Shown here: in pieces, positions 1 through 64,000 of the stretch
Position numbering within the stretch: position 1 is the first letter of the stretch
How the letters are laid out: each line of letters starts with the position of its first letter
From: a virus
IMG/VR virus record: IMGVR_UViG_3300007513_000015
Coordinates: 1 to 64,000 of that record
Strand: one strand, 5' to 3'
Length of the DNA: 64,000 bases
The notes under the pieces: model-generated
What the model was told of the DNA's origin: nothing
The model's input: the letters and a program-made list of their open reading frames with translations, nothing else
Databases searched by the model: none
Made by a program: the position numbers and the translations under genes

Positions 1-23
1 GTGGTGTTGCTGATTGGAGTAAA

Positions 24-254
24 ATGGATAATCCACCACAAGTAAAGTGGATTGAAGTAGCTACTACAGAAGGATTATCATTAAAGAATTTTAGGGATGG
101 TGGTGAGTTTTTTGGATTTAGTGAGTATGGGGCAGAACTATATACGCCTTGGGATTATATGAATAAAGAAGAATTCGATACTAAACTAAAAACTAAAGAA
201 GAGAAAGAAGAGCATAAAAAAGCAATGGATATGCTTGCTAGTTGTATGGTATAA
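24..254 (+). CDS. hypothetical protein
   Basis: 76-aa ORF with GGAG upstream; no recognisable motif. Confidence 0.5.
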   Translation: MDNPPQVKWIEVATTEGLSLKNFRDGGEFFGFSEYGAELYTPWDYMNKEEFDTKLKTKEEKEEHKKAMDMLASCMV

Positions 255-281
255 TATGATTAAAGTGAACGGAGGGATTTT

Positions 282-782
282 GTGAGTAGAGTGTTTTTCA
301 CTTCAGATTTACATTTTGGACACAAGAATATTCATAATTTCAGAAAGGAATTTGAGTCAGAGATACATCATAGAAAATTTGTAATGGACAATTGGCAGTC
401 CACAATTACCAAACGAGATAAAGTATATGTGCTTGGGGATGCCGCTTTCACAATGGATGGACTCGATTCTATTAAGCAGTTGAATGGTACAAAAATTTTG
501 ATCCGTGGGAATCACGATAATCTAAATACGAGTGTGTATCTGAAAGCGTTTAAAGAAGTTGAGGGTATTGTAAGATATAAACACGCTTGGTTGTCTCACG
601 CTCCAATTCATCCAGAAGAGTTGCGTGGTAAAATCAACATTCACGGGCATACACATTATCATACAATGCCTGAGTTTGAGTATGAAAACGTGTGTCTTGA
701 GCATACAAACTACACCCCGATTTGTTGGGATGATTTAATCGAAAGAAGAAAAGAGAATATAAATGCCACCACATCAAGTTAA
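282..782 (+). CDS. calcineurin-like metallophosphoesterase
   Basis: Motifs SDLHFGH, LGD, RGNHD, HGHTH. Confidence 0.9.
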   Translation: MSRVFFTSDLHFGHKNIHNFRKEFESEIHHRKFVMDNWQSTITKRDKVYVLGDAAFTMDGLDSIKQLNGTKILIRGNHDNLNTSVYLKAFKEVEGIVRYKHAWLSHAPIHPEELRGKINIHGHTHYHTMPEFEYENVCLEHTNYTPICWDDLIERRKENINATTSS

Positions 783-920
783 GATAATCAAAAATTATAA
801 TCTATATCCACCAAAGAATGTTTTTTCAATGACGAAATTAAACAATGAAGAAGTTGGTTATGTAGATATAAATGGTAGTTATATATGTGTTAGTAGAAAA
901 GAATTTGATGGAATAAAAAA

Positions 921-1670
921 ATGAAAACGATTAAAGAAAAATTATATCCTGATATGCCAGAAGCCCTTGAGCCGGGTAAGTGGGCAGAATGGGATGCGGA
1001 ACAAAAGAAGAACACTCCTATCAGATGGTTCTTTGCTGATACTGTACCAGACTTCTTTAATGAGAATTTGGTATGGCCGATTGAACGTAATTATAGAAAA
1101 TTCAAGGCTCGTTGGATTCATAAAGAGTGGATGATTGTTCCCCGTGGACTTGACAAATATGAGTATGTGGAGAATGATACTCTAATGATTCACGCTATGT
1201 TTGAGATTCTTGAGAATTTTGTGATGAACGAGAAATCATATATGTGGCACGTTTTTTCTGATGATATACCTGCACCAAAGAATGATGAAGAGCGTTTTGA
1301 TTATGCTATGAAACATCTTGATTGGGAAATTGCTCTTTGCGGTGAAAATGATTTACAGAATTCTTGGAAATGTGGAAAACAGAGCCAATCGCACGTAGCT
1401 AAAGAAACAAAGGAGCTTTATCTCTGGTGGAAATATGATAGACCAGAACGAACTGATCCATTCGAGAATATGTGGTATCAGAAATATCACGAAATGAGAA
1501 AGGCGCGTGGTTTTGATGAATTCTCACTAAAAAACGATAACACTCCAGCAGAAGAGGAGATATATAAGAAAGCGATGGATTTATCTACAGAACTTGAAAA
1601 TGACTATCGTAAAGAAGATGAGGAAATGATGATCCGTCTTGTTAAAATCGCACCAGGAATGTGGACCTAA
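921..1670 (+). CDS. hypothetical phage protein
   Basis: 249-aa ORF, Trp-rich, no motif assigned. Confidence 0.7.
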   Translation: MKTIKEKLYPDMPEALEPGKWAEWDAEQKKNTPIRWFFADTVPDFFNENLVWPIERNYRKFKARWIHKEWMIVPRGLDKYEYVENDTLMIHAMFEILENFVMNEKSYMWHVFSDDIPAPKNDEERFDYAMKHLDWEIALCGENDLQNSWKCGKQSQSHVAKETKELYLWWKYDRPERTDPFENMWYQKYHEMRKARGFDEFSLKNDNTPAEEEIYKKAMDLSTELENDYRKEDEEMMIRLVKIAPGMWT

Positions 1671-1674
1671 TTAC

Positions 1675-1703
1675 TTGACAAACACCACAACATAGTGTAT
1701 AAT
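1675..1703 (+). promoter_or_regulatory. sigma70-type early promoter
   Basis: TTGACA-N17-TATAAT, perfect consensus. Confidence 0.85.
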
Positions 1704-1710
1704 ACATAGT

Positions 1711-2148
1711 ATGAATGATATTGAAATGTGGGACCATTATTGTCCCGTTGAAAAGACCGTTCTTTCTGTTGAGAAAGGATATGATTGTAATTGGTGTGAT
1801 ACGAAGGAGAGTTATATGAAAGATGAAATGAAAGATGAAATGAGTGATGACGAAAACGAAATGATTCAAATTACTGAAATGATCGAAAATGAAGATGGTT
1901 CTGCTAATCTCACTATTGAATGTGATGATATTGTCATTAGATCCTTGATCCGTGAGGGATTCAGAGAGCTAGTTAGCGAGACTGAAAAAAAAGTTATCAT
2001 TCTACCACCATCAGAACCATTCACAATGAAAGCAAAGACTTATGAGATGAGTGATGATGAGGCACAATTGATGCTCCAGATGGGGTTCATTGCTGTAATT
2101 CAAGCTGGGATGAACAAAGAGGAGGAAGTGTATGGGAGCATTGCGTGA
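1711..2148 (+). CDS. hypothetical acidic protein with N-terminal Cys motifs
   Basis: ORF directly after promoter; HYCP and CNWC motifs. Confidence 0.6.
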   Translation: MNDIEMWDHYCPVEKTVLSVEKGYDCNWCDTKESYMKDEMKDEMSDDENEMIQITEMIENEDGSANLTIECDDIVIRSLIREGFRELVSETEKKVIILPPSEPFTMKAKTYEMSDDEAQLMLQMGFIAVIQAGMNKEEEVYGSIA

Positions 2149-2281
2149 AGCATTCCAAGCATTGGAAGATGCTAAATTGAGAATCATACACTTAGAAATG
2201 GAGCTTAAAGAAACTACAGAAAAGTATGATGCCTTGTGTGAAAAAATTAAAGAAAAAGGGTTGACAAAGGACACCAAATAA
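2132..2281 (+). CDS. small coiled-coil protein (49 aa, not in ORF track)
   Basis: GGAGG RBS then ATG; MGALREAFQALEDAKLRIIHLEMELKETTEKYDALCEKIKEKGLTKDTK. Confidence 0.55.
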   Translation: MGALREAFQALEDAKLRIIHLEMELKETTEKYDALCEKIKEKGLTKDTK

Positions 2282-2289
2282 GCTATAAT
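2261..2289 (+). promoter_or_regulatory. sigma70-type early promoter
   Basis: TTGACA-N17-TATAAT upstream of the HD hydrolase. Confidence 0.85.
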
Positions 2290-2319
2290 ATACGTGTTGA
2301 TTGAGTTTGTAGAGAAATT

Positions 2320-2883
2320 ATGAAATATACTAAAGAAATGATCAAAAAAGCTAGTCTGTTTGCGAGTGAAGCGCACTTAGGACAGTTCAGAAAGGGGGAA
2401 GAAGGGATACCTTATATCGTTCACCCTATTGCTGTTTTTGAAATTCTTCGTAGAAGTGGGGCTTCGGTTGAAGCCCAACTTGCTGGGATTCTCCACGATG
2501 TTGTTGAGGACACTAATCACTCTCTTGAAGATATCTCCTCTCGTTTCGGAACTTCTATCTCGTCTATTGTTGATTTTGTTTCCGAAGAGGATAAATCACT
2601 GAGTTGGAAGAAGCGTAAGATAGCGTATATTGAACGTCTGAAAAAAGCACCGTTTGATGCTGTATTTGTTTCTGCCGCAGACAAACTTCATAACTTACGC
2701 TCAACATTGATCGACTATGAGATTCACGGTGAAGAAGTTTGGTCAATGTTCAACAGTAAGAAAGATGGTCAATTCTGGTTCTATTCTACTCTGATTGACC
2801 TGTTTGAAGAGCGCGGAGTTAAACAATCACTTGTTGAAGAAATGCGTTCGATTGTTGAAGAAATTAAGTTGGAGTATGTATAA
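2320..2883 (+). CDS. stand-alone HD-domain (p)ppGpp hydrolase-like protein (SpoT/MESH1, small alarmone hydrolase type)
   Basis: AHxGQxRK...PYIVHP, LHDVVEDT and ADKLHNLRS motifs; no synthetase domain. Confidence 0.85.
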   Translation: MKYTKEMIKKASLFASEAHLGQFRKGEEGIPYIVHPIAVFEILRRSGASVEAQLAGILHDVVEDTNHSLEDISSRFGTSISSIVDFVSEEDKSLSWKKRKIAYIERLKKAPFDAVFVSAADKLHNLRSTLIDYEIHGEEVWSMFNSKKDGQFWFYSTLIDLFEERGVKQSLVEEMRSIVEEIKLEYV

Positions 2884-2886
2884 ATA
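2879..2886 (+). promoter_or_regulatory. T4-type late promoter upstream of tmRNA
   Basis: TATAAATA immediately 5' of the tmRNA acceptor piece. Confidence 0.6.
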
Positions 2887-2892
2887 GAATAC

Positions 2893-3200
2893 AAAACAGC
2901 GTAAAGTTATTATCGGAGAGATTCAAGACGTGGGTGCAATTCCCACCATCTCCACCAAAAACACATTCGAATGTAGGCTTCAAGCCTTGTGGCAATTGTC
3001 CTAGAGTGTGTTTTTGATGGGGATGACTTAGATTCGATTGGGTTGTCAAAGCTAATAATCGCTCGACCAAATTATACATATTTGTCGTAAAACTGAGTAT
3101 AAATAAATATAACTGCAAACGATAGTTATTACGCTCTAGCGGCCTGATTCGCTAGATGAGGATTTCGATAGGGTTACCTTATTACCAAATAACCCTATCA
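2893..3200 (+). ncRNA. ssrA: circularly permuted (two-piece) tmRNA
   Basis: T-arm GTGGG-TGCAATT-CCCAC plus CATCTCC-ACCA (2930-2957) lies upstream of the 5' acceptor strand GGGGATG (3019-3025), giving G3.U70; tag frame GCA...TGA 3115-3147 = ANDSYYALAA*; helix TCTAGCG/CGCTAGA around the stop; 3' hairpin 3167-3199; ends approximate. Confidence 0.93.
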
Positions 3201-3345
3201 AGAATTAAAAAACCGTAACGGTTCAAGAAACTTTAAATTGTGATGTAAATATTTAACCAGTGATAAGCGTAAGAGTTAATATAATATCATAAATGTTTCT
3301 GAGTTAAGGGGAACCAGCAGATAGTTGAAAAACTAAACCCCCTAT

Positions 3346-3463
3346 CGGAAGTTTACGGTGCTTCCGCCTAATTTGATGAGTAGATGCTTCGGGTCTATGA
3401 ATCGAATATAAAGTGGTACTTAATTAAGGCCACAAATTTTAACTCGCTTAATAGGAGAATATT
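3346..3463 (+). promoter_or_regulatory. ROSE-like RNA thermometer leader of hsp20
   Basis: Consecutive hairpins; the last, CTCGCT-TAAT-AGGAG (3443-3457), pairs U(U/C)GCU with the SD and has a bulged G. Confidence 0.65.
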
Positions 3464-3928
3464 ATGCAAAACAACAGACGCCTCTCGGCCCCCTCAGAAT
3501 TTTTCGGCCCTTGGATGAGTAATTCCCTCGGTCTCGATAATATCTTTGATTCATTGAATCAGTACGATACACCAAATCAAAAGTATCCCCCTTACAATAT
3601 CATAAAAGGCAAAGACCTCTATATGCTGGAGTTTGCTCTTTCTGGATGGAGAATGGAGGAATTATATATTGTTCACGAAAAGAATGTATTGACTGTTGAA
3701 GGTACGAAAACCGAAAAACCATATGATATGGAGGATGTAGAAATTCTACATAAAGGAATCGCGGATCGTTCTTTCACAAATAAGTTTACATTAGGAGATA
3801 ATGTTGAGGTAGTTAGTGCCGATCTTACTGACGGACTTCTATTGATTTATATGAATGTAATTGTTCCAAATGAAGATAAACCTAAAGAAATTCCTATCAC
3901 TAACAATCAACTGTTGCTAGAAGAGTAA
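3464..3928 (+). CDS. hsp20: small heat shock protein (Hsp20/IbpA family)
   Basis: YPPYNI, LHKGIADRSF, ADLTDGLL, P..IPI motifs. Confidence 0.93.
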   Translation: MQNNRRLSAPSEFFGPWMSNSLGLDNIFDSLNQYDTPNQKYPPYNIIKGKDLYMLEFALSGWRMEELYIVHEKNVLTVEGTKTEKPYDMEDVEILHKGIADRSFTNKFTLGDNVEVVSADLTDGLLLIYMNVIVPNEDKPKEIPITNNQLLLEE

Positions 3929-3934
3929 CATTCT

Positions 3935-3960
3935 AGGCTCCCTGATCAGGGAGCCTTTTA
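3935..3960. terminator. intrinsic terminator between convergent genes
   Basis: Palindrome AGGCTCCCTGATCAGGGAGCCT followed by T-run. Confidence 0.8.
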
Positions 3961-4275
3961 TTTAAACGGGTTCCATTTTTTGTCCTTTTCACGGACACAC
4001 ACATATCTATCAGTATTACCTTCTTGTCGGCATCTGAGAAAGATTTCTTCTCCTATAGTTACAACTTCGGGAACAACTATTACCTTTTCAGGTACAGTTT
4101 CAACCACAGGAGGACTAACAGATACACTACTAAGAGTGTTATTGTTTCCATCATTTGGTGCCTTTGAAATTATACTGCTACAAGCAGTTATAGTAGATGC
4201 GACTGCCAAAGCCGCCATTGAATAGAATACCGGTTTATTGAACCAGATATGCTGTTGTTGTGTTTTCTTCATCAT
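3958..4275 (-). CDS. putative lipoprotein
   Basis: Hydrophobic segment ending in lipobox-like ITAC; Pro/Val-rich linker. Confidence 0.55.
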   Translation of the reverse strand: MMKKTQQQHIWFNKPVFYSMAALAVASTITACSSIISKAPNDGNNNTLSSVSVSPPVVETVPEKVIVVPEVVTIGEEIFLRCRQEGNTDRYVCVREKDKKWNPFK

Positions 4276-4358
4276 TTTTCACCTTCTCATTATTATGTGT
4301 TGCGTTGAATCTCAATTCCTTTCTCTCCTTTCTACGCTTCTTTTGTTTTGCTTTCTTC

Positions 4359-4721
4359 TTACTCAAACTTCTTCCCTTTGTTGTGTTTGGCTAACATACA
4401 ATGATACAACTCGTGACCAGTTATAGCCATTTGTTCACGGTCATCCCAAAATTCTGCTTTCTCTATATGTATATAGCAAGTATCTATACTTTCTGAGGAT
4501 ACGGTAAAAGCACGAATACCATTTGAATTACCTAATTCATCGCTAGTAGTTCTCTTATCATATTCCCATTGAAGTGATCTTGGATTATCATAGAAAACCA
4601 TTTCTACAATAAATTTAGTACGTTTGACTTCAACGTTGGCTTGTGGACCATATCTGAATAAATCGAAGTCGTCCAAAGCGTATGCGTTAAACGCCATTAA
4701 TAACAGTATTAATGTTTTCAT
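4359..4721 (-). CDS. signal-peptide protein with HExxH motif (putative metallopeptidase)
   Basis: MKTLILLLMAFNAYA signal; GHELYHC. Confidence 0.6.
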   Translation of the reverse strand: MKTLILLLMAFNAYALDDFDLFRYGPQANVEVKRTKFIVEMVFYDNPRSLQWEYDKRTTSDELGNSNGIRAFTVSSESIDTCYIHIEKAEFWDDREQMAITGHELYHCMLAKHNKGKKFE

Positions 4722-4769
4722 ATTCCTACATAGTTAAAGGATTAACAATTGCTGAAATTTCTACGTCTT

Positions 4770-5294
4770 TCATTTTATTGAAGATTTCCAATCAGCCCCT
4801 ACTTTTCTATGTCCATTCCAAGCAAGAAAACCACCTAATCTCAATGCGTAGTAGGCAAGATAATTAATTGTTCTGAATCCATTTACGGAAATGTTGATAT
4901 CTCTGAATGTCTCATCCATCCACTTCTGATTTCTCAATCCGTTGTTTGTATGTTTGTTTTTATGAAGTAGTGTTTCATACTTGTATCCGTAATCGTGAAC
5001 AAGACCACCAATCAACAAAACTCCCATTGGACTCAACCAACTTCTGAAAAACTTTGGTACAGAAGCACCATCAAAAACAAATCCTTTTGGAATTGTGTAT
5101 TGAATGCCATCAATGCTATAATTGAAATCTTCTGTCAATTCCCATTTACGAGTTTCCATAATCCAAATTTTTACACCACCCCAAAATCCCTTTCCTTTTG
5201 TTGGAATAGAAATTGGTTTCATAACTGGCATACCTTCAATATCAAAAATAATTTCCGAGTTTGCTTCTTGTAAATGTTGTTTGAATGATAACAT
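4770..5294 (-). CDS. DUF1353-family protein
   Basis: IPKGFVFDGASVP and LVHDYGY motifs. Confidence 0.8.
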   Translation of the reverse strand: MLSFKQHLQEANSEIIFDIEGMPVMKPISIPTKGKGFWGGVKIWIMETRKWELTEDFNYSIDGIQYTIPKGFVFDGASVPKFFRSWLSPMGVLLIGGLVHDYGYKYETLLHKNKHTNNGLRNQKWMDETFRDINISVNGFRTINYLAYYALRLGGFLAWNGHRKVGADWKSSIK

Positions 5295-5452
5295 TACATT
5301 TTCTCCGTATTACTCATACAAGTACCATCTGGCATAGCGTGCCATCCTTCACCACAACTAACATCTGTTCCTAGTATCGTCCAGACTAATATCAACGATG
5401 CTAATATAAACGCCGTCAATACTAAAAATGCTACATATTTCATATCATTCAT
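5294..5452 (-). CDS. small single-pass membrane protein (52 aa, not in ORF track)
   Basis: MNDMKYVAFLVLTAFILASLILVWTILGTDVSCGEGWHAMPDGTCMSNTEKM*; stop overlaps next start (TAATG). Confidence 0.65.
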   Translation of the reverse strand: MNDMKYVAFLVLTAFILASLILVWTILGTDVSCGEGWHAMPDGTCMSNTEKM

Positions 5453-5454
5453 AT

Positions 5455-5892
5455 CTATTTCCTATTTACAGCACCCGTTCCAAAGTAGAAACCAAGTACA
5501 TTTAATATCGCATATGGTAACCATTCTGGAGTTACCACCCCTACTAATTCTGTCCACTCATTTGAAGTCCAAGTGAAGTCCAAGAACCATAACTTGAAAC
5601 CGTGTGTTACTTCGTACATTACGTTGGTTGGTTCGTTGAATAGAACTGGAGCAATGAGAATAAATCCTGCCATTAACATAAGTGATGTAACGATAAACTT
5701 TCTCGCCCACTTCGCAGATTTAGTATTATTTTGTTGTGCCCGTTTCCTAGACTGTTCTTCTCCTTTTAGAAGTTTGAGAGTCATCATATTGCGGTCACGC
5801 TCATCTTGTCGAGCATCCGCTTTCATCTTCATATATCCACCTAGTATAGTGGACGCCAACATTGATATCACTTCTAATGGTATTCCAAACAT
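5455..5892 (-). CDS. membrane protein, holin-like (3TM type)
   Basis: Hydrophobic segments, C-terminal LGFYFG plus basic tail; late promoter upstream. Confidence 0.55.
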   Translation of the reverse strand: MFGIPLEVISMLASTILGGYMKMKADARQDERDRNMMTLKLLKGEEQSRKRAQQNNTKSAKWARKFIVTSLMLMAGFILIAPVLFNEPTNVMYEVTHGFKLWFLDFTWTSNEWTELVGVVTPEWLPYAILNVLGFYFGTGAVNRK

Positions 5893-5913
5893 ATATCACC
5901 TCGTATTGTCTAT

Positions 5914-5921
5914 TATTTATA
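5914..5921 (-). promoter_or_regulatory. T4-type late promoter
   Basis: TATAAATA on minus strand upstream of 5892. Confidence 0.7.
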
Positions 5922-5946
5922 AAAATAAAATATTTTCAGAAAAAAC

Positions 5947-5975
5947 TTGACATTTGTTAATAAATAGAGTATAAT
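5947..5975 (+). promoter_or_regulatory. sigma70-type early promoter
   Basis: TTGACA-N17-TATAAT. Confidence 0.85.
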
Positions 5976-6042
5976 ACTCGTGTTTCTTGACTAAAATGGT
6001 CAAGTATTTTGTAAGTGTATTTAAAATAAAGGAGTTATATAT

Positions 6043-6279
6043 ATGCGTAGAAGTGAAAAGAAAAAGAATGGGCCACGTAGGACTATTCAGGTATGGGGCG
6101 TTGTACTAGAAGATGGTACAAAGATTGATGCGGGCGATGTTGATGCCCAAGGACGTGAAATCGTGTCTGTATACAATCTAGGCGGAAAGGATGGACACGG
6201 ATACAAGACTGTATTCAAAGACAATTCATTTGATATCATTGAGGCCAATGTAGTCTCTGCCAATCCGAGGTTCAACTAA
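6043..6279 (+). CDS. hypothetical protein
   Basis: AGGAG RBS, 78 aa. Confidence 0.7.
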   Translation: MRRSEKKKNGPRRTIQVWGVVLEDGTKIDAGDVDAQGREIVSVYNLGGKDGHGYKTVFKDNSFDIIEANVVSANPRFN

Positions 6280-6673
6280 TATGGCCACTTTTGAAGAAGT
6301 AAGTGAGCAGTGGAAAGAGAATTCCTCTGAACCAGTCTGGTGTGAGGATGAATCTTGTCAAATTGCGGTAGCATTAGCAAAGAGGTTCTACAATGAATCC
6401 AGAACAGAAAGAAGCGATACGAAGAGCTGAAATAACAGCCCAGAAGTATCACCAAAAACAACTATCCGAATATGAGGATATTAAACGTATAGCAAGGATG
6501 TATTATGAAACCAGAACAACACAGAGCCATCGCAAAATGGCATATGGAACAAGCAGATAAACACGATAATCAAGAAGGATATTCTTGTGGTTGTCCTGTT
6601 GAGCATCATAAAGCAAAAACAAATGAAGAGATTCTACAGGAGATGGAAGTAGAATAATTAATCATTCCGCAAC

Positions 6674-6700
6674 AGAAAGGGCCCGAAGGGCCCTTTCTTA
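6674..6700 (+). terminator. intrinsic terminator
   Basis: AGAAAGGGCCC-GAA-GGGCCCTTTCT hairpin. Confidence 0.8.
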
Positions 6701-6701
6701 C

Positions 6702-6730
6702 TTGACATTAGCAATAAAATATAGTATAAT
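6702..6730 (+). promoter_or_regulatory. sigma70-type early promoter
   Basis: TTGACA-N17-TATAAT. Confidence 0.85.
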
Positions 6731-6763
6731 ACACTCACCATTTCAACAATAGGAGAAAATGTA

Positions 6764-7039
6764 ATGAGTGTAATGATGCCATCAAATCCAGCTGATCTAA
6801 AGAAAATTGATACAGCACTTCAACAGATTTCAGATTCAATGACTCGAATTGAATCTGAACGTGATCACATCAAAGACGTTGTGGACACTATTCACGATGA
6901 ACAAGGTCTGCCGAAGAGATTAATCCGTCAGCTTGCTAAAGTGTGGCATATGCGTAACTTCGCTGAGGAAGTTACCGCCCAAGAAGATTTCCAGGACGCA
7001 TATGCTGCCCTAACAACAGTTAATAAACAACTAACTTAA
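6764..7039 (+). CDS. dsbA: T4 DsbA-like double-stranded DNA-binding protein
   Basis: ISDSMTRIESERDHIKD...LPKRLIRQLAKVWH...F.EE pattern and size. Confidence 0.7.
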   Translation: MSVMMPSNPADLKKIDTALQQISDSMTRIESERDHIKDVVDTIHDEQGLPKRLIRQLAKVWHMRNFAEEVTAQEDFQDAYAALTTVNKQLT

Positions 7040-7920
7040 CTGATAGCGAACTTCATTAACATTTCCGCACCTGTTGTTGATAAAGGATTTACCACAGATG
7101 CGTATCTGTTAATGATGCCAACTCTTTGTTGGAATGATTCCACGTGAGTTGATGTAACAATCTCTTGCTTATAGTCACCAACAATAATTGAGGATGCACC
7201 TAGAGCAGTCTTATCATTTTCAACAAGACCAACATATGCTGTTGTAGATGCTGAATCTGGATTCACATAGTAAGTTGTCTTACCAAGTTTACTCACAACA
7301 AGACCACTCTTGTTATCTTCTCCACCACCAATATATTGGTTTAGAGTAGAAACTGATGCCGCGAACTTGTATGGAAGAATCACAAATGCATCATATGTGC
7401 GGAAGTTAGGAGTGTTCATTTTCAGAACAAGTTCCTGAACTCGTTGAGTGATTTCAAAAAGATTTGTTTCAGCATTTCCAGCATTCGTAAGTGTCAAAGC
7501 GGTAGTTGAAAGGGAGTTAGTAGAAAGGAAAGTCTCTAAAGCAGTGTTTTCTTCCTTGTCGATAATTCCACGAAGAAGATTTGCCGCAATTTTAATACCA
7601 TTCTCTTGATATTGATTGTGAAGATCCTGTAGAGCCTCAACAGAAATTCCAGTAGAAACAGGAGTGGCAGAGATACCATTTACATTCAATGTTGCCTGAA
7701 CAGTCTCATATGAGTTGGTGGCTCCATTTCTACGAATGTTGATAACTTTACCTGTCGATAACTTCATCGGAACAGTGGATGCAATCGAACGAAGTAGTGA
7801 TGCCGTTGGAAGTTCTTGGAATGCTTTAATAACATTGTTAAAACTAAAGTCTGCTGTACCTATATCAGATGCTTCTGTTGCTTCTTTTAGTCCTTCTGGA
7901 TTTGTGTTTTCAATAGTCAT
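7036..7920 (-). CDS. gp23/gp24-family capsid paralog (vertex-like)
   Basis: SVEALQDL and SFQQRVGIINRYASVVNP resemble gp23 conserved segments; late promoter upstream. Confidence 0.7.
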   Translation of the reverse strand: MTIENTNPEGLKEATEASDIGTADFSFNNVIKAFQELPTASLLRSIASTVPMKLSTGKVINIRRNGATNSYETVQATLNVNGISATPVSTGISVEALQDLHNQYQENGIKIAANLLRGIIDKEENTALETFLSTNSLSTTALTLTNAGNAETNLFEITQRVQELVLKMNTPNFRTYDAFVILPYKFAASVSTLNQYIGGGEDNKSGLVVSKLGKTTYYVNPDSASTTAYVGLVENDKTALGASSIIVGDYKQEIVTSTHVESFQQRVGIINRYASVVNPLSTTGAEMLMKFAIS

Positions 7921-7960
7921 AATGGTAACTTCTTTAAATTTGTTAATATATATACTTGAT

Positions 7961-7968
7961 TATTTATA
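7961..7968 (-). promoter_or_regulatory. T4-type late promoter
   Basis: TATAAATA on minus strand upstream of 7920. Confidence 0.7.
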
Positions 7969-7978
7969 ATACAAAAAC

Positions 7979-8007
7979 TTGACATCCTTTGATTATTAGT
8001 GTATAAT
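7979..8007 (+). promoter_or_regulatory. sigma70-type early promoter
   Basis: TTGACA-N17-TATAAT. Confidence 0.85.
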
Positions 8008-8037
8008 ACTACGTATTGACAATAGAAAGAGAACAAT

Positions 8038-8220
8038 ATGATGAACTTTAATATTTCACAAGAGCATATGGAACAGATTATCAAGTCTGTTGTGAATAAT
8101 CCGTCAATCGAGGCTCATATCAGAGAAGAGATTGTACGGCCAATCAGAATTCAACTTAATGAGCAAATTAAGGGTGGATCTTGGAAGAAGCGTTTAAGAG
8201 AACAAGGAATGGTATTATGA
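8038..8220 (+). CDS. hypothetical protein
   Basis: ORF after promoter with purine-rich RBS. Confidence 0.6.
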   Translation: MMNFNISQEHMEQIIKSVVNNPSIEAHIREEIVRPIRIQLNEQIKGGSWKKRLREQGMVL

Positions 8221-8429
8221 TTATTAATGCAGATAATAAAGATGCGTATTTACGTGCAAAGAGTAGATTTTATAGAGCAGGATGGTTTGCCTCTGAGTAT
8301 GGAGAAAATCCACAAGAATTCACTGGAGACAATCCAAAATTCAAAGAATATTATGAAGACTATATACGAGGATATGGTGATGAAGTTGCAAATTCAGCAT
8401 CATTAGAGTATGATCCTAACACTATGTAA
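8217..8429 (+). CDS. hypothetical protein
   Basis: ATGA overlap with the previous gene suggests start at 8217 rather than 8181. Confidence 0.55.
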   Translation: MIINADNKDAYLRAKSRFYRAGWFASEYGENPQEFTGDNPKFKEYYEDYIRGYGDEVANSASLEYDPNTM

Positions 8430-8565
8430 AACATTTGGTGGTAAGTGTGCAGAAGATAATAAAAAAGCCGATATGTGTTGTTACATCCGACTCTTTTGGT
8501 ATCTAATGGAAATGATAACAATGATCGCAATTATATTGAATGCGATTCATCAATGGTGAAGAAAT

Positions 8566-8862
8566 ATGATTAAATTGATTCGTGATAACTACATTAAAGA
8601 AATTCCTGACGAAAGACTAAGTACAGTTATGCCTGGAGGGACTACATATAAAAAGTTTCTTATAGATAAACTTTATGAAGAGATAGAGGAAGTTATTGAG
8701 TCTGATTGGCTTGATGTAAATGAATATGCTGATGTTTATGAGGTATTCACAACCCTTATGAAGATGCACGGAATCACCGAAGAAGAAGTGATTAAGGCTA
8801 AAGCAGAAAAAAGATCAAGACTTGGTGGATTCGATACTGGACTTTTATTGATAAGTGAGTGA
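8566..8862 (+). CDS. MazG-like / phosphoribosyl-ATP pyrophosphohydrolase-like NTP pyrophosphatase
   Basis: KLIRD...KLYEEIEE...EYADVYEV...KR..LGGF. Confidence 0.8.
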   Translation: MIKLIRDNYIKEIPDERLSTVMPGGTTYKKFLIDKLYEEIEEVIESDWLDVNEYADVYEVFTTLMKMHGITEEEVIKAKAEKRSRLGGFDTGLLLISE

Positions 8863-8868
8863 AAAGAC

Positions 8869-8896
8869 TTGACATTACCACAGATTCGTGTATAAT
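8869..8896 (+). promoter_or_regulatory. sigma70-type early promoter
   Basis: TTGACA-N16-TATAAT. Confidence 0.75.
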
Positions 8897-8929
8897 AGTA
8901 ATTGTTGATTGAGAGAGAAACTTATTATT

Positions 8930-9550
8930 ATGAATGAAATTTTCGAAAGAATTAAAAATCAAGTAGTTGGGGTCGAAATGGATGGTGCTGACTTAGCGAC
9001 TATTTTTCAAGAAGAACTTGAACAGTTTGGTGTGGGTGTTGCCATATATTCTGTTGGTGATCAGATTGACCAAGATAGTGTCACTGTTAATGGATACTTC
9101 AACTCTTTTGATTGGGAAGAGGAAGAGAACATTGAGTTGGTTCTGATTATGAATGATGAGGAAGAATTGCTGACTATAAATACTGATAGTTGGGAGTTCC
9201 TACAACATCAAGCACAACAAACAATAGAACACGAAATGATTCATAGAGAACAAATCAAAAAACGTGATGGATTGGTAGTGATGCCACTCTATCTCGACGG
9301 AATGGATGAAAAACAAAAGCGTATAGTATATCTGAGTGATCCAGATGAAATTGATGCATATGCTAATGACATCACCCTCGACTTGCTGAAAAATTATACT
9401 TACCAAGGAGCGTATAGTCGTCTGAGAGAGTATAAGAAAATCAGACAAGATGAGTGTCCAATTCTTGCCGAATATGTCGATATTTTTGGATGGGACAGTG
9501 ATATTGTAAGGACTATCGTTTTGAAAGCATTAAAGAGGTTAGAGACTTAA
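8930..9550 (+). CDS. hypothetical protein with HExxH motif
   Basis: IEHEMIHREQ and YL.DPDEIDAYA; ATG at 8930 preferred over TTG at 8909. Confidence 0.7.
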   Translation: MNEIFERIKNQVVGVEMDGADLATIFQEELEQFGVGVAIYSVGDQIDQDSVTVNGYFNSFDWEEEENIELVLIMNDEEELLTINTDSWEFLQHQAQQTIEHEMIHREQIKKRDGLVVMPLYLDGMDEKQKRIVYLSDPDEIDAYANDITLDLLKNYTYQGAYSRLREYKKIRQDECPILAEYVDIFGWDSDIVRTIVLKALKRLET

Positions 9551-9551
9551 T

Positions 9552-9734
9552 ATGAGCAGTAAAGAAAAATTTATTAGTCAATGTGTGGCAATGTCGCCGT
9601 GTATTAAAGTATGTAAGATGGATGAAGAGGGTAAGTGTAAGGGATGTAAACGTACACTTGAGGAAATTAAAGCGTGGGAAGGCACTTCATTTGAGGACCG
9701 CGAAAAGATTTGTGAAGAATTACTTGACAGATAA
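9552..9734 (+). CDS. DUF1289 family small Cys-rich (putative Fe-S) protein
   Basis: SPCIKVCKMD...CKGCKRTLEEI..W. Confidence 0.85.
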   Translation: MSSKEKFISQCVAMSPCIKVCKMDEEGKCKGCKRTLEEIKAWEGTSFEDREKICEELLDR

Positions 9735-9751
9735 TGGGGATATGTTATAAT
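9724..9751 (+). promoter_or_regulatory. sigma70-type promoter with extended -10
   Basis: TTGACA-N16-TATAAT with TGn upstream of the -10. Confidence 0.7.
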
Positions 9752-9979
9752 ATGAGAAAAGTTAATAAGCAACAAGCATTTCAGATGTTAATTGAGGAGA
9801 AGATGCAAGCTGGTGTTACATATATGGATGCTATGGTAGAGTATATGGTTGAACACGAATTGGAAGCCAAGCAAGTTGCGAAGTTAATTTCTCCTGCATT
9901 CCAAGAAAAGATTCATTGTGAAGCAGTTAATAATAATTTGATATCGGATGAAGAAAAAGGTAGTGTACTGCCACTGTGA
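9734..9979 (+). CDS. gp33: late-promoter transcription coactivator gp33
   Basis: YMDAMV...VAKLISP..QEKI..EA...NLI pattern; adjacent to gp59; start codon uncertain. Confidence 0.8.
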   Translation: MGICYNMRKVNKQQAFQMLIEEKMQAGVTYMDAMVEYMVEHELEAKQVAKLISPAFQEKIHCEAVNNNLISDEEKGSVLPL

Positions 9980-10602
9980 CTGGATTTGAAGCATATAAAT
10001 TATATGTTTCCTTAAAGCAACATTTTAGTATTACCAGTGATTATAATTTTGTCAAGTATAGGGGCAAGACGAAAAAGATTAACACTTCGGCATATGAAAA
10101 ACGGAGTGATAGGTATTTCTTTGAGGCTATAGGAAACAAAAATAAAAGAGATTTGCTCCAGTATTTGGTAGCAAACTTTTCATATCACGGTAGTGATGAA
10201 GTATGGATAGGAGATTTACATTCACAAGAGGCAGAGAACACATACTTTGAATGGAAGAAGCGGGTGCAATCACTATCATATGTTTTTACTGAGGATATGA
10301 AAGAGGTGAAAGAGTTCCTTGTTGCAAGAGGAATGGGATTTGATAGATTGTTTGAAGTTGAAGATGGAGAACACCCTATTATTTTTAGATTCGTTCAACA
10401 AAAGATGATTGAGGTTGAGTCATATATAATTATGGATTCGTTACTACATTTTAGCAGACGATTTAAGAAAGAGATAACAGATCAGTATATCTATCCAATG
10501 GAACAATATAGATATGATAGATATAGTGAGTTTATGAATTTTGACACTAAACACTATGGAGAAATTATGAAAGGAGTATTTGTGAATGCCTCAGATGAAT
10601 GA
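9976..10602 (+). CDS. gp59: helicase loader gp59
   Basis: FEAYKLYVSLKQHF...YNFVKYRGK...KRSDRYFF. Confidence 0.88.
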   Translation: MTGFEAYKLYVSLKQHFSITSDYNFVKYRGKTKKINTSAYEKRSDRYFFEAIGNKNKRDLLQYLVANFSYHGSDEVWIGDLHSQEAENTYFEWKKRVQSLSYVFTEDMKEVKEFLVARGMGFDRLFEVEDGEHPIIFRFVQQKMIEVESYIIMDSLLHFSRRFKKEITDQYIYPMEQYRYDRYSEFMNFDTKHYGEIMKGVFVNASDE

Positions 10603-10825
10603 TACAGATAAGAGCCACTTGAATTTTACACGAGTTAACCTCGAAGGAATTGTTTTTGAGGGCACTGATAAATTGGACGTGAAATATAGACTAAATGGAG
10701 TTTTAATTGAAACTACGCTCCAGTATGATTCTTATTATTCGGCCAGGAATGATTATGAAATGATTATTGAAATGTTGAATTCAACAGAAAGGCAAAGGGA
10801 AATGTTAATGGAGGAATTTTTATAA
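10586..10825 (+). CDS. hypothetical protein
   Basis: Overlaps both neighbours; AGGAG RBS. Confidence 0.6.
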   Translation: MPQMNDTDKSHLNFTRVNLEGIVFEGTDKLDVKYRLNGVLIETTLQYDSYYSARNDYEMIIEMLNSTERQREMLMEEFL

Positions 10826-11787
10826 TGAGATTAGATCCTCTTGGTGATGGTATTTCTTCTGTAGAAATGCTCCCAATTAAACCATCTGACTTGACTGTGG
10901 TTAATGCAGCCCGAGTATCAATGCATAAATTCCACGATAAGATTGATATGGAGAAAGATAAAGGTCTTATCAACTATCTAGCAAAGCACGACCACTGGAC
11001 TCCGTTCTCTCACGTTCAATATCTACTTGAACGAATAATGAATAAGAACGAATATATTGATTGGGTTAATAAATCCACTAATGAACAGTTTGCTAGATCA
11101 ATCGTTCAGATTGGTTCTACCTCTGTCCGTTTCTTTGAACGCGGTTCACTCTTCGCCTTCTTGAAGAACGGTATTGTTACTGATACAATGAAGAGCCAGA
11201 ATCCACTTTCTGTTCAAGCGTTTGATATGATGGATAAAATCACAGACTCTTATCTCGTAGCAGACTATACACCTAAACTTTCTGAGCCTGATTCTATGTG
11301 GTGGAAGCAGAACGTGAAAGAAGAGGATGTTGATAAACTTCAAGTAGCCTCTTTCAGAATCAAGATGCCTATTTTTATTGCCCGTCAGTGGTACAAACAT
11401 CAAATTGGATTCACTCGAAATGAAGTGTCCCGAAGGTATGTTGCTGATACTCCAGACTTCTTTATTCCAAATGAATGGAGACTTCGTGCTGATAATGTGA
11501 AACAAGGTTCCTCTGATGATATTCACGAATATAGTGGCGATATGCAGGGATGGATTTCTGATGCCACATTTGGAATGCTATCTAAATATAATGAATTGAT
11601 TGAGACTGAAAATGTTTGTCCAGAACAATCAAGGTCAGTATTGCCTCAATCTATGTACACTGAGTTTGTTGAAACAGCATCCTTGAATGGATACAACAGA
11701 CTTATTGGTTTGAGGACTGATCCTCACGCCCAATATGAAGTGAGAAAATATGCAGAAAGTATACAAAAACACTTGACAACTACATAG
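10825..11787 (+). CDS. thyX: flavin-dependent thymidylate synthase
   Basis: DLTVVNAARVS, HWTPF, PIFIARQWYKH...NEVSRRYV, PEQSRSVLPQSMYTE, HAQYEVR. Confidence 0.92.
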   Translation: MRLDPLGDGISSVEMLPIKPSDLTVVNAARVSMHKFHDKIDMEKDKGLINYLAKHDHWTPFSHVQYLLERIMNKNEYIDWVNKSTNEQFARSIVQIGSTSVRFFERGSLFAFLKNGIVTDTMKSQNPLSVQAFDMMDKITDSYLVADYTPKLSEPDSMWWKQNVKEEDVDKLQVASFRIKMPIFIARQWYKHQIGFTRNEVSRRYVADTPDFFIPNEWRLRADNVKQGSSDDIHEYSGDMQGWISDATFGMLSKYNELIETENVCPEQSRSVLPQSMYTEFVETASLNGYNRLIGLRTDPHAQYEVRKYAESIQKHLTTT

Positions 11788-11801
11788 GATTAGTGTATAA
11801 T
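11773..11801 (+). promoter_or_regulatory. sigma70-type early promoter
   Basis: TTGACA-N17-TATAAT. Confidence 0.8.
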
Positions 11802-12000
11802 GGATGGTAAAATGCATACAGAAGAACAATGTTTGATTAAATTAAAAGCATTGATTGGTGAATGTAAAGCAGTTTATGATATAAATATGAAGAATCAGAG
11901 ATTACCCCTTCCTGGTGTGATGCCTGATTTGTATAATATTAATCATAGGATTGATTCTATGAATCAATTAGCGTGTGAACTCGAAAGAGAAATTTTGTAA
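11800..12000 (+). CDS. hypothetical protein
   Basis: Short ORF; true start may be ATG at 11812. Confidence 0.5.
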   Translation: MDGKMHTEEQCLIKLKALIGECKAVYDINMKNQRLPLPGVMPDLYNINHRIDSMNQLACELEREIL

Positions 12001-12021
12001 TAACTCAATTAGGAGATAATA

Positions 12022-12249
12022 ATGAGTGAAGAAGTATCGGTACAAAATACTGTACGAATTGATGGTAATGAATATGATGTAGAGACTCTACCTGATGTAG
12101 CGAAGATTGCAATTGAGCATCTTGTTTCTATTGATAAAGAAGTTCAGCGACTTGAAATGGCAAGAGCAGGTTTTGCTCAAGCGATTAAGAGTGTTATGGA
12201 AGGTGATGATGCACCCACTCCAGTTGCAGATGAGGATTCTGCGGAGTAA
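12022..12249 (+). CDS. hypothetical protein
   Basis: AGGAG RBS; IDGNEY..ETL motif plus coiled coil. Confidence 0.7.
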   Translation: MSEEVSVQNTVRIDGNEYDVETLPDVAKIAIEHLVSIDKEVQRLEMARAGFAQAIKSVMEGDDAPTPVADEDSAE

Positions 12250-12339
12250 AAAGTCATAGTGGGTGGTCACTCTAATCCACAAAAGCAGGTAGGTGATAAT
12301 ATATCACCCCTTAAATCAATATAAAATAGGAGAAGTATT

Positions 12340-13248
12340 ATGAGTTTTGCCGCTCTAAAAAAGCGTTCTAAATCTAAAAAGAACGTATCTGAAATGATGG
12401 AAAAGTTGAACCAGGCCTCTGGTTCATCAAATAGTTATGTAGACGACCGTTACTGGAAGTTAGAACGTGATAAGTCAGGAAATGGATATGCAATTATTCG
12501 ATTCCTTGATTCCCCAAATGAAGAGGATTATCCCTTCGTTAAGATGTACACTCACGGTTTCAAAGGTAAAGGTGGATGGTATATCGAGAATTCACTAACA
12601 ACAATTGGTAAGCAAGATCCTGTATCTGAGGCTAATTCTGAGTTATGGAATTCTGGAATTGATTCTAACAAGCAGATTGCAAGAGATCGTAAGCGTAGAT
12701 TGCAGTATATCTCTAACATCTATGTGGAGAAGGATTCTGCTCATCCAGAGAACGAGGGTAAGGTATTCTTGTTCAAGTATGGTAAGTCTATTTTTGATAT
12801 GATTCAGGCAGCCGCATCACCTGAGTTTGAAGATGAAACTCCAGTGAATGTGTTTGATTTGTTCAATGGTGCCAACTTCAAGTTGAAGGCACGTAAGGCG
12901 GATGGATTTGTTAAATATGACAAGTCCACATTTGAAGAGCCATCACAGTGGTTGAAGGATGAAAGTGAAATGGAGACTCTTTATAATGGTCTTTATTCAC
13001 TTCAGGCTGAGATTACTGAGGATAAGTTCAAGTCATATGATGAGTTGAAGAAGAAGTTCCTTCGTGTAACAGGCGGATCCGATTCACCAACATCTACATT
13101 CACTGCCGAAACTATTTCTGCACCTGAAACTCCAGTAGCAGAAGCTAGTAAGCAGGATGATGAAATTCCTTGGGACACGTCAGATAATTCTGCCAGTGCT
13201 GAGGAAGATGATACTATGAGTTACTTCTCTAAACTAGCAGAATCGTAA
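12340..13248 (+). CDS. gp32: single-stranded DNA-binding protein gp32
   Basis: MSFAALKK, DDRYWK...GNGYAIIRFL, WYIENSLTT, GKVFLFKYGK, acidic tail ending YFSKLAES. Confidence 0.97.
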   Translation: MSFAALKKRSKSKKNVSEMMEKLNQASGSSNSYVDDRYWKLERDKSGNGYAIIRFLDSPNEEDYPFVKMYTHGFKGKGGWYIENSLTTIGKQDPVSEANSELWNSGIDSNKQIARDRKRRLQYISNIYVEKDSAHPENEGKVFLFKYGKSIFDMIQAAASPEFEDETPVNVFDLFNGANFKLKARKADGFVKYDKSTFEEPSQWLKDESEMETLYNGLYSLQAEITEDKFKSYDELKKKFLRVTGGSDSPTSTFTAETISAPETPVAEASKQDDEIPWDTSDNSASAEEDDTMSYFSKLAES

Positions 13249-13269
13249 CAAGTAGTAATTTCGGAACTG

Positions 13270-13296
13270 AGGGGATCCATATGGATCCCCTTTTTT
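13270..13296. terminator. intrinsic terminator between convergent genes
   Basis: GGGGATCCATATGGATCCCC palindrome plus T6. Confidence 0.85.
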
Positions 13297-13297
13297 A

Positions 13298-16200
13298 TTA
13301 TCTATTCATTCCCGCAGGTAATGCTGGTGCGTGTGCTGTTGATGTTGGAGCAACATATGTATTATTTGTTATATGCGTATTGCCTGAATTTGCAACAACA
13401 CCACCACTAGAATTATCGGAACTATTCATAACAGGATGTGGTTTGAGTTGACTGTTTAATGTTTCTAATATACCAGCCTGATTTGCATCATCATACTTCG
13501 CACCAACTCTCCAAGCATCCTCAGAAGTATTAATTGTTTCTCTATTCCAACGAATTTTCGCATATGCGCTATTCTGCTCCCAGAAATCACCAAGTCCCTT
13601 CATAGGACCTTCTTTATCTTGAAGATGGTATGGAAGTGTTAGGAATGCCGCCCATGGAATTTGTCCGATGGCGGCAATTTTATCTAAGAAATCAGGAGCC
13701 TCTTTCGGAAGTTGGTCAAAGGTACCCCAACCAACTTTAGTCATTGAAGCCCCTTTCGCTTCACCAAATGCCGTATCTCCTTTTCTTCCAGTTAAATAAT
13801 CTCTCAACAATTGTTCGTCCATTGGAGCATAATCTTTGATGATACTTGGCGGTTTACCATTATCACCAGGCCAAATATGCTTTCTAAAGAATGCGCTTAT
13901 ACCAGACCAGATTGGATCATCCCAAGAAGATGATTCAATGCCACCATAATCACTCATAGCAGGTGCAACAGCGGCCGCGTTCATTCCTTTCTTATTTTGA
14001 GTTATGAATTGATGTTTTTTCTGCGCGGCTTCTAACGCTTTTTTACCTAAATCAGTTGCCTTATTTTGAAGTTTTATAAGTTCAGGATGAGCATCGATAT
14101 CAGCTTTTAGTCCACCGCCCTCCTTAACTCTATCAAGTGAGGATTGCATTGACTCTCTTGTTCCAGGATTATCTCTAAAATACTGTTCACGTTCAAATTC
14201 ACTCTTTCTCTCATACCATCTAACATTTTTTCTATCTTCGCCCAATAACCTTCTATAATCAGAATATTCTTTTTGCGCTTTAGAACTTTTACCAGTTGCA
14301 CCAGCAACATCATCACTAAGTTTCTTTAACATCTTCAACAAGAATTTATCAGTTACTCCCGCCTCTGCACTACCAGAACCAGTCATAAATGTGAACATTT
14401 CGCCTAATGTTTTCTCAAGATGAATATCGTGTGTGAAGATAGAACCTCTTTCTAAACCAGCTTTCGCAAAATCATCTTGTAATTTAATATCAGGAGTTAA
14501 TGCATCAAATTCTTCTGATGTTAACCATTCGCCTTTATTGGTTTGATATTTTATAGACTCACCGAATCCCATAAATCCAGATTCATACTTAATTCCCACA
14601 CCATTCATTTTAGCATCAAGAAGATTGGTGATTGTTTCTCTGTCACCTTTGTCCCAAGCCTGATGTTGTAACAGTGCATCTAAATGTTCTGGAGATAATT
14701 TTGAAAGTGCTTGTAAATTTTCAATATCACCAACACCCCAACCAACATCTACAGCGCCATATATGTTTTCTGCTTCATCGTGTAATTGTCTTCCATATTT
14801 TGGACCAGCTTTATTGAGAAGATCAGTTTTATATTCCCTCTTCTTGGGGCCAGCACCAAGCCCCGTAGCAATTATTCCTGTTTCCCATTGATTACTGTTA
14901 TCAAATATATCTGATTGGCTGTCCATATACTCATCAAGCGCAACTTCAAAATCACTTGTGCCTGGAGTATCAGGTGTAATAGCATCACCTAACCATAGAA
15001 GTCCTTTTAAACCATCGTGAAGTGTATTAAGGGCAGCCTCACCGTATCCTTGACCTTGTCTGATTGAAGCCATATAATCAGCAACCATCAACACTTTGGC
15101 CGCCTTATTAGCAACATCAAGTGTTTTGTATGCTCCAGCCTTAAATCCGCCTGGACCCACTGTTTTAAATCGTTTAGGAACTTTTCCTTCTCCCAACTGC
15201 TGAATCTCTTTAGGTGTTAAATTCAACTTCAACTTTTTGGCTAGATCCTTAGGAATTTGTCCTCTTTCTAATGCGTTTAAATGTGAACGTGATAATGCAG
15301 GCCCACCTGACGTACGGCCATTCTTAATCAACTCCATTAATTTGCCTTCATTTATTTCCATTGGAAGAAGCTGACCAGGCTTAAAGGTCTTTGTTATTCC
15401 AGCAGAGTTAGTATATGTGAATGGTGATGCCCCCTTAGGAACTCTAAGTTGAGAATTATATGGGCCAGTTCCTTTAATACCGCCTTTGGGTGTAAGTCCC
15501 TCTTGCCAAGGAGAAGCAGTTGGTTTTGGAGAAGTTGGTTTTGGAGAAGCAGTTGATTTTGTGTTCTGATGTTTTTTCCAATATGTTTTGCCCGCTTTAT
15601 ATGCGCCCCATCCTAATGCACCTTCAAGAATAGGTAAATCTTTAAGAAAATCAGGAGGAAAGAGGTCAAACATTCCATTTTTACTTCTATCTTTTGCTAA
15701 TTTTTGGAGTGCCGCTGACGGATCAGTTCGTTTTCCGCTCATAGCATCTCTTCTAGCCTCTTGCTCTAATCTCCAGCGCCTCCTATCTCTTTCATCTCCC
15801 TTCTTTTCAAGGTCATATAAATCTTCTAATATTTCACAACATTGGCCAAACAATCCACCAGAATTATTATAATCAAGAAATTGAGATGTTGGAGAGGACT
15901 CATTAGGATCAAGTACTGCATATCCATCTTGCCCAAGATTATTCTTTGTGATACGTCCTACATTTCTTAATTCCGTTTCTATTTGACTGAATGTTTTCCC
16001 TAACTCACTATTCTTTCCTCCATTCAGAATGTTTTTATACATTTCTGTTTGAAATTGGTGTTGTGAAGTGATCTTTTCATCAGCAAACTTCTTATTGTTC
16101 TTTTCTGCTAGTGATATTCTAGCATCAAAATCAGCTTGAATTGCGGCTTCTCTTTGTAGACCAAAGTTTCTTTCTCTTCCTAATCGTGAAATTCTTTCTT

Positions 16201-16756
16201 TCTGTTGTGCAATAGAATCGCCCTTCAAAAACGAATGGAGCCTAACAATTTCAGTAGATACAGCGTTAATCGCAACATAGTTTTGGGATGACATATGAAG
16301 CATCCCCTGCATCATCTGATTTCCCGCTGTCAGAGATCGCATTTGTTCCACGTTCGATCCTATTAAGGAGCCTAAACTAGCAATATTCGCTAATGCGTTT
16401 TTAGCGTCTTGTTTATTACTTAATATTCTGGCTTTTTGAGCATCTTCGTGTTGTTGTTCCTGTTGTGTCAACATCTTTTCCGAAGTATCAGCAACAGAAG
16501 CCGTGTTTTTATGTGTTTCTTTGTCCCTTTTTTCTTCTTGAGTAGATACAGAGACCGTATTAACAAGTTTTCTCAACATATCTTTATTTTCTTTAAGATA
16601 TTTTCTTGCTTCGTCCTTTTCTTTCTTGGACTCTTGTTTTTCTTTTTGTTTTTTTGCCCGTTCAGTTACACTAAAGGTTTTTATCAAAGCCTCTAGACCA
16701 GTAGAGGCTCCAGCTGTTGCCGCTGTTAATTTCGCTATTGTCTCAGGTGTCTGCAT
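13298..16756 (-). CDS. tape measure / baseplate hub protein (gp29-like)
   Basis: 1152 aa, helical N-terminus, Asn/Thr-rich C-terminus, position downstream of gp26/gp51. Confidence 0.65.
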   Translation of the reverse strand: MQTPETIAKLTAATAGASTGLEALIKTFSVTERAKKQKEKQESKKEKDEARKYLKENKDMLRKLVNTVSVSTQEEKRDKETHKNTASVADTSEKMLTQQEQQHEDAQKARILSNKQDAKNALANIASLGSLIGSNVEQMRSLTAGNQMMQGMLHMSSQNYVAINAVSTEIVRLHSFLKGDSIAQQKERISRLGRERNFGLQREAAIQADFDARISLAEKNNKKFADEKITSQHQFQTEMYKNILNGGKNSELGKTFSQIETELRNVGRITKNNLGQDGYAVLDPNESSPTSQFLDYNNSGGLFGQCCEILEDLYDLEKKGDERDRRRWRLEQEARRDAMSGKRTDPSAALQKLAKDRSKNGMFDLFPPDFLKDLPILEGALGWGAYKAGKTYWKKHQNTKSTASPKPTSPKPTASPWQEGLTPKGGIKGTGPYNSQLRVPKGASPFTYTNSAGITKTFKPGQLLPMEINEGKLMELIKNGRTSGGPALSRSHLNALERGQIPKDLAKKLKLNLTPKEIQQLGEGKVPKRFKTVGPGGFKAGAYKTLDVANKAAKVLMVADYMASIRQGQGYGEAALNTLHDGLKGLLWLGDAITPDTPGTSDFEVALDEYMDSQSDIFDNSNQWETGIIATGLGAGPKKREYKTDLLNKAGPKYGRQLHDEAENIYGAVDVGWGVGDIENLQALSKLSPEHLDALLQHQAWDKGDRETITNLLDAKMNGVGIKYESGFMGFGESIKYQTNKGEWLTSEEFDALTPDIKLQDDFAKAGLERGSIFTHDIHLEKTLGEMFTFMTGSGSAEAGVTDKFLLKMLKKLSDDVAGATGKSSKAQKEYSDYRRLLGEDRKNVRWYERKSEFEREQYFRDNPGTRESMQSSLDRVKEGGGLKADIDAHPELIKLQNKATDLGKKALEAAQKKHQFITQNKKGMNAAAVAPAMSDYGGIESSSWDDPIWSGISAFFRKHIWPGDNGKPPSIIKDYAPMDEQLLRDYLTGRKGDTAFGEAKGASMTKVGWGTFDQLPKEAPDFLDKIAAIGQIPWAAFLTLPYHLQDKEGPMKGLGDFWEQNSAYAKIRWNRETINTSEDAWRVGAKYDDANQAGILETLNSQLKPHPVMNSSDNSSGGVVANSGNTHITNNTYVAPTSTAHAPALPAGMNR

Positions 16757-16765
16757 AGTTTTATC

Positions 16766-16891
16766 CTATTTCATAGATTGCTGTCTATCTCGTTCTTCTT
16801 CGAGGTGTTGCCTCAATAAATCAACATATATTTCTCTTTCATAAGGAATCATATTTTCAAGGTCGGACAAACTATAATTATGATGTTGCAT
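16766..16891 (-). CDS. gp51: baseplate hub assembly protein gp51 (possibly translated via frameshift from gp26)
   Basis: MQHHNYSLSDLENMIPYEREIYVDLL; gp51-like residues continue upstream of the ATG (NHYKTNFQL). Confidence 0.85.
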   Translation of the reverse strand: MQHHNYSLSDLENMIPYEREIYVDLLRQHLEEERDRQQSMK

Positions 16892-16935
16892 AAGTTGAAA
16901 ATTAGTCTTGTAATGATTTACAAGATTATCATAAC

Positions 16936-17682
16936 TTATGCTAAGCCGAAAAAAGCATCTAATCCTGCTAAAGTAACATCTTCCTTATATCCACATTTAG
17001 AACACTTATATTCAAAGGTGTGTTCTAATCTTGGTACAGAAGCAAAGAACTCTTTAATTTTATCAAATACTTCTTCTGTTAATGTCTCAACAAACTTCAT
17101 CATTTCTGCTTTTGGCGTTTCTGATGATTTATATATTTGGTCATTATCGAAAATATAATCAATTGAATCAACTATAATCTTAAACATTTTTTCAACATCA
17201 TCATTCTCTTTGTCGTGATATTTTAATTCTTCGGTGCTGATGTATTTCATCTGAATTCCAACAGAATCATTAATCATAATCTTTGATTTATCTTCCTTTG
17301 GAAACTTAATTTTAACATCATTCAAATTAATTATAACCTCATTTGATTCACCACACGTTTCTCCGTCAACAACATTTTGACAGTTGAATGAAGGTTTTAA
17401 AACTTCCCCTCGGCTCTTTGTTCTAATATTCAAAAATAGATAGTCAACATCAAATGTTGGTAACTTATTTCCATCCACTTTTCCTTCTGTACAGTTACCA
17501 ATAATCTTGATAATAGTATCCCGTACAATTCCCTCAAATTCATTTTCCTCTTTATCTTTCGCTCCTTCCATTGCTGTTAAAAGTATCTTCTCCTCTTTAA
17601 CTAAAAATGGTCTATATTCTACAATCTCTTTAGTTGATGGAACTTCAATTTTATAAACAGGTGTTTCAATTTTTGGTAACAT
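16936..17682 (-). CDS. gp26: baseplate hub assembly protein gp26
   Basis: MLPKIETPVY...YRPFLVKEEKILL...FDVDYLFLNIR.KS.GE...GLDAFF. Confidence 0.9.
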   Translation of the reverse strand: MLPKIETPVYKIEVPSTKEIVEYRPFLVKEEKILLTAMEGAKDKEENEFEGIVRDTIIKIIGNCTEGKVDGNKLPTFDVDYLFLNIRTKSRGEVLKPSFNCQNVVDGETCGESNEVIINLNDVKIKFPKEDKSKIMINDSVGIQMKYISTEELKYHDKENDDVEKMFKIIVDSIDYIFDNDQIYKSSETPKAEMMKFVETLTEEVFDKIKEFFASVPRLEHTFEYKCSKCGYKEDVTLAGLDAFFGLA

Positions 17683-17702
17683 AATATTTTCATCCTATAT
17701 TG

Positions 17703-18416
17703 TTAATGATTAAATCTATTTGGTTTGTGGTCACCATCGTTCCAAGGATCCATTGTGTCAGTAACTTTACCGTCGCTGCCTCCACCTTGAACCCCCTTGG
17801 CCGCCCAGAATTCCTGTGGTTCTGGTTGTTGATGTTCCCAATCTCTAAATGTAAATGTGACAGTAAATTGAGCGATATCCCCGTCACCCCATTGCATATC
17901 TATCGCACCAATATTTGTTGGATATGCTTCTTTTAAAGTAATTTTTGAAGTTTCTGCGCCTTGCCTATCAAGAGTGTTTATGTATATTGAAGAAATATAA
18001 TCATCATAATACATCATTGAATAGTGATTAGTTGTACTTGTACCATTTCCTCTTCCCCATTGATCCCACCCTACAGTACCGTGCTTATTGTATATTGCAG
18101 ACATCCACCCTTCAAAAAATTTATGTTCACTATAATCTTGACTACACATAATGGTACAAGTTACCTGATCACTGATAACATCATTAGCTACTTTGAATAT
18201 TGCTCCATAGCGTTTAACATCAATTGTTCCTAATGCTTTCTGTGGAATCTGTATATTTTTGATCATAAAAGACAATTCTGGTTCTAAAACTGTATTTCCA
18301 CCATTATACCACTTATAATCAACAAGTTTTGGTGGCTTCGTTACGACCGCTCTAAATAGATTAGTTCTTGCTAAATCTCCTTTTCTAATAATAGCACCGA
18401 ATTGACTTACATTCAT
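17703..18416 (-). CDS. tail tube initiator / tube-like protein (gp54/gp19 family)
   Basis: GDLARTNLF, AYPTNIGAIDMQW, QFTVTFTFRDW. Confidence 0.75.
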   Translation of the reverse strand: MNVSQFGAIIRKGDLARTNLFRAVVTKPPKLVDYKWYNGGNTVLEPELSFMIKNIQIPQKALGTIDVKRYGAIFKVANDVISDQVTCTIMCSQDYSEHKFFEGWMSAIYNKHGTVGWDQWGRGNGTSTTNHYSMMYYDDYISSIYINTLDRQGAETSKITLKEAYPTNIGAIDMQWGDGDIAQFTVTFTFRDWEHQQPEPQEFWAAKGVQGGGSDGKVTDTMDPWNDGDHKPNRFNH

Positions 18417-18417
18417 T

Positions 18418-19089
18418 TTACTTTCTCCAAACTGCTTTAGCAGATTCTCCAACGAATTTTTGATAAGGCAGATAAATTACATTTTCCCACTCGCTAGGTG
18501 GAGCCTCCAGTAATGTAGTTCTTACGTGAGGATATAAATATTTATGTATCATCTTGTCTGCTCCCCGTATATTTCGTATTGCATTCCAAGTGATATTGAA
18601 TCTCGCTTTTCTAGTGAATGTTTCAGGATCCCCTTTTTGTGTAGCATACTTCATTACTTTTGTCAAGAACTTTTCACGTTCAATAGGTGACAGATAATGA
18701 AAATTTAATCCTAAGAATCCATCTTTATATACATCTATAACAATAATTAATGGAAATCTATCCCAGTAAGGAAGTGTTTTCTTATGCTTGGCATCATATC
18801 CAAATGTATACATCTTTCCTGGCATTAGTTTTGTCTTAATTCTAAATCCTTTTGCAGACTCGCCAACTTTCTTCTTGAACCAGGCGGCAGACTTCTTAGC
18901 CTTTGTTCTTTTTGAAAGAGTCCTTGATGACAGTGCTTTCTGAGTCAATTCTTGACCAATAACACGTTTCGCCATACGAGAAGTCTTGCCTGATTTGGCA
19001 ATCATTCCCCATTGAGCACCAAGCCAACGATAGCGATTACCATCACTCGCCTTTGCTTCTGTACCTCGTTCTATCGCTACCTTTGTCAT
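18418..19089 (-). CDS. gp2: DNA end protector gp2
   Basis: GKMYTFGYDAKHKKTLPYWDRFPL...GFLGLNFHYL. Confidence 0.92.
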   Translation of the reverse strand: MTKVAIERGTEAKASDGNRYRWLGAQWGMIAKSGKTSRMAKRVIGQELTQKALSSRTLSKRTKAKKSAAWFKKKVGESAKGFRIKTKLMPGKMYTFGYDAKHKKTLPYWDRFPLIIVIDVYKDGFLGLNFHYLSPIEREKFLTKVMKYATQKGDPETFTRKARFNITWNAIRNIRGADKMIHKYLYPHVRTTLLEAPPSEWENVIYLPYQKFVGESAKAVWRK

Positions 19090-19091
19090 CG

Positions 19092-19532
19092 TTATCTTAC
19101 CAAATGATCCTCAGTTAGTATCTTGAATTGCCACATTCTATCGTCACAGAATTCTTGAGCGGCTTCCCATTTTGCTTCATTTACTTTCCAAGTCTTTAAT
19201 TCTTTCAAATATCTATACTTACTCTTTGCGGTCTTTCCCATCTTCGGTGGCGCTGTTTGTGTTTTAGGTTTAACCTCAATCACAATATTCTTCACATTTC
19301 CTTCCGTGTCTTTCACTTTAATCCAGAAGTCAGTGAAATATCTATGTACACGACCATCAACAGGACTCACATAAGGAATTACTAATTCTTCACTATTCCA
19401 CTCAACTACATTGGGATTAGAATCAGCATACACCATAAATCGTCTTTCCCAAGATGAGCGATATACTACGTTATCCACATCACCAACGTATTTCTCACGA
19501 TTCGTAACTTTATACTTACCTTTATGTGCCAT
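19092..19532 (-). CDS. gp4: head completion nuclease gp4
   Basis: KYVGD...YRSSWERRFM...WNSEE..IPY.SPVD..HRYFTDF...EVKP. Confidence 0.93.
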   Translation of the reverse strand: MAHKGKYKVTNREKYVGDVDNVVYRSSWERRFMVYADSNPNVVEWNSEELVIPYVSPVDGRVHRYFTDFWIKVKDTEGNVKNIVIEVKPKTQTAPPKMGKTAKSKYRYLKELKTWKVNEAKWEAAQEFCDDRMWQFKILTEDHLVR

Positions 19533-19559
19533 CTCAAGTATTTATATAAATACTTGAGA
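19532..19559. promoter_or_regulatory. divergent overlapping late promoters in a perfect 28-bp palindrome
   Basis: TCTCAAGTATTTAT|ATAAATACTTGAGA; TATAAATA on both strands. Confidence 0.85.
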
Positions 19560-19581
19560 AACATATTTTGGAGCATTGATT

Positions 19582-20604
19582 ATGGGTAAAATAACCAAAA
19601 CAATTATTGGGGCAGGTGTAGGGGCAGGTGTAGGCGTAGGTGTAAGCGTTAGCTTAATGTACGCACTTGATACTATGGGCGTGCTTGATGATGTTATTGG
19701 AATGGGTGATGTATGGAAGAATCACACTCCCAAAACACTGAAATTTCCTTTAGAAGGGGAATCAGCAGGAAACTTTTGGACTATGATAACTTTTAATTCC
19801 TGGGTTCCAATTGAATCACCAGCTGATAAAGTGAAGAGCCAAAATAATTTTATAGCAAAGGATTTTATCGGAAAAGTAATGTTGCCTATGCCATTGACAT
19901 TAGGAACTCAATACAATCAATCTTTCAGCGATGCAGAAGGAATGATGAATAATAGAGGAGAATCAGGAACTGGAATAGCATCATCAATAGATAAATCTTC
20001 TAAAGGTGTTGGAATGGAAATTGCAAGTATGGTTGAAGCTGTAATTTCGCCTAACAATTCTTCAAAAATGTCAAAAGGCTCTATTCTCAATAATAAAATG
20101 GGAATGATATATGAAGGTCCCACCCTCAGAGGACACACCTTCAGTTGGAGAATGACTCCCAGAAACACAGAAGAACAAGCCGCTATTGAATCTATTGTTA
20201 ATTGGTTCAAGATTGCTTCCTCTCCGAAAACAGCAAGTGCTTTTGGTAATGTTGATGATGGTGAGGTTGCGAAACAAATTGAGGAAATGAATAAGCTGAG
20301 AGAAGCCGATGCACAATTGCCAATGCCAGCCGTGGGAGATGCAGAAAAATGGTTAAAAAATTATGTCGGAATTGGTAGATTATCAATACCTCCGACAATT
20401 TCAATTCAATTCTGGGATGGGGATAAGATTAACAGGCACTTATTTGAAGTGAAGGATTCATTTATTACTAATGTTGATGTTAATTATACACCAGCAGGAA
20501 ATTGGACTGCTTATGATAATGGTGCACCTATAGAAACGCAATTAACTATCACTTGTAAAGAAATTAGTGTTCTTACGTTTGATGATATGAAAAAAGGATA
20601 TTAA
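19582..20604 (+). CDS. gp48: baseplate tail-tube cap gp48
   Basis: LPMP...YEGPTLRGHTFSWRMTPRN.EE, VDVNYTP, P.ETQLTI; synteny with gp53. Confidence 0.8.
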   Translation: MGKITKTIIGAGVGAGVGVGVSVSLMYALDTMGVLDDVIGMGDVWKNHTPKTLKFPLEGESAGNFWTMITFNSWVPIESPADKVKSQNNFIAKDFIGKVMLPMPLTLGTQYNQSFSDAEGMMNNRGESGTGIASSIDKSSKGVGMEIASMVEAVISPNNSSKMSKGSILNNKMGMIYEGPTLRGHTFSWRMTPRNTEEQAAIESIVNWFKIASSPKTASAFGNVDDGEVAKQIEEMNKLREADAQLPMPAVGDAEKWLKNYVGIGRLSIPPTISIQFWDGDKINRHLFEVKDSFITNVDVNYTPAGNWTAYDNGAPIETQLTITCKEISVLTFDDMKKGY

Positions 20605-20606
20605 TT

Positions 20607-21113
20607 ATGGCTAAGTATTCATCAATGTTACCCGAATTAGAATATAATGGTGCATCTATAAAAGATATAACACATAGAATTGCATTATTAGACTATGTTT
20701 CAGAATATAGTTTTATGTTCTATAAACAAAAAATCGAAAATGAAATGACACCTGAGAAATTGTCATTGGCTTTATATAATAATCAAGATTATTGGTGGAT
20801 TATTTGTGCAATCAATAACATCATTGATCCATTTTATGATTGGATTATGCTTGAAACTGAAGTTTATGCATATGCTGAAAAACTTTATGATAATATCAAT
20901 GATATTCATCATTGGGAAGATAATGAATACAATCAATTTGATGAAGATAGTCCTGAAAATGATAGAGTTCCTATTACCAATATCGAATGGGAAATCCATA
21001 AAAATGAATTAAAACGGAGTGTACGTATAGTCAAAATGGAATATATTAGTAAAATAGAGAAAGAATTTAAAATGCATATGAAGAAAATACCAAAACAGAA
21101 ACAGGAAGAATAA
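20607..21113 (+). CDS. gp53: baseplate wedge protein gp53
   Basis: TPEKLS..LY....YWWII...NNIIDPFYDW. Confidence 0.85.
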   Translation: MAKYSSMLPELEYNGASIKDITHRIALLDYVSEYSFMFYKQKIENEMTPEKLSLALYNNQDYWWIICAINNIIDPFYDWIMLETEVYAYAEKLYDNINDIHHWEDNEYNQFDEDSPENDRVPITNIEWEIHKNELKRSVRIVKMEYISKIEKEFKMHMKKIPKQKQEE

Positions 21114-22397
21114 ATGGCTCTAAATCTAAATGCCGCCGGATTATCTGAATGGGACATTATATTTGTCAATCAGTTTGGTGATGAATCAGAAATGTCAGGA
21201 ATTGTGGAACAAGTTTCTATTTTTGAAAGTATCTACAATAACTGTATTATTGGTAACATCAAAGTCAAAGATGGTACTGGTTTTGTTGAGGCGAATGGTA
21301 TTATTGGTTCAGGAAAGGAGATGATTAAAATTGAAATCATTACTCCCTCCCTTTCAGTGGACACAACAGCAAATTTTGAAAAGCAATTCGTTATTAATAG
21401 TATTACCAATGGTCAAAAAGAAAATGGATATATTATCTATGATGTGGGTGTAGTTTCTCCAACACTTATAAAGAATAATAATACTATTATCAGTAGGTCT
21501 TTTTCTGGAATGACTTCCTCTGAAATTGTAGAGTATGTTGCTGCCGATATAATGGAGTTTGGCGTTGATTATGAATGGGAACAGATGAAGGAGATTGAGG
21601 CAACAAAACACACTAAAAATATTGTTGTTCCTAATTGGAATCCATTCCAATTGATGAATTTTCTTGCTAAAAATAGTGTATCTCTGGACAATTATTCTAA
21701 TTATATGTTTTTTGAAAATAATGAGGGGTTTCAGTTTGTAACAATTGACACCCTAAAAAATAAAGAGCCAATGAGAGAATTGTTTTTGAAAAATAATCAC
21801 ATTACAGACTTTCATACTACTACATCTGGACGAGGTGTCATTGATGGATCTACTATGAAGGATTATAATGAAATACAGAGATTTGATTTATCCGAGGGAA
21901 CAATGAATGGATTATATAGTAATTCATTATTGACTCATAATTTAATTACGAAGAAACTTGACAAATACGAAGTTATTTACGATGGTATGATGGACACAAC
22001 TCTCGGTGAAGTTGGATTAAATGCTGGTAATTTATTTACATCAAATTCAGAGGCACATTCTGGATTTATGAGTAGTAACTATCTATATGATATTCACGAT
22101 AAGGGAGATAAAAATCATTATGGTGTATATGATATGAAAAAAGCGGAATTACGAAATAATATTATTTCGTTTGATATAGCAGGCGATTCAAACATTTATG
22201 CGGGTGATGTTCTGACTCTTCACATTCCTACTAATATTCATCAAGGAGAGGAAGCAGAGGATCAATATATGACTGGAGAATGGTTCGTATCAGCAATCCA
22301 TCATAAAATTAATAATACGGAATATATTATGACACTTGAATGTATGAAAGATGGTTTCTATTCTGATCCAAAAGTGACAATATCAGCGAGAGGTTAA
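21114..22397 (+). CDS. baseplate hub protein (gp27-like)
   Basis: SIFESIY, VPNWNPF, FFENNEGFQF, GEWFVSAIHH; located between gp53 and gp5. Confidence 0.65.
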   Translation: MALNLNAAGLSEWDIIFVNQFGDESEMSGIVEQVSIFESIYNNCIIGNIKVKDGTGFVEANGIIGSGKEMIKIEIITPSLSVDTTANFEKQFVINSITNGQKENGYIIYDVGVVSPTLIKNNNTIISRSFSGMTSSEIVEYVAADIMEFGVDYEWEQMKEIEATKHTKNIVVPNWNPFQLMNFLAKNSVSLDNYSNYMFFENNEGFQFVTIDTLKNKEPMRELFLKNNHITDFHTTTSGRGVIDGSTMKDYNEIQRFDLSEGTMNGLYSNSLLTHNLITKKLDKYEVIYDGMMDTTLGEVGLNAGNLFTSNSEAHSGFMSSNYLYDIHDKGDKNHYGVYDMKKAELRNNIISFDIAGDSNIYAGDVLTLHIPTNIHQGEEAEDQYMTGEWFVSAIHHKINNTEYIMTLECMKDGFYSDPKVTISARG

Positions 22398-22401
22398 TAA
22401 T

Positions 22402-23394
22402 ATGCAGTTTATGGGATTTGATGGATTTATTTGGTTTACTGGTGTTGTTGAAGAAAGAAACGATCCGATGAAACTCGGCCGCGTAAAGGTTCGTATTGCT
22501 GGACTCCACACAGAAAATAAAACACAAGGCATCGATAAGGGTATACCAACTGCTGATTTACCGTGGGCCTATCCAATGCAACCAATCACTTCTGCGGCAA
22601 TGAATGGGATCGGCGAAAGTCCTATCGGTGTTGTTGAAGGAACTTGGGTAGTTGGATTTTTCAGAGATGGAAAGAATTGTCAAGAACCTATCGTGATGGG
22701 AACATTAGGTGGATTCCCTATGGAGACTCCTGGGGTTTCTGGTTTCAATGATCCTAATATGGTGTATCCGAAAGCAACCCATTTAATAGAACCAGATACA
22801 CATAGACGTGCTGTAATTGAGTTTGAAGAACCAATTGAAAATGCTCCTATAGACTCTAAACCGACCGACCTCGATACGAAGGGTGGGAGAATAGAAGATG
22901 AAGATGTAACAGTGGCATTGAGTGCCTCCACTTGGTCAGAGCCTCCTAATCCATTTGCGGCAGTATATCCATTCAATCACGTTCGAGCTAGTGAATCTGG
23001 TCACGTAGAAGAGTGGGACGATACACTTGATAATGAAAGATTAATGCGTTGGCATAAAGCAGGAACATTTGAGGAAATTCGTGCTGATGGAACAAAAGTG
23101 ACAAAGGTTGTCAAAGACAACTATCATATTACGATGGGTGATGATTATATTCATATTACACCAGATGCCGAGGGGAATGGTGGTAATTGTTATGTAACTG
23201 TTGATGGGAATGCACATTTAAAGATTGACGGAAATTATAATGTTCAGGTGGGAGGTAATTATAATATTGAAGTGATGGGTAATTGGAATGTTGATATATT
23301 AGGAAATACAAATATATCTACAGTAGGCACAAAGGATGATGAGTCTGCTGGTATTCATACTATTAAGGGTGCTGTTATACACTTAAATCCATAG
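22402..23394 (+). CDS. gp5: baseplate spike gp5 (OB-fold plus beta-helix, no lysozyme domain)
   Basis: WFTGVVE.RNDPMKLGRVKVRI.GLH, LPWA, YPFNHV..SESGHVEEWDDT. Confidence 0.92.
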   Translation: MQFMGFDGFIWFTGVVEERNDPMKLGRVKVRIAGLHTENKTQGIDKGIPTADLPWAYPMQPITSAAMNGIGESPIGVVEGTWVVGFFRDGKNCQEPIVMGTLGGFPMETPGVSGFNDPNMVYPKATHLIEPDTHRRAVIEFEEPIENAPIDSKPTDLDTKGGRIEDEDVTVALSASTWSEPPNPFAAVYPFNHVRASESGHVEEWDDTLDNERLMRWHKAGTFEEIRADGTKVTKVVKDNYHITMGDDYIHITPDAEGNGGNCYVTVDGNAHLKIDGNYNVQVGGNYNIEVMGNWNVDILGNTNISTVGTKDDESAGIHTIKGAVIHLNP

Positions 23395-23403
23395 GAGCAA
23401 ATA

Positions 23404-25878
23404 ATGGGTATTCTCGATTCAACGATTGATACAGTCACAAATGCAATAGGTGATACAGTGGATGCTACATCCACTAACAGTAGTGCCACACCAGGCGAAC
23501 TTGTTCAATCGGCCTCTGGGACATCATATTTTAATGGGGTAGATGATGCACTCAACAATCTAGGTAAAGAATTAAAATCTCCTGCATTCTCAAAAGTTGA
23601 TTCAATGAAGGCCGCTGGTGAATCATTAAATGTTACAGACAATCTTGATCAATATACTCTTGAACAAGGTTTTGGCGCGGATGGTACTGCAATGTGGGAG
23701 ACAATGCAGGAGGTTCAAGACTTTTCGGACTCGTTAAATTCTTGTGGTCAACTCGCTCAGGATGCTCTTGAAGGAGCGACCAAAGATTATATCAAAAATA
23801 CTGGTATTCAGCAAGCGGGTCGTGAGTTATCTAAATCTTTAGGTAAAGCTGACGATATGATTGATTGTGTGGCAGGTTTTGCTACATTATTTGATTCTGC
23901 TGGTGTTATGGATGATGCTATGGGGCTGGGAGATTTACCACAAATCCAATCTCGTGTCCAATCAATCATTCGTGATGCTACTGATCCATCAAAATTATCT
24001 AATATGCTGATAAACACTCAAGCAGTTCAAGGTTTACTTGGTGATTTCCAGGGAATGTGTGATGCTATGACCAAGTCTCTAAAAGACTTGGCAGAAAAAG
24101 ATATCGCGGCAATGAACGCGGCCATTAACAAACTCGCTCAATGGGCAGCATTTGCTAAAATTGCAACAAGTGATCCCTGTGCCCTAGTAAACAATAATAA
24201 GATGCTTTCTCATATCACTGAACCAGTGATGGATGATATCGTAACATTATATAATAAGGCAACAAATTCAAACGCCAGTGCAGATGATCCAATCATAGAT
24301 TTAGGTGATATATTAGGTATAGACGACTCCAACAAAAAACCACAAATACCTAAACTAACTCAAGGTGCCGGTGGTGGATTATTGAGTTTTGATGCTTTCT
24401 CTTCAAATCTGCCGTCGGGTGGAAAAAGTTGTGTATGTCACGGCGGTGATGCATTTGATGGAAATGAAGCAGATTGTGTAGCGCACGGAGGAGAATGGCG
24501 ATGTTCTGTAGTAGGAGAAACAGGAACTACAATTTCAGTAACAGAAGTTATTAAACCAACTGAATATAATCCTGATACAAATACTTGGGATATTATACCT
24601 GATGTAGTAAAACAGAAATCTCCACTAACACAAAATATTTTGAGTGGTTCTACTCCGTTTAATAACTCAAAAGAGATGTTTACAGAAAATGCGAAAGAAG
24701 TGGAACATATCGCGGCCACAGAAGATAAAACAGCAGTAGCAAAAGTCCATAAGGTTGGTTGGTGTTCGGGCGGGAATTTTGATCCAATGACTAATAGGAC
24801 AGAGGAAGAATGCGCGGCAGATCCAAAAGCGACTTGGCACGAAAGAGAAATGACTGATGCTGAGGTCAAGCAACAAGGTGCATTGACATCTTCATTAATG
24901 GGAGCATTCTCACCATCTTTAGTAGATACATTCAAAAAGATTGCAGAATCAGCACCAACGCAACCGTCAGTTGCCTCAGAGCCTACCAAAAGACCTCCGA
25001 CAGTTGTGACCAAATCAAGAACAGAATTACCTGGATTAGAAGCATTAACTGGTATGAAACCTGTGGCTGTTGTATCGCCTTCTCAGGCATCACCTCAAAA
25101 AGAAAGTGCTGATCCAGAACAAAAAGATCCACCACCATTCACAGTTGATAATATTTTTTCTGGTGAATTTGATAAACCTGGTTATCAACAAGAAACAACC
25201 GGTGCAAGTTTTCAAGATAGTGTTCAAATGATGAAATCTAACATTGGTGGAGATATTTCTGAATATCATCAATCAATGGAAGCTGTAGATACTGCAATGG
25301 AAACGGGCGATTGGTCTAATGTTGAAACTTGTTCTTGTAAACCTAAACCAGGTAAGAAAGCAGAAAAGGGAACTGGTGATTGTGATTATACCAATAGTGA
25401 TGAAAGAAAATGGATTAATCTTCATAAAATGTCAGTATCACAACTGGAACAGATGAAGGAGAAAGAAAAACGATACCCTAAAGAATATTTTGTAGTCAAT
25501 GATGAGTTATATCAAGATGTATCGGAAACAGTACTCCGTAAATATGGAACACTATATATCAAAAATTATGACAAGGGGAGTGCTACCTGTGAGAAGTGGG
25601 GCGGCACTTGGATAGGCTCAAGTGATACATCTGGTACATCTGGTGGAAGTTCTACATATGATATTACAAATGCCCGATCAAAAACAGTGTGTGAAAATGT
25701 TAATGGTCAGTGGGTATGTAAGAAAGGAACAAAACAATCAGGAAATCCAATGAAATCAGTTGAATCCTTTGGCTTGTTTACTAATAGAAAAAATGTTAGT
25801 CCTAAATCCAGACTGCCTTCTACCCCAGCGTTTGATACGAAGAAACTTCCCAGTATTGATGGAATTTTAAAAACTTAA
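23404..25878 (+). CDS. large hypothetical virion-associated protein with Cys-x-Cys-Trp repeats
   Basis: 824 aa between gp5 and PAAR; repeats such as EADCVAHGGEW, ATCEKWGGTW. Confidence 0.75.
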   Translation: MGILDSTIDTVTNAIGDTVDATSTNSSATPGELVQSASGTSYFNGVDDALNNLGKELKSPAFSKVDSMKAAGESLNVTDNLDQYTLEQGFGADGTAMWETMQEVQDFSDSLNSCGQLAQDALEGATKDYIKNTGIQQAGRELSKSLGKADDMIDCVAGFATLFDSAGVMDDAMGLGDLPQIQSRVQSIIRDATDPSKLSNMLINTQAVQGLLGDFQGMCDAMTKSLKDLAEKDIAAMNAAINKLAQWAAFAKIATSDPCALVNNNKMLSHITEPVMDDIVTLYNKATNSNASADDPIIDLGDILGIDDSNKKPQIPKLTQGAGGGLLSFDAFSSNLPSGGKSCVCHGGDAFDGNEADCVAHGGEWRCSVVGETGTTISVTEVIKPTEYNPDTNTWDIIPDVVKQKSPLTQNILSGSTPFNNSKEMFTENAKEVEHIAATEDKTAVAKVHKVGWCSGGNFDPMTNRTEEECAADPKATWHEREMTDAEVKQQGALTSSLMGAFSPSLVDTFKKIAESAPTQPSVASEPTKRPPTVVTKSRTELPGLEALTGMKPVAVVSPSQASPQKESADPEQKDPPPFTVDNIFSGEFDKPGYQQETTGASFQDSVQMMKSNIGGDISEYHQSMEAVDTAMETGDWSNVETCSCKPKPGKKAEKGTGDCDYTNSDERKWINLHKMSVSQLEQMKEKEKRYPKEYFVVNDELYQDVSETVLRKYGTLYIKNYDKGSATCEKWGGTWIGSSDTSGTSGGSSTYDITNARSKTVCENVNGQWVCKKGTKQSGNPMKSVESFGLFTNRKNVSPKSRLPSTPAFDTKKLPSIDGILKT

Positions 25879-25890
25879 AGGAGAAGTAAT

Positions 25891-26181
25891 ATGCCAGGTG
25901 CTGTAAGATTAGCTGATGCTTGTACAGGTCACGGTTGTTATCCATCGAGAACAAATGTGTCCGCTTCTGCAAATGTTTTCATTAATAGTAGAGGCGCACA
26001 TAGAGTGGGAGATGCTTGGGATAGTCACGGATGCGCTGTTTGTCCTCCCCACGGTGCTTCACAAGCAAATGGTAGTCCTAATGTGTTTGTGAATGGGAAG
26101 CCTCTAGCTAGAATTGGAGATTCAGTTGACTGTGGTAGTTCAAATCAAACAGGTTCTCAAGATGTGATTGCAAATGGATAG
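25891..26181 (+). CDS. PAAR spike-tip protein (gp5.4)
   Basis: AVRLAD.CTGHGC, GAHRVGD, PLARIGD, GS.NVFVNG. Confidence 0.92.
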   Translation: MPGAVRLADACTGHGCYPSRTNVSASANVFINSRGAHRVGDAWDSHGCAVCPPHGASQANGSPNVFVNGKPLARIGDSVDCGSSNQTGSQDVIANG

Positions 26182-26189
26182 TATAAATA
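26182..26189 (+). promoter_or_regulatory. T4-type late promoter
   Basis: TATAAATA upstream of gp25. Confidence 0.75.
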
Positions 26190-26216
26190 TAGAAGATAAT
26201 ATAAGGATTTATTCTG

Positions 26217-26624
26217 ATGCCACAGCCGATTAAAACTGAAATTACAAGACGATATAGGGATATTGACCTAGATATGATTGTACATCCTCTAACAAATGAT
26301 ATTGTTGGAAGAAATGATGTTGAGGCTATTAATGGTTCGATTATTAATATAATTAAAACACAAAAGGGGGAGCGTGTTTTTCAACCAGATTTTGGTAGTA
26401 CAATATATAGTTCATTATTTGAACCGATGAGTATTGAAACAAGAGTTACACTAGAAGCACAAATTGAAGCCGCTATAAGACTTCACGAACCGAGAATATC
26501 ATTACAAAGAATTATTGTAAATGCTGATCCAGATAAAAATGGCTATACAGTTTCCATTTTTTATACACCAAATAATGATTCTGGTTTGATTAATTTGGAT
26601 TTCTTCTTAAAAAGATTAAGGTAG
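26217..26624 (+). CDS. gp25: baseplate wedge subunit gp25
   Basis: YRDIDL...AI..SI.NII.T.KGERVFQPDFGS...HEPRI. Confidence 0.92.
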   Translation: MPQPIKTEITRRYRDIDLDMIVHPLTNDIVGRNDVEAINGSIINIIKTQKGERVFQPDFGSTIYSSLFEPMSIETRVTLEAQIEAAIRLHEPRISLQRIIVNADPDKNGYTVSIFYTPNNDSGLINLDFFLKRLR

Positions 26625-26628
26625 TATT

Positions 26629-28392
26629 ATGGCAGAACAAAGACAATTAAATATTTCAAATCTTGAATTTGATGGAATTAAGAAGAATATCAAAGAATTC
26701 TTGATTAATCAAGATGAATTCGTGGACTATGATTTTGAAGGTTCTGGTATGAGCGTTATGCTTGATGTAATGGCATACACAACTCATTATATGGGTTTCC
26801 ATACTAATATGGCAATCAATGAATCCTTTCTTGATACTGCAACACTACGAAATTCTGTAGTATCTCACGCAAAGACTATTGGATATACTCCTAAATCCGC
26901 TACTGCTGCCGAGGCTATTGTTAAACTTTCATTCAATACTGATGGATATGATCCAAATTATATCATAGTTGAAAGAGGAACACAATTTGTTTCTAGTATT
27001 AATGGTGTTTCTATGCCATTCACAAATGTTGATACCGTGAATATTTTTGAGGATGAAGGAAATGAATTCTCAGGTGAAATCAAACTTCATCAAGGCTCTC
27101 TAAAAGGTCTTGAATGGACATATGATGAAGGACTTTCTGAAATACAAAACTTTATCATTAAGGATCCTACTTGCGATAGAAGTACAATTAAATTAACTGT
27201 TAATGATATTCCTTGGTCCAATGATCAATTTCTTTCTGAAACGAATCCCTCCTCAAATATTTACTTTCTTCAAGAAGGTCTGGATGGAGTAACTGAGATT
27301 TATTTCGGTAATGATATATTCGGAAAAGTGCCATATCATAATTCTGTAATCAGTGTTACATATCTTTCAACAACTGGTGAAGCCGGCAACTATTCATCAA
27401 CAATTAATGAACAAGTGTTTGCACTTGAAACAACCATTGATGGTGTATATGATTCAAGTAAAGTTAGTGTGGAAACTGTTGATATTTCTTCTCTGGGTTC
27501 AAATATCGAATCAACAGAAAATATCAAAATGACTGCGCCGAGGGCGTATGAACGTCAAAATCGTGCTGTAACAGCAGAAGATTATAAAACTATTCTGATT
27601 GAGAAATATCCAAACATCGATTCTATTTCTGTATGGGGTGGCGAAGATAATGATCCTCCGCAATATGGTGCGGTATTCATCTGTATTAAACCTAAACACG
27701 GACTCGAATTATCACCATTAACTAAACAAAAATTGACGAAAGATATTCTTTCAAAGTATAATATGTTGGCAATTAATCCAATAATTACTGCTCCTGAATA
27801 CACATATATTGATGTTGATACCACAGTGAAATATAATCCATTAGAGACATCATTATCTGCTGGTGAAATTCAGAGTAATATTATTAATAGTATTGAACGA
27901 TTCTTCAAAGACGAAATCAGTCAATTCAAAGTCACCTTACGATATTCTAAATTAACCAATACGATTGATAATACGGATTCATCAATTAGTAATAACTTGA
28001 CTGATATTAAGATTTATAAGAAATTCTATATTCAAGCATCCAATACAACTGGTAACTATATATTCAAATATGATAATGCAATTAAACCAGGTACTGCTGT
28101 TTCTTCTGTATTTGGTAATACTGAGGCATCTACTCAATATGCATTACTAGATGATGGTCAAGGAAATATACTTCTTTATGATATTGTTTCTGAGGTATTC
28201 GTGAATACAGAACAGGGAACAGTAGACTATGATACTGGAGTTATTGAGCTAATCGGATTTAGACCTGTACTTGACACAAATTCAGTTATTAGTTTATATG
28301 CTACACCACAATCAAATGATATTTCTGCAATAAGAAGTAACTTGCTTGTACTAAATAATAGTAGTGTTACAATGCAATCAATCGCAGAATAA
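26629..28392 (+). CDS. gp6: baseplate wedge subunit gp6
   Basis: LEFDGIK, DYDFEGSG, NESFLDTATLRNSVVSHAK, QNRAVTAEDY, VWGGE. Confidence 0.95.
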   Translation: MAEQRQLNISNLEFDGIKKNIKEFLINQDEFVDYDFEGSGMSVMLDVMAYTTHYMGFHTNMAINESFLDTATLRNSVVSHAKTIGYTPKSATAAEAIVKLSFNTDGYDPNYIIVERGTQFVSSINGVSMPFTNVDTVNIFEDEGNEFSGEIKLHQGSLKGLEWTYDEGLSEIQNFIIKDPTCDRSTIKLTVNDIPWSNDQFLSETNPSSNIYFLQEGLDGVTEIYFGNDIFGKVPYHNSVISVTYLSTTGEAGNYSSTINEQVFALETTIDGVYDSSKVSVETVDISSLGSNIESTENIKMTAPRAYERQNRAVTAEDYKTILIEKYPNIDSISVWGGEDNDPPQYGAVFICIKPKHGLELSPLTKQKLTKDILSKYNMLAINPIITAPEYTYIDVDTTVKYNPLETSLSAGEIQSNIINSIERFFKDEISQFKVTLRYSKLTNTIDNTDSSISNNLTDIKIYKKFYIQASNTTGNYIFKYDNAIKPGTAVSSVFGNTEASTQYALLDDGQGNILLYDIVSEVFVNTEQGTVDYDTGVIELIGFRPVLDTNSVISLYATPQSNDISAIRSNLLVLNNSSVTMQSIAE

Positions 28393-28412
28393 TTTGATAA
28401 GTGTAGGTACAA

Positions 28413-31400
28413 ATGGCCAACGATAATTTTTCCAAAACTCCAGCAAAGTTTCTTTCAATCTTTGTAGAGAGAATGGTTCCTGATTATGTTCGGGAAGATC
28501 ATCCTATGTTCATTACTTTCTTACGGAAGTATTTTGAATATCTGGAAAGGGAAACGGACGTCAATGGTGAACTTGGTGAATATTCTCAGATTACAGATTT
28601 AATTCAGAATGTTGATATTGACCACGCTTTGGATCAATTTATACCAGAGTTCGAGAAACAATATCTAACAACAACTCCACACACTGCAATCGATCCCACT
28701 GTACCTACTACAGATAAGGCATTCCTTGCTAAAAATATTCAAGATGTTTATCGACAAAAAGGTACAACATCTGCACTTAATTTTCTATTCAGAAGAGATT
28801 TTAATACCGATGTAAATGTTATTTATCCGAAACAGTGGTTGATGAAATCGTCTGGTTCAATTTGGTATGAGCCAAAATGGATTACAGTTCTAACAGATAA
28901 AGAGACCACTAATCCTGAATCTGAATACTATAATGAGATTGAAAATGTTCATACTGCTGAAACTGTAAGGACAGTATATAATAAGAAAGTTATTGGTCAA
29001 ATATCTGGGGCTACTGCTTTCATTGATATGGATGAAAGTTCAGCAACTTCTGATTATGAGAAGTTACTTTTAACAGAAGTTTCAGGAGAGTTCATCAAGG
29101 GCGAGCCAATCTGGGAAGATGTTGGTACATCTGGTCAGATACCATACGTTGCTGTTATTATCTCGGAAGGCATCGAAACTGAAGGTGAATGTATAATCAA
29201 CGGTAACTCTTGGGCAGATCGTTGGATGCATATCACAACCCATCCGAATGAAGTTAAGTATATCATATCAGAAGGCGCTGGCGCGATTAAAGGTACTACA
29301 TCAAATGCAACAGCGATTATTGAAGGATTTAATACAGACTGGACACGATTTGACCTAAAAAATATTGATGGTGAGTTTGTTGTTGGTGAGAATATTTTCA
29401 ATACTGCTGGTTCAATATATTGGGAAAATCCAACATCTTCGTTCTGTTCCTCAAGTAATGATTATCCGCTATTCACATTTGATAATGAAATTGATTGTGT
29501 AAATGCACTGCATCCAGAAGGACATATTAATGAATCACCTTTCTTCGGTGAACCAGCATTTCTACACTGGTTCCCATTAGCCGAAGTTACTTCAACTATA
29601 CAAAGCGTAGAAAATAACATTCTCACAGAAGGCACAGCACGGCCAGTTACTCGTGAACAGTGTAATAATCTTCTTGATGGTTCTCATTCAAAAGTTAAAA
29701 CTGCTGTTTGGAAGACAAATGGTTATTGGTTAGATTCTGGCGGATTCTTATCATCTGATAGAAAACTCCAAGATAATAGTTATTATCAGGACTTCTCTTA
29801 TGTAATTAAATCTGATGTTCCTGTACAGACATACCGTGAAGTATTAAAGAAGCTGGTTCATCCAGTTGGTCTAAAACTATTTGCTGAATTCTCATTCCAG
29901 TCTACCGTAGACCTTAAGGTTGAAATGCCATCGAATTATGTTAAATTGATTACATACATCTTCTCATATCTTGATGTTGCTATTGATATTTGGGACCAAG
30001 AGTCAGAACAACACGGTACAGTTGGAAGAGCGCATACTGGATTTGGTGTTTATCTTGAAGATGGATTTGATGAATATGTTGTAGAAATTATGAATATGAT
30101 GGACAATAGATCCGCATTAATTTCTGCTGAATCTTGGGATAATCCAACAGACCATCTATCTGTAAACTTTGAGATTGATGCTGGTAGAATTGGCACTATA
30201 GTTAAAGAGAAACTATATACAATTTCTTGGATGAATGAAGATGTAAGAAACTCAATTCTTGCTTGGCCAGAAACAACTGCTCTTGAATTCACAAAACAAT
30301 TGAAGGTTCTACCTATTGATGAATTCCCGTCTGCAACACAAGAATTGGAAATTGTTGATGATTTGTATAGTTCCACAGATGGTAGAATGATTTCTGCTGA
30401 AATTTGGGAAATGTCTGTATATAAAGCACTTCAAAAACTTGTTGAATGGGTTGATTCATTTATGCCAGAGGCAGACTATGCGCCTGAGAAATCATACAAG
30501 TATTTTGAGGCTAATAGAGAATCAAATAGAATTCACAATATTTATGGCGTAACCAATGATGTAATTGATACTGTTGAGATTCAGGCATTTGAAAGTGAAC
30601 ACGAAATCCATTCTCACGGAGAAAAGAATGGATTTGCTCCTCTTGTGGAGACTGTTATCACAAAAGGACTTGAATTGCCTGAAATGAATGTTGGGGCTTC
30701 GGCATTCCACGTTCACGATTTTAATGGTGAGCAAATCAAGAATCTTATTGTACACGGCAAAGAAGCAACTGCAAGAGGATTATCACACCAAGAAGCAAGA
30801 GATTTGATTAATAGAAACGCATTCGAGATTCCAACATTCTATGGTGCTAATCTCGTTTGTGGTGGAATTATGACACCTCCTCTTTGGGGTGATTGGGTTG
30901 CTTCTGAAACTGATCCACGTTATAATGGTATCGGAGAATGTTTCAATTCACAATACACAAACGAAGCTGATTGTGTGGCGTTCTTTGGTGACCCAATGTT
31001 CTGGATGAATCCAATGTGTTCCGATCAAACATCTCCAGACGAAGCGACTTGTCATACTAATTCACAATCTTGGGGCTATTTCACACTTGAATCATTATCT
31101 CCACTGAAAGGACACGCCTCATATTTTGAACCTGGTGAAGTTGTTGATAGACAAAGAGGGCGTACTGCTGATCCTCTTTCAAGAATACAAGCACGACAAT
31201 TAATTGATGGTGATATCACTTCTGTTACACTATATGACAATATCGGTAAACTTGATAATGGTCATCCTATTGTTGATGAATACGATGTGACTCAAGGTGG
31301 CACAATCACGAATATCCACGGAGAAATTACTTCTGCCCATTATCACGAATATGAAGTGACATATGATGCTGATTGGGAAAACAAAACTGACTGGCAGAAT

Positions 31401-34400
31401 AATCCATTAACTCACGGATTTATATACACTCCTGTAACTACTTGGCTATGTTTCAACTATCAGCCAGACAAGATTGTTGATCCTGATTCTATGGGTGGAA
31501 TGGACTTTATGGGCAATCAATGGCCTCAGAACGTCTTTATGGAAGTTTCGGACGAATATGTTGCTGGTTTCTTAAACAATCCTGATGTTACACTACAACA
31601 CAATCAAGTATGGAGTGAACAGCTAAATCCAAATGTTGATTGGGTAGAAATTTACTCATCTAATCATATTGCTCAAATTGCCGGCACTGGTGATACTGGA
31701 GACCTAGTAAGTGCTACTATGTTGACAGATCAAGTAACTGATATCGCCACTATTGAAGCATATCCAATGGATAGTAATAAAGTTGTTATTTGTGACCAAG
31801 CTGGATTGATTTATCTATTAGACACCATAACTGGCGCAACTGATGGTTTTATGGACTTGACTTCATTGAATCTAACTATTGGTCTCGGCCCGTTCGCAAA
31901 CTATGATGAACGAGGATTGCTTGGTATAGCGTTTCATCCTGACTATGTTAATAATGGTAAGTTATATGTTTACTATATGACAGAACAGGGCGGCACAACT
32001 GGTGCTTGGGGGTATCCTCTTTCATCTACTGTTATATCAGAATTCACTTCTGCTGATCCTGCTACTCATTCTGTAGACATTTCAACAGAAAGAGTCCTAA
32101 TGACTATTCCACAGCCTGATTTCAATCACAATGGTGGTGAACTAGCATTCGGACCAGATGATATGCTGTATATTGGTCTTGGTGATGGTGGTTCTGCTGG
32201 TGACACTTCTCCGCTTACAGGCCACGGTGGACACGGCAACTATGGTAATGCTCAAAATCCTACTAATCTACTTGGATGTATTCTTAGAATCGATCCTACA
32301 GAGGATACAGTAAACAATCTACCGTATACTATTCCTGTGGATAATCCATTTACTGCTTCAATTTACGGCCCAGATTCAGTAGCATATAGGCCTGAAATCT
32401 TCGCATTCGGATTCAGAAATCCTTGGAGATTCTCTTTTGATAACACTGGAAGACTTTGGTGTGCTGATGTTGGTCAAGATAAATTTGAAGAGATTAATAT
32501 TGTAGAATCGGGCGGCAACTACGGTTGGAGAGTAATGGAAGCATATCATTACTATGAAGAACAACAACCAATTATTGACCAAATTGCTATTGATTTAGGA
32601 TATACTACTACAAACGAATACTTGAATGACTTAAAGCAACCTATTCACGAATATTCTCACGGCACTGGTATTTCAGTGTGTGGTGGTTTTGTGTATCGTG
32701 GTACTGCTATGCCTGAACTGGTAGGTAAGTATATCTTTGGTGATTGGTCTACTACGTGGGAAGGTACATCTGGTCATTTATATACATTAGAAGAGAATAA
32801 TGAGGGACTATCTGCTCATTTTATTGTTCTGCCGAATCCAACAAATGGCTCTACCCATAGTCATACACTAACATTAACTGCGGCACACGTTCAATTCTTA
32901 CAAGCAAATCCAGGATCACCTGTTGTGGTGACTCAGACGGATTCTGTTCATTCTGAATTCTATGTTCATACATTTACAATGATATGGAGTACAGCAGATA
33001 ATCAATTCCATCTTGTTGGTCAGACAAATCCTGAAGGACACGACATATTAGAGTTTGATAAGTGGTCAGATGATTTTGCATATATAAGAAAACCTCTTTC
33101 ATTTTGGGATCCTGTGACCGAAGTTGTCACCCTTACCACATATGACGAATCATTATTAACTATCGGCGAAGATACAGATGGAGAATTATACTTCTCCACC
33201 CGTGGTGGTATTGACACTGCTCAAGGAACTGGCCCAAATAATACAAACATTTATAAGTTAACAGAAACTTACAGTTCTGTTGATATTCCTAATGCACCAG
33301 CTCAGATACCAGCTACGGAAGTGGCTCACGTTCACGGATACAAAGTGACGTATGATAATGAGAATATGTTCCAAGTCGAAGAGATTTCAGATATCGAAAT
33401 GCAAGATTGGGATGAATTCTGGCCTATCTGGTCATTAAATGATCCAGCTTCCCATATTCATCCTGTTATCACATCTTGGACTGGTGTTACTGATAAAGAT
33501 ACCATTATTGGTTCCTCTGCTGGATGGTATTATAACGAAGAGAATGATATTTGGGAACCATATGACACTGGTGCAGATACACCTTGGACACCTGAGACTG
33601 ATGATGGACCAACTACATTCTATATTGAAAATGCTCCTATTGTAAACATTCTTGGTGCAAATGAGTATGGAGAAAACACTCACATCCACTATTTTGATAG
33701 TTCACAACTTGACACACTTGGTGCAAATTCAGATAGACTCGCTACACCACTCACACGTATCCAAGCACAAGAATTAGCAAATGGTGTTGTGAATGAAGTA
33801 ATTATTTACTCATCTATCATTAACTCTGGCAATAGATTACATTATCATAAGTATAAGATTCTTTGGAATTTATCCACTCAACAATTCATTGCAAATGAAA
33901 TCGGTGAATTCTGGGATGAATATAACACTGGTGAATACACTATGGTAACAGAGGACACAAGAACTCACGAGCATACATTGACAGTAGATGGATTAACTAC
34001 TCACTTAGGATGGAATGGTACTCCACTTCATTCTGCTCCTGATGTAACTCTTGCAAATGCCCACGATTGGGACAATCTTGAAGGGTCTGAAATTGATCAT
34101 CTTCATTCATTTAATAATACAACACTTGATACAATTGGTGTTAATGCAGGAAGACAATCTCTTCCTATAACAGATGAACAAGCAACTGACTTGATTAATG
34201 GCGATTCAGCAGAAATTATGATATATTCTTCTATCGCAAACGGCGACCATTATCACGGCATTCGTGTAACCTATGATAGTGATTCATTGTCATTCATTGC
34301 CCAGGATGTGGAGAAATGGGAATCTACAGATGGTGCTCAGTTCTTCAACACTACGCCAAGGTCACACGCTCACGCAACAAGTGTTTCTAATGTTATTTCA

Positions 34401-35861
34401 CGACCTGGATTCAATGAATCATTATCAATTCTTCCAACGTTCGGTGCGCCTGGTTATCCGTATCCTGGTGGTTCGCATCCACACTTCTTCAATAATACAG
34501 TTGTTGGACCATTTGCTTGGAATAATGAGATTGAACACGCTGATGGTTTATCAACCACAGAAGCAATGAATCTGATTGATGGTATTGAAGAATCAGTATT
34601 AGTGTATGATTCAATTGAGGGTGCCCACTTCCACGATTATACAATCAAATGGAACGATGTGACAAATAAATTCTATTGTTCAGAATCCACTACTTGGATT
34701 CGTGGTGGTATTGAAGATAATACACAAGACACTTCGAAATATTATACATCTGTTGTAATGAATGAGTCCGAAGGACTTCATTGGCATAACTTGACTGTTG
34801 ACTGGAATCCTAATACCGCTCCAGTTCCTCAACAGACTGGTGGTTCAATCTTTGTAACAAGAACAACAAGCGTTGATGAAGTATTAACTTCTGATCCACA
34901 GATTACAGTACAATCATCATCAACAGAATTAAGTCCTGAAACTACAACATACAATGACACTCCAGAAGCTGGTGATACGACTGTTATCACGACTTATTCT
35001 GATTTGATAACTACTACAACAACAGAAACAGTAACAATCACTACCACTACAACCACTACAACATATTATTCTGATGGAGCAAATCAAGTTGTAGTTGGTG
35101 AACCAGTAATTTCAAATGTTTCTACGCCTACTACAACAACAGAAACAGTAGAAGATTTGACAGAAAGAAAGACATTCGTTAATGGAATTCTTCAGGCGAA
35201 TAACCCGCCTGTTATTTGGATTCAGCCATCATTTATTGATGGAGAAGGTTCACACGACCACTTATTATATGATGGCTGTACACTTGACTCAGAAGGTCAA
35301 TATGCAGGCAGAATCTGTGAACCAATTACACTTTCACAAGCAAATGAATTAATCAATGCTCAGGATATTAATTACGGATTCATTTTCTTCGATTCGCCTA
35401 ATGGGGCTGACGCTCATTATCACGGATATACAATTAAGTTTAATCCTAATATTGGGCCAGATGGTGAGTTTGTTGTAACAGGAATCACTCAGTTTGATAG
35501 AATTCCTGGTACTGGTGAGACTGTACATAAATTCAAGTTGTCTGGTGGTTATCACGATCACGATTATTGGATGAGCGTTTCTGAATACACTTCTCTTCTT
35601 TCTGGAAATCTCGTTATAACTCCTCAGAGAGATATGATTCACGCAACTCAATATACACACGAATTGACAGTTTCACATACGACTGGACAATATAACATTG
35701 TATCACAAACTAGCGACTATGACAATCACAATTTGTTGACATATTTAGGTAGTGTTGCATTAGGTGGAGAATGGACACAAAACTTTGAAGGCGGCGGTGC
35801 AGGCGATCATATACATACTACAATCATTGATGATTCAAATGTGTGGCCTGTCCCAGTATAA
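28413..35861 (+). CDS. gp7: gp7-like baseplate wedge protein with large C-terminal extension (GSDH-like beta-propeller plus HxH repeats)
   Basis: N-terminal VPDYVREDHPMFITFL..YFEYLE, KGT..AL.FLFR and LQDNSYYQDFSYVIKS...VHPVG; between gp6 and gp8. Confidence 0.8.
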   Translation: MANDNFSKTPAKFLSIFVERMVPDYVREDHPMFITFLRKYFEYLERETDVNGELGEYSQITDLIQNVDIDHALDQFIPEFEKQYLTTTPHTAIDPTVPTTDKAFLAKNIQDVYRQKGTTSALNFLFRRDFNTDVNVIYPKQWLMKSSGSIWYEPKWITVLTDKETTNPESEYYNEIENVHTAETVRTVYNKKVIGQISGATAFIDMDESSATSDYEKLLLTEVSGEFIKGEPIWEDVGTSGQIPYVAVIISEGIETEGECIINGNSWADRWMHITTHPNEVKYIISEGAGAIKGTTSNATAIIEGFNTDWTRFDLKNIDGEFVVGENIFNTAGSIYWENPTSSFCSSSNDYPLFTFDNEIDCVNALHPEGHINESPFFGEPAFLHWFPLAEVTSTIQSVENNILTEGTARPVTREQCNNLLDGSHSKVKTAVWKTNGYWLDSGGFLSSDRKLQDNSYYQDFSYVIKSDVPVQTYREVLKKLVHPVGLKLFAEFSFQSTVDLKVEMPSNYVKLITYIFSYLDVAIDIWDQESEQHGTVGRAHTGFGVYLEDGFDEYVVEIMNMMDNRSALISAESWDNPTDHLSVNFEIDAGRIGTIVKEKLYTISWMNEDVRNSILAWPETTALEFTKQLKVLPIDEFPSATQELEIVDDLYSSTDGRMISAEIWEMSVYKALQKLVEWVDSFMPEADYAPEKSYKYFEANRESNRIHNIYGVTNDVIDTVEIQAFESEHEIHSHGEKNGFAPLVETVITKGLELPEMNVGASAFHVHDFNGEQIKNLIVHGKEATARGLSHQEARDLINRNAFEIPTFYGANLVCGGIMTPPLWGDWVASETDPRYNGIGECFNSQYTNEADCVAFFGDPMFWMNPMCSDQTSPDEATCHTNSQSWGYFTLESLSPLKGHASYFEPGEVVDRQRGRTADPLSRIQARQLIDGDITSVTLYDNIGKLDNGHPIVDEYDVTQGGTITNIHGEITSAHYHEYEVTYDADWENKTDWQNNPLTHGFIYTPVTTWLCFNYQPDKIVDPDSMGGMDFMGNQWPQNVFMEVSDEYVAGFLNNPDVTLQHNQVWSEQLNPNVDWVEIYSSNHIAQIAGTGDTGDLVSATMLTDQVTDIATIEAYPMDSNKVVICDQAGLIYLLDTITGATDGFMDLTSLNLTIGLGPFANYDERGLLGIAFHPDYVNNGKLYVYYMTEQGGTTGAWGYPLSSTVISEFTSADPATHSVDISTERVLMTIPQPDFNHNGGELAFGPDDMLYIGLGDGGSAGDTSPLTGHGGHGNYGNAQNPTNLLGCILRIDPTEDTVNNLPYTIPVDNPFTASIYGPDSVAYRPEIFAFGFRNPWRFSFDNTGRLWCADVGQDKFEEINIVESGGNYGWRVMEAYHYYEEQQPIIDQIAIDLGYTTTNEYLNDLKQPIHEYSHGTGISVCGGFVYRGTAMPELVGKYIFGDWSTTWEGTSGHLYTLEENNEGLSAHFIVLPNPTNGSTHSHTLTLTAAHVQFLQANPGSPVVVTQTDSVHSEFYVHTFTMIWSTADNQFHLVGQTNPEGHDILEFDKWSDDFAYIRKPLSFWDPVTEVVTLTTYDESLLTIGEDTDGELYFSTRGGIDTAQGTGPNNTNIYKLTETYSSVDIPNAPAQIPATEVAHVHGYKVTYDNENMFQVEEISDIEMQDWDEFWPIWSLNDPASHIHPVITSWTGVTDKDTIIGSSAGWYYNEENDIWEPYDTGADTPWTPETDDGPTTFYIENAPIVNILGANEYGENTHIHYFDSSQLDTLGANSDRLATPLTRIQAQELANGVVNEVIIYSSIINSGNRLHYHKYKILWNLSTQQFIANEIGEFWDEYNTGEYTMVTEDTRTHEHTLTVDGLTTHLGWNGTPLHSAPDVTLANAHDWDNLEGSEIDHLHSFNNTTLDTIGVNAGRQSLPITDEQATDLINGDSAEIMIYSSIANGDHYHGIRVTYDSDSLSFIAQDVEKWESTDGAQFFNTTPRSHAHATSVSNVISRPGFNESLSILPTFGAPGYPYPGGSHPHFFNNTVVGPFAWNNEIEHADGLSTTEAMNLIDGIEESVLVYDSIEGAHFHDYTIKWNDVTNKFYCSESTTWIRGGIEDNTQDTSKYYTSVVMNESEGLHWHNLTVDWNPNTAPVPQQTGGSIFVTRTTSVDEVLTSDPQITVQSSSTELSPETTTYNDTPEAGDTTVITTYSDLITTTTTETVTITTTTTTTTYYSDGANQVVVGEPVISNVSTPTTTTETVEDLTERKTFVNGILQANNPPVIWIQPSFIDGEGSHDHLLYDGCTLDSEGQYAGRICEPITLSQANELINAQDINYGFIFFDSPNGADAHYHGYTIKFNPNIGPDGEFVVTGITQFDRIPGTGETVHKFKLSGGYHDHDYWMSVSEYTSLLSGNLVITPQRDMIHATQYTHELTVSHTTGQYNIVSQTSDYDNHNLLTYLGSVALGGEWTQNFEGGGAGDHIHTTIIDDSNVWPVPV
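31710..33270 (+). other. glucose/sorbosone dehydrogenase (PQQ-GDH/HHIP-like) beta-propeller domain within gp7
   Basis: ERGLLGIAFHPDY, HNGGELAFGPDDMLYIGLGDGG, LLGCILRIDP, IPVDNPF, EIFAFGFRNPWRFSFD, DVGQDKFEEIN, GGNYGWR, GEDTDGELY. Confidence 0.88.
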
Positions 35862-35885
35862 TGTAACGATAATTATTTTTAGATG

Positions 35886-35893
35886 TATAAATA
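35886..35893 (+). promoter_or_regulatory. T4-type late promoter
   Basis: TATAAATA upstream of gp8. Confidence 0.75.
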
Positions 35894-35943
35894 GTTCTGA
35901 TTATTTAATCAAATATATTAAAAAACTTTAAGGAGTATTCAAA

Positions 35944-36954
35944 ATGGGTGCAATTGTAACCAGTAAATTTAGAACACAGAACTTGATGGTATTTATTGAC
36001 CAGTTCAAAACTACTGGTTCTGTTGATGATAACTTCCTGTATCTAGGCTTCGGACGTTCACAAGCGTGGGCTGATGATGCTCAAGGAAATGACGAATCTT
36101 CAGGTAACTTCACATTACCTGATCCACTTGATGAAGATGAAGGACAATATTGGGCTGACATTGTTGGCGCAAAGCGTATTCAGAATGATGATATATCACC
36201 TGTACTTCCACGTGTTGACTGGGAAGGCGGTGATACTTTAGCATTCGATGGTGATACTACTAATGGTATTGTAGGTATCGCTGAGCCCGGTCGTTCTTTC
36301 GTTTCAAAGACTGGATATCATTCAGTTATAATGAATTCAGAGTATCGTGTTTATATGTGTACTGGTGAACCTACTGGTGGTAAGTGTTATATTGGTGGTG
36401 TATTTGATGGTGGTACTGCTACTTCACGTACAACTTGTGAGAACACTACTGGTGGATTATGGCTACCTACTGGTGCTTCTGAGGAACCAACTGGATTTAC
36501 AGGTGATGCGGCAGGACTAACTTCACAAGCAATTACTACTGCTGATGGTTATGTGTGGACTTTCCTTTATAAGCTAGAATTGAATGATATTATTAACTCA
36601 ACTACAAATGACTGGATGCCTGTTATTTCTGGTACTGGTGTTCTTTCTGGTTCTGAGCAATCAAACTTTGGTGATGTTGATGCTATCTTTACGGCAAAAT
36701 GTCATCACGGTTTGATTCACGTTCGACTAGAAACTTCTGATGGATTCCCAGAAAATGATGACTTCCGTCAAATTGGTCTGTTACGTAATCCTGAATTGGC
36801 GGGCGGTGGAACAAAGGCACAATCTGCGGTATATGCTGATGCTGTTACATCACTTGAACAAGATTCAGGACAGTTAATTTATCTTGAGAATCGCCGTGCG
36901 ATTACTCGTGCTTCTGATCAGATTGAAGATTTGAAACTTGTAGTTGAATTCTAA
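35944..36954 (+). CDS. gp8: baseplate wedge subunit gp8
   Basis: AIVTSKFR, YLGFGR..AW, YRVYMC, DGYVWTFLY, FRQIGLL.NP, SGQLIYLENR..I.RA.DQ.ED.KLVVEF. Confidence 0.92.
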   Translation: MGAIVTSKFRTQNLMVFIDQFKTTGSVDDNFLYLGFGRSQAWADDAQGNDESSGNFTLPDPLDEDEGQYWADIVGAKRIQNDDISPVLPRVDWEGGDTLAFDGDTTNGIVGIAEPGRSFVSKTGYHSVIMNSEYRVYMCTGEPTGGKCYIGGVFDGGTATSRTTCENTTGGLWLPTGASEEPTGFTGDAAGLTSQAITTADGYVWTFLYKLELNDIINSTTNDWMPVISGTGVLSGSEQSNFGDVDAIFTAKCHHGLIHVRLETSDGFPENDDFRQIGLLRNPELAGGGTKAQSAVYADAVTSLEQDSGQLIYLENRRAITRASDQIEDLKLVVEF

Positions 36955-36973
36955 ATCTGTAAAAGCTATACTG

Positions 36974-37019
36974 AATATCCCTATTCTGTATATAAGATAA
37001 ATATACGAATAGGGATATT
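36974..37019. other. long intergenic hairpin
   Basis: AATATCCCTATTC-t-GTATAT...ATATAC-GAATAGGGATATT between gp8 and the next gene; terminator or processing site. Confidence 0.6.
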
Positions 37020-37047
37020 TCATAAGAACAAACTGTAGGATAAGATA

Positions 37048-40000
37048 ATGGCGTATAATTTTAACACTTCACCATACTATGACGATTTTAATGCAGATGA
37101 TAGATTTCTAAGGATTCTATTCAATCCAGGTCGTGCTGTCCAGGCAAGAGAATTAACGCAAATTCAATCCATTCTACAGAATCAATTGCAGTCAGGCGCC
37201 AACCATATTTGGAAGAACGGTACTCCAGTAATTGGTGGTGAAGTATCAATTAATACAAGAGAATGGTTACAATTAGCTGATGTTGATTCGACCTGGTTGA
37301 ATCGTGTTGTTTATGGAGAAACATCAAACGCGGTTGCGATAATTGAGCAACTACACGATGATGAAACTCAGCCAATTTATTATTATAGAGTTCTTTCAGG
37401 AAATTTTGCTGATACTGAAAATCTACATACATATGATACGGTTTGTGATGGTGGTTTCGATGAATCTGGTAATTGCGCGGACAACTCTTGGTATGATGCT
37501 ACTCAAGCATACAAAGCGGGTGTTATTACAGCAAAGGGTCAAGGTCTTGAAGCTAAAGTTGGGAATGGAATATACTGGTTGGATGGATTTTTCACTCCAG
37601 TATTAGAACAAACAATTTTTCTTTCTCCAACCTCTCCAACACCAACAACAAAAGTTGGTTTTGATATTGGAGAGAATATCATTGAATCTACAACTGATCC
37701 GAGACTTCTTGATCCTGCTTCAGGATTCTATAATCAGAATGCTCCTGGTGCAGACAGATATCAAATTGCTTTAACCTTAGTAAAAGAAGAGGATTCTGCT
37801 GAATCTAATAAATGGATTTGGTTGATGGACATTTCTGAAGGTAAAATCACAACTACATTTGAATCAACTACATATTCCCTTCTAGCAAATGAATTGGCAC
37901 AGCGTACATATGATGAGAGTGGTAACTATACACTAAATCCATTCCCATTAGAGATGAAAGAGAGTGCTGATTCTAGTAAATTTATAATTAAAGTAGAACC
38001 ATCAAAAGCATATATTAATGGCCATTCTCACGAATTATTAGTTCCTACTGAACTTGAATCTAATAGAGCAAGAACATCAAGGCACGTGGCAAATGACCAC
38101 ATCACTCCTGAATTTGGTCCATATTTTGAGATTGAAAGTGTTAATGATTTACACGGTGTATTTAATGTAGTTAATAAGGAATATGTTAATTTTGTAACTG
38201 ATGAAAATTATACTTCTGCTATTGCGAATCCAACAACTGTAGGTCAGAAACAAAGAATTACCCACGTTACTAAAGAGGATACCTCTTTTAGAATCTATGT
38301 TGAAAATGATGATGGTTTAGATGCTATTTCACCAGCACGTTATATTGTTTCAGAAAGTGATCCTGATGTATATGCTAAACTATATCGTCCAACGGGAGTA
38401 GCAACCCGCAATGGGGTTAATTATCCTTGGATATATAAAATGACGGATATTGTTTCGTCTGTTACTCTTGGACAGGTAACATTCTCAACACAAAAGAATT
38501 TCAGTGCAACATTAACCTCTGATACTGCTTCTGTTCCTGCTGTATTTAATGATATGCATTGGGAACGTGTTTTATACATTTTCGATGATACTACAGGAAG
38601 TATTATTCCTAAATCTGGCACGGTCGCTTCTGGTGATATGTGGACTGCTGACTTATCAGGAAACACAAACGCTATTATTAATATAGTTGACCAGGATGGT
38701 AATGTTAGCACTAATTTAAGTGGACACCATATTAGCATTATGGCTGATATGTATATGAGTAATGCCCAGTGGAGGTCAATTGGTCAAGATGCTGCCGCAT
38801 CTGGTGACTTCATTCTTTCCGATGAAGTGTTGACTCTTCCACACGGTGTAACTAAAATTGTTTCTGTAATTGCTCCTGATACAACAAATGTTACTAACTC
38901 TTTCACTTTCCTTTATGGTGAGACTGACACCACATATGGCAATGCCACACTCACTTGGACAGATACAGTAAACGCCTCTCAACCGGGCACATATACAGTT
39001 ACATATGAAGTATATAACTTCGGCAACATCACAACAGCAAACTATTTCGCTGTAAACTCATATACTGATGCTGGTTTATCATATGAGATTATTCCTGCAT
39101 ATAGAGGAAATGTTAATCAGGAAATTTTTTCACTAGCAGATACACTTGATTTCAGAACATCGGAGGATGATTATGCTGTGGGTACATATTTACCACTTCC
39201 TTCATCTAATATTTCTGTTTCATATGACTACTATCTTCCTAGAAAGGATAGACTTGTAATTGATGATGATGGTATTATTTCAATCAAAGAGGGATTCCCT
39301 TCTGATGATCCGATTCTTCCTACAGAAGAACCAAATGAAATGACACTATATACAATGTTTGTTCCTGCTTATACATTTGAACATAAAAATGTTAATGTCA
39401 CTCACGTTAAAAACAAACGATACACAATGCAGGATATTCGAGGCATTGAGAATAGACTTGATAAATTAGAATATTACACCGCACTAAATCTACTAGAACA
39501 AGAAACTGCGGCGATGCAGGTTATTGATGAGAGTGGTTTAATGCGTTATAAGAATGGTATGCTAGTGGATCCATTCGTAGACCACGGCATTGGTGATATC
39601 AATGATGAAGAATACTATGTTTCGATTTATCCAGAAGCAGGTATTTGCACAACTCCATTTGAAATGAGTGGTCTTGATTTTGAGGGTGGTGTTGTCTCTG
39701 GAATGAGAAAGAATAACATTACATATACACTTGATTTTGATATTATCGAGAGTTGGATTTCTCAACCATATGGTTCACAAGTTATCAATCTAAATCCTTA
39801 CGCAAGAAAATCTTGGGTTGGATTCGTAACACTTACTCCTTCAACTGATACTTGGTTTGAAGAAGAATATATGCCTGATGTTATTATTCAAAATGAAAAT
39901 AATAATGCAGTTCTACAACAAGTAGAGACTTATGGCACTCAAACTCGCTGGGGTAATTGGCAGACAACTTGGAGTGGTTGGAGAGATACTGGCGGAAGAT

Positions 40001-42456
40001 TTGGAGTAACCAGTGGTGCAGAACAAACATTCGGCGGTTGGGGTGGTGCTGGTACAGCAAGAAGAGTTTTCAATGGAACCCAAGGAAGACTTGGTCGTCA
40101 ATCAGGCGGTATCTCAAGACAGGTTAGTGTTTGGAGAACTATTGTTAATAGAGAAAGATGGCAACAGGCTCAGCAACAGCAAAGTTCTCAAGTTCGTACA
40201 GGTGAAAGAAGTTGGATGGAAACCAATGATATCAGAACAGAAGTTGGTGACCGTTTAGTTGATACTTCTGCTATTCCTTGGATGAGATCAATACCTATCA
40301 CAGTGGAAGCAGATAAATTACGACCTAATACTGTAATACATTTTAAATTTGACGGTGTCGATGTTGATGCTTATATGACTCCTGAAGGCGGTTCAATGGG
40401 TGATGCTGTTTCTACGGATTCTATGGGACGATTAAGAAATACTATATTCACTGTTCCTTCCGAAGGTTCCGATGGCGTTAGATTTAGAACTGGCACAAAA
40501 ATACTTGATATGAAAGATTCATATGAGTCTGATATGACGACTCAAGCAATTGCACCATTCACCTCTGCTGGAACACTTCACACCAGACAAAAAGATATTC
40601 TTTCGACTCTCGAATCATATACAGTCACAGAATCTATTAGAGATGATAGATCAATCCTTGGACCACGCAGAACTGTTTCGAGAAGTAGAGTAATTAATTC
40701 CTCTACATCAAGGATGAATGTTTCGTTGTGGTATGATCCAGTAGCAGAATCATTCCTTGTTAATGATATGGAGGGCGGGGTATTTATTGATTCAATTGAT
40801 CTTTACTTCTGGTCAAAAGATGACGAATCAACTCCAGTTCGTGTTGAACTTCGTACAATGGAGAATGGATATCCTACGGCTTCTGAAATCCCATTGGCTT
40901 CTTCTATGCTATATCCTGAAGATGTTGTAACAGCTTCAAATGGTACTGCTAATACTCGTTTCACCTTTGCTGATCCAATTTATCTAATGAACGGCACAGA
41001 ATATTGTTTCGTTGTTATTTCCGATTCACTTAAATACAATTTGTTTATTTCAGAATTAGGAGAAACAGATTTAGCGACAGGAGAGTATATATCTTCACAA
41101 CCTTATCTTGGTTCAATGTTCACTTCACAGAATAACACAACTTGGACTGCCGAACAAAATAAAGATGTTAAGTTCCGGATTAACAGGTGTGATTTTGATA
41201 CTGGTTCCGAAGGAACCATTCAATTGAATATGAAGGGATTTGATGGAACTAAAAAGATTACCAGTTTTACGCCAAACTTCCAGCCTATGGTTCTAACTGG
41301 AACTGATTTCACTCTTGAAGGAATTATTAACGGTAATACGAATAATACTATTACCGGTATTCTTGATAACGAGAACGAGTTCCTTGAACAACAAGAAACT
41401 ATTGATGGATCTCATACAATTGAAGGTGGTTATCAATATACCCCAATTTCTTATATAGCAACTGTTTCTTCTGAAAACTCAAATATATCTCCCGTTATTA
41501 ACACAGAGAGAATGGGCACTATTATTCAAAACAATGTTGTTTTTGATAATGCAACTGAGGAAAAGAATCAGAAAGGTGTTTATCTTTCTAAAGATATTAA
41601 ACTCTCAAATCCAGCAATGGATTTAGTTATGTGGCTGTCTATTCAAGCAGTTCCTAATACATATATTAAAGTGTTCTATGACACAGGTAAAGTGATTCCG
41701 CGTTATATTACTACTAAATCCTATACAAACACGATTACACACGGTGATTATAATGTGAATGATTTTGAGGAAGAATATGCTTATGTATATCCTGCTGGAA
41801 CTAATAGTCCTGAGAATACAATCACTAATAATGGCCAAGGTATTGCGTCTTGGACTGGTGTGATTGGATCCACACCTGCTTCTACTCACGTTTCAACAGC
41901 ATATGTTGATGGTGATGATAATCCAGATAATACAACTATGATGCATATTGCTGATATATCTAATATGAAGAGTATTGTTAAGTCTTGTTTCATTTCAAGA
42001 TATGACCTTGATACTGTAACTGCTGATGTTACAAGTGCTGGTATTGGTACTGATATCTCTAATTATGAAGTTGGAGATATTTGGTTCGGTATTTGGGATA
42101 ATGACTTGGATAGAAAGTTCTATCGTAAAATTCTGATGGCGGATGGTTCTATGAGTAAGGAAGAAGTTCCTGTTCTTGAAATTGATTCTGAGGTTCCAGA
42201 AGAGCATCCTGATTTTGGTATTAATCTTGCTGTTATTGAAGAAGATGCAGTCACTTGGAGAGAAATGAAAGACTCAGGTACAGGTATTACAAACTCTTCT
42301 ATTGTTACTGATATGGAGTTTGTTGAACATACTTTCTCTCCATTGAAGAAAATTGTTGATGAGTTTGATCACTTTAGAGTTAAGATTGAACTTCACACAA
42401 CTAATCCAGTTTATCTTCCTGCTGTACGTGAATTACGTGTAATGGCAGTAACATAG
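37048..42456 (+). CDS. large virion structural protein (VrlC / DUF4815-like)
   Basis: N.SPYYDDF...ILFNPGRAVQARELTQIQSILQNQ, APGADRY, RTYDESGNY, KRYTMQDI..IENRL.KLEYYT.L.LLE, DPVAESF. Confidence 0.85.
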   Translation: MAYNFNTSPYYDDFNADDRFLRILFNPGRAVQARELTQIQSILQNQLQSGANHIWKNGTPVIGGEVSINTREWLQLADVDSTWLNRVVYGETSNAVAIIEQLHDDETQPIYYYRVLSGNFADTENLHTYDTVCDGGFDESGNCADNSWYDATQAYKAGVITAKGQGLEAKVGNGIYWLDGFFTPVLEQTIFLSPTSPTPTTKVGFDIGENIIESTTDPRLLDPASGFYNQNAPGADRYQIALTLVKEEDSAESNKWIWLMDISEGKITTTFESTTYSLLANELAQRTYDESGNYTLNPFPLEMKESADSSKFIIKVEPSKAYINGHSHELLVPTELESNRARTSRHVANDHITPEFGPYFEIESVNDLHGVFNVVNKEYVNFVTDENYTSAIANPTTVGQKQRITHVTKEDTSFRIYVENDDGLDAISPARYIVSESDPDVYAKLYRPTGVATRNGVNYPWIYKMTDIVSSVTLGQVTFSTQKNFSATLTSDTASVPAVFNDMHWERVLYIFDDTTGSIIPKSGTVASGDMWTADLSGNTNAIINIVDQDGNVSTNLSGHHISIMADMYMSNAQWRSIGQDAAASGDFILSDEVLTLPHGVTKIVSVIAPDTTNVTNSFTFLYGETDTTYGNATLTWTDTVNASQPGTYTVTYEVYNFGNITTANYFAVNSYTDAGLSYEIIPAYRGNVNQEIFSLADTLDFRTSEDDYAVGTYLPLPSSNISVSYDYYLPRKDRLVIDDDGIISIKEGFPSDDPILPTEEPNEMTLYTMFVPAYTFEHKNVNVTHVKNKRYTMQDIRGIENRLDKLEYYTALNLLEQETAAMQVIDESGLMRYKNGMLVDPFVDHGIGDINDEEYYVSIYPEAGICTTPFEMSGLDFEGGVVSGMRKNNITYTLDFDIIESWISQPYGSQVINLNPYARKSWVGFVTLTPSTDTWFEEEYMPDVIIQNENNNAVLQQVETYGTQTRWGNWQTTWSGWRDTGGRFGVTSGAEQTFGGWGGAGTARRVFNGTQGRLGRQSGGISRQVSVWRTIVNRERWQQAQQQQSSQVRTGERSWMETNDIRTEVGDRLVDTSAIPWMRSIPITVEADKLRPNTVIHFKFDGVDVDAYMTPEGGSMGDAVSTDSMGRLRNTIFTVPSEGSDGVRFRTGTKILDMKDSYESDMTTQAIAPFTSAGTLHTRQKDILSTLESYTVTESIRDDRSILGPRRTVSRSRVINSSTSRMNVSLWYDPVAESFLVNDMEGGVFIDSIDLYFWSKDDESTPVRVELRTMENGYPTASEIPLASSMLYPEDVVTASNGTANTRFTFADPIYLMNGTEYCFVVISDSLKYNLFISELGETDLATGEYISSQPYLGSMFTSQNNTTWTAEQNKDVKFRINRCDFDTGSEGTIQLNMKGFDGTKKITSFTPNFQPMVLTGTDFTLEGIINGNTNNTITGILDNENEFLEQQETIDGSHTIEGGYQYTPISYIATVSSENSNISPVINTERMGTIIQNNVVFDNATEEKNQKGVYLSKDIKLSNPAMDLVMWLSIQAVPNTYIKVFYDTGKVIPRYITTKSYTNTITHGDYNVNDFEEEYAYVYPAGTNSPENTITNNGQGIASWTGVIGSTPASTHVSTAYVDGDDNPDNTTMMHIADISNMKSIVKSCFISRYDLDTVTADVTSAGIGTDISNYEVGDIWFGIWDNDLDRKFYRKILMADGSMSKEEVPVLEIDSEVPEEHPDFGINLAVIEEDAVTWREMKDSGTGITNSSIVTDMEFVEHTFSPLKKIVDEFDHFRVKIELHTTNPVYLPAVRELRVMAVT

Positions 42457-42465
42457 GAGAATAAA

Positions 42466-42675
42466 GTGAAAGAACTAAATTACACCAAAGATAGAAAAAC
42501 AGGTGCTGTTATCTTCAATGATGTGGATGCTTATGCTCAAAGAAAAAAAGTAATTGAGAAACAGAAAATCACTAAGGCTGTAGAGAAAGATTCTAAAAAA
42601 GTTATAAATAGTCTTAGAAATGAAATTAATGGGCTGAAACAACTCCTAAAAGGTTTGATTGAAAATCAAGGATAA
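42466..42675 (+). CDS. small coiled-coil protein following the VrlC-like gene
   Basis: KD..TGAVIFND..AY motif, C-terminal coiled coil; AGGAG RBS. Confidence 0.7.
   Translation: MKELNYTKDRKTGAVIFNDVDAYAQRKKVIEKQKITKAVEKDSKKVINSLRNEINGLKQLLKGLIENQG
42603..42610 (+). promoter_or_regulatory. T4-type late promoter
   Basis: TATAAATA upstream of 42680/42890. Confidence 0.55.
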
Positions 42676-42679
42676 TTCT

Positions 42680-42871
42680 ATGATTGGAACTACTGAAATA
42701 CCATACGTAAGAAAGGACGAAACTTTCAAAACTTGGCGTGAACGTACAAATCAAATGATTCAGCAACAAAATAATTTCGTTAGAATGCAGGAATTTGAGA
42801 TGCTGGGAGTAAGTGATCCATATGTTACTACTTCAATGCAGTTAAATTACGCAAGTGAAACAACTGATTAA
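42680..42871 (+). CDS. small structural protein
   Basis: ETFKTWRERTN motif like the N-termini of T4-like fibre proteins. Confidence 0.6.
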   Translation: MIGTTEIPYVRKDETFKTWRERTNQMIQQQNNFVRMQEFEMLGVSDPYVTTSMQLNYASETTD

Positions 42872-42889
42872 TATTTAGGAAGAATAATA

Positions 42890-45800
42890 ATGGCACACTA
42901 TACAGGTCACAAATTCACTTTAACTGAATTAAATACAATAGAACAACAGAAGAGTGATTTTCTCAACTCTCTGAATATTAAATTATCTGCTCCTGATCTG
43001 TTAGTTAAGGATCTATCTCTGATGTTGAAGTCTCTGGAAGTAATGGAGAATCTTGAGCATTTACCAGAGTATAAAGACTTTCTGATTAATGTTGCTAATC
43101 GTTCTGCAACATTTGTTAATCCAACAGAAATGATTCCTAATGGTGGTTTTGATGTAACATATAACACAACAAACCTTGTCACCAATTCGTCTTTTTCTGC
43201 TGATGCTTTTGAACTTGAAATAATTAAAAACTCTGGTTTTGATGTTCCTGTTGACCTTGCACGTCCTTGGGCGAATGGTATTGCATATAAGTTTGATACA
43301 TTATTTACAGAAGGCACTCAAATTGTTCAAGCATTCACTGATGGACAACAGACTGCTCTTACTTGGTTCGAGACTGAATTAAAACCCAATACACAGTACA
43401 AGTTTTCTTATGACTTGACTGTAAATCCAGTTAATTGGGATTTACTGAGTGGTGGCTTCAATATGGTTGATATACCATCTTCTGATAAAGCAGTATTCTC
43501 GGAGACTGGCGGCGGCCCTGATCCACAAACATTCATTTGTTCTGTAATTGAAGATGCATCTTTGGTTCGTCCTACTTGTGATGGCGTTGCCATCGAGTGG
43601 AATACTTCTATTGAACAAATGGCTATTGATTGTCAATCTGGCGGCGGCGTTTGGGATGAAGGCGCTATTAATGATCCACAAGCACAAAATCACATACTGA
43701 TTCCTTATCATATTAATGCTCGGGAAGGCGACACAATCATTTTCACTAATCCATCTACATCTATTCTGGTTCACAATGCTGTATCTGATGATAATATTGC
43801 ATTCATTTCACCAGACTTAAATCCAGGAGAATCTTGGTCTTGGGTAGTTGACGGTTATCACGACTTGTATTTCCACTGTACATTCCACCCACTTGAAGAA
43901 GGTCGTTTAACTTCCACAACTAATCATAGATACGTTTATGCTATCGACCACGGTTTGAATCCGGGCGATACAGTTAAGATTCCTATTAATTATGGTGCGA
44001 ATGTTGCATTACCATCATTATCAAATTCTTATGCTATTAACTTAGCATTACCACAATCTTGTACTTCACTTGGTGGTGCGGGCGACCAAAATGTAGTTGA
44101 GTCTCTATATCACGATTTATCAATTGGTAATATTGTTTCCTTCCAGTCTGGTGAAGTTGAAACGAATCCTGATGCTGGTGTTCCTGTTGATGTAGTTTTT
44201 CAAGGCGGCACTGGTTCAGATACTGCTAATGCGTCTGCGAGTGTTCAAGTCACTGGCGGTGTTGTTTCTGATATATCACTAACAAGTGGTGGTTCTGGAT
44301 ATATTGAAATTCCTACAGTTTATATTGTGGGTGGAGGCGGTGCTGGTGCTACTGCATCAATTAATTTCTCTGGCAACATAACATCTATAAGTATTGATGA
44401 TATCGGTTCTGGTTACCAAACTGCTCCTACTGTTCAAATATCTGCTCCAGATGTAGCAACAATTCCTGATGGTATTGGTGGCACAATACCAACAACTCCA
44501 GCAACTGCTATAGCAACAATTAATGCCTCTGGGTCAATAGATTCTATTACCATTACGGAGAATGGTAGTGGTTACCATTCTCCTCCAACTATTACACTTG
44601 TAGGTGGTACACCTACAGTAGCAGGTAGTGTTAGTGGAGAAATTAACGGTTCTGTTCTTGGTATTACACTTATATCAGGTGGCTCAGGTTATGGTTCTGG
44701 TGATGGTTCTGTTGGAGTAGGCGAACGTAAATGGGAAGAATATATTATTACTGCTGTTCAAAAGGGCGATGCTCGTGTAGATATATTCTTTGATGATGTT
44801 AATGTTATCGGACACTTGCATACTGCTGAATTAACTCCTGCTGAATATCAACAGATTAAGAATGGCACACCTACAGTTATTATGACTTCTACTGATGGTG
44901 AAGGTTCTGGAGAGAATTCTCCTCACTCACACTCTGCAACTTTCGATTGGGATCCTGCATTAAATAATGGCGACGGTGGTATGTACCTTGTTGGTATGAC
45001 AGGTTCACACACTCACGGAATGCAGAACTATTATGATATTACTGGCGGCACTAAGGTAGAACTTACTAACTTCGGTCACTATCACGAGATTCTAATTTCT
45101 CTTGATGATGAGGCTACTCTTAAGGCCGCTCCACTACAGAATGTAACACAGGATACTGACGGTACTTGGAGTGCTACTTCAGGCAATACACTGATTCTTA
45201 CTTCTGACTACGGTACTTCTGATCCTCAGCATTTCCATACTCTTGAGATGGGGTGTTTGGATCCAGACAATGATACTTACTTAATCATTGCTATTGACCA
45301 GCATATCCACGATTTCGATAGAGTTTGGTACCCTGGTTCTTCACAGTTTACACTTGGTCAGTATAATTTTGCGTTAGGTGGAGATGATACTAATCCCACA
45401 TCTATTAATCTTCCATTTATTGATATTATTGGATATGTTAAGAAAGATAAAGGTATCGAATGTGATGCTCACGGCTTGAAAGCTGGCGATAAAGTTCATT
45501 ATCAGAATGTTTATAACGGCATTCATCACGGTAATACTAACTACTTTGTTGACTATGTTATCGATTGGGATCACTTTGTATTAACCGAATCTGTTATTTA
45601 TCCGCTTGAAAATGCTCCTGGCACAACTCCAACACAATTCGATGTTGTTGAATCTTATGAAGTTGTTGCGGATTTAGCATCATATAGATTTGAAGTAGAA
45701 AGAGATTTAACAAATCACGTTGGTTCTCCATTTATTGAAGGCGTAGAGATTCATTGGTCACGTCCTAGAACAGTAAAATCAACCAATCACGGACTTTCTG

Positions 45801-48800
45801 TTGGCGATGTTGTTCAGTTACCTTCTGGACCACAACCATATACACCATCTGAATTACCTGGTGCTATGAACGACCATACTGTTGTTGCGCTTGGTGATGG
45901 TTATGGCCCGACTGACAATATGGAAATCACTGTAGATACGCAAACTACATTAACATTTGTTGATCCAGACACCACTACTGTTGAAGGCGCACAAGACTCA
46001 CCTTGGTACTGGACTTGGTGGGATCATTCTGATCCATCATATGCTCCTTATCAAGTAGATGAAGCAGTGGCAGCATCATTTGGTGGTAACGAAGGAACAA
46101 CAGGTGGTTTTGACTTATATCGTGGTGGTACATATAAATTCACTAATAATGCTTGGAATCCATCAGGTCATATCGTACAGCCTGATCCATTCACTGGACT
46201 CCCTACTCCAATGTATATGCACGCGGCTGGTGTTAAAGCTATTCTCGGCGCAGGGTGGGATAATCTAGTTGAAGCGGGTATGGTACAGAATGATGGTAAG
46301 AAGTGTGTTTCTATGAGAGCAGATCACGGTCTAACTATCGTTGCTGGTGATCATAATCCATTCAACAATCTTGAAGAGGAGCCAGGCAACTGGACTTCTA
46401 CAGAAACATTCCCGGTTTGTATGGGGTTAAATGGTTGGTGTGAAGAGTTAGACGTTGATGGATGGTACTACAATGGCGAAGATGATAAACAGACTTGTTT
46501 AGATTTGAATCCAACAAGTGAGGTTGGATTAGCGCAATGGAGAGAATCACAATACATTGGTAACTTCTCTAAAGAATTCACTTGGAAGATTCCTGAAGAT
46601 TTCGGTCTTACTGGTTCTGATGGTAATTCTGGACTTGGTCCATTTGTTGCGCCTGGCGAAGTAAATGGATACTATGCTGTAGAAGCTGATGGTGGTCTAT
46701 ATAAATTTGATAAAGAAGGTATGATTGAAGGTACTAACAGAACAGTCAACCTTTATCGTGGTGGCACTTATCGCTTCCGTGTGAATGCGGCTGGTCACCC
46801 AATGTATATTACAACTGATGATGGTTCACACTTTACTCCAGGTGCTTATTTTGGTGAGTATCTACTTGGTGTAAATGGTTCAAGAGCAGAAGAGGGAGCT
46901 GGTGACCAAACATACGCTGATTCTTCTAACTTTGGTCTTGATGGGGCAGGCGTTCCTAAATATGAAATTTTAGAATTCACTGTACCATCTGTCGCTCCTG
47001 ATACACTTTACTATCAGTGTGCTTGGCACGCTTCTATGATGGGACAATTCAATATTATTGACTTGCCTGTTGTTAATGCTGGTGAAGATATTGTTGTTTA
47101 CTACCATCACGGTCAGGACAATATGTACACTCCTCTACATATTAAGGATAAGATTGTTGTTGATAACGGCACTTCTACTGACTACTTCCAGGTACAGCCT
47201 GAGCCAGTAAATTCATTCCCAGTAAAAGGAACTCAAGCAGACGTACTTAATGAAGGCAATCTGTTAACTGCTACAGGTGAAGGTGCAATTCCAAAGATTC
47301 AAGCAATGAATATTGAACTTGGCACTACATCTTATATTGATCCACTTGTGATGATTCCAGGAATTGGTTCTGAGCAATTCCTTGTAACAAACAATGAAAG
47401 TGGTCTTGCTAAGGTTTATATCAGTGTTGATATAGATAAGCGTTCTAATATCTCTCTTGATAACGTAACATTCAAGGAAGTTGTATGGACAGAATCTGGT
47501 TCTTGGCAGATTCAAGGTGGTACTGCATTTACGAATACTACTGTTGCAGGATATATTGAGCAGATTGTTACTGGTTCAATTGTTGAAGGCACAACATACG
47601 AGATCCAATACGATATCGTAGAATCATTCAAGGATGACTTTGATGCGGAAGTTGGAACAGTTCAAGCAGTTCTTATTGGTGATACTATTGTTGAAGGCAC
47701 ATCTAATACTACAGTTGGACACTACTCCGAAACAGTAATTGCTCCTGCTAATACAAATATATTGAGACTAAATAACACAGGTAAGGGTAAGATTGATAAT
47801 GTTTCAATCCGTGAACGTGTAACTGGTCAAAATGCTTGGTATATGGGTGAAGGCTGGAATTCAGTCGGAGGTAAAGCATATATTGACGGCACTATCTCTT
47901 CTAAAACAGAAGTTAACCAGACTGTTGATATTGAGACTGGTAAACTATATGAAGTTAAGTATAATTTAGCAGACCTCGACCCTAATGATAACGGTATGTC
48001 TGGTAGATTACGTGTTACTCTAGGTACTAATCCTGAGAATTTAATTTCAAATTGGAACTTTGATTTCACTGATCCTGTTCTAGTTAATTGGACAACTTCT
48101 GGTCCTGATGTACAGATTGTTAATGAGAAGTTAATTTTCAATTCTTCTACAAATGGCACTGCTACATACACCTTAGCTAATGCTCTTGTTAAGAATGAGA
48201 AGTATGAAGCAACTATTGATTGTGATGTGTTTGATGAAAATATCTTGAATTTCCAAGTTGGGCCTGGGCCTGCTGGAACTCACGCTCATACATTCCAAAT
48301 GACTGAAACACAGAGTAATTGGTTACAAGAGAATCCATCTGTTAATACGCTATCATTTGTGCAGACTGATGGTTATCACGCAGAAACATATACACACATC
48401 TTTACAATTGCTTGGTCTCAAGATATTATGAGTTATGTGTTAGTTTCACAAACAATTCCTGAAGGTCACGATGAATTAACTCTAGTGTCAACTACTAATA
48501 ACAATCCTACAATTGATGTGTTTGTTGATGGTGTTGCTCAACATACTATTTCTACAACTGGTATCCATCACATTGATTTAGTTGGAGAGGCTTCATCTAC
48601 ATTTATGCTACAGATGAATGGTTCAGGTTCTATCAACTCCGTTAAGCTAGTTGAAGAAGAAATACCAGCAATTGATTATGACTCTACTGGTGTTGTTCCT
48701 AATGGTGAACAATCTTACTATACGAGAGCTGGTTCACACGACTCTAAGATTCACTTCATTGCTGATGTGGACAATAATCGTCCTGAAGAAAATAATCCTT

Positions 48801-50425
48801 ACTACACTAATATTGGTTTTGAAGGATCTATTGATAATATTTCAGTTCGTGAAGTGGAAGAGAATTGGACTTTCGCTTCTCAAGAAGGTGGTAATTCATA
48901 TGTTGACCAAACTTCACAACAGATTTACACTTCTGGTGTTGGTACTGGTGCAAGAGGAATCGCACATATCTCATTTGAAATCACTAATGAAATGAACTAT
49001 CGTGTAGGCTTCAATATTGATAGACCTACTGATTCTATTGTTAAGATTGGTCCTACTCCAGATTCAGACACGTATGGTAGTTTTGAAATCACTGCTAATG
49101 ATAATGATGGAGATAAAGACTTTATATTCACTGCACCAGTTACTGGTGTTGCGTACATAACACTTTCTACTACTGGAAATGGCTTCACTTATTGGGATAA
49201 TGTTTCTGTTAAGACTATTCCTAATCTTTCTTCTGATGAGTATCTATTGCTTGCACGTTCTTTGAATGTGTTTGGTGTACCTATCGGTGGAGAAGAAAGA
49301 TGGAAGAGTGTCCATCTTGATATGGAAAATGCAGACTATACAGGTCAGCCTATCTCTGGTATGCGTACACTGGAATCATTTGGCGAATCAGTGATTGAAA
49401 ATTACTATGATGTTAACAGACGTTCTAATGATATCTTGAATCCACCTGTATCTCTGACCGGTATGAATATTGAGTTTGGTACAAGAGCGGTTACAGCAAT
49501 TAATCCTTCTTGTTCTAATGATCTATATAATAATCAAGTAGATTGTGAGACACCTAACGGTACTTGGTTCGATACAGTAGTATCCTTCTGTTCTGATTCA
49601 ATCTATCCAGATGAAGTGTCTTGTATTGAGCCTAATGGTACTTGGACTGCTGGTTCTTGTTCTAATCCAATATATGGAGATGTTTCATCTTGTGAAGATG
49701 CGGGAACGTGTTCTGATTCACAGTTTAACAACAGTGAAACACAGTGTACTACTTCTGGTGGAGTTTGGACTTCTGATAATAATACTTGGACATTTGGTGT
49801 TTGTACTGACTTATCTTTCAATGACCAATCTTCTTGTGAATCACCAAGAGGAGTTTGGACACCTGAGAATCCAGCTCATTGTACTGACTTATCTTTCAAT
49901 GACCAATCTTCTTGTGAATCACCAAGAGGAGTTTGGGATGCTACTGTAGTTGAGGCAATGACTGGAGACACAATCGAAGTAACTGGTGCTGGTATTGATC
50001 CAAACTATATTATCACTATTGGTGGGGTTGAACAATCATCTTCACCAATAAATCTACCAACTAAGGTTAACTTTATATTAAATGCTGATACTCCACTAGG
50101 AATACAAGAATTTAAGATTACAAATATTGACGGTGATTTTGCTATACTTGATGTGCCATTCACTGTACTTGATCACTTGAGAATCATTACTGTTACTGAT
50201 AATCTTGATGGCACTTATGGAGTTACAGGAGCATCATTTGAATCTACTACAACAGTAACACTTATTGACCAAGCAACTACAACTGATTATCCTCAAACGG
50301 TAACATTTGTTGATGCTAACAATATTTCATTTACTGATGTTGTAAATCCTGGTACATATGATGTGAGAGTTGATAATTCTGATGGATCAACATTCACTGA
50401 AATTGATGCAGTAGTTATAGCATAA
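42890..50425 (+). CDS. giant putative fibre/structural protein with cupredoxin domains, HxH repeats, carbohydrate-binding-like and Cys repeats
   Basis: 2511 aa; HNAV...YFHCTFHP, GHPMY...YYQCAWHASM, GSGY repeats, triple-HxH modules, C-terminal CSD..CE..G.W repeats. Confidence 0.8.
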   Translation: MAHYTGHKFTLTELNTIEQQKSDFLNSLNIKLSAPDLLVKDLSLMLKSLEVMENLEHLPEYKDFLINVANRSATFVNPTEMIPNGGFDVTYNTTNLVTNSSFSADAFELEIIKNSGFDVPVDLARPWANGIAYKFDTLFTEGTQIVQAFTDGQQTALTWFETELKPNTQYKFSYDLTVNPVNWDLLSGGFNMVDIPSSDKAVFSETGGGPDPQTFICSVIEDASLVRPTCDGVAIEWNTSIEQMAIDCQSGGGVWDEGAINDPQAQNHILIPYHINAREGDTIIFTNPSTSILVHNAVSDDNIAFISPDLNPGESWSWVVDGYHDLYFHCTFHPLEEGRLTSTTNHRYVYAIDHGLNPGDTVKIPINYGANVALPSLSNSYAINLALPQSCTSLGGAGDQNVVESLYHDLSIGNIVSFQSGEVETNPDAGVPVDVVFQGGTGSDTANASASVQVTGGVVSDISLTSGGSGYIEIPTVYIVGGGGAGATASINFSGNITSISIDDIGSGYQTAPTVQISAPDVATIPDGIGGTIPTTPATAIATINASGSIDSITITENGSGYHSPPTITLVGGTPTVAGSVSGEINGSVLGITLISGGSGYGSGDGSVGVGERKWEEYIITAVQKGDARVDIFFDDVNVIGHLHTAELTPAEYQQIKNGTPTVIMTSTDGEGSGENSPHSHSATFDWDPALNNGDGGMYLVGMTGSHTHGMQNYYDITGGTKVELTNFGHYHEILISLDDEATLKAAPLQNVTQDTDGTWSATSGNTLILTSDYGTSDPQHFHTLEMGCLDPDNDTYLIIAIDQHIHDFDRVWYPGSSQFTLGQYNFALGGDDTNPTSINLPFIDIIGYVKKDKGIECDAHGLKAGDKVHYQNVYNGIHHGNTNYFVDYVIDWDHFVLTESVIYPLENAPGTTPTQFDVVESYEVVADLASYRFEVERDLTNHVGSPFIEGVEIHWSRPRTVKSTNHGLSVGDVVQLPSGPQPYTPSELPGAMNDHTVVALGDGYGPTDNMEITVDTQTTLTFVDPDTTTVEGAQDSPWYWTWWDHSDPSYAPYQVDEAVAASFGGNEGTTGGFDLYRGGTYKFTNNAWNPSGHIVQPDPFTGLPTPMYMHAAGVKAILGAGWDNLVEAGMVQNDGKKCVSMRADHGLTIVAGDHNPFNNLEEEPGNWTSTETFPVCMGLNGWCEELDVDGWYYNGEDDKQTCLDLNPTSEVGLAQWRESQYIGNFSKEFTWKIPEDFGLTGSDGNSGLGPFVAPGEVNGYYAVEADGGLYKFDKEGMIEGTNRTVNLYRGGTYRFRVNAAGHPMYITTDDGSHFTPGAYFGEYLLGVNGSRAEEGAGDQTYADSSNFGLDGAGVPKYEILEFTVPSVAPDTLYYQCAWHASMMGQFNIIDLPVVNAGEDIVVYYHHGQDNMYTPLHIKDKIVVDNGTSTDYFQVQPEPVNSFPVKGTQADVLNEGNLLTATGEGAIPKIQAMNIELGTTSYIDPLVMIPGIGSEQFLVTNNESGLAKVYISVDIDKRSNISLDNVTFKEVVWTESGSWQIQGGTAFTNTTVAGYIEQIVTGSIVEGTTYEIQYDIVESFKDDFDAEVGTVQAVLIGDTIVEGTSNTTVGHYSETVIAPANTNILRLNNTGKGKIDNVSIRERVTGQNAWYMGEGWNSVGGKAYIDGTISSKTEVNQTVDIETGKLYEVKYNLADLDPNDNGMSGRLRVTLGTNPENLISNWNFDFTDPVLVNWTTSGPDVQIVNEKLIFNSSTNGTATYTLANALVKNEKYEATIDCDVFDENILNFQVGPGPAGTHAHTFQMTETQSNWLQENPSVNTLSFVQTDGYHAETYTHIFTIAWSQDIMSYVLVSQTIPEGHDELTLVSTTNNNPTIDVFVDGVAQHTISTTGIHHIDLVGEASSTFMLQMNGSGSINSVKLVEEEIPAIDYDSTGVVPNGEQSYYTRAGSHDSKIHFIADVDNNRPEENNPYYTNIGFEGSIDNISVREVEENWTFASQEGGNSYVDQTSQQIYTSGVGTGARGIAHISFEITNEMNYRVGFNIDRPTDSIVKIGPTPDSDTYGSFEITANDNDGDKDFIFTAPVTGVAYITLSTTGNGFTYWDNVSVKTIPNLSSDEYLLLARSLNVFGVPIGGEERWKSVHLDMENADYTGQPISGMRTLESFGESVIENYYDVNRRSNDILNPPVSLTGMNIEFGTRAVTAINPSCSNDLYNNQVDCETPNGTWFDTVVSFCSDSIYPDEVSCIEPNGTWTAGSCSNPIYGDVSSCEDAGTCSDSQFNNSETQCTTSGGVWTSDNNTWTFGVCTDLSFNDQSSCESPRGVWTPENPAHCTDLSFNDQSSCESPRGVWDATVVEAMTGDTIEVTGAGIDPNYIITIGGVEQSSSPINLPTKVNFILNADTPLGIQEFKITNIDGDFAILDVPFTVLDHLRIITVTDNLDGTYGVTGASFESTTTVTLIDQATTTDYPQTVTFVDANNISFTDVVNPGTYDVRVDNSDGSTFTEIDAVVIA
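49801..49936 (+). repeat. exact 58-bp direct repeat, period 78 bp
   Basis: 49801-49858 identical to 49879-49936 (CTDLSFNDQSSCESPRGVW twice). Confidence 0.9.
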
Positions 50426-50441
50426 AGAGATACTAAACTAT

Positions 50442-50468
50442 TATAAATAGTTTTAATTATTATAAATA
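50442..50468 (+). promoter_or_regulatory. two tandem T4-type late promoters
   Basis: TATAAATA at 50442-50449 and 50461-50468. Confidence 0.75.
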
Positions 50469-50504
50469 TAATCAGAAATAGATTTAATTTGGAGATAAAC
50501 TAAA

Positions 50505-53500
50505 ATGTCCGTAACACTATCAAACATAACAACTGCGGTTGATCCGTTTAACGATATTCCAGATATTACATTTGATAGTATCGACATCACGGCTTTCACC
50601 GAAGAAGTAGAAATTTATACTAACACTCCTGCGGTGATGATTCCAACTAAGTTGAACGCAATGGCTGGTTCAATGAAAACTTGGTTGAATGATAATATTA
50701 GTGCGCCACTAGAGAACCAACAAAACACATTCAAGAATGAAGTGATTATAAGAACCAACACTGCTATGAATGCTGTTGAAACCTATATGAATGATGAAGT
50801 TCAAGGTTTCGTTAATACAGTATTTGTGCCTTGGGCAAACGATGCTGGTAATATTCTTTCAAATCACGCAAACATTCTTGAAACTAATGTGACTGGAACA
50901 ATATCACAGTTACAAAGTGACTACACTCTTCACGTTGAATCTCAGGATGCTATTATCCAGCAGGCCCTTGATGATATATTATCTAATATTGCTCAATATA
51001 CTTCTGGTGCGGCAGATTCTGGTTATTCTATTCATCAAACCAATGAATTACTTGCCGATGTTACGATGACTCGTGAGATTGGATTTGATAACTACAAATA
51101 CAATGCAGAAGGTCAGATCACATTCGCAGAAGAAGGACCAAATAGAACACATCATATTTCATATAACAAATCAACTGGCGCTATTCAGGCATTTGGTGAG
51201 TCAATGCAAATCGAAGGTGAGCCTCGTCCATTCGTTCAACATCTTAAACTTGAACAAGAGGCTTCTACTGGCTCAACTTCTGTTACTAAGATTAAAGCAT
51301 ATGATATAAACAAGTATGTATCCACTACTAATGTTAATTCATTCAGAGGAACTGGACACGAAGAAGATGGCACACCGGCTGTTGAATTAACTATTCTTAA
51401 TAATACGTCTATTGCTGATACTGATAATCCTGAACTTGTCTTGAGAAGAGGTATTGATTCAGCTATGATGTGGGGTAGTCTTGATGATGGTGATTTTATT
51501 ACAATCACAAATCTTGATGGTTCTATTTACAATGAAGGTATTGTTGGCCAATATGCACAGAACTATGATACAACTTTATTTAAGCCTTATTCTTCCTATT
51601 GTCACGATTCAACATCATCCGTAACTGGATGGGGTGTGGATGCTAGTATGAATGCTATTGATATTGATTCTTCTGGCGGCCTATATGACACTCCTGTAAA
51701 ATGTGAAATGTATAAAGATTCTAATGTTGCTCTTTTAGATGATTTAAGTCGTTCTTATGAGTTTAATATTGCTGGTGAATCTTATGATTCTGATTTATCT
51801 GATGGTCTTATCTATAATGTATACATTAATGATGATTCCGGTTTCATTGATTCGTATGCATACACAATTGATGCTAATGGCAAACAAGATACTGGTGCAA
51901 TCTTAAATGCTGTTTATGATAATGGTGTTTCAGATGTTACAATCACTAATAGAGGTACAAAATATTCTAAAAACTCATCTGCAAGAGCATTTGATTTAGG
52001 TGCTGTTGATGTTACAGGTTCCATTGAAACAAAAGCAGTAGCAACTCATACATTAAAGAATGGTATGGTTGATGAGATTTTAATTACTAATGCTGGTGCA
52101 GGTTATACCGGATATTATGAAATTATCGTTCCTGAAGTTCCGGGTGGTGATGGTCATACTCATACATTACAATTTTCACAAGCAATAATTAATCAAATTA
52201 AAGCAGGAACTCCTCAAGTCGGCGCAACCGTTGAGGCAGGTCACTCACACGATATTACTGTTGCTTGGAATGATTTTAACAATTCATTCATTCTAACACA
52301 AACAGTTGGCGGTGGTCACGACCACGAAATGACTATTACAACACATAATGTTAATCCAACAATTACAGTAGCATTCACAACAAATACTGGTGGTCTTGCT
52401 GATGGTTATGTTGTATTAGCAGAAGATGGAACAGTAGATGAAGTTATTATAACTAATGGTGGTGCTGATTATGGAGTAGGAGATACAGTCTCTATTAGTG
52501 GTGGAGCCCCTGCTACTCCTGCGCAAGTATCAATGAATCTTGCTGATGGTGGTATCGCAAGTATTGCAGTTTCAGATCAAGGTACTGGATATACTGATAA
52601 TACAGCAAAGACTGTTCAGGTGGATATTCAAAACAATACTTTCACTCCGTCCGTTATTTCTGTAAATGTTGGAGATACAATCGACTTTACAAATCTTGAT
52701 ATTCAAGCGCATACAGTAACACATACTGATGGAATGTTTAATTCTGGTGATATTCCACAAAATGCTACATTCTCATATACAGTCACAAAGGACACTGAAT
52801 TAACAGATAGATATGATATTGTTGATGAGAATAATACTGAAACTACTGCTACTCTTTGGGTTCGTGAAAACACGGTATTTGTTGAAATGAACACAACAAC
52901 TGGTGGTGGTCTGAGAGGTCTTGGTACTATTAATGCATCAGGAAACTTAATTGATATTGCTGTTGATAACCCAGGAAAAGGATATAATGCAACAGATACA
53001 GTTCGTATTATTGATGTATCTGGCCCAGGAGAAGGAGCATATGCTTCTGTAGAAACTAATCGCTCTATTGGTGCTGTTACTGTTGTGAATAAGGGAACTG
53101 GTTATTCTGAGAATACTCAAATTCTTGCGTTTGATCCTACTGGTACTCCTATCATTGATTCTGCTACTGGATTAGAAACAGGAAGAACATATGGTTCTGG
53201 AGCTATTTTGAGACCAAATTTAACAACAGAATACGTTCCAGCTGTTTGTTCTGATTCGCAATTTCTCGTTCAAGCGGATTGTGAAGGGGCCGGGGCAACT
53301 TGGAGTGCAGAAATCACTATAGGTGAAATAATTGATGTTACTGTAGCTGATGGCGGCTCTAATTATAATGATATTCAACTTATTATTAATGATCCTGCTG
53401 GAACTGGTGCAGGTGGTTCATTGACACCAGATGTTAATAATATAATCTCTGATGTAAGTTTGACTAATCGAGGTTCAAATTACAATGAGCCTATCATAAT

Positions 53501-54095
53501 TATATCTGATCCTTCAGGTAAGATTGGTACTACTTTAGATAGCACAATTGGCGGTGGATTCGCTGGAACAGTCACACTTAATAATGGTATCGGCTCGGCT
53601 ACAATCGTTGAAGATTGGCAAAATTATATTGATGGACAAACAAGAGTTATAGTAGTTGATGCAGATCCTATTCCTACTGGTTACGGTGCTACTGGCACAG
53701 TTCAACTTGGAGCGGCAGGCAATGTTTCATCTATCACATTCACTAATCCTGGAACTGCTTATAAGCAACCTGTAGTGGTGGTTGCAGGACCAGTTAGTTA
53801 TACTGGTGCTTCTATCAATAATGTTAATACTGATTTAGCACTGTATGGGCCAGAAGGAAATACAGATAATAGCCCATTTTCTGCTAATAACACAGCCGGA
53901 ACAAACTTTAAGAATGGTATTATGATTCAGTTTGAGAATCCAAATGGTCATTCTATGGATGATTATTGGACATTCAAATGCCAGTCTTGGAAAAAAGGAA
54001 CGCCAGATTCACTACTATACACTTCTAGTAGATATGATGGTAATAATGAAAATATGCGTGGAATTATTACATTGAAAGATGTATGGGACGTTTAA
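50505..54095 (+). CDS. large putative fibre/structural protein with G-x-G-Y repeats, a triple-HxH module and a degenerate cupredoxin
   Basis: Repeated ITNxGxGY; GHTH/GHSH/GHDH; FTPSVISVNVGDTIDFTNLD..AHTVT. Confidence 0.8.
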   Translation: MSVTLSNITTAVDPFNDIPDITFDSIDITAFTEEVEIYTNTPAVMIPTKLNAMAGSMKTWLNDNISAPLENQQNTFKNEVIIRTNTAMNAVETYMNDEVQGFVNTVFVPWANDAGNILSNHANILETNVTGTISQLQSDYTLHVESQDAIIQQALDDILSNIAQYTSGAADSGYSIHQTNELLADVTMTREIGFDNYKYNAEGQITFAEEGPNRTHHISYNKSTGAIQAFGESMQIEGEPRPFVQHLKLEQEASTGSTSVTKIKAYDINKYVSTTNVNSFRGTGHEEDGTPAVELTILNNTSIADTDNPELVLRRGIDSAMMWGSLDDGDFITITNLDGSIYNEGIVGQYAQNYDTTLFKPYSSYCHDSTSSVTGWGVDASMNAIDIDSSGGLYDTPVKCEMYKDSNVALLDDLSRSYEFNIAGESYDSDLSDGLIYNVYINDDSGFIDSYAYTIDANGKQDTGAILNAVYDNGVSDVTITNRGTKYSKNSSARAFDLGAVDVTGSIETKAVATHTLKNGMVDEILITNAGAGYTGYYEIIVPEVPGGDGHTHTLQFSQAIINQIKAGTPQVGATVEAGHSHDITVAWNDFNNSFILTQTVGGGHDHEMTITTHNVNPTITVAFTTNTGGLADGYVVLAEDGTVDEVIITNGGADYGVGDTVSISGGAPATPAQVSMNLADGGIASIAVSDQGTGYTDNTAKTVQVDIQNNTFTPSVISVNVGDTIDFTNLDIQAHTVTHTDGMFNSGDIPQNATFSYTVTKDTELTDRYDIVDENNTETTATLWVRENTVFVEMNTTTGGGLRGLGTINASGNLIDIAVDNPGKGYNATDTVRIIDVSGPGEGAYASVETNRSIGAVTVVNKGTGYSENTQILAFDPTGTPIIDSATGLETGRTYGSGAILRPNLTTEYVPAVCSDSQFLVQADCEGAGATWSAEITIGEIIDVTVADGGSNYNDIQLIINDPAGTGAGGSLTPDVNNIISDVSLTNRGSNYNEPIIIISDPSGKIGTTLDSTIGGGFAGTVTLNNGIGSATIVEDWQNYIDGQTRVIVVDADPIPTGYGATGTVQLGAAGNVSSITFTNPGTAYKQPVVVVAGPVSYTGASINNVNTDLALYGPEGNTDNSPFSANNTAGTNFKNGIMIQFENPNGHSMDDYWTFKCQSWKKGTPDSLLYTSSRYDGNNENMRGIITLKDVWDV

Positions 54096-54103
54096 TAAAT
54101 TAA

Positions 54104-54111
54104 TATAAATA
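54104..54111 (+). promoter_or_regulatory. T4-type late promoter
   Basis: TATAAATA upstream of 54147. Confidence 0.75.
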
Positions 54112-54146
54112 GAAGTAAATAAAAGAATTTCTGGAGATAAACAACT

Positions 54147-55109
54147 ATGGATATTTTAACACTTGGTAAGATGAACCAGATGGCAAAAGAAGTTGACCAA
54201 ACTATGGAATATCTTGCCAATGCGACATTCTCCGCACTGAAAGATATTTGTACAGTTCAAGATGAACAACTAACTTGCATCAATCAAACAGTCGCCGAAG
54301 GTGTAACAAATCTTGAAGATATGGGCGGTGGCGGAAGTGGCGTTCAAATTGTAGATTTTTACAATGAAAACGATATAGGCTGTCATTGTTTTACTGGTTG
54401 TAACACTACTTGGACTGTCCCTGATGGCATAAAATCTATTACATTTGAAGCCTGGGGTGGAGGCGGTGCTGGCGCTGGCCACTGTTGTCACGGGTGTTGG
54501 TGTGATATGGCATCGTGCGGTTCTCAAGGTGGCGTATATGCACGAAAAACTGTTTGTTGTATTGCTGAGGATTTTGTAGCAGGTGATGTTTACTCACTTT
54601 GTATGGGTGACGGTGGTAATGCGGCCGGTGGAGGCGGTTGTTGGACCGGTTGTTGTGATGCTCCACGAGGGTGTATGTCATATATCACTGGCCCAGGATT
54701 GGATAATTTCTGTGCGCCTGGTGGTAGGGGTGGTTATAATTTATACTGTAGTTGTAGGTGTAATATGAACCATTGTTGGTACGAAACTCCACAGTGTTTA
54801 GGTCTTTGTGTTGGTCAAAATGTTGATTTTGCCGCAACAGCGACTGGTCACCAATTCTTCAAGGGCCGCCGTAATTGTGATTGTAACTCACGTTACACAC
54901 AAACAGGCTCTTCTTATGGTTTAAGAAATGATTTTATGCAACATATTGAGGATTCTATGAGCTGGTGTGGTTGCGAAACAAATTGTCACGCATATCGACT
55001 GGCAGGCGGCGGTATGAATGTTCAAAAATCATATTGCGGAAACGCTCTTTGTGGTGGATGCTTAGGCAGCCCAGGACATTCTGGTTTAATTAGAATCACA
55101 TACGCATAA
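54147..55109 (+). CDS. Cys-rich, Gly-rich tail fibre tip/adhesin-like protein 1
   Basis: WTVPDGIKSITFEAWGGGGAG...GLIRITY glycine-rich domain; about 32 Cys in 320 aa. Confidence 0.7.
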   Translation: MDILTLGKMNQMAKEVDQTMEYLANATFSALKDICTVQDEQLTCINQTVAEGVTNLEDMGGGGSGVQIVDFYNENDIGCHCFTGCNTTWTVPDGIKSITFEAWGGGGAGAGHCCHGCWCDMASCGSQGGVYARKTVCCIAEDFVAGDVYSLCMGDGGNAAGGGGCWTGCCDAPRGCMSYITGPGLDNFCAPGGRGGYNLYCSCRCNMNHCWYETPQCLGLCVGQNVDFAATATGHQFFKGRRNCDCNSRYTQTGSSYGLRNDFMQHIEDSMSWCGCETNCHAYRLAGGGMNVQKSYCGNALCGGCLGSPGHSGLIRITYA

Positions 55110-55125
55110 TTTAGGAGTTATAAAA

Positions 55126-55818
55126 ATGAGTGAAACTTGGCAAGAAACAGTAAATGTAGAATATACATACGACTGTCCAACAGACAATTATCTATCCGGG
55201 AAGATAAATGAAACTATTACTGAAAATTATAATGGTCCAGCTAGATTAGTTTCCCTAGTCGATAAAGAGACTAATGTTCCTGAAGTTGTTTTAAGGGAAT
55301 GGGAAGCATATGACGGCAGACCCGATAGGTTAAATTGTTATAGTGTTGTTATTGACTGTTCTGAAAATGCTTTAGTGTGTGAGGTTCTTTCTGACTATCA
55401 TAACAACCATTTAGATGATGAAAACTTAGGTATTGAAGGAAACGAAGATACTAGAGAAATGAAATCAATTTCTACTCCTGACGGTTATAATGAATTCACT
55501 TATCCATATCCAATTCATCCTGATGAACTTTATGATGATAAACGGTCTACATATAATAAAGAAACAGAAACTTGGAATCTTCAAAAGAATACAAATGTTG
55601 ATATTTTAGGTGAAAGTAATTGGGATGAAATTCGTATTTTGAGAAATGAAATTCTTCAAAATACTGATGGAATGATGAGTTCTGATGTACCAGAAAATAT
55701 TAAAACAAATGTTGGTGCTTTAAGACAAAAATTAAGAGATTTACCAGAAGAACTCGCAGGAATTGATGAAGTATTTGTGCCATCTTCTTTCCCCAGCACT
55801 TCTATTTTGGAGAAATAA
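55126..55818 (+). CDS. tail fibre assembly chaperone-like protein 1
   Basis: C-terminal WDEIR.LRN..L..TD...LRQKLRDLP. Confidence 0.75.
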   Translation: MSETWQETVNVEYTYDCPTDNYLSGKINETITENYNGPARLVSLVDKETNVPEVVLREWEAYDGRPDRLNCYSVVIDCSENALVCEVLSDYHNNHLDDENLGIEGNEDTREMKSISTPDGYNEFTYPYPIHPDELYDDKRSTYNKETETWNLQKNTNVDILGESNWDEIRILRNEILQNTDGMMSSDVPENIKTNVGALRQKLRDLPEELAGIDEVFVPSSFPSTSILEK

Positions 55819-55820
55819 AA

Positions 55821-56792
55821 ATGGATATTTTAACATTAGGTAAAATGAATGAAATGGCCAAGAGCAACAATGTGGCTCTTGAGTTGATGGCAAATCACGT
55901 TTATGATGCGCTTTCAGATATTAATACAGTTCAAGCTGGTAATGTCAATTGTGTTAATAGTGTTGTTCAAGAAGGTGTTGACAATTTAAATGAAATGGGC
56001 GATTCTTATCTACAGGAGCCTCAAAAACACTTTTATATTTACAACACAAATCACTGGTCAGTAACGAACGGTGGATGTTGCCTACAATGGACTGTTCCTA
56101 CTGGAACTCGATTAATTACATTTGAGATTCTATCTGGTGGCGGACCGGGTGGTTCTTCAGGACACGACTATGACTCAGGTCACGGTGGAGCAGGCGGTAA
56201 CTATAATGAAAAAACACTCTGCCTAGAAGCAGGTAACTTTAACTCTACAGCAGGAAGTGAATCAGTTTATACACTTTGTTCTGGTGGAACATCTCAGTGT
56301 AATTGTTGTGCTAGTTGTAACAGGTCTTGTAGACACGGATGTACGTCCTATGTAACCGGACCGGGACTATCAAACTTTTGTGCGATAGGTGGACACGGTG
56401 GTTCAACTTCTTGGGATGTTAACTCTCATTGTTATAACTGTCATATCGGTAACCAACAGTGTGACTTAGGTAACTACAACGCAGGTTGGGTATCAAATAA
56501 CTGTAACGAGGCAACGCAAGGTGGAGATATGTGTTTCAGAGGAATTTCTGGCTCACATACAAAACAATACGATTGTTGTTCAGACACGAACTCATTTGCG
56601 GGTGGACCTTCGGGACCATTTACAGTATCAGGCACTTCTGTTAATAAGCACTGGTGTACTGGGAATATGGCTTGTTGTAATGCTCACGCGGCCTTCCCGG
56701 GCGGTGGTGGAAGTGGACACGCATCTGGTTCTGGCTCGGCTTGTTGGGGAAGTTTCGGTGCAGGTGGATTAGTCAAAGTGACTTACCAATAA
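55821..56792 (+). CDS. Cys-rich, Gly-rich tail fibre tip/adhesin-like protein 2
   Basis: Paralog of 54147 (MDILTLGKMN; WTVP; GPGL.NFCA.GG.GG; GLVKVTY); about 23 Cys. Confidence 0.7.
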   Translation: MDILTLGKMNEMAKSNNVALELMANHVYDALSDINTVQAGNVNCVNSVVQEGVDNLNEMGDSYLQEPQKHFYIYNTNHWSVTNGGCCLQWTVPTGTRLITFEILSGGGPGGSSGHDYDSGHGGAGGNYNEKTLCLEAGNFNSTAGSESVYTLCSGGTSQCNCCASCNRSCRHGCTSYVTGPGLSNFCAIGGHGGSTSWDVNSHCYNCHIGNQQCDLGNYNAGWVSNNCNEATQGGDMCFRGISGSHTKQYDCCSDTNSFAGGPSGPFTVSGTSVNKHWCTGNMACCNAHAAFPGGGGSGHASGSGSACWGSFGAGGLVKVTYQ

Positions 56793-56821
56793 TAAATATG
56801 AATTTTAGGAGATAGAATAAA

Positions 56822-57565
56822 ATGGCAAATGTACAAAAAGTCGTAACTTATGACTTGCCTGACGAGTTTGAACAGGCTGTCCCAACAACTGCGTTAGGTA
56901 AAACGTCAACGCAAAGTTATGATGGGCCTGAAACTCTAATCCTGTGGATTGACAAAGAGTCACAAGACATCGAACAAACTTGGAACAAGGATGAATATAC
57001 AGAACGTCCTGTTCCTTTGAATTGCGAAGTTAAAGAACTACACGCTGACACAGATGAGAATACGATTAAAATCGGAATGCTCTTCGGTGGATTTGAAGAA
57101 GTAATTAAACTTTATGAAGTTCAGGTAGGACCTGCTGAAGATGATAATGCGGTTCTCAGAGACCCATCTGACCCACGTCAAATCTTTTCAGAAAATGACA
57201 TCATTGATGACTACACTAAGCCTCTAGTTTTTAGAACTGACTGGCGTAGGTATGATGATGCGTTCGTCCGTAGTGAACGTAATGCTAAATTGAAGCAGTC
57301 TGATTCCAGAATCGCTGAAGATATGCCTGACGAAGTTAAAGCAAAATGGTTAGCATATAGACAGAAATTGAGGGATATTCCTGCGGATTGGGCGGCTGTT
57401 CCAAATCATATGATTAAATGGCCTACTGACCCTGACGGAGAGTATGATGAACCTTTGGTTCGTGGAGAAGATCCAGATAACCCAGTAATTATGATTGCAG
57501 ACAGAGGGCCATCTGATGCAGATGCTATCGCTCAGTTAGCACCTATTAGTGGCGTTGATGAATAA
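56822..57565 (+). CDS. tail fibre assembly chaperone-like protein 2
   Basis: VRSERNAKLKQSD...WLAYRQKLRDIP...WP.DP. Confidence 0.78.
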   Translation: MANVQKVVTYDLPDEFEQAVPTTALGKTSTQSYDGPETLILWIDKESQDIEQTWNKDEYTERPVPLNCEVKELHADTDENTIKIGMLFGGFEEVIKLYEVQVGPAEDDNAVLRDPSDPRQIFSENDIIDDYTKPLVFRTDWRRYDDAFVRSERNAKLKQSDSRIAEDMPDEVKAKWLAYRQKLRDIPADWAAVPNHMIKWPTDPDGEYDEPLVRGEDPDNPVIMIADRGPSDADAIAQLAPISGVDE

Positions 57566-57586
57566 GATTTAAAGATACACCAAAAG

Positions 57587-57620
57587 AGGCTCTGTTTCTT
57601 CCTGAAACAGAGCCTTTTTT
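57587..57620 (+). terminator. intrinsic terminator
   Basis: AGGCTCTGTTTC/GAAACAGAGCCT stem plus T-run. Confidence 0.88.
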
Positions 57621-57625
57621 ATGCG

Positions 57626-57663
57626 TATAAATACTTGACAAATAGAGCGAACTATAGTATAAT
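57626..57663 (+). promoter_or_regulatory. adjacent late (TATAAATA) and early (TTGACA-N17-TATAAT) promoters
   Basis: TATAAATA 57626-57633, TTGACA 57635-57640, TATAAT 57658-57663. Confidence 0.8.
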
Positions 57664-57703
57664 AGTTCCAATTATAGATTATTAAAACAAGTGAGGTGAA
57701 ACA

Positions 57704-58753
57704 ATGAGTCGTTCCAAGGCTTTCTTTATTAATGGTGGTGCCGGTCGGGTACTATGTTCAATTCCTGCTCTCGAAAGATATGCAGAGGACTCAGGTGATG
57801 AGGACTTTGTAATTGTTTGTGAAGCTGGTATGGATTTCTATCGCGGTCATCCAATTCTTCATAAACACGCATATGAAGTGTGGCATAAAGGTCTTTTTGA
57901 GAATCATCTAAAAGACAAAGATATTGTTACTCCAGAGCCATATCGAGTTCACGATTATTTCAATCAAAATTGTAATCTTACTCAAGCGTTTGATATTGAA
58001 ATTAATGGTCTTGAAGAGCCAAGAGTAGTGAATGATCCTTCAATTAAACTCAACAAAATGGAATTGATTGTAGGATTTCAAACTATTCAAGAAATCAAGG
58101 CTACCACAGGAAAAGATAAGGTTCTTGTTGTACAACCATTTGGTAGAAGTGTTACACAAATGGGAGAATTTATTGTTGATCCCTCTTCTAGGTCTTTTGA
58201 ACTTCAAAATATCATTAACATCATTCAAGGTCTACGAAAAGAATATGCTATCATTATGATGAGTGAGTTGAAAATTCCTCTACCAACTGATGAGAATAAT
58301 ATAATTGCGGCACCACAAGAGCCTGATTTAAGAAAATGGGCAGCAATGATTAATTCAGCGGACCATTTCTTAGGATGTGACTCTGTTGGACAGCATATCG
58401 CAAAGGCACTTGGTAAAACTGCAACAGTAGTAACAGGATCAACAGTGCCTGAAAATATCAGTTATCCAGATTTCGTAGATTTTGATGTTATAGATATTGG
58501 TGAAGGTAAAAGAAAATATTCTCCTATTCGTATAGCTATGGATGATGAATGTGATAGAGTAAATGATGAGGTTATGATGATGGATGAATATCAAGAGAAA
58601 GAGGTTATCGACTCTTGTAAACAATTCCTAGGTGAAGGAAAGAAGTTTGAAGGTTCTTTTACTCCAACACAACAGGGCGGTTGCGGAACTTGTGGCACAA
58701 GTGAATCTCTGCCTAAGTATGATTTTAATACTACTAACCTTCTGGAGAATTAA
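57704..58753 (+). CDS. GT9-like (ADP-heptose transferase family) glycosyltransferase
   Basis: GGAGRVLCSIPAL and LRKWAAMINSADHFLGCDSVGQHIAKALG. Confidence 0.7.
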   Translation: MSRSKAFFINGGAGRVLCSIPALERYAEDSGDEDFVIVCEAGMDFYRGHPILHKHAYEVWHKGLFENHLKDKDIVTPEPYRVHDYFNQNCNLTQAFDIEINGLEEPRVVNDPSIKLNKMELIVGFQTIQEIKATTGKDKVLVVQPFGRSVTQMGEFIVDPSSRSFELQNIINIIQGLRKEYAIIMMSELKIPLPTDENNIIAAPQEPDLRKWAAMINSADHFLGCDSVGQHIAKALGKTATVVTGSTVPENISYPDFVDFDVIDIGEGKRKYSPIRIAMDDECDRVNDEVMMMDEYQEKEVIDSCKQFLGEGKKFEGSFTPTQQGGCGTCGTSESLPKYDFNTTNLLEN

Positions 58754-58756
58754 ATT

Positions 58757-60493
58757 ATGAGTCAGTGGATTGCGGGAATTGCTCTAGGGCATAATGCTGG
58801 CGTTTGTTTATTAAAAGATGGTGAAATTATTTTCTCTGTTGAGGAAGAAAGACTATCAAAGTTTAAGCACGACGGTGGTCCTCTTCTCAGTATGATGAAA
58901 ATCTTAGACTATACAGATAAACTTGATTATCTGATAATCTCTCATTTAATAGCTAATCCACAAGACATAAAAGAATACACGGTTTTAGAATATACTAGAG
59001 AACCTCTTTATCAAGGATTTGCCAGAAGATTAGGATTAATTGAACAATCAAAACCACTTGAAGAACAATCACCACAAGTTATCAATATGGTTGATAACCA
59101 TCATCAATGTCACTCCGCAATTGCTTTTTACAATTCTGGATTTCAGACAGCGGCGAGTGTTATTGTAGATAGCAATGGAAGTTCTAATATGTTGACGCCA
59201 AACGGAGAAATATATTATGAAACAGAATCTATTTTTGATTGTTCTTATACAAAAGGAATAAAAACATTATATAAAAAGGTTCATTGTACTAAGGGGAAAA
59301 GTTATTTATTACCAGACAATCATAATGCAGATTTGAACGAAACGTTTGAGTTAGAGGCTGATGAAGGTCCGGGCATTGGTAAAGTGTGGGATGCGGTCAC
59401 AGAGTTTTGTGGATTTCACGTAAACGAATGTGGAAAGACAATGGGATTATCTGCATACGGCGCACCAAACCCAAACTTACCAGACTTATTTCAAAATGAT
59501 ACTGCTAATAAAGATTTGATAAAAGCATTTTATCCATACAGATCCGAACTGAATACAAACAAATATAATATTTTAGATGTTTTGGAATCAGCCGATCAGG
59601 ATATGGCTTTCAAAGTACAAAAGGAAACCCAAGAACAAGTCTTAAAGTTAATTATCAAAGCATCCGAGATGAGTAACAATAAGAATGTGGTATTAAGTGG
59701 AGGCTATGCTCTCAATTGTGTTTCTAATTATTATTACTTGGATAAACTGAAAGAACACGATATTAATTTGTATGTAGAACCAAATTCGTCTGATGCTGGA
59801 ACTGCAACTGGTGCCGCCTTGTTATATCATTATCGAAAAGGTGATATAAATAAACGAAAAAGAATTGAGAGTTTATATCTAGGGCCGGAACAAAAGTATA
59901 CCGGTTACGATGTTTTTCAAATTATTGACAGTTACAATGGACAAGTGAATGATGCTTCATATAAAGAAATTGCCGAACTAATTAAAGAAGGAAATATAGT
60001 TGCTATATTTCAGGGTAGGTCTGAGATTGGACCTAGAGCATTAGGAAATAGAAGTATTTTGTTCAATCCAACCATAAAAAATGGCAAAGATATCGTAAAC
60101 AAAGTAAAGAAACGGGAATATTTTAGACCATTTGCCGCTTCAGTAATGAAAGAATATGCTCACGATTGGTTTGATATGAAAGGTTTAAAGGAGTCTCCTA
60201 ATATGATGTATGCTGTTAATGTTAAAGAAGATAAGAAAAATTTAATACCAGCAGTTTTACACGTAGATGATACTTGCAGAATACAGACCGTTAATAAAAA
60301 TGTAAATGAACATTATTATAATCTCATTGAGGAGTTTTATAAATTAACAGGTATACCGTTATTGTTCAATACTTCATTGAATCTAGCAGGAGATCCTTTA
60401 GCGGAAACTCTTAATGATGTGATGGAAATTTTAACCGATTCGGAAATAGAATATTGTTATATGCCCGAACACGCAACTTTAATTAAATTATAA
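58757..60493 (+). CDS. O-carbamoyltransferase (NodU/CmcH family) 1
   Basis: EEERLS..KH, HHQCH, GKTMGLSAYG, SGGYALNC, GPRALGNRSIL, RPFA, HVD.TCRIQTV, NTSLN. Confidence 0.92.
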   Translation: MSQWIAGIALGHNAGVCLLKDGEIIFSVEEERLSKFKHDGGPLLSMMKILDYTDKLDYLIISHLIANPQDIKEYTVLEYTREPLYQGFARRLGLIEQSKPLEEQSPQVINMVDNHHQCHSAIAFYNSGFQTAASVIVDSNGSSNMLTPNGEIYYETESIFDCSYTKGIKTLYKKVHCTKGKSYLLPDNHNADLNETFELEADEGPGIGKVWDAVTEFCGFHVNECGKTMGLSAYGAPNPNLPDLFQNDTANKDLIKAFYPYRSELNTNKYNILDVLESADQDMAFKVQKETQEQVLKLIIKASEMSNNKNVVLSGGYALNCVSNYYYLDKLKEHDINLYVEPNSSDAGTATGAALLYHYRKGDINKRKRIESLYLGPEQKYTGYDVFQIIDSYNGQVNDASYKEIAELIKEGNIVAIFQGRSEIGPRALGNRSILFNPTIKNGKDIVNKVKKREYFRPFAASVMKEYAHDWFDMKGLKESPNMMYAVNVKEDKKNLIPAVLHVDDTCRIQTVNKNVNEHYYNLIEEFYKLTGIPLLFNTSLNLAGDPLAETLNDVMEILTDSEIEYCYMPEHATLIKL

Positions 60494-60502
60494 GGATAAA
60501 AT

Positions 60503-62275
60503 ATGAGTCAGTGGATTGCGGGAATTGCTCGAGGACATAATGGCGGTATTTGTCTTTTGAAAGATGGTGAAATTGTTTTTGCTATTGAAGAAGAAAGACT
60601 ATCCCGAAGAAAATATGATGGTGGACCATTTGCATCTATAGTCAAAATTCTTGATTATACAGATAAACTAGATTATCTTGTAATATCACACACACAATCA
60701 GATGAAAGTCGTGTTGACTTTTCTGGTGATAATGTATATGCTGGTCTAGCGAGAAAACTTCGATTGATTGAATCAGAAGATCAAATTATTGATATGCATA
60801 AATGGCATCATAAAATGCACGCCGCTTGTGCTTTCTATCGTTCTGGTTTTGAATCCGCAACAGCATTGATTGTTGATGGAGCTGGCACGTTTATTCCAAT
60901 GAATATTAATATGCAACAAGAAATGACTTGGGAACTTGAAACGATTTTTGATTGTAAGTATCCGGCAGACTTCAAAACTCTTTATAAGCATCAAGGCGGG
61001 AGAGGCCCTTGGACATCTGCTCATTACACTGATATGGATTCAGAAAGAGAAGGTGAAGAAGGCACGCACGAAATGATTCTTGATGATAGTGCAGGTATTG
61101 TAAAAGCGTATGAAGCAGTAACACAATATTGTGGCTGGCAACCAATCGAGGCGGGTAAGACTATGGGGCTGTTTCCGTATGGTAAGCCGAATGATAATAT
61201 TCCTGATATCTATACAGATGGGAATGGTGGTGATTGGAAAACAACAGATAGAAATGTAATTATTCCAACATATCCCAATGGCGCGCTTGTTAACGCAGGA
61301 AGATATAAAGAATTGAGAGAGTGGAATGATGGGGATGTAACATTGCTCCAAAATCGTAGAGATATGGCATATGCGATTCAAACTGAATCGCAAGCTATGG
61401 TTCTTGATTTGATTCGTAAAGCAGTCGATAAGAGTGGAAATAAAAATGTAGTTCTTTCTGGTGGATATGGTTTGAATTGTGTAGCAAATTATTGGTATCT
61501 TGAGCAATTGAAAGATGAAGATATCAATCTATATGTTGAACCAATTTCAAATGATGCAGGAACAGCAGTTGGAGCGGCAATGTTAGCATATCATTCTATA
61601 ACAAAAGATAATAATGTACGTCCTTTTGGTGAGTCATTATTCCTTGGTCCTGTACAGAAGAACACTACAGAAGAGATTGTTGAGATTGCAAAGAATTATG
61701 GTGCAACTGGTGTATTTGATAAGCAGTATGCTCCTGATGCAGTTAAGTTGATTTTGAAAGGGAATATAGTAACACTATTCCAGGATAGATGTGAGAATGG
61801 GCCGAGAGCATTGGGCAACCGTTCTATTCTCTTTGATCCTCGTACGCTTGATGGTAAAGACTACGTGAATAAAGTCAAGCATAGAGAATACTTCCGCCCA
61901 TTTGCTGGTTCAATCTTACACGAACACGCACACGAATGGTTTGATATGAGAGGGCTTGAAGAGTCTCCACATATGATGTATGCTATGAATTGCGCTTCTG
62001 ATGAATATGCAGAACAGATTCCAGCAATCATTCACGTTGATGGTACTTGTAGAATTCAGACTGTAAAGGAACATCAAAATCCAGTCTATTATGAAATGAT
62101 TGACCACTTCTACAAAGAAACTGGAGTACCAATTCTTTTCAATACTTCTTTCAATCTTGGTGGTGAACCGCTTGTTGAAACGATTGATGATGCGATTCGT
62201 ACCCTTGCTAATAGTGATATTGAATATCTTTATATTCCAGATAATGATCTAATAATTGAGGTGAAAAACAAATGA
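60503..62275 (+). CDS. O-carbamoyltransferase (NodU/CmcH family) 2
   Basis: EEERLSRRK, HHKMH, VDGAG, GKTMGL..YG, GPRALGNRSIL, HVDGTCRIQTV, NTSFNLGGEP. Confidence 0.93.
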   Translation: MSQWIAGIARGHNGGICLLKDGEIVFAIEEERLSRRKYDGGPFASIVKILDYTDKLDYLVISHTQSDESRVDFSGDNVYAGLARKLRLIESEDQIIDMHKWHHKMHAACAFYRSGFESATALIVDGAGTFIPMNINMQQEMTWELETIFDCKYPADFKTLYKHQGGRGPWTSAHYTDMDSEREGEEGTHEMILDDSAGIVKAYEAVTQYCGWQPIEAGKTMGLFPYGKPNDNIPDIYTDGNGGDWKTTDRNVIIPTYPNGALVNAGRYKELREWNDGDVTLLQNRRDMAYAIQTESQAMVLDLIRKAVDKSGNKNVVLSGGYGLNCVANYWYLEQLKDEDINLYVEPISNDAGTAVGAAMLAYHSITKDNNVRPFGESLFLGPVQKNTTEEIVEIAKNYGATGVFDKQYAPDAVKLILKGNIVTLFQDRCENGPRALGNRSILFDPRTLDGKDYVNKVKHREYFRPFAGSILHEHAHEWFDMRGLEESPHMMYAMNCASDEYAEQIPAIIHVDGTCRIQTVKEHQNPVYYEMIDHFYKETGVPILFNTSFNLGGEPLVETIDDAIRTLANSDIEYLYIPDNDLIIEVKNK

Positions 62276-63117
62276 TAGTTGTTACAGGTGGTGCAGGCTT
62301 CATTGGAAGTCGATTGATTAAAGCATTAAATCAAGAGGGTATTGAAGATATTCTTTTAGTTGATGATTTGACAGATGGTTCTAAAGTCAACAATATTAAA
62401 GACTTGAAAATATTTGAATATACTGATAAAGATAAATTTATTGAACTTTTACCACTATTAACGGGTCAGAAATTAATAGATTGTATATATCATTTGGGTG
62501 CTGAATCTTCAACTAAATGTACTGATGGTAAATATCTAATGGATAATAATTATCAATACACTTGTAGTATATTGAGTATATGTTCTTCTGAAAACGTGCC
62601 AGTAGTATATGCTTCGTCTGCTAGTGTGTATGGTAACAGCACAACATTTAATGATAAATCTGATGATTATCAACCAAACAATATGTATGGTTTTTCTAAA
62701 CTTCTCGCTGATAAATTTGCCAGACGTTTAATGAATAATAGTAAGATTATTGGACTTCGATATTTCAATGTGTATTCAGATGGTGAGTTTGAAACCCATA
62801 AAGACGGAATGAAATCACCAACTGCTTGGTTGAAAGATCAATATGAGTCAACAGGTAAGGTTCAATTGTTTGAAGGATCAGATGAGTTCAAACGAGACTT
62901 TATAAGCATTGATATGACAATCAATAAAACCATTCAGATGATGAATTCTGGTAATTCAGGAATCTATAATATCGGCACAGGTACAGCAAGATCCTTTGTT
63001 GATATGGCCAAAACTATAGATGAAAATATTGAAATTGAATATATCCCTATGCCAGAAGATTTGAAAGAACATTATCAATCATTCACTGAGGCTGATATGA
63101 CAAATTATCCTTTTTGA
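62272..63117 (+). CDS. hldD: ADP-L-glycero-D-manno-heptose 6-epimerase
   Basis: MIVVTGGAGFIGS.LIKALN.EG..DIL.VDDL, YLMDNNY.Y, YASSA.VYG, YGFSK, GLRYFNVY. Confidence 0.88.
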   Translation: MIVVTGGAGFIGSRLIKALNQEGIEDILLVDDLTDGSKVNNIKDLKIFEYTDKDKFIELLPLLTGQKLIDCIYHLGAESSTKCTDGKYLMDNNYQYTCSILSICSSENVPVVYASSASVYGNSTTFNDKSDDYQPNNMYGFSKLLADKFARRLMNNSKIIGLRYFNVYSDGEFETHKDGMKSPTAWLKDQYESTGKVQLFEGSDEFKRDFISIDMTINKTIQMMNSGNSGIYNIGTGTARSFVDMAKTIDENIEIEYIPMPEDLKEHYQSFTEADMTNYPF

Positions 63118-63461
63118 GAATCCCCAGGTCTGATACGGTAATTATCTTCGGTAGTATCCTCACTTGATGCTTCGATAATTACCGTATCGTTTTCTAAACA
63201 AGTCACCTGATGTGGAGTCATTGGTTCAATATGAATAGTTCCCCCTTGATTCACAATCATAACTCTTGTGGATGAATCTCTCATATCCATTAATTCAACC
63301 TCAATTGCACCACTCTGGACCAACCACGTTTCAGTCTTATTCTTATGAAAATGCATTGATGATTGATGGCCCCTTCTATGAAAGTGAAGTTCTTTCATAC
63401 AATATTGCTCATTACTTTCAATGATTCGTTCGTGTCCCCATCCTTTTTCAATCTTTTCCAT
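63105..63461 (-). CDS. cupin-domain sugar isomerase-like protein
   Basis: KGWGHE...SMHFHKNKTETW.V.SG...PH. Confidence 0.75.
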   Translation of the reverse strand: MEKIEKGWGHERIIESNEQYCMKELHFHRRGHQSSMHFHKNKTETWLVQSGAIEVELMDMRDSSTRVMIVNQGGTIHIEPMTPHQVTCLENDTVIIEASSEDTTEDNYRIRPGDSQKG

Positions 63462-64000
63462 TCTTCACTCTCTCAATCGTATTAGTTGTACTCTTACCCT
63501 CAATCGTTGGAATTATCACAACATTTTCTACTAAGTCATTACCAATAACTTCATCAAAAGTGTAATCTCCTCCCTTTATCAGTATATCAGGCTCTAATGT
63601 TTTAATCAAGTCATATGGAGTATCATCTTCAAAAATAATTACACTATCGACCCCATCTATTGCTTCTAATACAGCCTTTCTCTCATACATATCATTCACT
63701 GGTTCACGCTTGATACGTCTTACTGAATTATCACTATTCAATCCTACAATCAATCTATCACCAAATCGACTTGCTTTCTGTAGAAGAGCAATATGGCCAG
63801 AATGGATGATATCAAAACAACCATTAGTAAATACCACTGTTTCTTTTACGGCAGCTTTGTCTGGGGTAGCAGTTCCTAATTTACTCACAACATTTCCAGC
63901 CGCTTTATTGGAATACTTCATTGCATTCTTAACCCCCTTCGGTAAGAAAAGAGCAAACGTAGCAATCACGGTATCTCCAGCTCCAGTAACATCTATCACT
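63448..64000 (-). CDS. hldE: bifunctional heptose-7-phosphate kinase / heptose-1-phosphate adenylyltransferase, C-terminal part (runs off the window)
   Basis: PfkB end DVTGAGDT fused to FTNGCFDIIHSGH...LIVGLNSD.SVRR.K...KGGDY...GKSTT. Confidence 0.92.
   Translation of the reverse strand, partial: VIDVTGAGDTVIATFALFLPKGVKNAMKYSNKAAGNVVSKLGTATPDKAAVKETVVFTNGCFDIIHSGHIALLQKASRFGDRLIVGLNSDNSVRRIKREPVNDMYERKAVLEAIDGVDSVIIFEDDTPYDLIKTLEPDILIKGGDYTFDEVIGNDLVENVVIIPTIEGKSTTNTIERVKNGKD

What the first reader, a model, noticed from the sequence alone, without database searches (positions are those of the whole stretch)
28413..54095. Candidate metallo-redox virion: dehydrogenase-like propeller, cupredoxins and His6 modules built into baseplate/fibre proteins
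Seen: three giant late structural genes (28413, 42890, 50505) together encode a GSDH/PQQ-GDH-like propeller, one intact and two variant cupredoxin domains, roughly ten related His-rich modules (most with three HxH motifs) and many Cys pairs. Known: quinoprotein dehydrogenases can pass electrons to blue copper proteins such as azurin or amicyanin, and HxH motifs bind Fe/Zn in T4 gp37/gp12. Inference: the particle may carry a surface redox or metal-scavenging apparatus, for example oxidising surface sugars, docking on metal-uptake receptors, or resisting metal/oxidative damage. I know of no described phage virion with this combination. This is my lead candidate for a new system in the window.
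Basis: partly seen in the sequence, partly recalled or inferred. Interest (0 to 1): 0.88.

Follow-up and report, generated by a model that had tools for sequence, protein, structure and literature searches.

The report
Metal-site add-on domains on phage baseplate
An uncultured ocean T4-like phage has built a sugar-dehydrogenase-type propeller, blue-copper-type domains and about a dozen copies of an unnamed histidine-rich module into its baseplate and fibre proteins, so the particle probably carries bound metals, but nothing shows that these parts form one linked redox machine.

Summary
The genes at 28413, 42890 and 50505 encode three giant late virion proteins.

- **Propeller:** Pfam GSDH, E 1e-33.
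- **Cupredoxin-type domains:** one has a complete His/Cys/His/Met site, one has Glu in place of the axial Met, one has no Cys, and there is also a degenerate half copy.
- **His-rich modules:** 10 complete and 2-3 partial copies.
- **Cys pairs:** many, and invariant across relatives.

In 13-16 orthologues from IMG/VR (63-70% identity), 57 of 58 HxH histidines are invariant, against 61 of 108 other histidines (p = 5e-10).

The His module has no Pfam family and no structural match in the PDB. Only 165 of 1.84 billion representative proteins match it.

The intact cupredoxin belongs to a large family that I found described in no paper. The family sits on gp9/10-like and fibre proteins of at least 241 cultured cyanophage records, none of which has the propeller.

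The three domain kinds therefore occur independently outside this clade, and a coupled redox chain is not supported. It is not excluded either, because one cellular relative of the propeller is naturally fused to a cupredoxin.

My best reading is independent metal-stabilised adhesion or structural add-ons. This scan already followed up the same architecture on related genomes, with similar conclusions.

The parts
28413..35861 (+). gp7-like baseplate wedge protein, 2482 aa (P0001); the N-terminal ~510 aa is the gp7-like core
   Evidence: phrog_17744 baseplate wedge E 4e-46. PF23786 at 36.2 bits, above the cut-off of 27. Lies between gp6 (26629) and gp8 (35944).
31800..33257 (+). GSDH/HHIP-like beta-propeller (aa ~1130-1615), with a His module nested before its last blade
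   Evidence: Pfam GSDH E 1e-33. PDB: HHIP 7e-25, sGDH 1e-13. About 45% identity to cellular 'PQQ-dependent sugar dehydrogenase' proteins. Motifs NHNGG, GFRNPWRFSF and GGNYGW are invariant or nearly invariant (80% or more per residue) in orthologues.
32838..33062 (+). His module B1 (aa 1476-1550), nested in the propeller
   Evidence: phmmer E 4e-13 to the module of protein 2. H1482, 1484, 1513, 1519 and 1543 are invariant.
30594..31427 (+). Early split or partial His module(s) (aa ~728-1005), interrupted by two-Cys mini-modules (aa 816-880)
   Evidence: HxH at 733, 766 and 976 are invariant; Cys 816/843/854/869/880 are invariant where the region is present.
33312..33482 (+). Partial His module (aa 1634-1690; second and third HxH only)
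   Evidence: HVH 1639 and HIH 1681 are invariant.
33663..35747 (+). Array of four long (A-type) and one short (B-type) His modules: aa 1751-1860, 1890-1993, 2016-2131, 2275-2389, 2375-2445. The last two share one HxH.
   Evidence: phmmer E 7e-15 to 1e-5 between copies. Aligned in A5. All HxH are invariant.
42890..50425 (+). 2511-aa virion protein (P0002), with a late promoter at 42603
   Evidence: ORF. PHROG virion structural protein hits on its GxGY repeats. TATAAATA at 42603. Orthologues at 57-71% identity in 25 IMG/VR loci.
43631..43939 (+). Cupredoxin D1 (aa 248-350): His295, Cys330, His333, with Glu336 where amicyanin-type proteins have the axial Met
   Evidence: Profile search of PDB sequences: cupredoxin domain of a nitrite reductase (9cck) E 2e-4, blue copper protein 5fc9, plastocyanin, amicyanin. 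The alignment places Glu on the Met. All ligand positions are invariant.
44795..45328 (+). Two tandem His modules (aa 636-715 and 724-813)
   Evidence: All six HxH are invariant.
46052..46309 (+). D2: degenerate N-terminal half of a D3-type cupredoxin (aa 1055-1140), with no Cys loop
   Evidence: hhalign against the D3 family, E 1.7e-4 over the RGGTYxF strand only.
46673..47083 (+). Cupredoxin D3 (aa 1262-1398) with a complete type-1 copper ligand set: His1303, Cys1377, His1380, Met1383
   Evidence: AlphaFold2 model pLDDT 89.7, pTM 0.83. All of the top 50 Foldseek PDB hits are cupredoxin-fold copper proteins or domains, with AcoP at 4.7e-5. VIA Z 8.5, rmsd 2.5 A, 103 residues aligned to rusticyanin. 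In 91 family members the first His and the Cys are invariant, and the second His and the Met are kept in at least 90%.
48263..48487 (+). His module (aa 1792-1866), nested between CBM-like repeats
   Evidence: phmmer E 4e-13 to the nested module of P0001. Its His residues are invariant.
49511..49915 (+). Six tandem two-Cys mini-modules (aa 2208-2342)
   Evidence: Cys positions. All invariant or nearly so in orthologues.
50505..54095 (+). 1196-aa virion protein (P0003), with late promoters at 50442 and 50461
   Evidence: ORF. TATAAATA sites. Orthologues at 62-71% identity in 22 loci.
52137..52343 (+). His module (aa 545-613), the minimal form that was modelled
   Evidence: Model pLDDT 82.6, pTM 0.69: coil-helix-three strands-coil. 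HxH at 551, 580 and 605 are invariant.
52572..52874 (+). Cupredoxin D4 (aa 690-790), without the Cys/His/Met loop
   Evidence: Pfam Cupredoxin_1 E 4e-6, 27.2 bits against a cut-off of 27. hhalign to D1 E 3.7e-5. H736 and H740 are invariant.

Best explanation
These are three late structural proteins of an uncultured marine T4-like myovirus. One is the gp7 wedge protein; the other two are baseplate-attached or fibre-like proteins. They have accreted small extracellular-type accessory domains of four independent families:

1. An HHIP-like member of the GSDH propeller family.
2. 'Phage-type' cupredoxins: one with a full type-1 copper site, one Met-to-Glu variant, and ligand-less copies.
3. About twelve copies of an unnamed 70-115 aa alpha+beta module. 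It carries two invariant HxH pairs and usually a third, and most likely chelates one metal ion within a single chain.
4. Disulfide-type two-Cys mini-modules.

I infer that the metals (Cu in the cupredoxins; Fe, Zn or Ni in the His modules) and the disulfides are acquired at or after lysis. I also infer that they mainly lock these small domains into rigid, seawater-stable shapes on the periphery of the baseplate, where the propeller and the cupredoxin heads act as host-surface binding modules.

Shown here: domain identities, the fold of D3, conservation of the ligands, and independent distribution of the families. Inferred: metal occupancy, which metal, the single-chain site, and a binding or stabilising role.
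For: - Virion context: gp48, gp5, gp25, gp6, gp7-like, gp8 synteny and late promoters.
- Architecture: fixed in every clade member. gp7 has 1 propeller and 7-8 complete modules where the gene is complete. Protein 2 has 3 modules plus D1 and D3. Protein 3 has 1 module plus D4.
- Ligand conservation: 57 of 58 HxH histidines are invariant against 61 of 108 others, p = 5e-10.
- Distant relatives: in 97 module copies from 85 distant proteins, the four core His are 99-100% conserved. The third pair is 71-86%, and the next best column is 89%.
- Single chain: the module also occurs in small bacterial lipoprotein-like proteins with Tat-type (RR) signal-like N-termini, which supports a single-chain globular domain. 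In T4, gp7 is present once per wedge (my knowledge), so its modules cannot lie on a trimer axis.
- D3: cupredoxin fold with H/C/H/M kept across 91 relatives.
- D3 distribution: the family sits on gp9/10-like, collagen, C1q and S74-chaperone fibre proteins. That covers 241 cultured cyanophage records and at least 701 long proteins, with no propeller in the 120 long proteins listed or in the two cyanophage proteins examined.
- Independence: the D3, module and propeller sets overlap only in this clade.
Against: - No metal was measured, and I could not inspect model coordinates to check that the six His converge.
- The first and last HxH lie in lower-confidence coil in the model.
- Strict conservation of a full type-1 copper site and of the propeller's catalytic-type motifs goes beyond what simple adhesion needs.
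- A cellular protein of the same propeller subfamily is fused to a cupredoxin, which hints at a redox partnership.
- Virions assemble in the cytoplasm, where copper loading is unusual.
Confidence: 0.6

Rival explanations
1. Virion-borne redox couple. The propeller binds PQQ/Ca, oxidises a host-surface or dissolved sugar, and passes electrons to the type-1 copper cupredoxin(s) on neighbouring proteins.
For: - The propeller keeps the NHNGG, GFRNP and GGNYGW motifs of its cellular subfamily at about 45% identity.
- P0347, a 550-aa cellular member of that subfamily, carries a C-terminal PF00127/PF13473 cupredoxin.
- D3 keeps H/C/H/M under purifying selection.
Against: - D3-type domains occur on tail proteins in 241 cultured cyanophage records, and the propeller has no match in any cyanophage record. 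They also occur in at least 701 long proteins, none of the 120 listed carrying GSDH.
- Only 1 of the 120 best cellular relatives is such a fusion, and its cupredoxin is the classical type, not the D3 type.
- The best solved relative is non-enzymatic HHIP. The last blade reads FGEDxxGELY-like, not the RxR of sGDH (residue roles are from my knowledge).
- No PqqD lies on the contig (record only 54% complete).
- No terminal electron acceptor is evident.
- The donor and acceptor sit on different proteins of unknown geometry.
Confidence: 0.1
2. Ferrojan-Horse-type docking or scavenging. The His modules carry iron or another trace metal, which the phage uses to dock on host metal-uptake receptors or to deliver metal to the infected cell.
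For: - HxH motifs bind Fe in T4 gp37, and have been proposed as iron ligands in marine phage tails (PMC11705849; Ferrojan literature).
- The clade is marine, with about 12 modules per set of proteins.
Against: - The modules lie inside the gp7 wedge protein and in mid-chain positions, not at distal tips.
- The predicted fold is a small globular alpha+beta domain, not the gp37 needle.
- Bacterial relatives are ordinary secreted lipoproteins.
- No receptor evidence exists. No iron permease lies on the contig.
Confidence: 0.1
3. No metal at all. The conserved His and Cys serve hydrogen bonding, pH sensing or protein-protein contacts, and the domains are purely structural spacers or adhesins.
For: - No metal was measured.
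- Two of the four cupredoxin-like domains have lost ligands and are still conserved.
- HHIP-type propellers act by binding, not catalysis (my knowledge).
Against: - Paired HxH histidines are the most conserved columns across a family at about 20% identity.
- The H/C/H/M set is kept across 91 D3 relatives.
- Both patterns are classic signatures of metal sites.
Confidence: 0.15

Closest known systems
T4 gp7 baseplate wedge protein and the giant gp7-like proteins of marine cyanomyoviruses (e.g. S-RIM2 SWTG_00060)
   Same: N-terminal gp7-like core, position between gp6 and gp8, late expression, and a tendency to accrete many inserted domains.
   Different: No cultured phage in the collection has the propeller or the His modules in gp7. 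tblastn matches to cyanophages and other cultured T4-like phages cover only the N-terminal gp7-like core (within aa 3-562).
Soluble PQQ sugar dehydrogenases (A. calcoaceticus sGDH, E. coli YliI; Pfam GSDH PF07995) and the HHIP propeller
   Same: Clear homology (Pfam 1e-33; HHIP 7e-25; sGDH 1e-13). The His of the HNGG motif and the RN of GFRNP are kept.
   Different: Embedded in a 2482-aa virion protein. A His module is inserted before the last blade. The last blade carries the HHIP-like GEDxxGELY signature instead of the sGDH RxR. PQQ binding is untested.
Single-domain type-1 copper proteins (rusticyanin, AcoP, plastocyanin, amicyanin, azurin; PF00127)
   Same: D3 has the cupredoxin fold (Z 8.5 to rusticyanin) and His...Cys-x2-His-x2-Met. 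D1 aligns to amicyanin-type loops.
   Different: No Pfam PF00127 hit above threshold. D3 belongs to a separate large family (GHPF...YYQCxxHxxM), partly covered by PF25489. That family sits on phage tail proteins such as the C-terminus of S-RIM2 gp9-like and the N-terminus of a P-SCSP2 protein. D1 has Glu for the axial Met.
HxH iron sites of the T4 gp37 fibre tip, and HxH fibres of marine phages (Alteromonas phage R22Y; Ferrojan Horse hypothesis)
   Same: Paired His-x-His motifs in phage tail proteins, proposed to hold a metal through six histidines.
   Different: Here three HxH lie within about 70 residues of one chain, in a predicted helix plus three-strand domain. The domain is also found in monomeric-looking bacterial lipoproteins and in a one-per-wedge protein, so it is not an intertwined trimer needle. 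It has no structural match in the PDB or BFVD.

Membership tests
T4 gp7 baseplate wedge | Sequence match to gp7-type wedge families and position between gp6 and gp8 | tested here: met
   phrog_17744 E 4e-46. PF23786 at 36.2 bits, above 27. gp6 at 26629 and gp8 at 35944.
GSDH / soluble PQQ sugar dehydrogenase (PF07995) | Pfam model above the gathering score | tested here: met
   117.5 bits against 25, E 1e-33.
GSDH / soluble PQQ sugar dehydrogenase (PF07995) | Catalytic-base His (sGDH His144 position) and the RN of the HRNPQG-type motif | tested here: met
   The His of NHNGG (H1239) is invariant; the flanking residues of NHNGG and the GFRNPWRFSF motif are invariant or nearly so (80% or more per residue) in 15 orthologues. 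Both are shared with cellular relatives. The equivalence to sGDH residues rests on my knowledge of that enzyme.
GSDH / soluble PQQ sugar dehydrogenase (PF07995) | Last-blade RxR that binds the PQQ carboxylates in sGDH | tested here: not met
   The phage reads TIGEDTDGELY and its cellular subfamily reads FGEDxxGELY. This matches the HHIP-like group, which is also the best PDB hit.
GSDH / soluble PQQ sugar dehydrogenase (PF07995) | PQQ/Ca binding and sugar oxidation | not testable with these tools
   Needs recombinant protein.
Type-1 blue copper proteins (cupredoxins) | Cupredoxin beta-sandwich fold | tested here: met
   D3 only: Foldseek E 4.7e-5 with all top 50 hits cupredoxin-fold proteins; Z 8.5, rmsd 2.5 A, 103 residues. 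D1 and D4 by sequence profile only.
Type-1 blue copper proteins (cupredoxins) | His, Cys, His, Met ligand set | tested here: met
   D3: H1303, C1377, H1380, M1383. Not met by D1 (Glu for Met), D4 (no Cys) or D2.
Type-1 blue copper proteins (cupredoxins) | Pfam PF00127 above the gathering score | tested here: not met
   Best is D4 at 19.0 bits against 21.2. D1 and D3 give no hit.
Type-1 blue copper proteins (cupredoxins) | Copper binding, 600-nm band, electron transfer | not testable with these tools
   Needs protein chemistry.
PF25489 At5g54830-like domain | Pfam model above the gathering score | tested here: inconclusive
   The D3 fragment scores only 11.9 bits (E 0.22). Many D3 homologues found by profile search carry a precomputed PF25489 hit.
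gp37-type HxH metal sites of trimeric fibres | HxH motifs with conserved histidines | tested here: met
   29 HxH motifs, with 57 of 58 histidines invariant.
gp37-type HxH metal sites of trimeric fibres | Intertwined trimeric needle or beta-helix with on-axis sites | tested here: inconclusive
   The monomer model is helix plus three strands. No fibre structure appeared among the listed structural matches. The oligomeric state was not modelled.
Pfam YHYH (PF14240) | Pfam model match | tested here: not met
   No hit at E up to 10 for the A-type module, despite its HYH motifs.

The most novel reading that the evidence does not exclude
The baseplate carries a working extracellular redox device. An HHIP-like GSDH propeller loaded with a quinone cofactor oxidises a host-surface sugar and hands electrons to the type-1 copper domain(s) on the neighbouring giant proteins, with the His modules acting as metal-stabilised struts. 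This would be the first enzyme-plus-electron-carrier pair built into a virion.
Probability: 0.08. Interest if true: 0.92.

Novelty: new variant of a known kind. Interest (0 to 1): 0.58.

Why it matters
- **Metal load:** if the ligands are occupied, each particle of an abundant ocean phage lineage would carry many metal ions. One gp7 copy has 7-8 complete modules and T4 has six gp7 per baseplate, which gives about 45 or more His sites from gp7 alone, plus copper sites. That bears on the debate over phages as trace-metal ligands in seawater (the Ferrojan Horse hypothesis).
- **New domain:** the His module is a compact, unnamed, apparently single-chain poly-His domain with no solved relative. It is a good target for structure determination and metal chemistry.
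- **Copper on phage tails:** the intact copper-type domain belongs to a family present on the baseplates and fibres of hundreds of cultured cyanophages. No paper in the searched library describes it, so its role can be tested in existing laboratory phage-host pairs.
- **Unusual placement:** a dehydrogenase-family propeller inside gp7 is an unusual receptor-binding or enzymatic candidate.

Tried and rejected
- **Cultured phages, DNA:** megablast of the genes against cultured phages gave no match.
- **Cultured phages, protein:** tblastn of P0002, of D1 and of a distant module-bearing protein gave no match. P0003 gave only a weak repeat hit in a Burkholderia phage.
- **Pfam at E up to 10:** nothing meaningful on the isolated modules or on D1, D2 or D3. 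There was no YHYH hit.
- **PDB sequence search:** nothing for whole P0002 or for the D3 profile.
- **hhalign:** D3 against D1 gave only 13% probability, on the copper loop, so D3's fold had to be settled by modelling.
- **ESM Atlas on the module:** no named lead.
- **Module model:** Foldseek PDB best E 0.5. VIA-align against 48,161 chains best Z 3.7. BFVD best E 0.19.
- **Bacterial homologue context:** Genome contigs returned only a 2.9-kb Polyangiales MAG contig with uninformative neighbours.
- **Other genes on the contig:** PqqD and FTR1 were not found on the 99-kb record. This is weak evidence, because the record is only 54% complete.
- **Literature:** searches for cupredoxin, plastocyanin-like, copper-binding or sorbosone dehydrogenase together with phage tail terms found no description.
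- **Not possible here:** model coordinates are not exposed, so I could not measure His-His distances.


Full report
**What the window is.** The region lies in the baseplate module of a T4-like myovirus.
- The + strand ORFs in order are a gp48-like tube cap (19576), a gp5-like hub (22402), gp25 (26217), gp6 (26629, phrog_219 E 1.6e-163), the 2482-aa protein at 28413, gp8 (35944), a 1802-aa DUF4815 protein (37048), the 2511-aa protein at 42890 and the 1196-aa protein at 50505. Small fibre-assembly-like genes follow.
- The 2482-aa protein has a gp7-type N-terminus: phrog_17744 E 4e-46, and PF23786 above its cut-off.
- T4-type late promoters (TATAAATA) occur 17 times in the window, against 7.2 expected. 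They lie at 26182, 35886, 42603, 50442/50461 and 54104, upstream of these genes.
- The phage is uncultured. gp6 is only about 35% identical to the nearest cultured pelagi-, cyano-, Methylophilales and Desulfovibrio myoviruses. The giant genes have no nucleotide match among cultured phages.
- The record is a 99-kb IMG/VR contig, estimated 54% complete.
- A permuted, alpha-type tmRNA at 2878-3147 hints at an alphaproteobacterial host.

**Relatives.** IMG/VR holds many contigs of the same clade.
- There are 25 loci with the 2511-aa protein (57-71% identity) and 27 with the propeller region (61-75%), several on the same contigs.
- Gene order gp7, gp8, DUF4815, protein 2, protein 3 is conserved.
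- A census with profiles built here shows a fixed architecture in every member. gp7 has one propeller and, where the gene is complete, 7-8 complete His modules. Protein 2 has three modules plus D1 and D3. Protein 3 has one module plus D4.

**The propeller.**
- Pfam GSDH matches aa 1164-1443 at E 1e-33.
- The best solved relatives are human HHIP (7e-25), then sGDH (1e-13) and archaeal or bacterial aldose dehydrogenases.
- Stand-alone cellular proteins annotated 'PQQ-dependent sugar dehydrogenase' are about 45% identical, with E down to 1e-92.
- Aligned with these, the phage domain keeps all subfamily motifs: DERGLLG, NHNGG, GDGG, GNAQN, GFRNPWRFSF, ADVGQ..EEIN, GGNYGW and the last-blade GEDxxGELY.
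- From my knowledge of sGDH, the His of HNGG and the Arg-Asn of RNP correspond to catalytic and PQQ-binding residues. The RxR of the last blade has no counterpart here or in the cellular subfamily, which resembles HHIP.
- A His module (aa 1476-1550) is inserted just before the last blade.
- One cellular subfamily member, P0347, is naturally fused to a classical cupredoxin: PF13473 E 3.6e-11 and PF00127 E 2.1e-10. This is a Rosetta-stone hint that such propellers can work with blue copper proteins. It is 1 of the 120 best hits.

**The cupredoxins.**
- D3 (protein 2, aa 1262-1398) is invisible to Pfam and to PDB sequence searches. It belongs to a large family with the signature RGxTYxF...GHPF...TLYYQCxxHxxM.
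- In 91 aligned members the first His and the Cys are invariant, and the second His and the Met are at 90% or more.
- The AlphaFold2 model is confident (pLDDT 89.7, pTM 0.83). All its top 50 PDB matches are cupredoxin-fold copper proteins or domains, with AcoP at 4.7e-5. The second-look aligner gives Z 8.5, rmsd 2.5 A over 103 residues to rusticyanin. D3 is therefore an intact type-1 copper-type cupredoxin.
- D1 (aa 248-350) hits cupredoxins by profile: the C-terminal domain of nitrite reductase 9cck at 2e-4, then 5fc9, plastocyanin and amicyanin. The alignment puts Glu336 on the axial Met. His295, Cys330, His333 and Glu336 are invariant.
- D4 (protein 3, aa 690-790) reaches the Cupredoxin_1 cut-off (27.2 bits against 27) but has no Cys loop.
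- D2 (aa 1055-1140) is a degenerate N-terminal half of a D3-type domain.

**Distribution of D3.**
- D3 matches 241 cultured Synechococcus and Prochlorococcus phage records.
- In S-RIM2 it is the C-terminal domain of the gp9-like 'baseplate wedge tail fiber connector'. In the podovirus P-SCSP2 it is the N-terminus of a 437-aa protein. Both have H/C/H/M intact.
- Among longer proteins, at least 701 carry it. Many also have T4_gp9_10 (PF07880), S74 chaperone, collagen or C1q domains. None of the 120 listed has GSDH.
- No cyanophage has the propeller.
- I found no paper that describes copper-type domains on phage tails.

**The His module.**
- HxH occurs 19, 7 and 3 times in the three proteins, against once in the 1802-aa neighbour.
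- The motifs fall into homologous modules, with phmmer E between copies down to 4e-13. The pattern is HxH, a short helix (L-T/S-x2-Q/E-A-x2-L-x2-G), a strand, HxH at the start of a second strand (often ending in W), a third strand, then HxH.
- Long (A-type) copies have loop insertions. Two copies use H-x5-H and a single His in place of the second and third pairs.
- Across 133 copies (10 paralogues with their orthologues, about 20% identity between paralogues), four His columns are the only invariant ones.
- In orthologues, 57 of 58 HxH histidines are invariant against 61 of 108 other histidines (Fisher p = 5e-10).
- A profile search of 1.84 billion representatives found only 165 proteins at E up to 1e-3. 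They are fibre-like phage proteins with a C-terminal beta-rich region, and small bacterial lipoprotein-like proteins with Tat-type (RR) signal-like N-termini carrying one to three repeats. One of these is from a Polyangiales MAG.
- In 97 near-full copies from 85 of these distant proteins, the four core His are 99-100% conserved and the third pair 71-86%. The best non-His column is 89%.
- The model of the minimal copy (69 aa, pLDDT 82.6, pTM 0.69) is a helix packed on a three-stranded sheet, with the first and third HxH in flanking coil.
- The model has no significant match in the PDB or BFVD, and no Pfam family.
- In T4, gp7 is present once per wedge (my knowledge), and the bacterial relatives look monomeric. 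A single-chain site is therefore more likely than a gp37-style trimer-axis site. I could not measure the geometry.

**Independence of the parts.** Among all proteins fetched here, 210 carry D3, 143 carry the module and 120 carry the propeller. They overlap only in this clade's own proteins and one fragment of a distant protein-2 homologue. This sample is biased by how it was collected, but it agrees with the cyanophage data. It is not a recurring association.

**Reading.**
- The best-supported picture is a baseplate periphery decorated with independent small domains, whose conserved metal ligands and Cys pairs stabilise them outside the cell. The propeller and cupredoxin heads are likely host-surface binders (confidence about 0.6).
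- A true dehydrogenase-to-cupredoxin chain remains possible at about 0.1. The motifs are kept and the P0347 fusion exists. Against it stand the independence of the domains, the HHIP-like character of the propeller, the absence of PQQ genes on the (incomplete) contig and the lack of an evident acceptor.
- Ferrojan-type docking (about 0.1) and 'no metal' (about 0.15) are the other rivals.

**Relation to earlier scan notes.** Notes on this genome, and follow-up reports on related genomes, described the same architecture and reached similar conclusions. They also reported that SAR86 lipoproteins carry the phage-type cupredoxin with a His module, which I did not test. My scores rest on the tests above.

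**Limits.** Only two structure predictions were allowed, so D1, D4 and the propeller were not modelled.

Noticed in passing
window 2878-3147 (+): Phage-encoded permuted tmRNA. It matches Rfam tmRNA_permuted at 99.3 bits and alpha_tmRNA at 57.6 bits, behind a TATAAATA at 2879. This suggests an alphaproteobacterial host.
   Followed up: partly
P0347 (cellular protein, 550 aa): Natural fusion of a GSDH propeller (47% identical to the phage one) with a C-terminal classical cupredoxin, PF00127/PF13473. It is a Rosetta-stone hint for propeller-cupredoxin partnership in cells.
   Followed up: partly
L055 28-384 (+), Polyangiales MAG; also P0101, P0106, P0110: Small bacterial lipoprotein-like proteins with Tat-type (RR) signal-like N-termini, made of one to three copies of a NHGH...HxH...HxHxVTVxC repeat. 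They are distant relatives of the phage His module. The neighbouring genes are uninformative.
   Followed up: partly
L053 5071-6303 (S-RIM2 gp9-like) and L054 3923-5236 (P-SCSP2): Cultured cyanophages carry the D3-type cupredoxin with an intact H/C/H/M set, at the C-terminus of a gp9-like connector and at the N-terminus of a podovirus tail-region protein. This could be tested in existing laboratory systems.
   Followed up: partly
window 49511-49915, 30858-31052, 53247-53282; also aa 133/143 of the DUF4815 protein: Short two-Cys mini-modules (C-x10-11-C, often followed by G.W) are scattered through four virion proteins. There are six in tandem near the C-terminus of protein 2. All are invariant in orthologues.
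   Followed up: partly
window 42466-42871 (+): Two small overlapping ORFs (69 and 70 aa) and a late promoter (42603) fill the 434-nt gap between the DUF4815 gene and the 2511-aa gene.
   Followed up: no
window 35535-35579: The fourth A-type and the last B-type module of gp7 overlap, so one HxH (HDH 2381) serves as the third pair of one module and the first pair of the next.
   Followed up: no
window 13298-16756 (-) and 23404-25878 (+): Two large ORFs (1152 and 824 aa) in the tail/baseplate module have no PHROG match at E up to 1e-3.
   Followed up: no
window 58757-62275 (+): Two tandem NodU/CmcH-type carbamoyltransferase genes (phrog_1601, E 1e-161 and 3e-169), followed by a nucleotide-sugar epimerase, lie just downstream of the fibre genes.
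   Followed up: no

Follow-up and report, generated by a model that had tools for sequence, protein, structure and literature searches.

A module with three HxH pairs in the giant gp7-like baseplate protein of an uncultured T4-like phage: a candidate single-chain metal site

The giant baseplate wedge protein of an uncultured T4-like phage carries a repeated module with three HxH pairs. On balance, this module is probably a self-contained, metal-stapled structural domain in which the predicted metal site is built by one chain. A one-chain site is favored because the six histidines are invariant, because they always come as three pairs, because the gp7-like carrier is expected in single copy, and because the monomer model is compact. 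The original prediction had proposed just such a single-chain His6 site, formed without trimerization, and this idea is plausible as the best-supported reading of the module, considering both the conservation of the sequence and the structure model. No description of the domain was found in the libraries and papers searched.

The phage and its giant gp7-like protein

The window analyzed here is a 64,000-nucleotide stretch (positions 1 to 64,000) of the IMG/VR record IMGVR_UViG_3300007513_000015, a 99-kb contig estimated to be 54% complete. The source is an uncultured T4-like myovirus whose gp6 is at most 36% identical to the gp6 of any deposited phage. Assignment to the cyanophages was considered and rejected as unsupported: the 99-kb fragment yielded no psbA, and the 64-kb window yielded no tRNA. 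The modules that are the main subject of this report lie in a single open reading frame within a conserved run of baseplate genes:

26629..28392: gp6-like gene (PHROG)
28413..35861, + strand: giant gp7-position baseplate wedge protein, 2482 aa, a single ORF bearing modules
35944..36954: gp8-like gene (PHROG)

As judged by PHROG matches, the gene order is gp5-type hub-lysozyme, gp25, gp6, the 2482-aa ORF and gp8, so that the giant ORF occupies the gp6-to-gp8 position of the T4-type baseplate module. The N-terminal part of its product matches PF23786 and phrog_17744 ("baseplate wedge subunit"), and in tblastn searches it resembles the baseplate wedge genes of many T4-like phages. Pairwise BLASTP against T4 gp7 aligned aa 14-136 with gp7 aa 645-758 (E 2e-4) and a second, collinear segment, aa 465-491, with gp7 aa 866-892 (E 0.006); these segments touch the helical domain (Gp7_helical, which Pfam places at aa 643-689 of T4 gp7) and domain V. 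The match to the helical core bundle is weak, and it is consistent with the PF23786 and phrog_17744 matches. Because synteny, the collinear gp7 segments and the family matches all agree, the 2482-aa protein is, by these sequence relationships, a gp7 homolog.

The protein thus resembles T4 gp7 in its position between gp6 and gp8 and in its collinear similarity to the helical core-bundle domain and the region that follows. The arrangement around this core is different, however. In T4 gp7 the extra domains precede the helical domain, whereas in the protein described here the helical region is N-terminal and is followed by about 2000 aa of added domains, namely a Cys-containing insert, a propeller, the histidine modules and a Thr-rich spacer. 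The propeller is of the sugar-dehydrogenase type (glucose/sorbosone, PF07995; aa 1164-1443, E 1e-33), and the spacer, 141 aa with 39 Thr, separates the third and fourth long modules (copies C and D below).

Solved myophage baseplates have a heterotrimeric wedge, made of a pair of gp6-type chains plus a single peripheral subunit (PMC10966104). Taking this composition together with the gp7 homology, the 2482-aa protein would by analogy be expected as one chain per wedge and six per particle, and therefore not as a homotrimer.

The long modules of the gp7 homolog

The protein contains exactly 19 HxH motifs, in line with the figure of about 19 given in the original prediction, and its histidine content is 3.5%. 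Shuffled sequences of the same composition (n=2000) had 3.0 ± 1.7 such motifs and a maximum of 11. The region that had first attracted attention, aa 1755-2471, holds 13 of the 19. Four consecutive copies with three HxH each had been proposed there, and an HMM built from these four and scanned over the whole protein recovers every one, at 143-156 bits (copy A at 156 bits). All four also fit the consensus that had been read from the sequence, HxH-F..P(L/I)(S/T)xxQAxxLIxG..Y(S/D)S..H(Y/F)HxYxIx(W/Y)..HxH. The same scan produced partial matches at aa 764-806, 913-951, 971-1011 and 1636-1689. The copies and remnants of the long type, all on the + strand, are as follows:

33660..33998, + strand: copy A, long-type triad module, aa 1750-1862, with HIH 1757, HYH 1810 and HEH 1852 (HMM)
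34077..34397, + strand: copy B, long-type triad module, aa 1889-1995, with HLH 1896, HYH 1946 and HAH 1985 (HMM)
34455..34811, + strand: copy C, long-type triad module, aa 2015-2133, with HPH 2022, HFH 2072 and HWH 2123 (HMM)
35232..35588, + strand: copy D, long-type triad module, aa 2274-2392, with HDH 2281, HYH 2335 and HDH 2381 (HMM)
33318..33479, + strand: half module, aa 1636-1689, with HVH 1639 and HIH 1681 (HMM positions 55-111; histidines invariant)
30702..31445, + strand: split or degenerate copy, aa 764-1011, with HVH 766, helix motifs, HYH 976 and H1001 (three partial HMM matches)
35808..35816, + strand: orphan C-terminal HIH, aa 2466-2468, outside copy D by alignment

Copies A-D are about 110 aa each, with 92-104 aa between the first and third HxH; their pairwise identity is only 20-34%, yet all six histidines align. 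A hydrophobic strand and then a Gly/Ser-rich loop of 4-6 residues lead into each HxH, an arrangement that occurs three times per module. The fourth copy is a real repeat, although its third HxH is not the DHIH at aa 2466 that had been listed for it: the alignment instead gives HDH 2381-2383 and leaves the C-terminal HIH as an orphan. The half module fits the second half of the profile only, and the split copy is interrupted by the Cys-containing insert; its histidines are invariant.

Minimal and five-His forms

The module family has three forms: long, minimal and five-His. The minimal form is about 65 aa in length and follows the pattern HxH-xxLTxxEAxxLxxG-strand-HxH-x-T-I-T-W-D-strand-HxH. 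In the five-His form the pattern is HxH..H-x5-H..H, and three copies were found in the window. These shorter forms are located in the gp7 homolog and in two other tail proteins encoded downstream:

42890..50425, + strand: 2511-aa tail protein ORF, carrying two minimal modules and one five-His module
44795..45319, + strand: two minimal triad modules (~65-85 aa), aa 636-810 of the 2511-aa protein, aligned, with conserved histidines
48263..48469, + strand: third five-His module, aa ~1792-1860 (histidines ~1798-1850) of the 2511-aa protein
50505..54095, + strand: 1196-aa tail protein ORF, carrying one minimal module
52137..52340, + strand: minimal triad module, aa 545-612 of the 1196-aa protein, with HTH 551, HSH 580 and HDH 605
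32838..33056, + strand: five-His module, aa 1476-1548 of the gp7 homolog, with HSH 1482, H1513, H1519 and H1543, aligned with the minimal modules
35535..35747, + strand: five-His module, aa 2375-2445 of the gp7 homolog, with HDH 2381, H2410, H2416 and H2439 (alignment)

The first of the two five-His modules in the gp7 homolog sits just past the best Pfam GSDH match. The second begins inside copy D: HDH 2381-2383 serves as the third HxH of copy D and as the first HxH of the five-His module, so that one pair is apparently common to both, an overlap that does not sit easily with a picture of one site per module.

The five-His variant alters motif 2 (from HxH to Hx5H) and motif 3 (from HxH to a single H) together, in three independent copies. 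Since the two motifs change jointly, the sequences suggest that the HxH motifs are functionally coupled.

Conservation of the histidines

A pattern scan of IMG/VR yielded 24 related loci. The four-copy architecture is the same in the 22 that contain the whole region, and the remaining two are fragments with one full copy apiece. Among the 63 distinct module copies from these loci, the only invariant columns are H10, H12, L41 (the helix Leu), H63, H65, H105 and H107, with S54 and F78 at or above 90%. The 63 copies share no conserved Asp, Glu or Cys, and the six histidines are therefore the only candidate ligands.

The same conservation extends to the rest of the protein and to the other forms. 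In 14 distinct full-length gp7 orthologs, whose mean column identity to the gp7 homolog described here is 65%, every HxH histidine is invariant except H735 (93%), and the five-His modules retain all five of theirs. The 12 histidines of the paired minimal modules in the 2511-aa protein are likewise invariant in 23 distinct orthologs. These alignments indicate that selection maintains the HxH motifs and that the pattern is not due to chance.

The rule of three HxH pairs per module, with histidine the sole conserved candidate ligand, holds across several unrelated protein architectures. The five-His variant departs from it, as do two degenerate modules in one protein from the profile search described below (P0017).

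Distribution beyond the clade

Scoring a profile of long copies A-D against 1.84 billion representative proteins found only 16 proteins. The original prediction had proposed a survey of this kind, and the HMM and profile searches together place the module also in the two other tail proteins of the window and in metagenomic fiber-like proteins. The true relatives among the profile matches include small proteins that carry a pair of minimal modules and keep all 12 histidines invariant, and the triad of the minimal form is invariant in seven unrelated small proteins. Four other matches (P0005 and P0009-P0011) were rejected as relatives of the module, being Kelch/Ig-type or low-histidine repeat proteins without HxH.

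Four proteins of 771-908 aa have one triad each, together with an Mtd_N tail-fiber N-terminus and fiber-type repeats; their triad is placed between the shaft and the distal domain. Eleven more fiber-like proteins have a single triad apiece, its pairs spaced by 32-35 and 25-27 aa. Taken together, the 15 further fiber-like proteins have exactly one or two triads each. In the N-termini inspected, none of the 33 family members retrieved has a signal peptide or a lipobox.

The module regions had no tblastn match among 50,697 deposited phage records and none by megablast, the ESM Atlas gave no usable match for the module, and the small triad proteins (P0012, P0015-P0037) were not found by scans of viral, genome and metagenome contig collections. 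Cyanophage S-PM2 has the same gene order and a giant ORF at the gp7 position, but the product of that ORF has 0 HxH and 0.46% His, and the module is absent. The module is a lineage-specific trait and answers no general need. The clade that does carry it is uncultured and is represented by dozens of IMG/VR contigs.

Structure models and fold searches

The AlphaFold2 monomer model of copy A, made with the 63-copy alignment, is compact and confident (pLDDT 84.9, pTM 0.77). In this model (m53964410bdcf), a helix at residues 35-42 is followed by a short strand (49-52) and a hairpin (62-72/77-87) that H63 and H65 open. Averaged over blocks of 10 residues, pLDDT is 88-94 in residues 11-100, a stretch that takes in HxH-1 and the long loops, and drops to 77 in residues 101-110, where HxH-3 lies.

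AlphaFold2 modeling of the two minimal modules gave low confidence (pLDDT 58), and from that model the order of secondary structure alone was used. The order is the same in both modules: HxH-1, helix, strand, HxH-2 with a strand, strand, HxH-3. In the minimal form HxH-1 directly precedes the helix, HxH-2 starts the hairpin and HxH-3 lies just past it, a simple topology that would bring all three pairs to the same pole of the domain. Considering how poor the monomer model is, the minimal form may need partners.

None of the searches gave a clear match of the module to a described family or fold. Pfam, at E values up to 10, returned chance-level rows only; phmmer and profile searches of PDB sequences returned nothing but a His-tag artifact; and PHROG gave no match to the module, its matches being confined to the N-terminal part of the gp7 homolog. 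The best Foldseek match in the PDB had an E of 0.14, the best wide Z from VIA-align against 48,161 chains was 4.0 (the usual noise level is 7-8), and the best match in BFVD had an E of 0.097, none reaching 0.001. These values fall short of demonstrating a new fold.

A metal site built by one chain?

To our knowledge, HxH metal sites of phage tails have so far been known only as three-chain sites. The examples include the tip of gp37 (PDB 2XGF), gp12 and the P2 and T4 spike tips (PMC11705849; 10.1101/2023.02.25.529910). The gp37 fiber of T4 holds seven Fe (PMC11705849), which for six fibers comes to a computed total of 42 Fe.

Conserved HxH pairs in a phage tail protein are a gp37-type feature, and the gp7 homolog has 19 of them, invariant or nearly so. 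The likeness to gp37 also includes the location of conserved HxH motifs at the starts of short beta-strands, the six imidazoles expected per ion, and a similar local pattern, HxH-T-x-T-V. The differences lie in how the six histidines would be assembled. In gp37 they come from three chains on the fiber axis, and the HxH spacing (9-141 aa) has no triad period; in contrast, the module has three HxH, a fixed number, within one alpha/beta unit of about 65-110 aa, and its carrier is expected as a single chain. Comparison of the 63-copy profile with the T4 gp37 tip (aa 811-1026) by hhalign returned a probability of 0.5%, over 13 columns around one HxH.

A natural six-His site outside the phage world, octahedral and with an HxH pair among its ligands, is that of calprotectin (S100A8/A9), a tight binder of Mn(II), Fe(II) and Ni(II). 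Calprotectin is an EF-hand protein whose site forms at the interface of a heterodimer, and its role is metal withholding; we know of no sequence or fold relation between it and the module.

How might a one-chain site be built and used? Each module would be a small, self-contained alpha/beta domain consisting of HxH-1, one short helix, a strand, HxH-2 opening a beta-hairpin, and HxH-3. The three HxH pairs of one chain would converge on a shared metal, either as six imidazoles or as a pair of His3 half-sites. The module would acquire its ion while folding in the host cytoplasm, and the ion would then staple together a domain that has long loops and a small hydrophobic core, perhaps in place of a disulfide, which is impossible in a cytoplasmically folded virion protein. 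We infer the convergence of the six histidines, the binding and identity of the metal, and the structural role from the sequence and modeling results described above.

In the gp7 homolog, the proposed C-terminal arm would string four long and two five-His modules together with the propeller and the Thr-rich spacer, with one arm per wedge, presumably projecting from the baseplate periphery. The modules would be rigid beads in this distal arm and connectors in fibers. More tentatively, and with rather less confidence than we place in the one-chain site itself, the module could represent a new fold, a complete six-His cage in a single chain of ~65-110 residues that uncultured phages, including this T4-like clade, would use as a portable bead in baseplate and fiber proteins. 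At ~50-100 ions per particle, such phages would then be a real pool of protein-bound trace metal.

If the one-chain reading is right, the module would be a new small metal-binding fold and a compact stabilizing domain that can fold in the cytoplasm. The discussion of marine phage-bound trace metal would also extend from fiber tips to the baseplates of an uncultured clade. The signature HxH-helix-strand-HxH-hairpin-HxH may aid the annotation of giant phage tail proteins that so far lack any.

Alternative explanations

Perhaps the HxH pairs form sites between molecules or modules, of the gp37-needle type, with three stacked sites on a three-fold axis per module. Several observations invite this view: the minimal module occurs in proteins with Mtd_N and fiber repeats, which are normally trimers; tandem minimal modules have near-even HxH spacing (24-35 aa), like the rungs of a ladder; the minimal monomer model is poor; and the motif HxH-T-x-T-V locally resembles the SHGHTITV of gp37. 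Against it, the carrier described here is a gp7 homolog that is expected once per wedge, and the Hx5H of the five-His variant cannot put both of its histidines on one axis. The module also has no homology to the gp37 tip (see the hhalign result above), it contains a helix and a hairpin and gives a compact monomer model, and its HxH motifs are fixed at three per module rather than irregularly spaced as in gp37. As a general account, intermolecular sites are therefore unlikely, and they are a poor fit for gp7; axis sites are possible for the minimal form in fiber proteins. Two features of the minimal form, its poor model and its occurrence in fiber-like, usually trimeric proteins with Mtd_N, run counter to a one-chain site there, and gp37-type axis sites are a possibility in those proteins.

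The histidine cluster might instead be functional in its own right, presenting or exchanging metal or binding a ligand at the host surface, or acting as a pH or redox sensor that triggers the baseplate. By analogy with the "Ferrojan Horse" type of proposal, the candidate ligands would be a siderophore-receptor surface, an anionic glycan or heme. The modules do sit on host-facing tail proteins, the gp7 homolog also bears the sugar-dehydrogenase-type propeller, and a role in host recognition for iron bound by HxH in tails is a published hypothesis (10.1101/674382; PMC11705849). But six invariant histidines amid variable residues are more in keeping with a closed coordination sphere than with an open binding surface. 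Moreover, as would be expected of a structural connector, the modules recur as cassettes that link a shaft to widely differing distal domains. We consider this explanation, too, to be unlikely.

Least likely by far is the idea, part of the original prediction, that many modules per baseplate make the virion a high-capacity metal sponge that stores or sequesters ions: one ion per module would give 6-8 per gp7 chain and 36-48 per baseplate, plus those of the four modules in the two other tail proteins, but 36-48 sites are of the same order as the 42 Fe of T4, a density of one ion per ~100 residues makes for poor storage, and the module is absent from the S-PM2 gp7-position protein. The invariant, buried-type sites of the module point more to a structural staple than to a store of exchangeable ions.

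Mosaic tail fibres carrying the triad module

Four metagenomic proteins (P0023-P0026, 771-908 aa) are mosaic tail fibres. Phages of Arthrobacter and Gordonia have minor tail proteins that match the Mtd_N N-terminus and the repeats. For the distal domain, the matches are to hypothetical proteins from Rhodobacter, Curvibacter and Pseudanabaena phages. Between these two parts each protein has a single copy of the triad module, the domain with three HxH motifs. In these fibres, the module is an exchangeable cassette.

Surroundings of the modules in gp7 and the 1196-aa tail protein

Apart from its recognised module copies, the 2482-aa baseplate wedge protein gp7 has several further stretches of note:

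~29430-29700 and ~30840-31110 (gp7 aa ~340-430 and ~810-900), a pair of stretches that contain Cys
31902-32741 (gp7 aa 1164-1443), glucose/sorbosone-dehydrogenase-type beta-propeller (PF07995, E 1e-33)
34812-35231 (gp7 aa 2134-2273), Thr-rich spacer of 141 aa between module copies C and D

The propeller is built into the baseplate protein itself, and several of its His residues are invariant among gp7 orthologues (e.g. H1239, H1274, H1379, H1412, H1416 and H1455). Directly C-terminal of the PF07995 match, the best Pfam match there, lies the five-His variant of the module (HxH..H-x5-H..H, aa 1476-1548). Because propeller-like sequence seems to resume after this module, it may be an insertion within the propeller. 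The spacer has 39 Thr, with runs such as TTTTTTTT, and probably serves as a linker, either flexible or extended.

The two Cys-containing stretches share the short motif N-E-I/A-D-C-V and adjoin helix motifs like those in the module (P-V-T-R-E-Q-C-N-N-L-L-D-G and P-L-S-R-I-Q-A-R-Q-L-I-D-G). The two stretches may be additional degenerate or interrupted module copies.

The 1196-aa tail protein has a further match, 90 aa downstream of its triad module:

52596-52841 (aa 698-779), cupredoxin-like, sub-threshold (PF13473 at 22.5 bits, where the cut-off is 27 bits)

A type-1 copper site is unlikely here, since aa 681-800 contain no Cys.

Other genes of the window

264-779 (+), short ORF with an H-x-H-x-H-x-H run (aa 127-133 of the stop-to-stop frame)
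37048-42456, 1802-aa protein, next after gp8, with DUF4815 (PF16075, E 3e-63)
within 54147-56792, two paralogous phrog_4205 genes of unknown function
58757-60493 and 60503-62275, neighbouring paralogous Nol-like carbamoyltransferase genes (phrog_1601, E 1e-161 and 3e-169)

The run in the short ORF amounts to three overlapping HxH motifs and has no relation to the module. The DUF4815 protein contains only one HxH, and a phrog_358 match spans most of its length. Between the phrog_4205 paralogues lies a gene weakly matching phrog_4912 ('tail fiber assembly'), and the carbamoyltransferase pair is placed just downstream of the tail genes.
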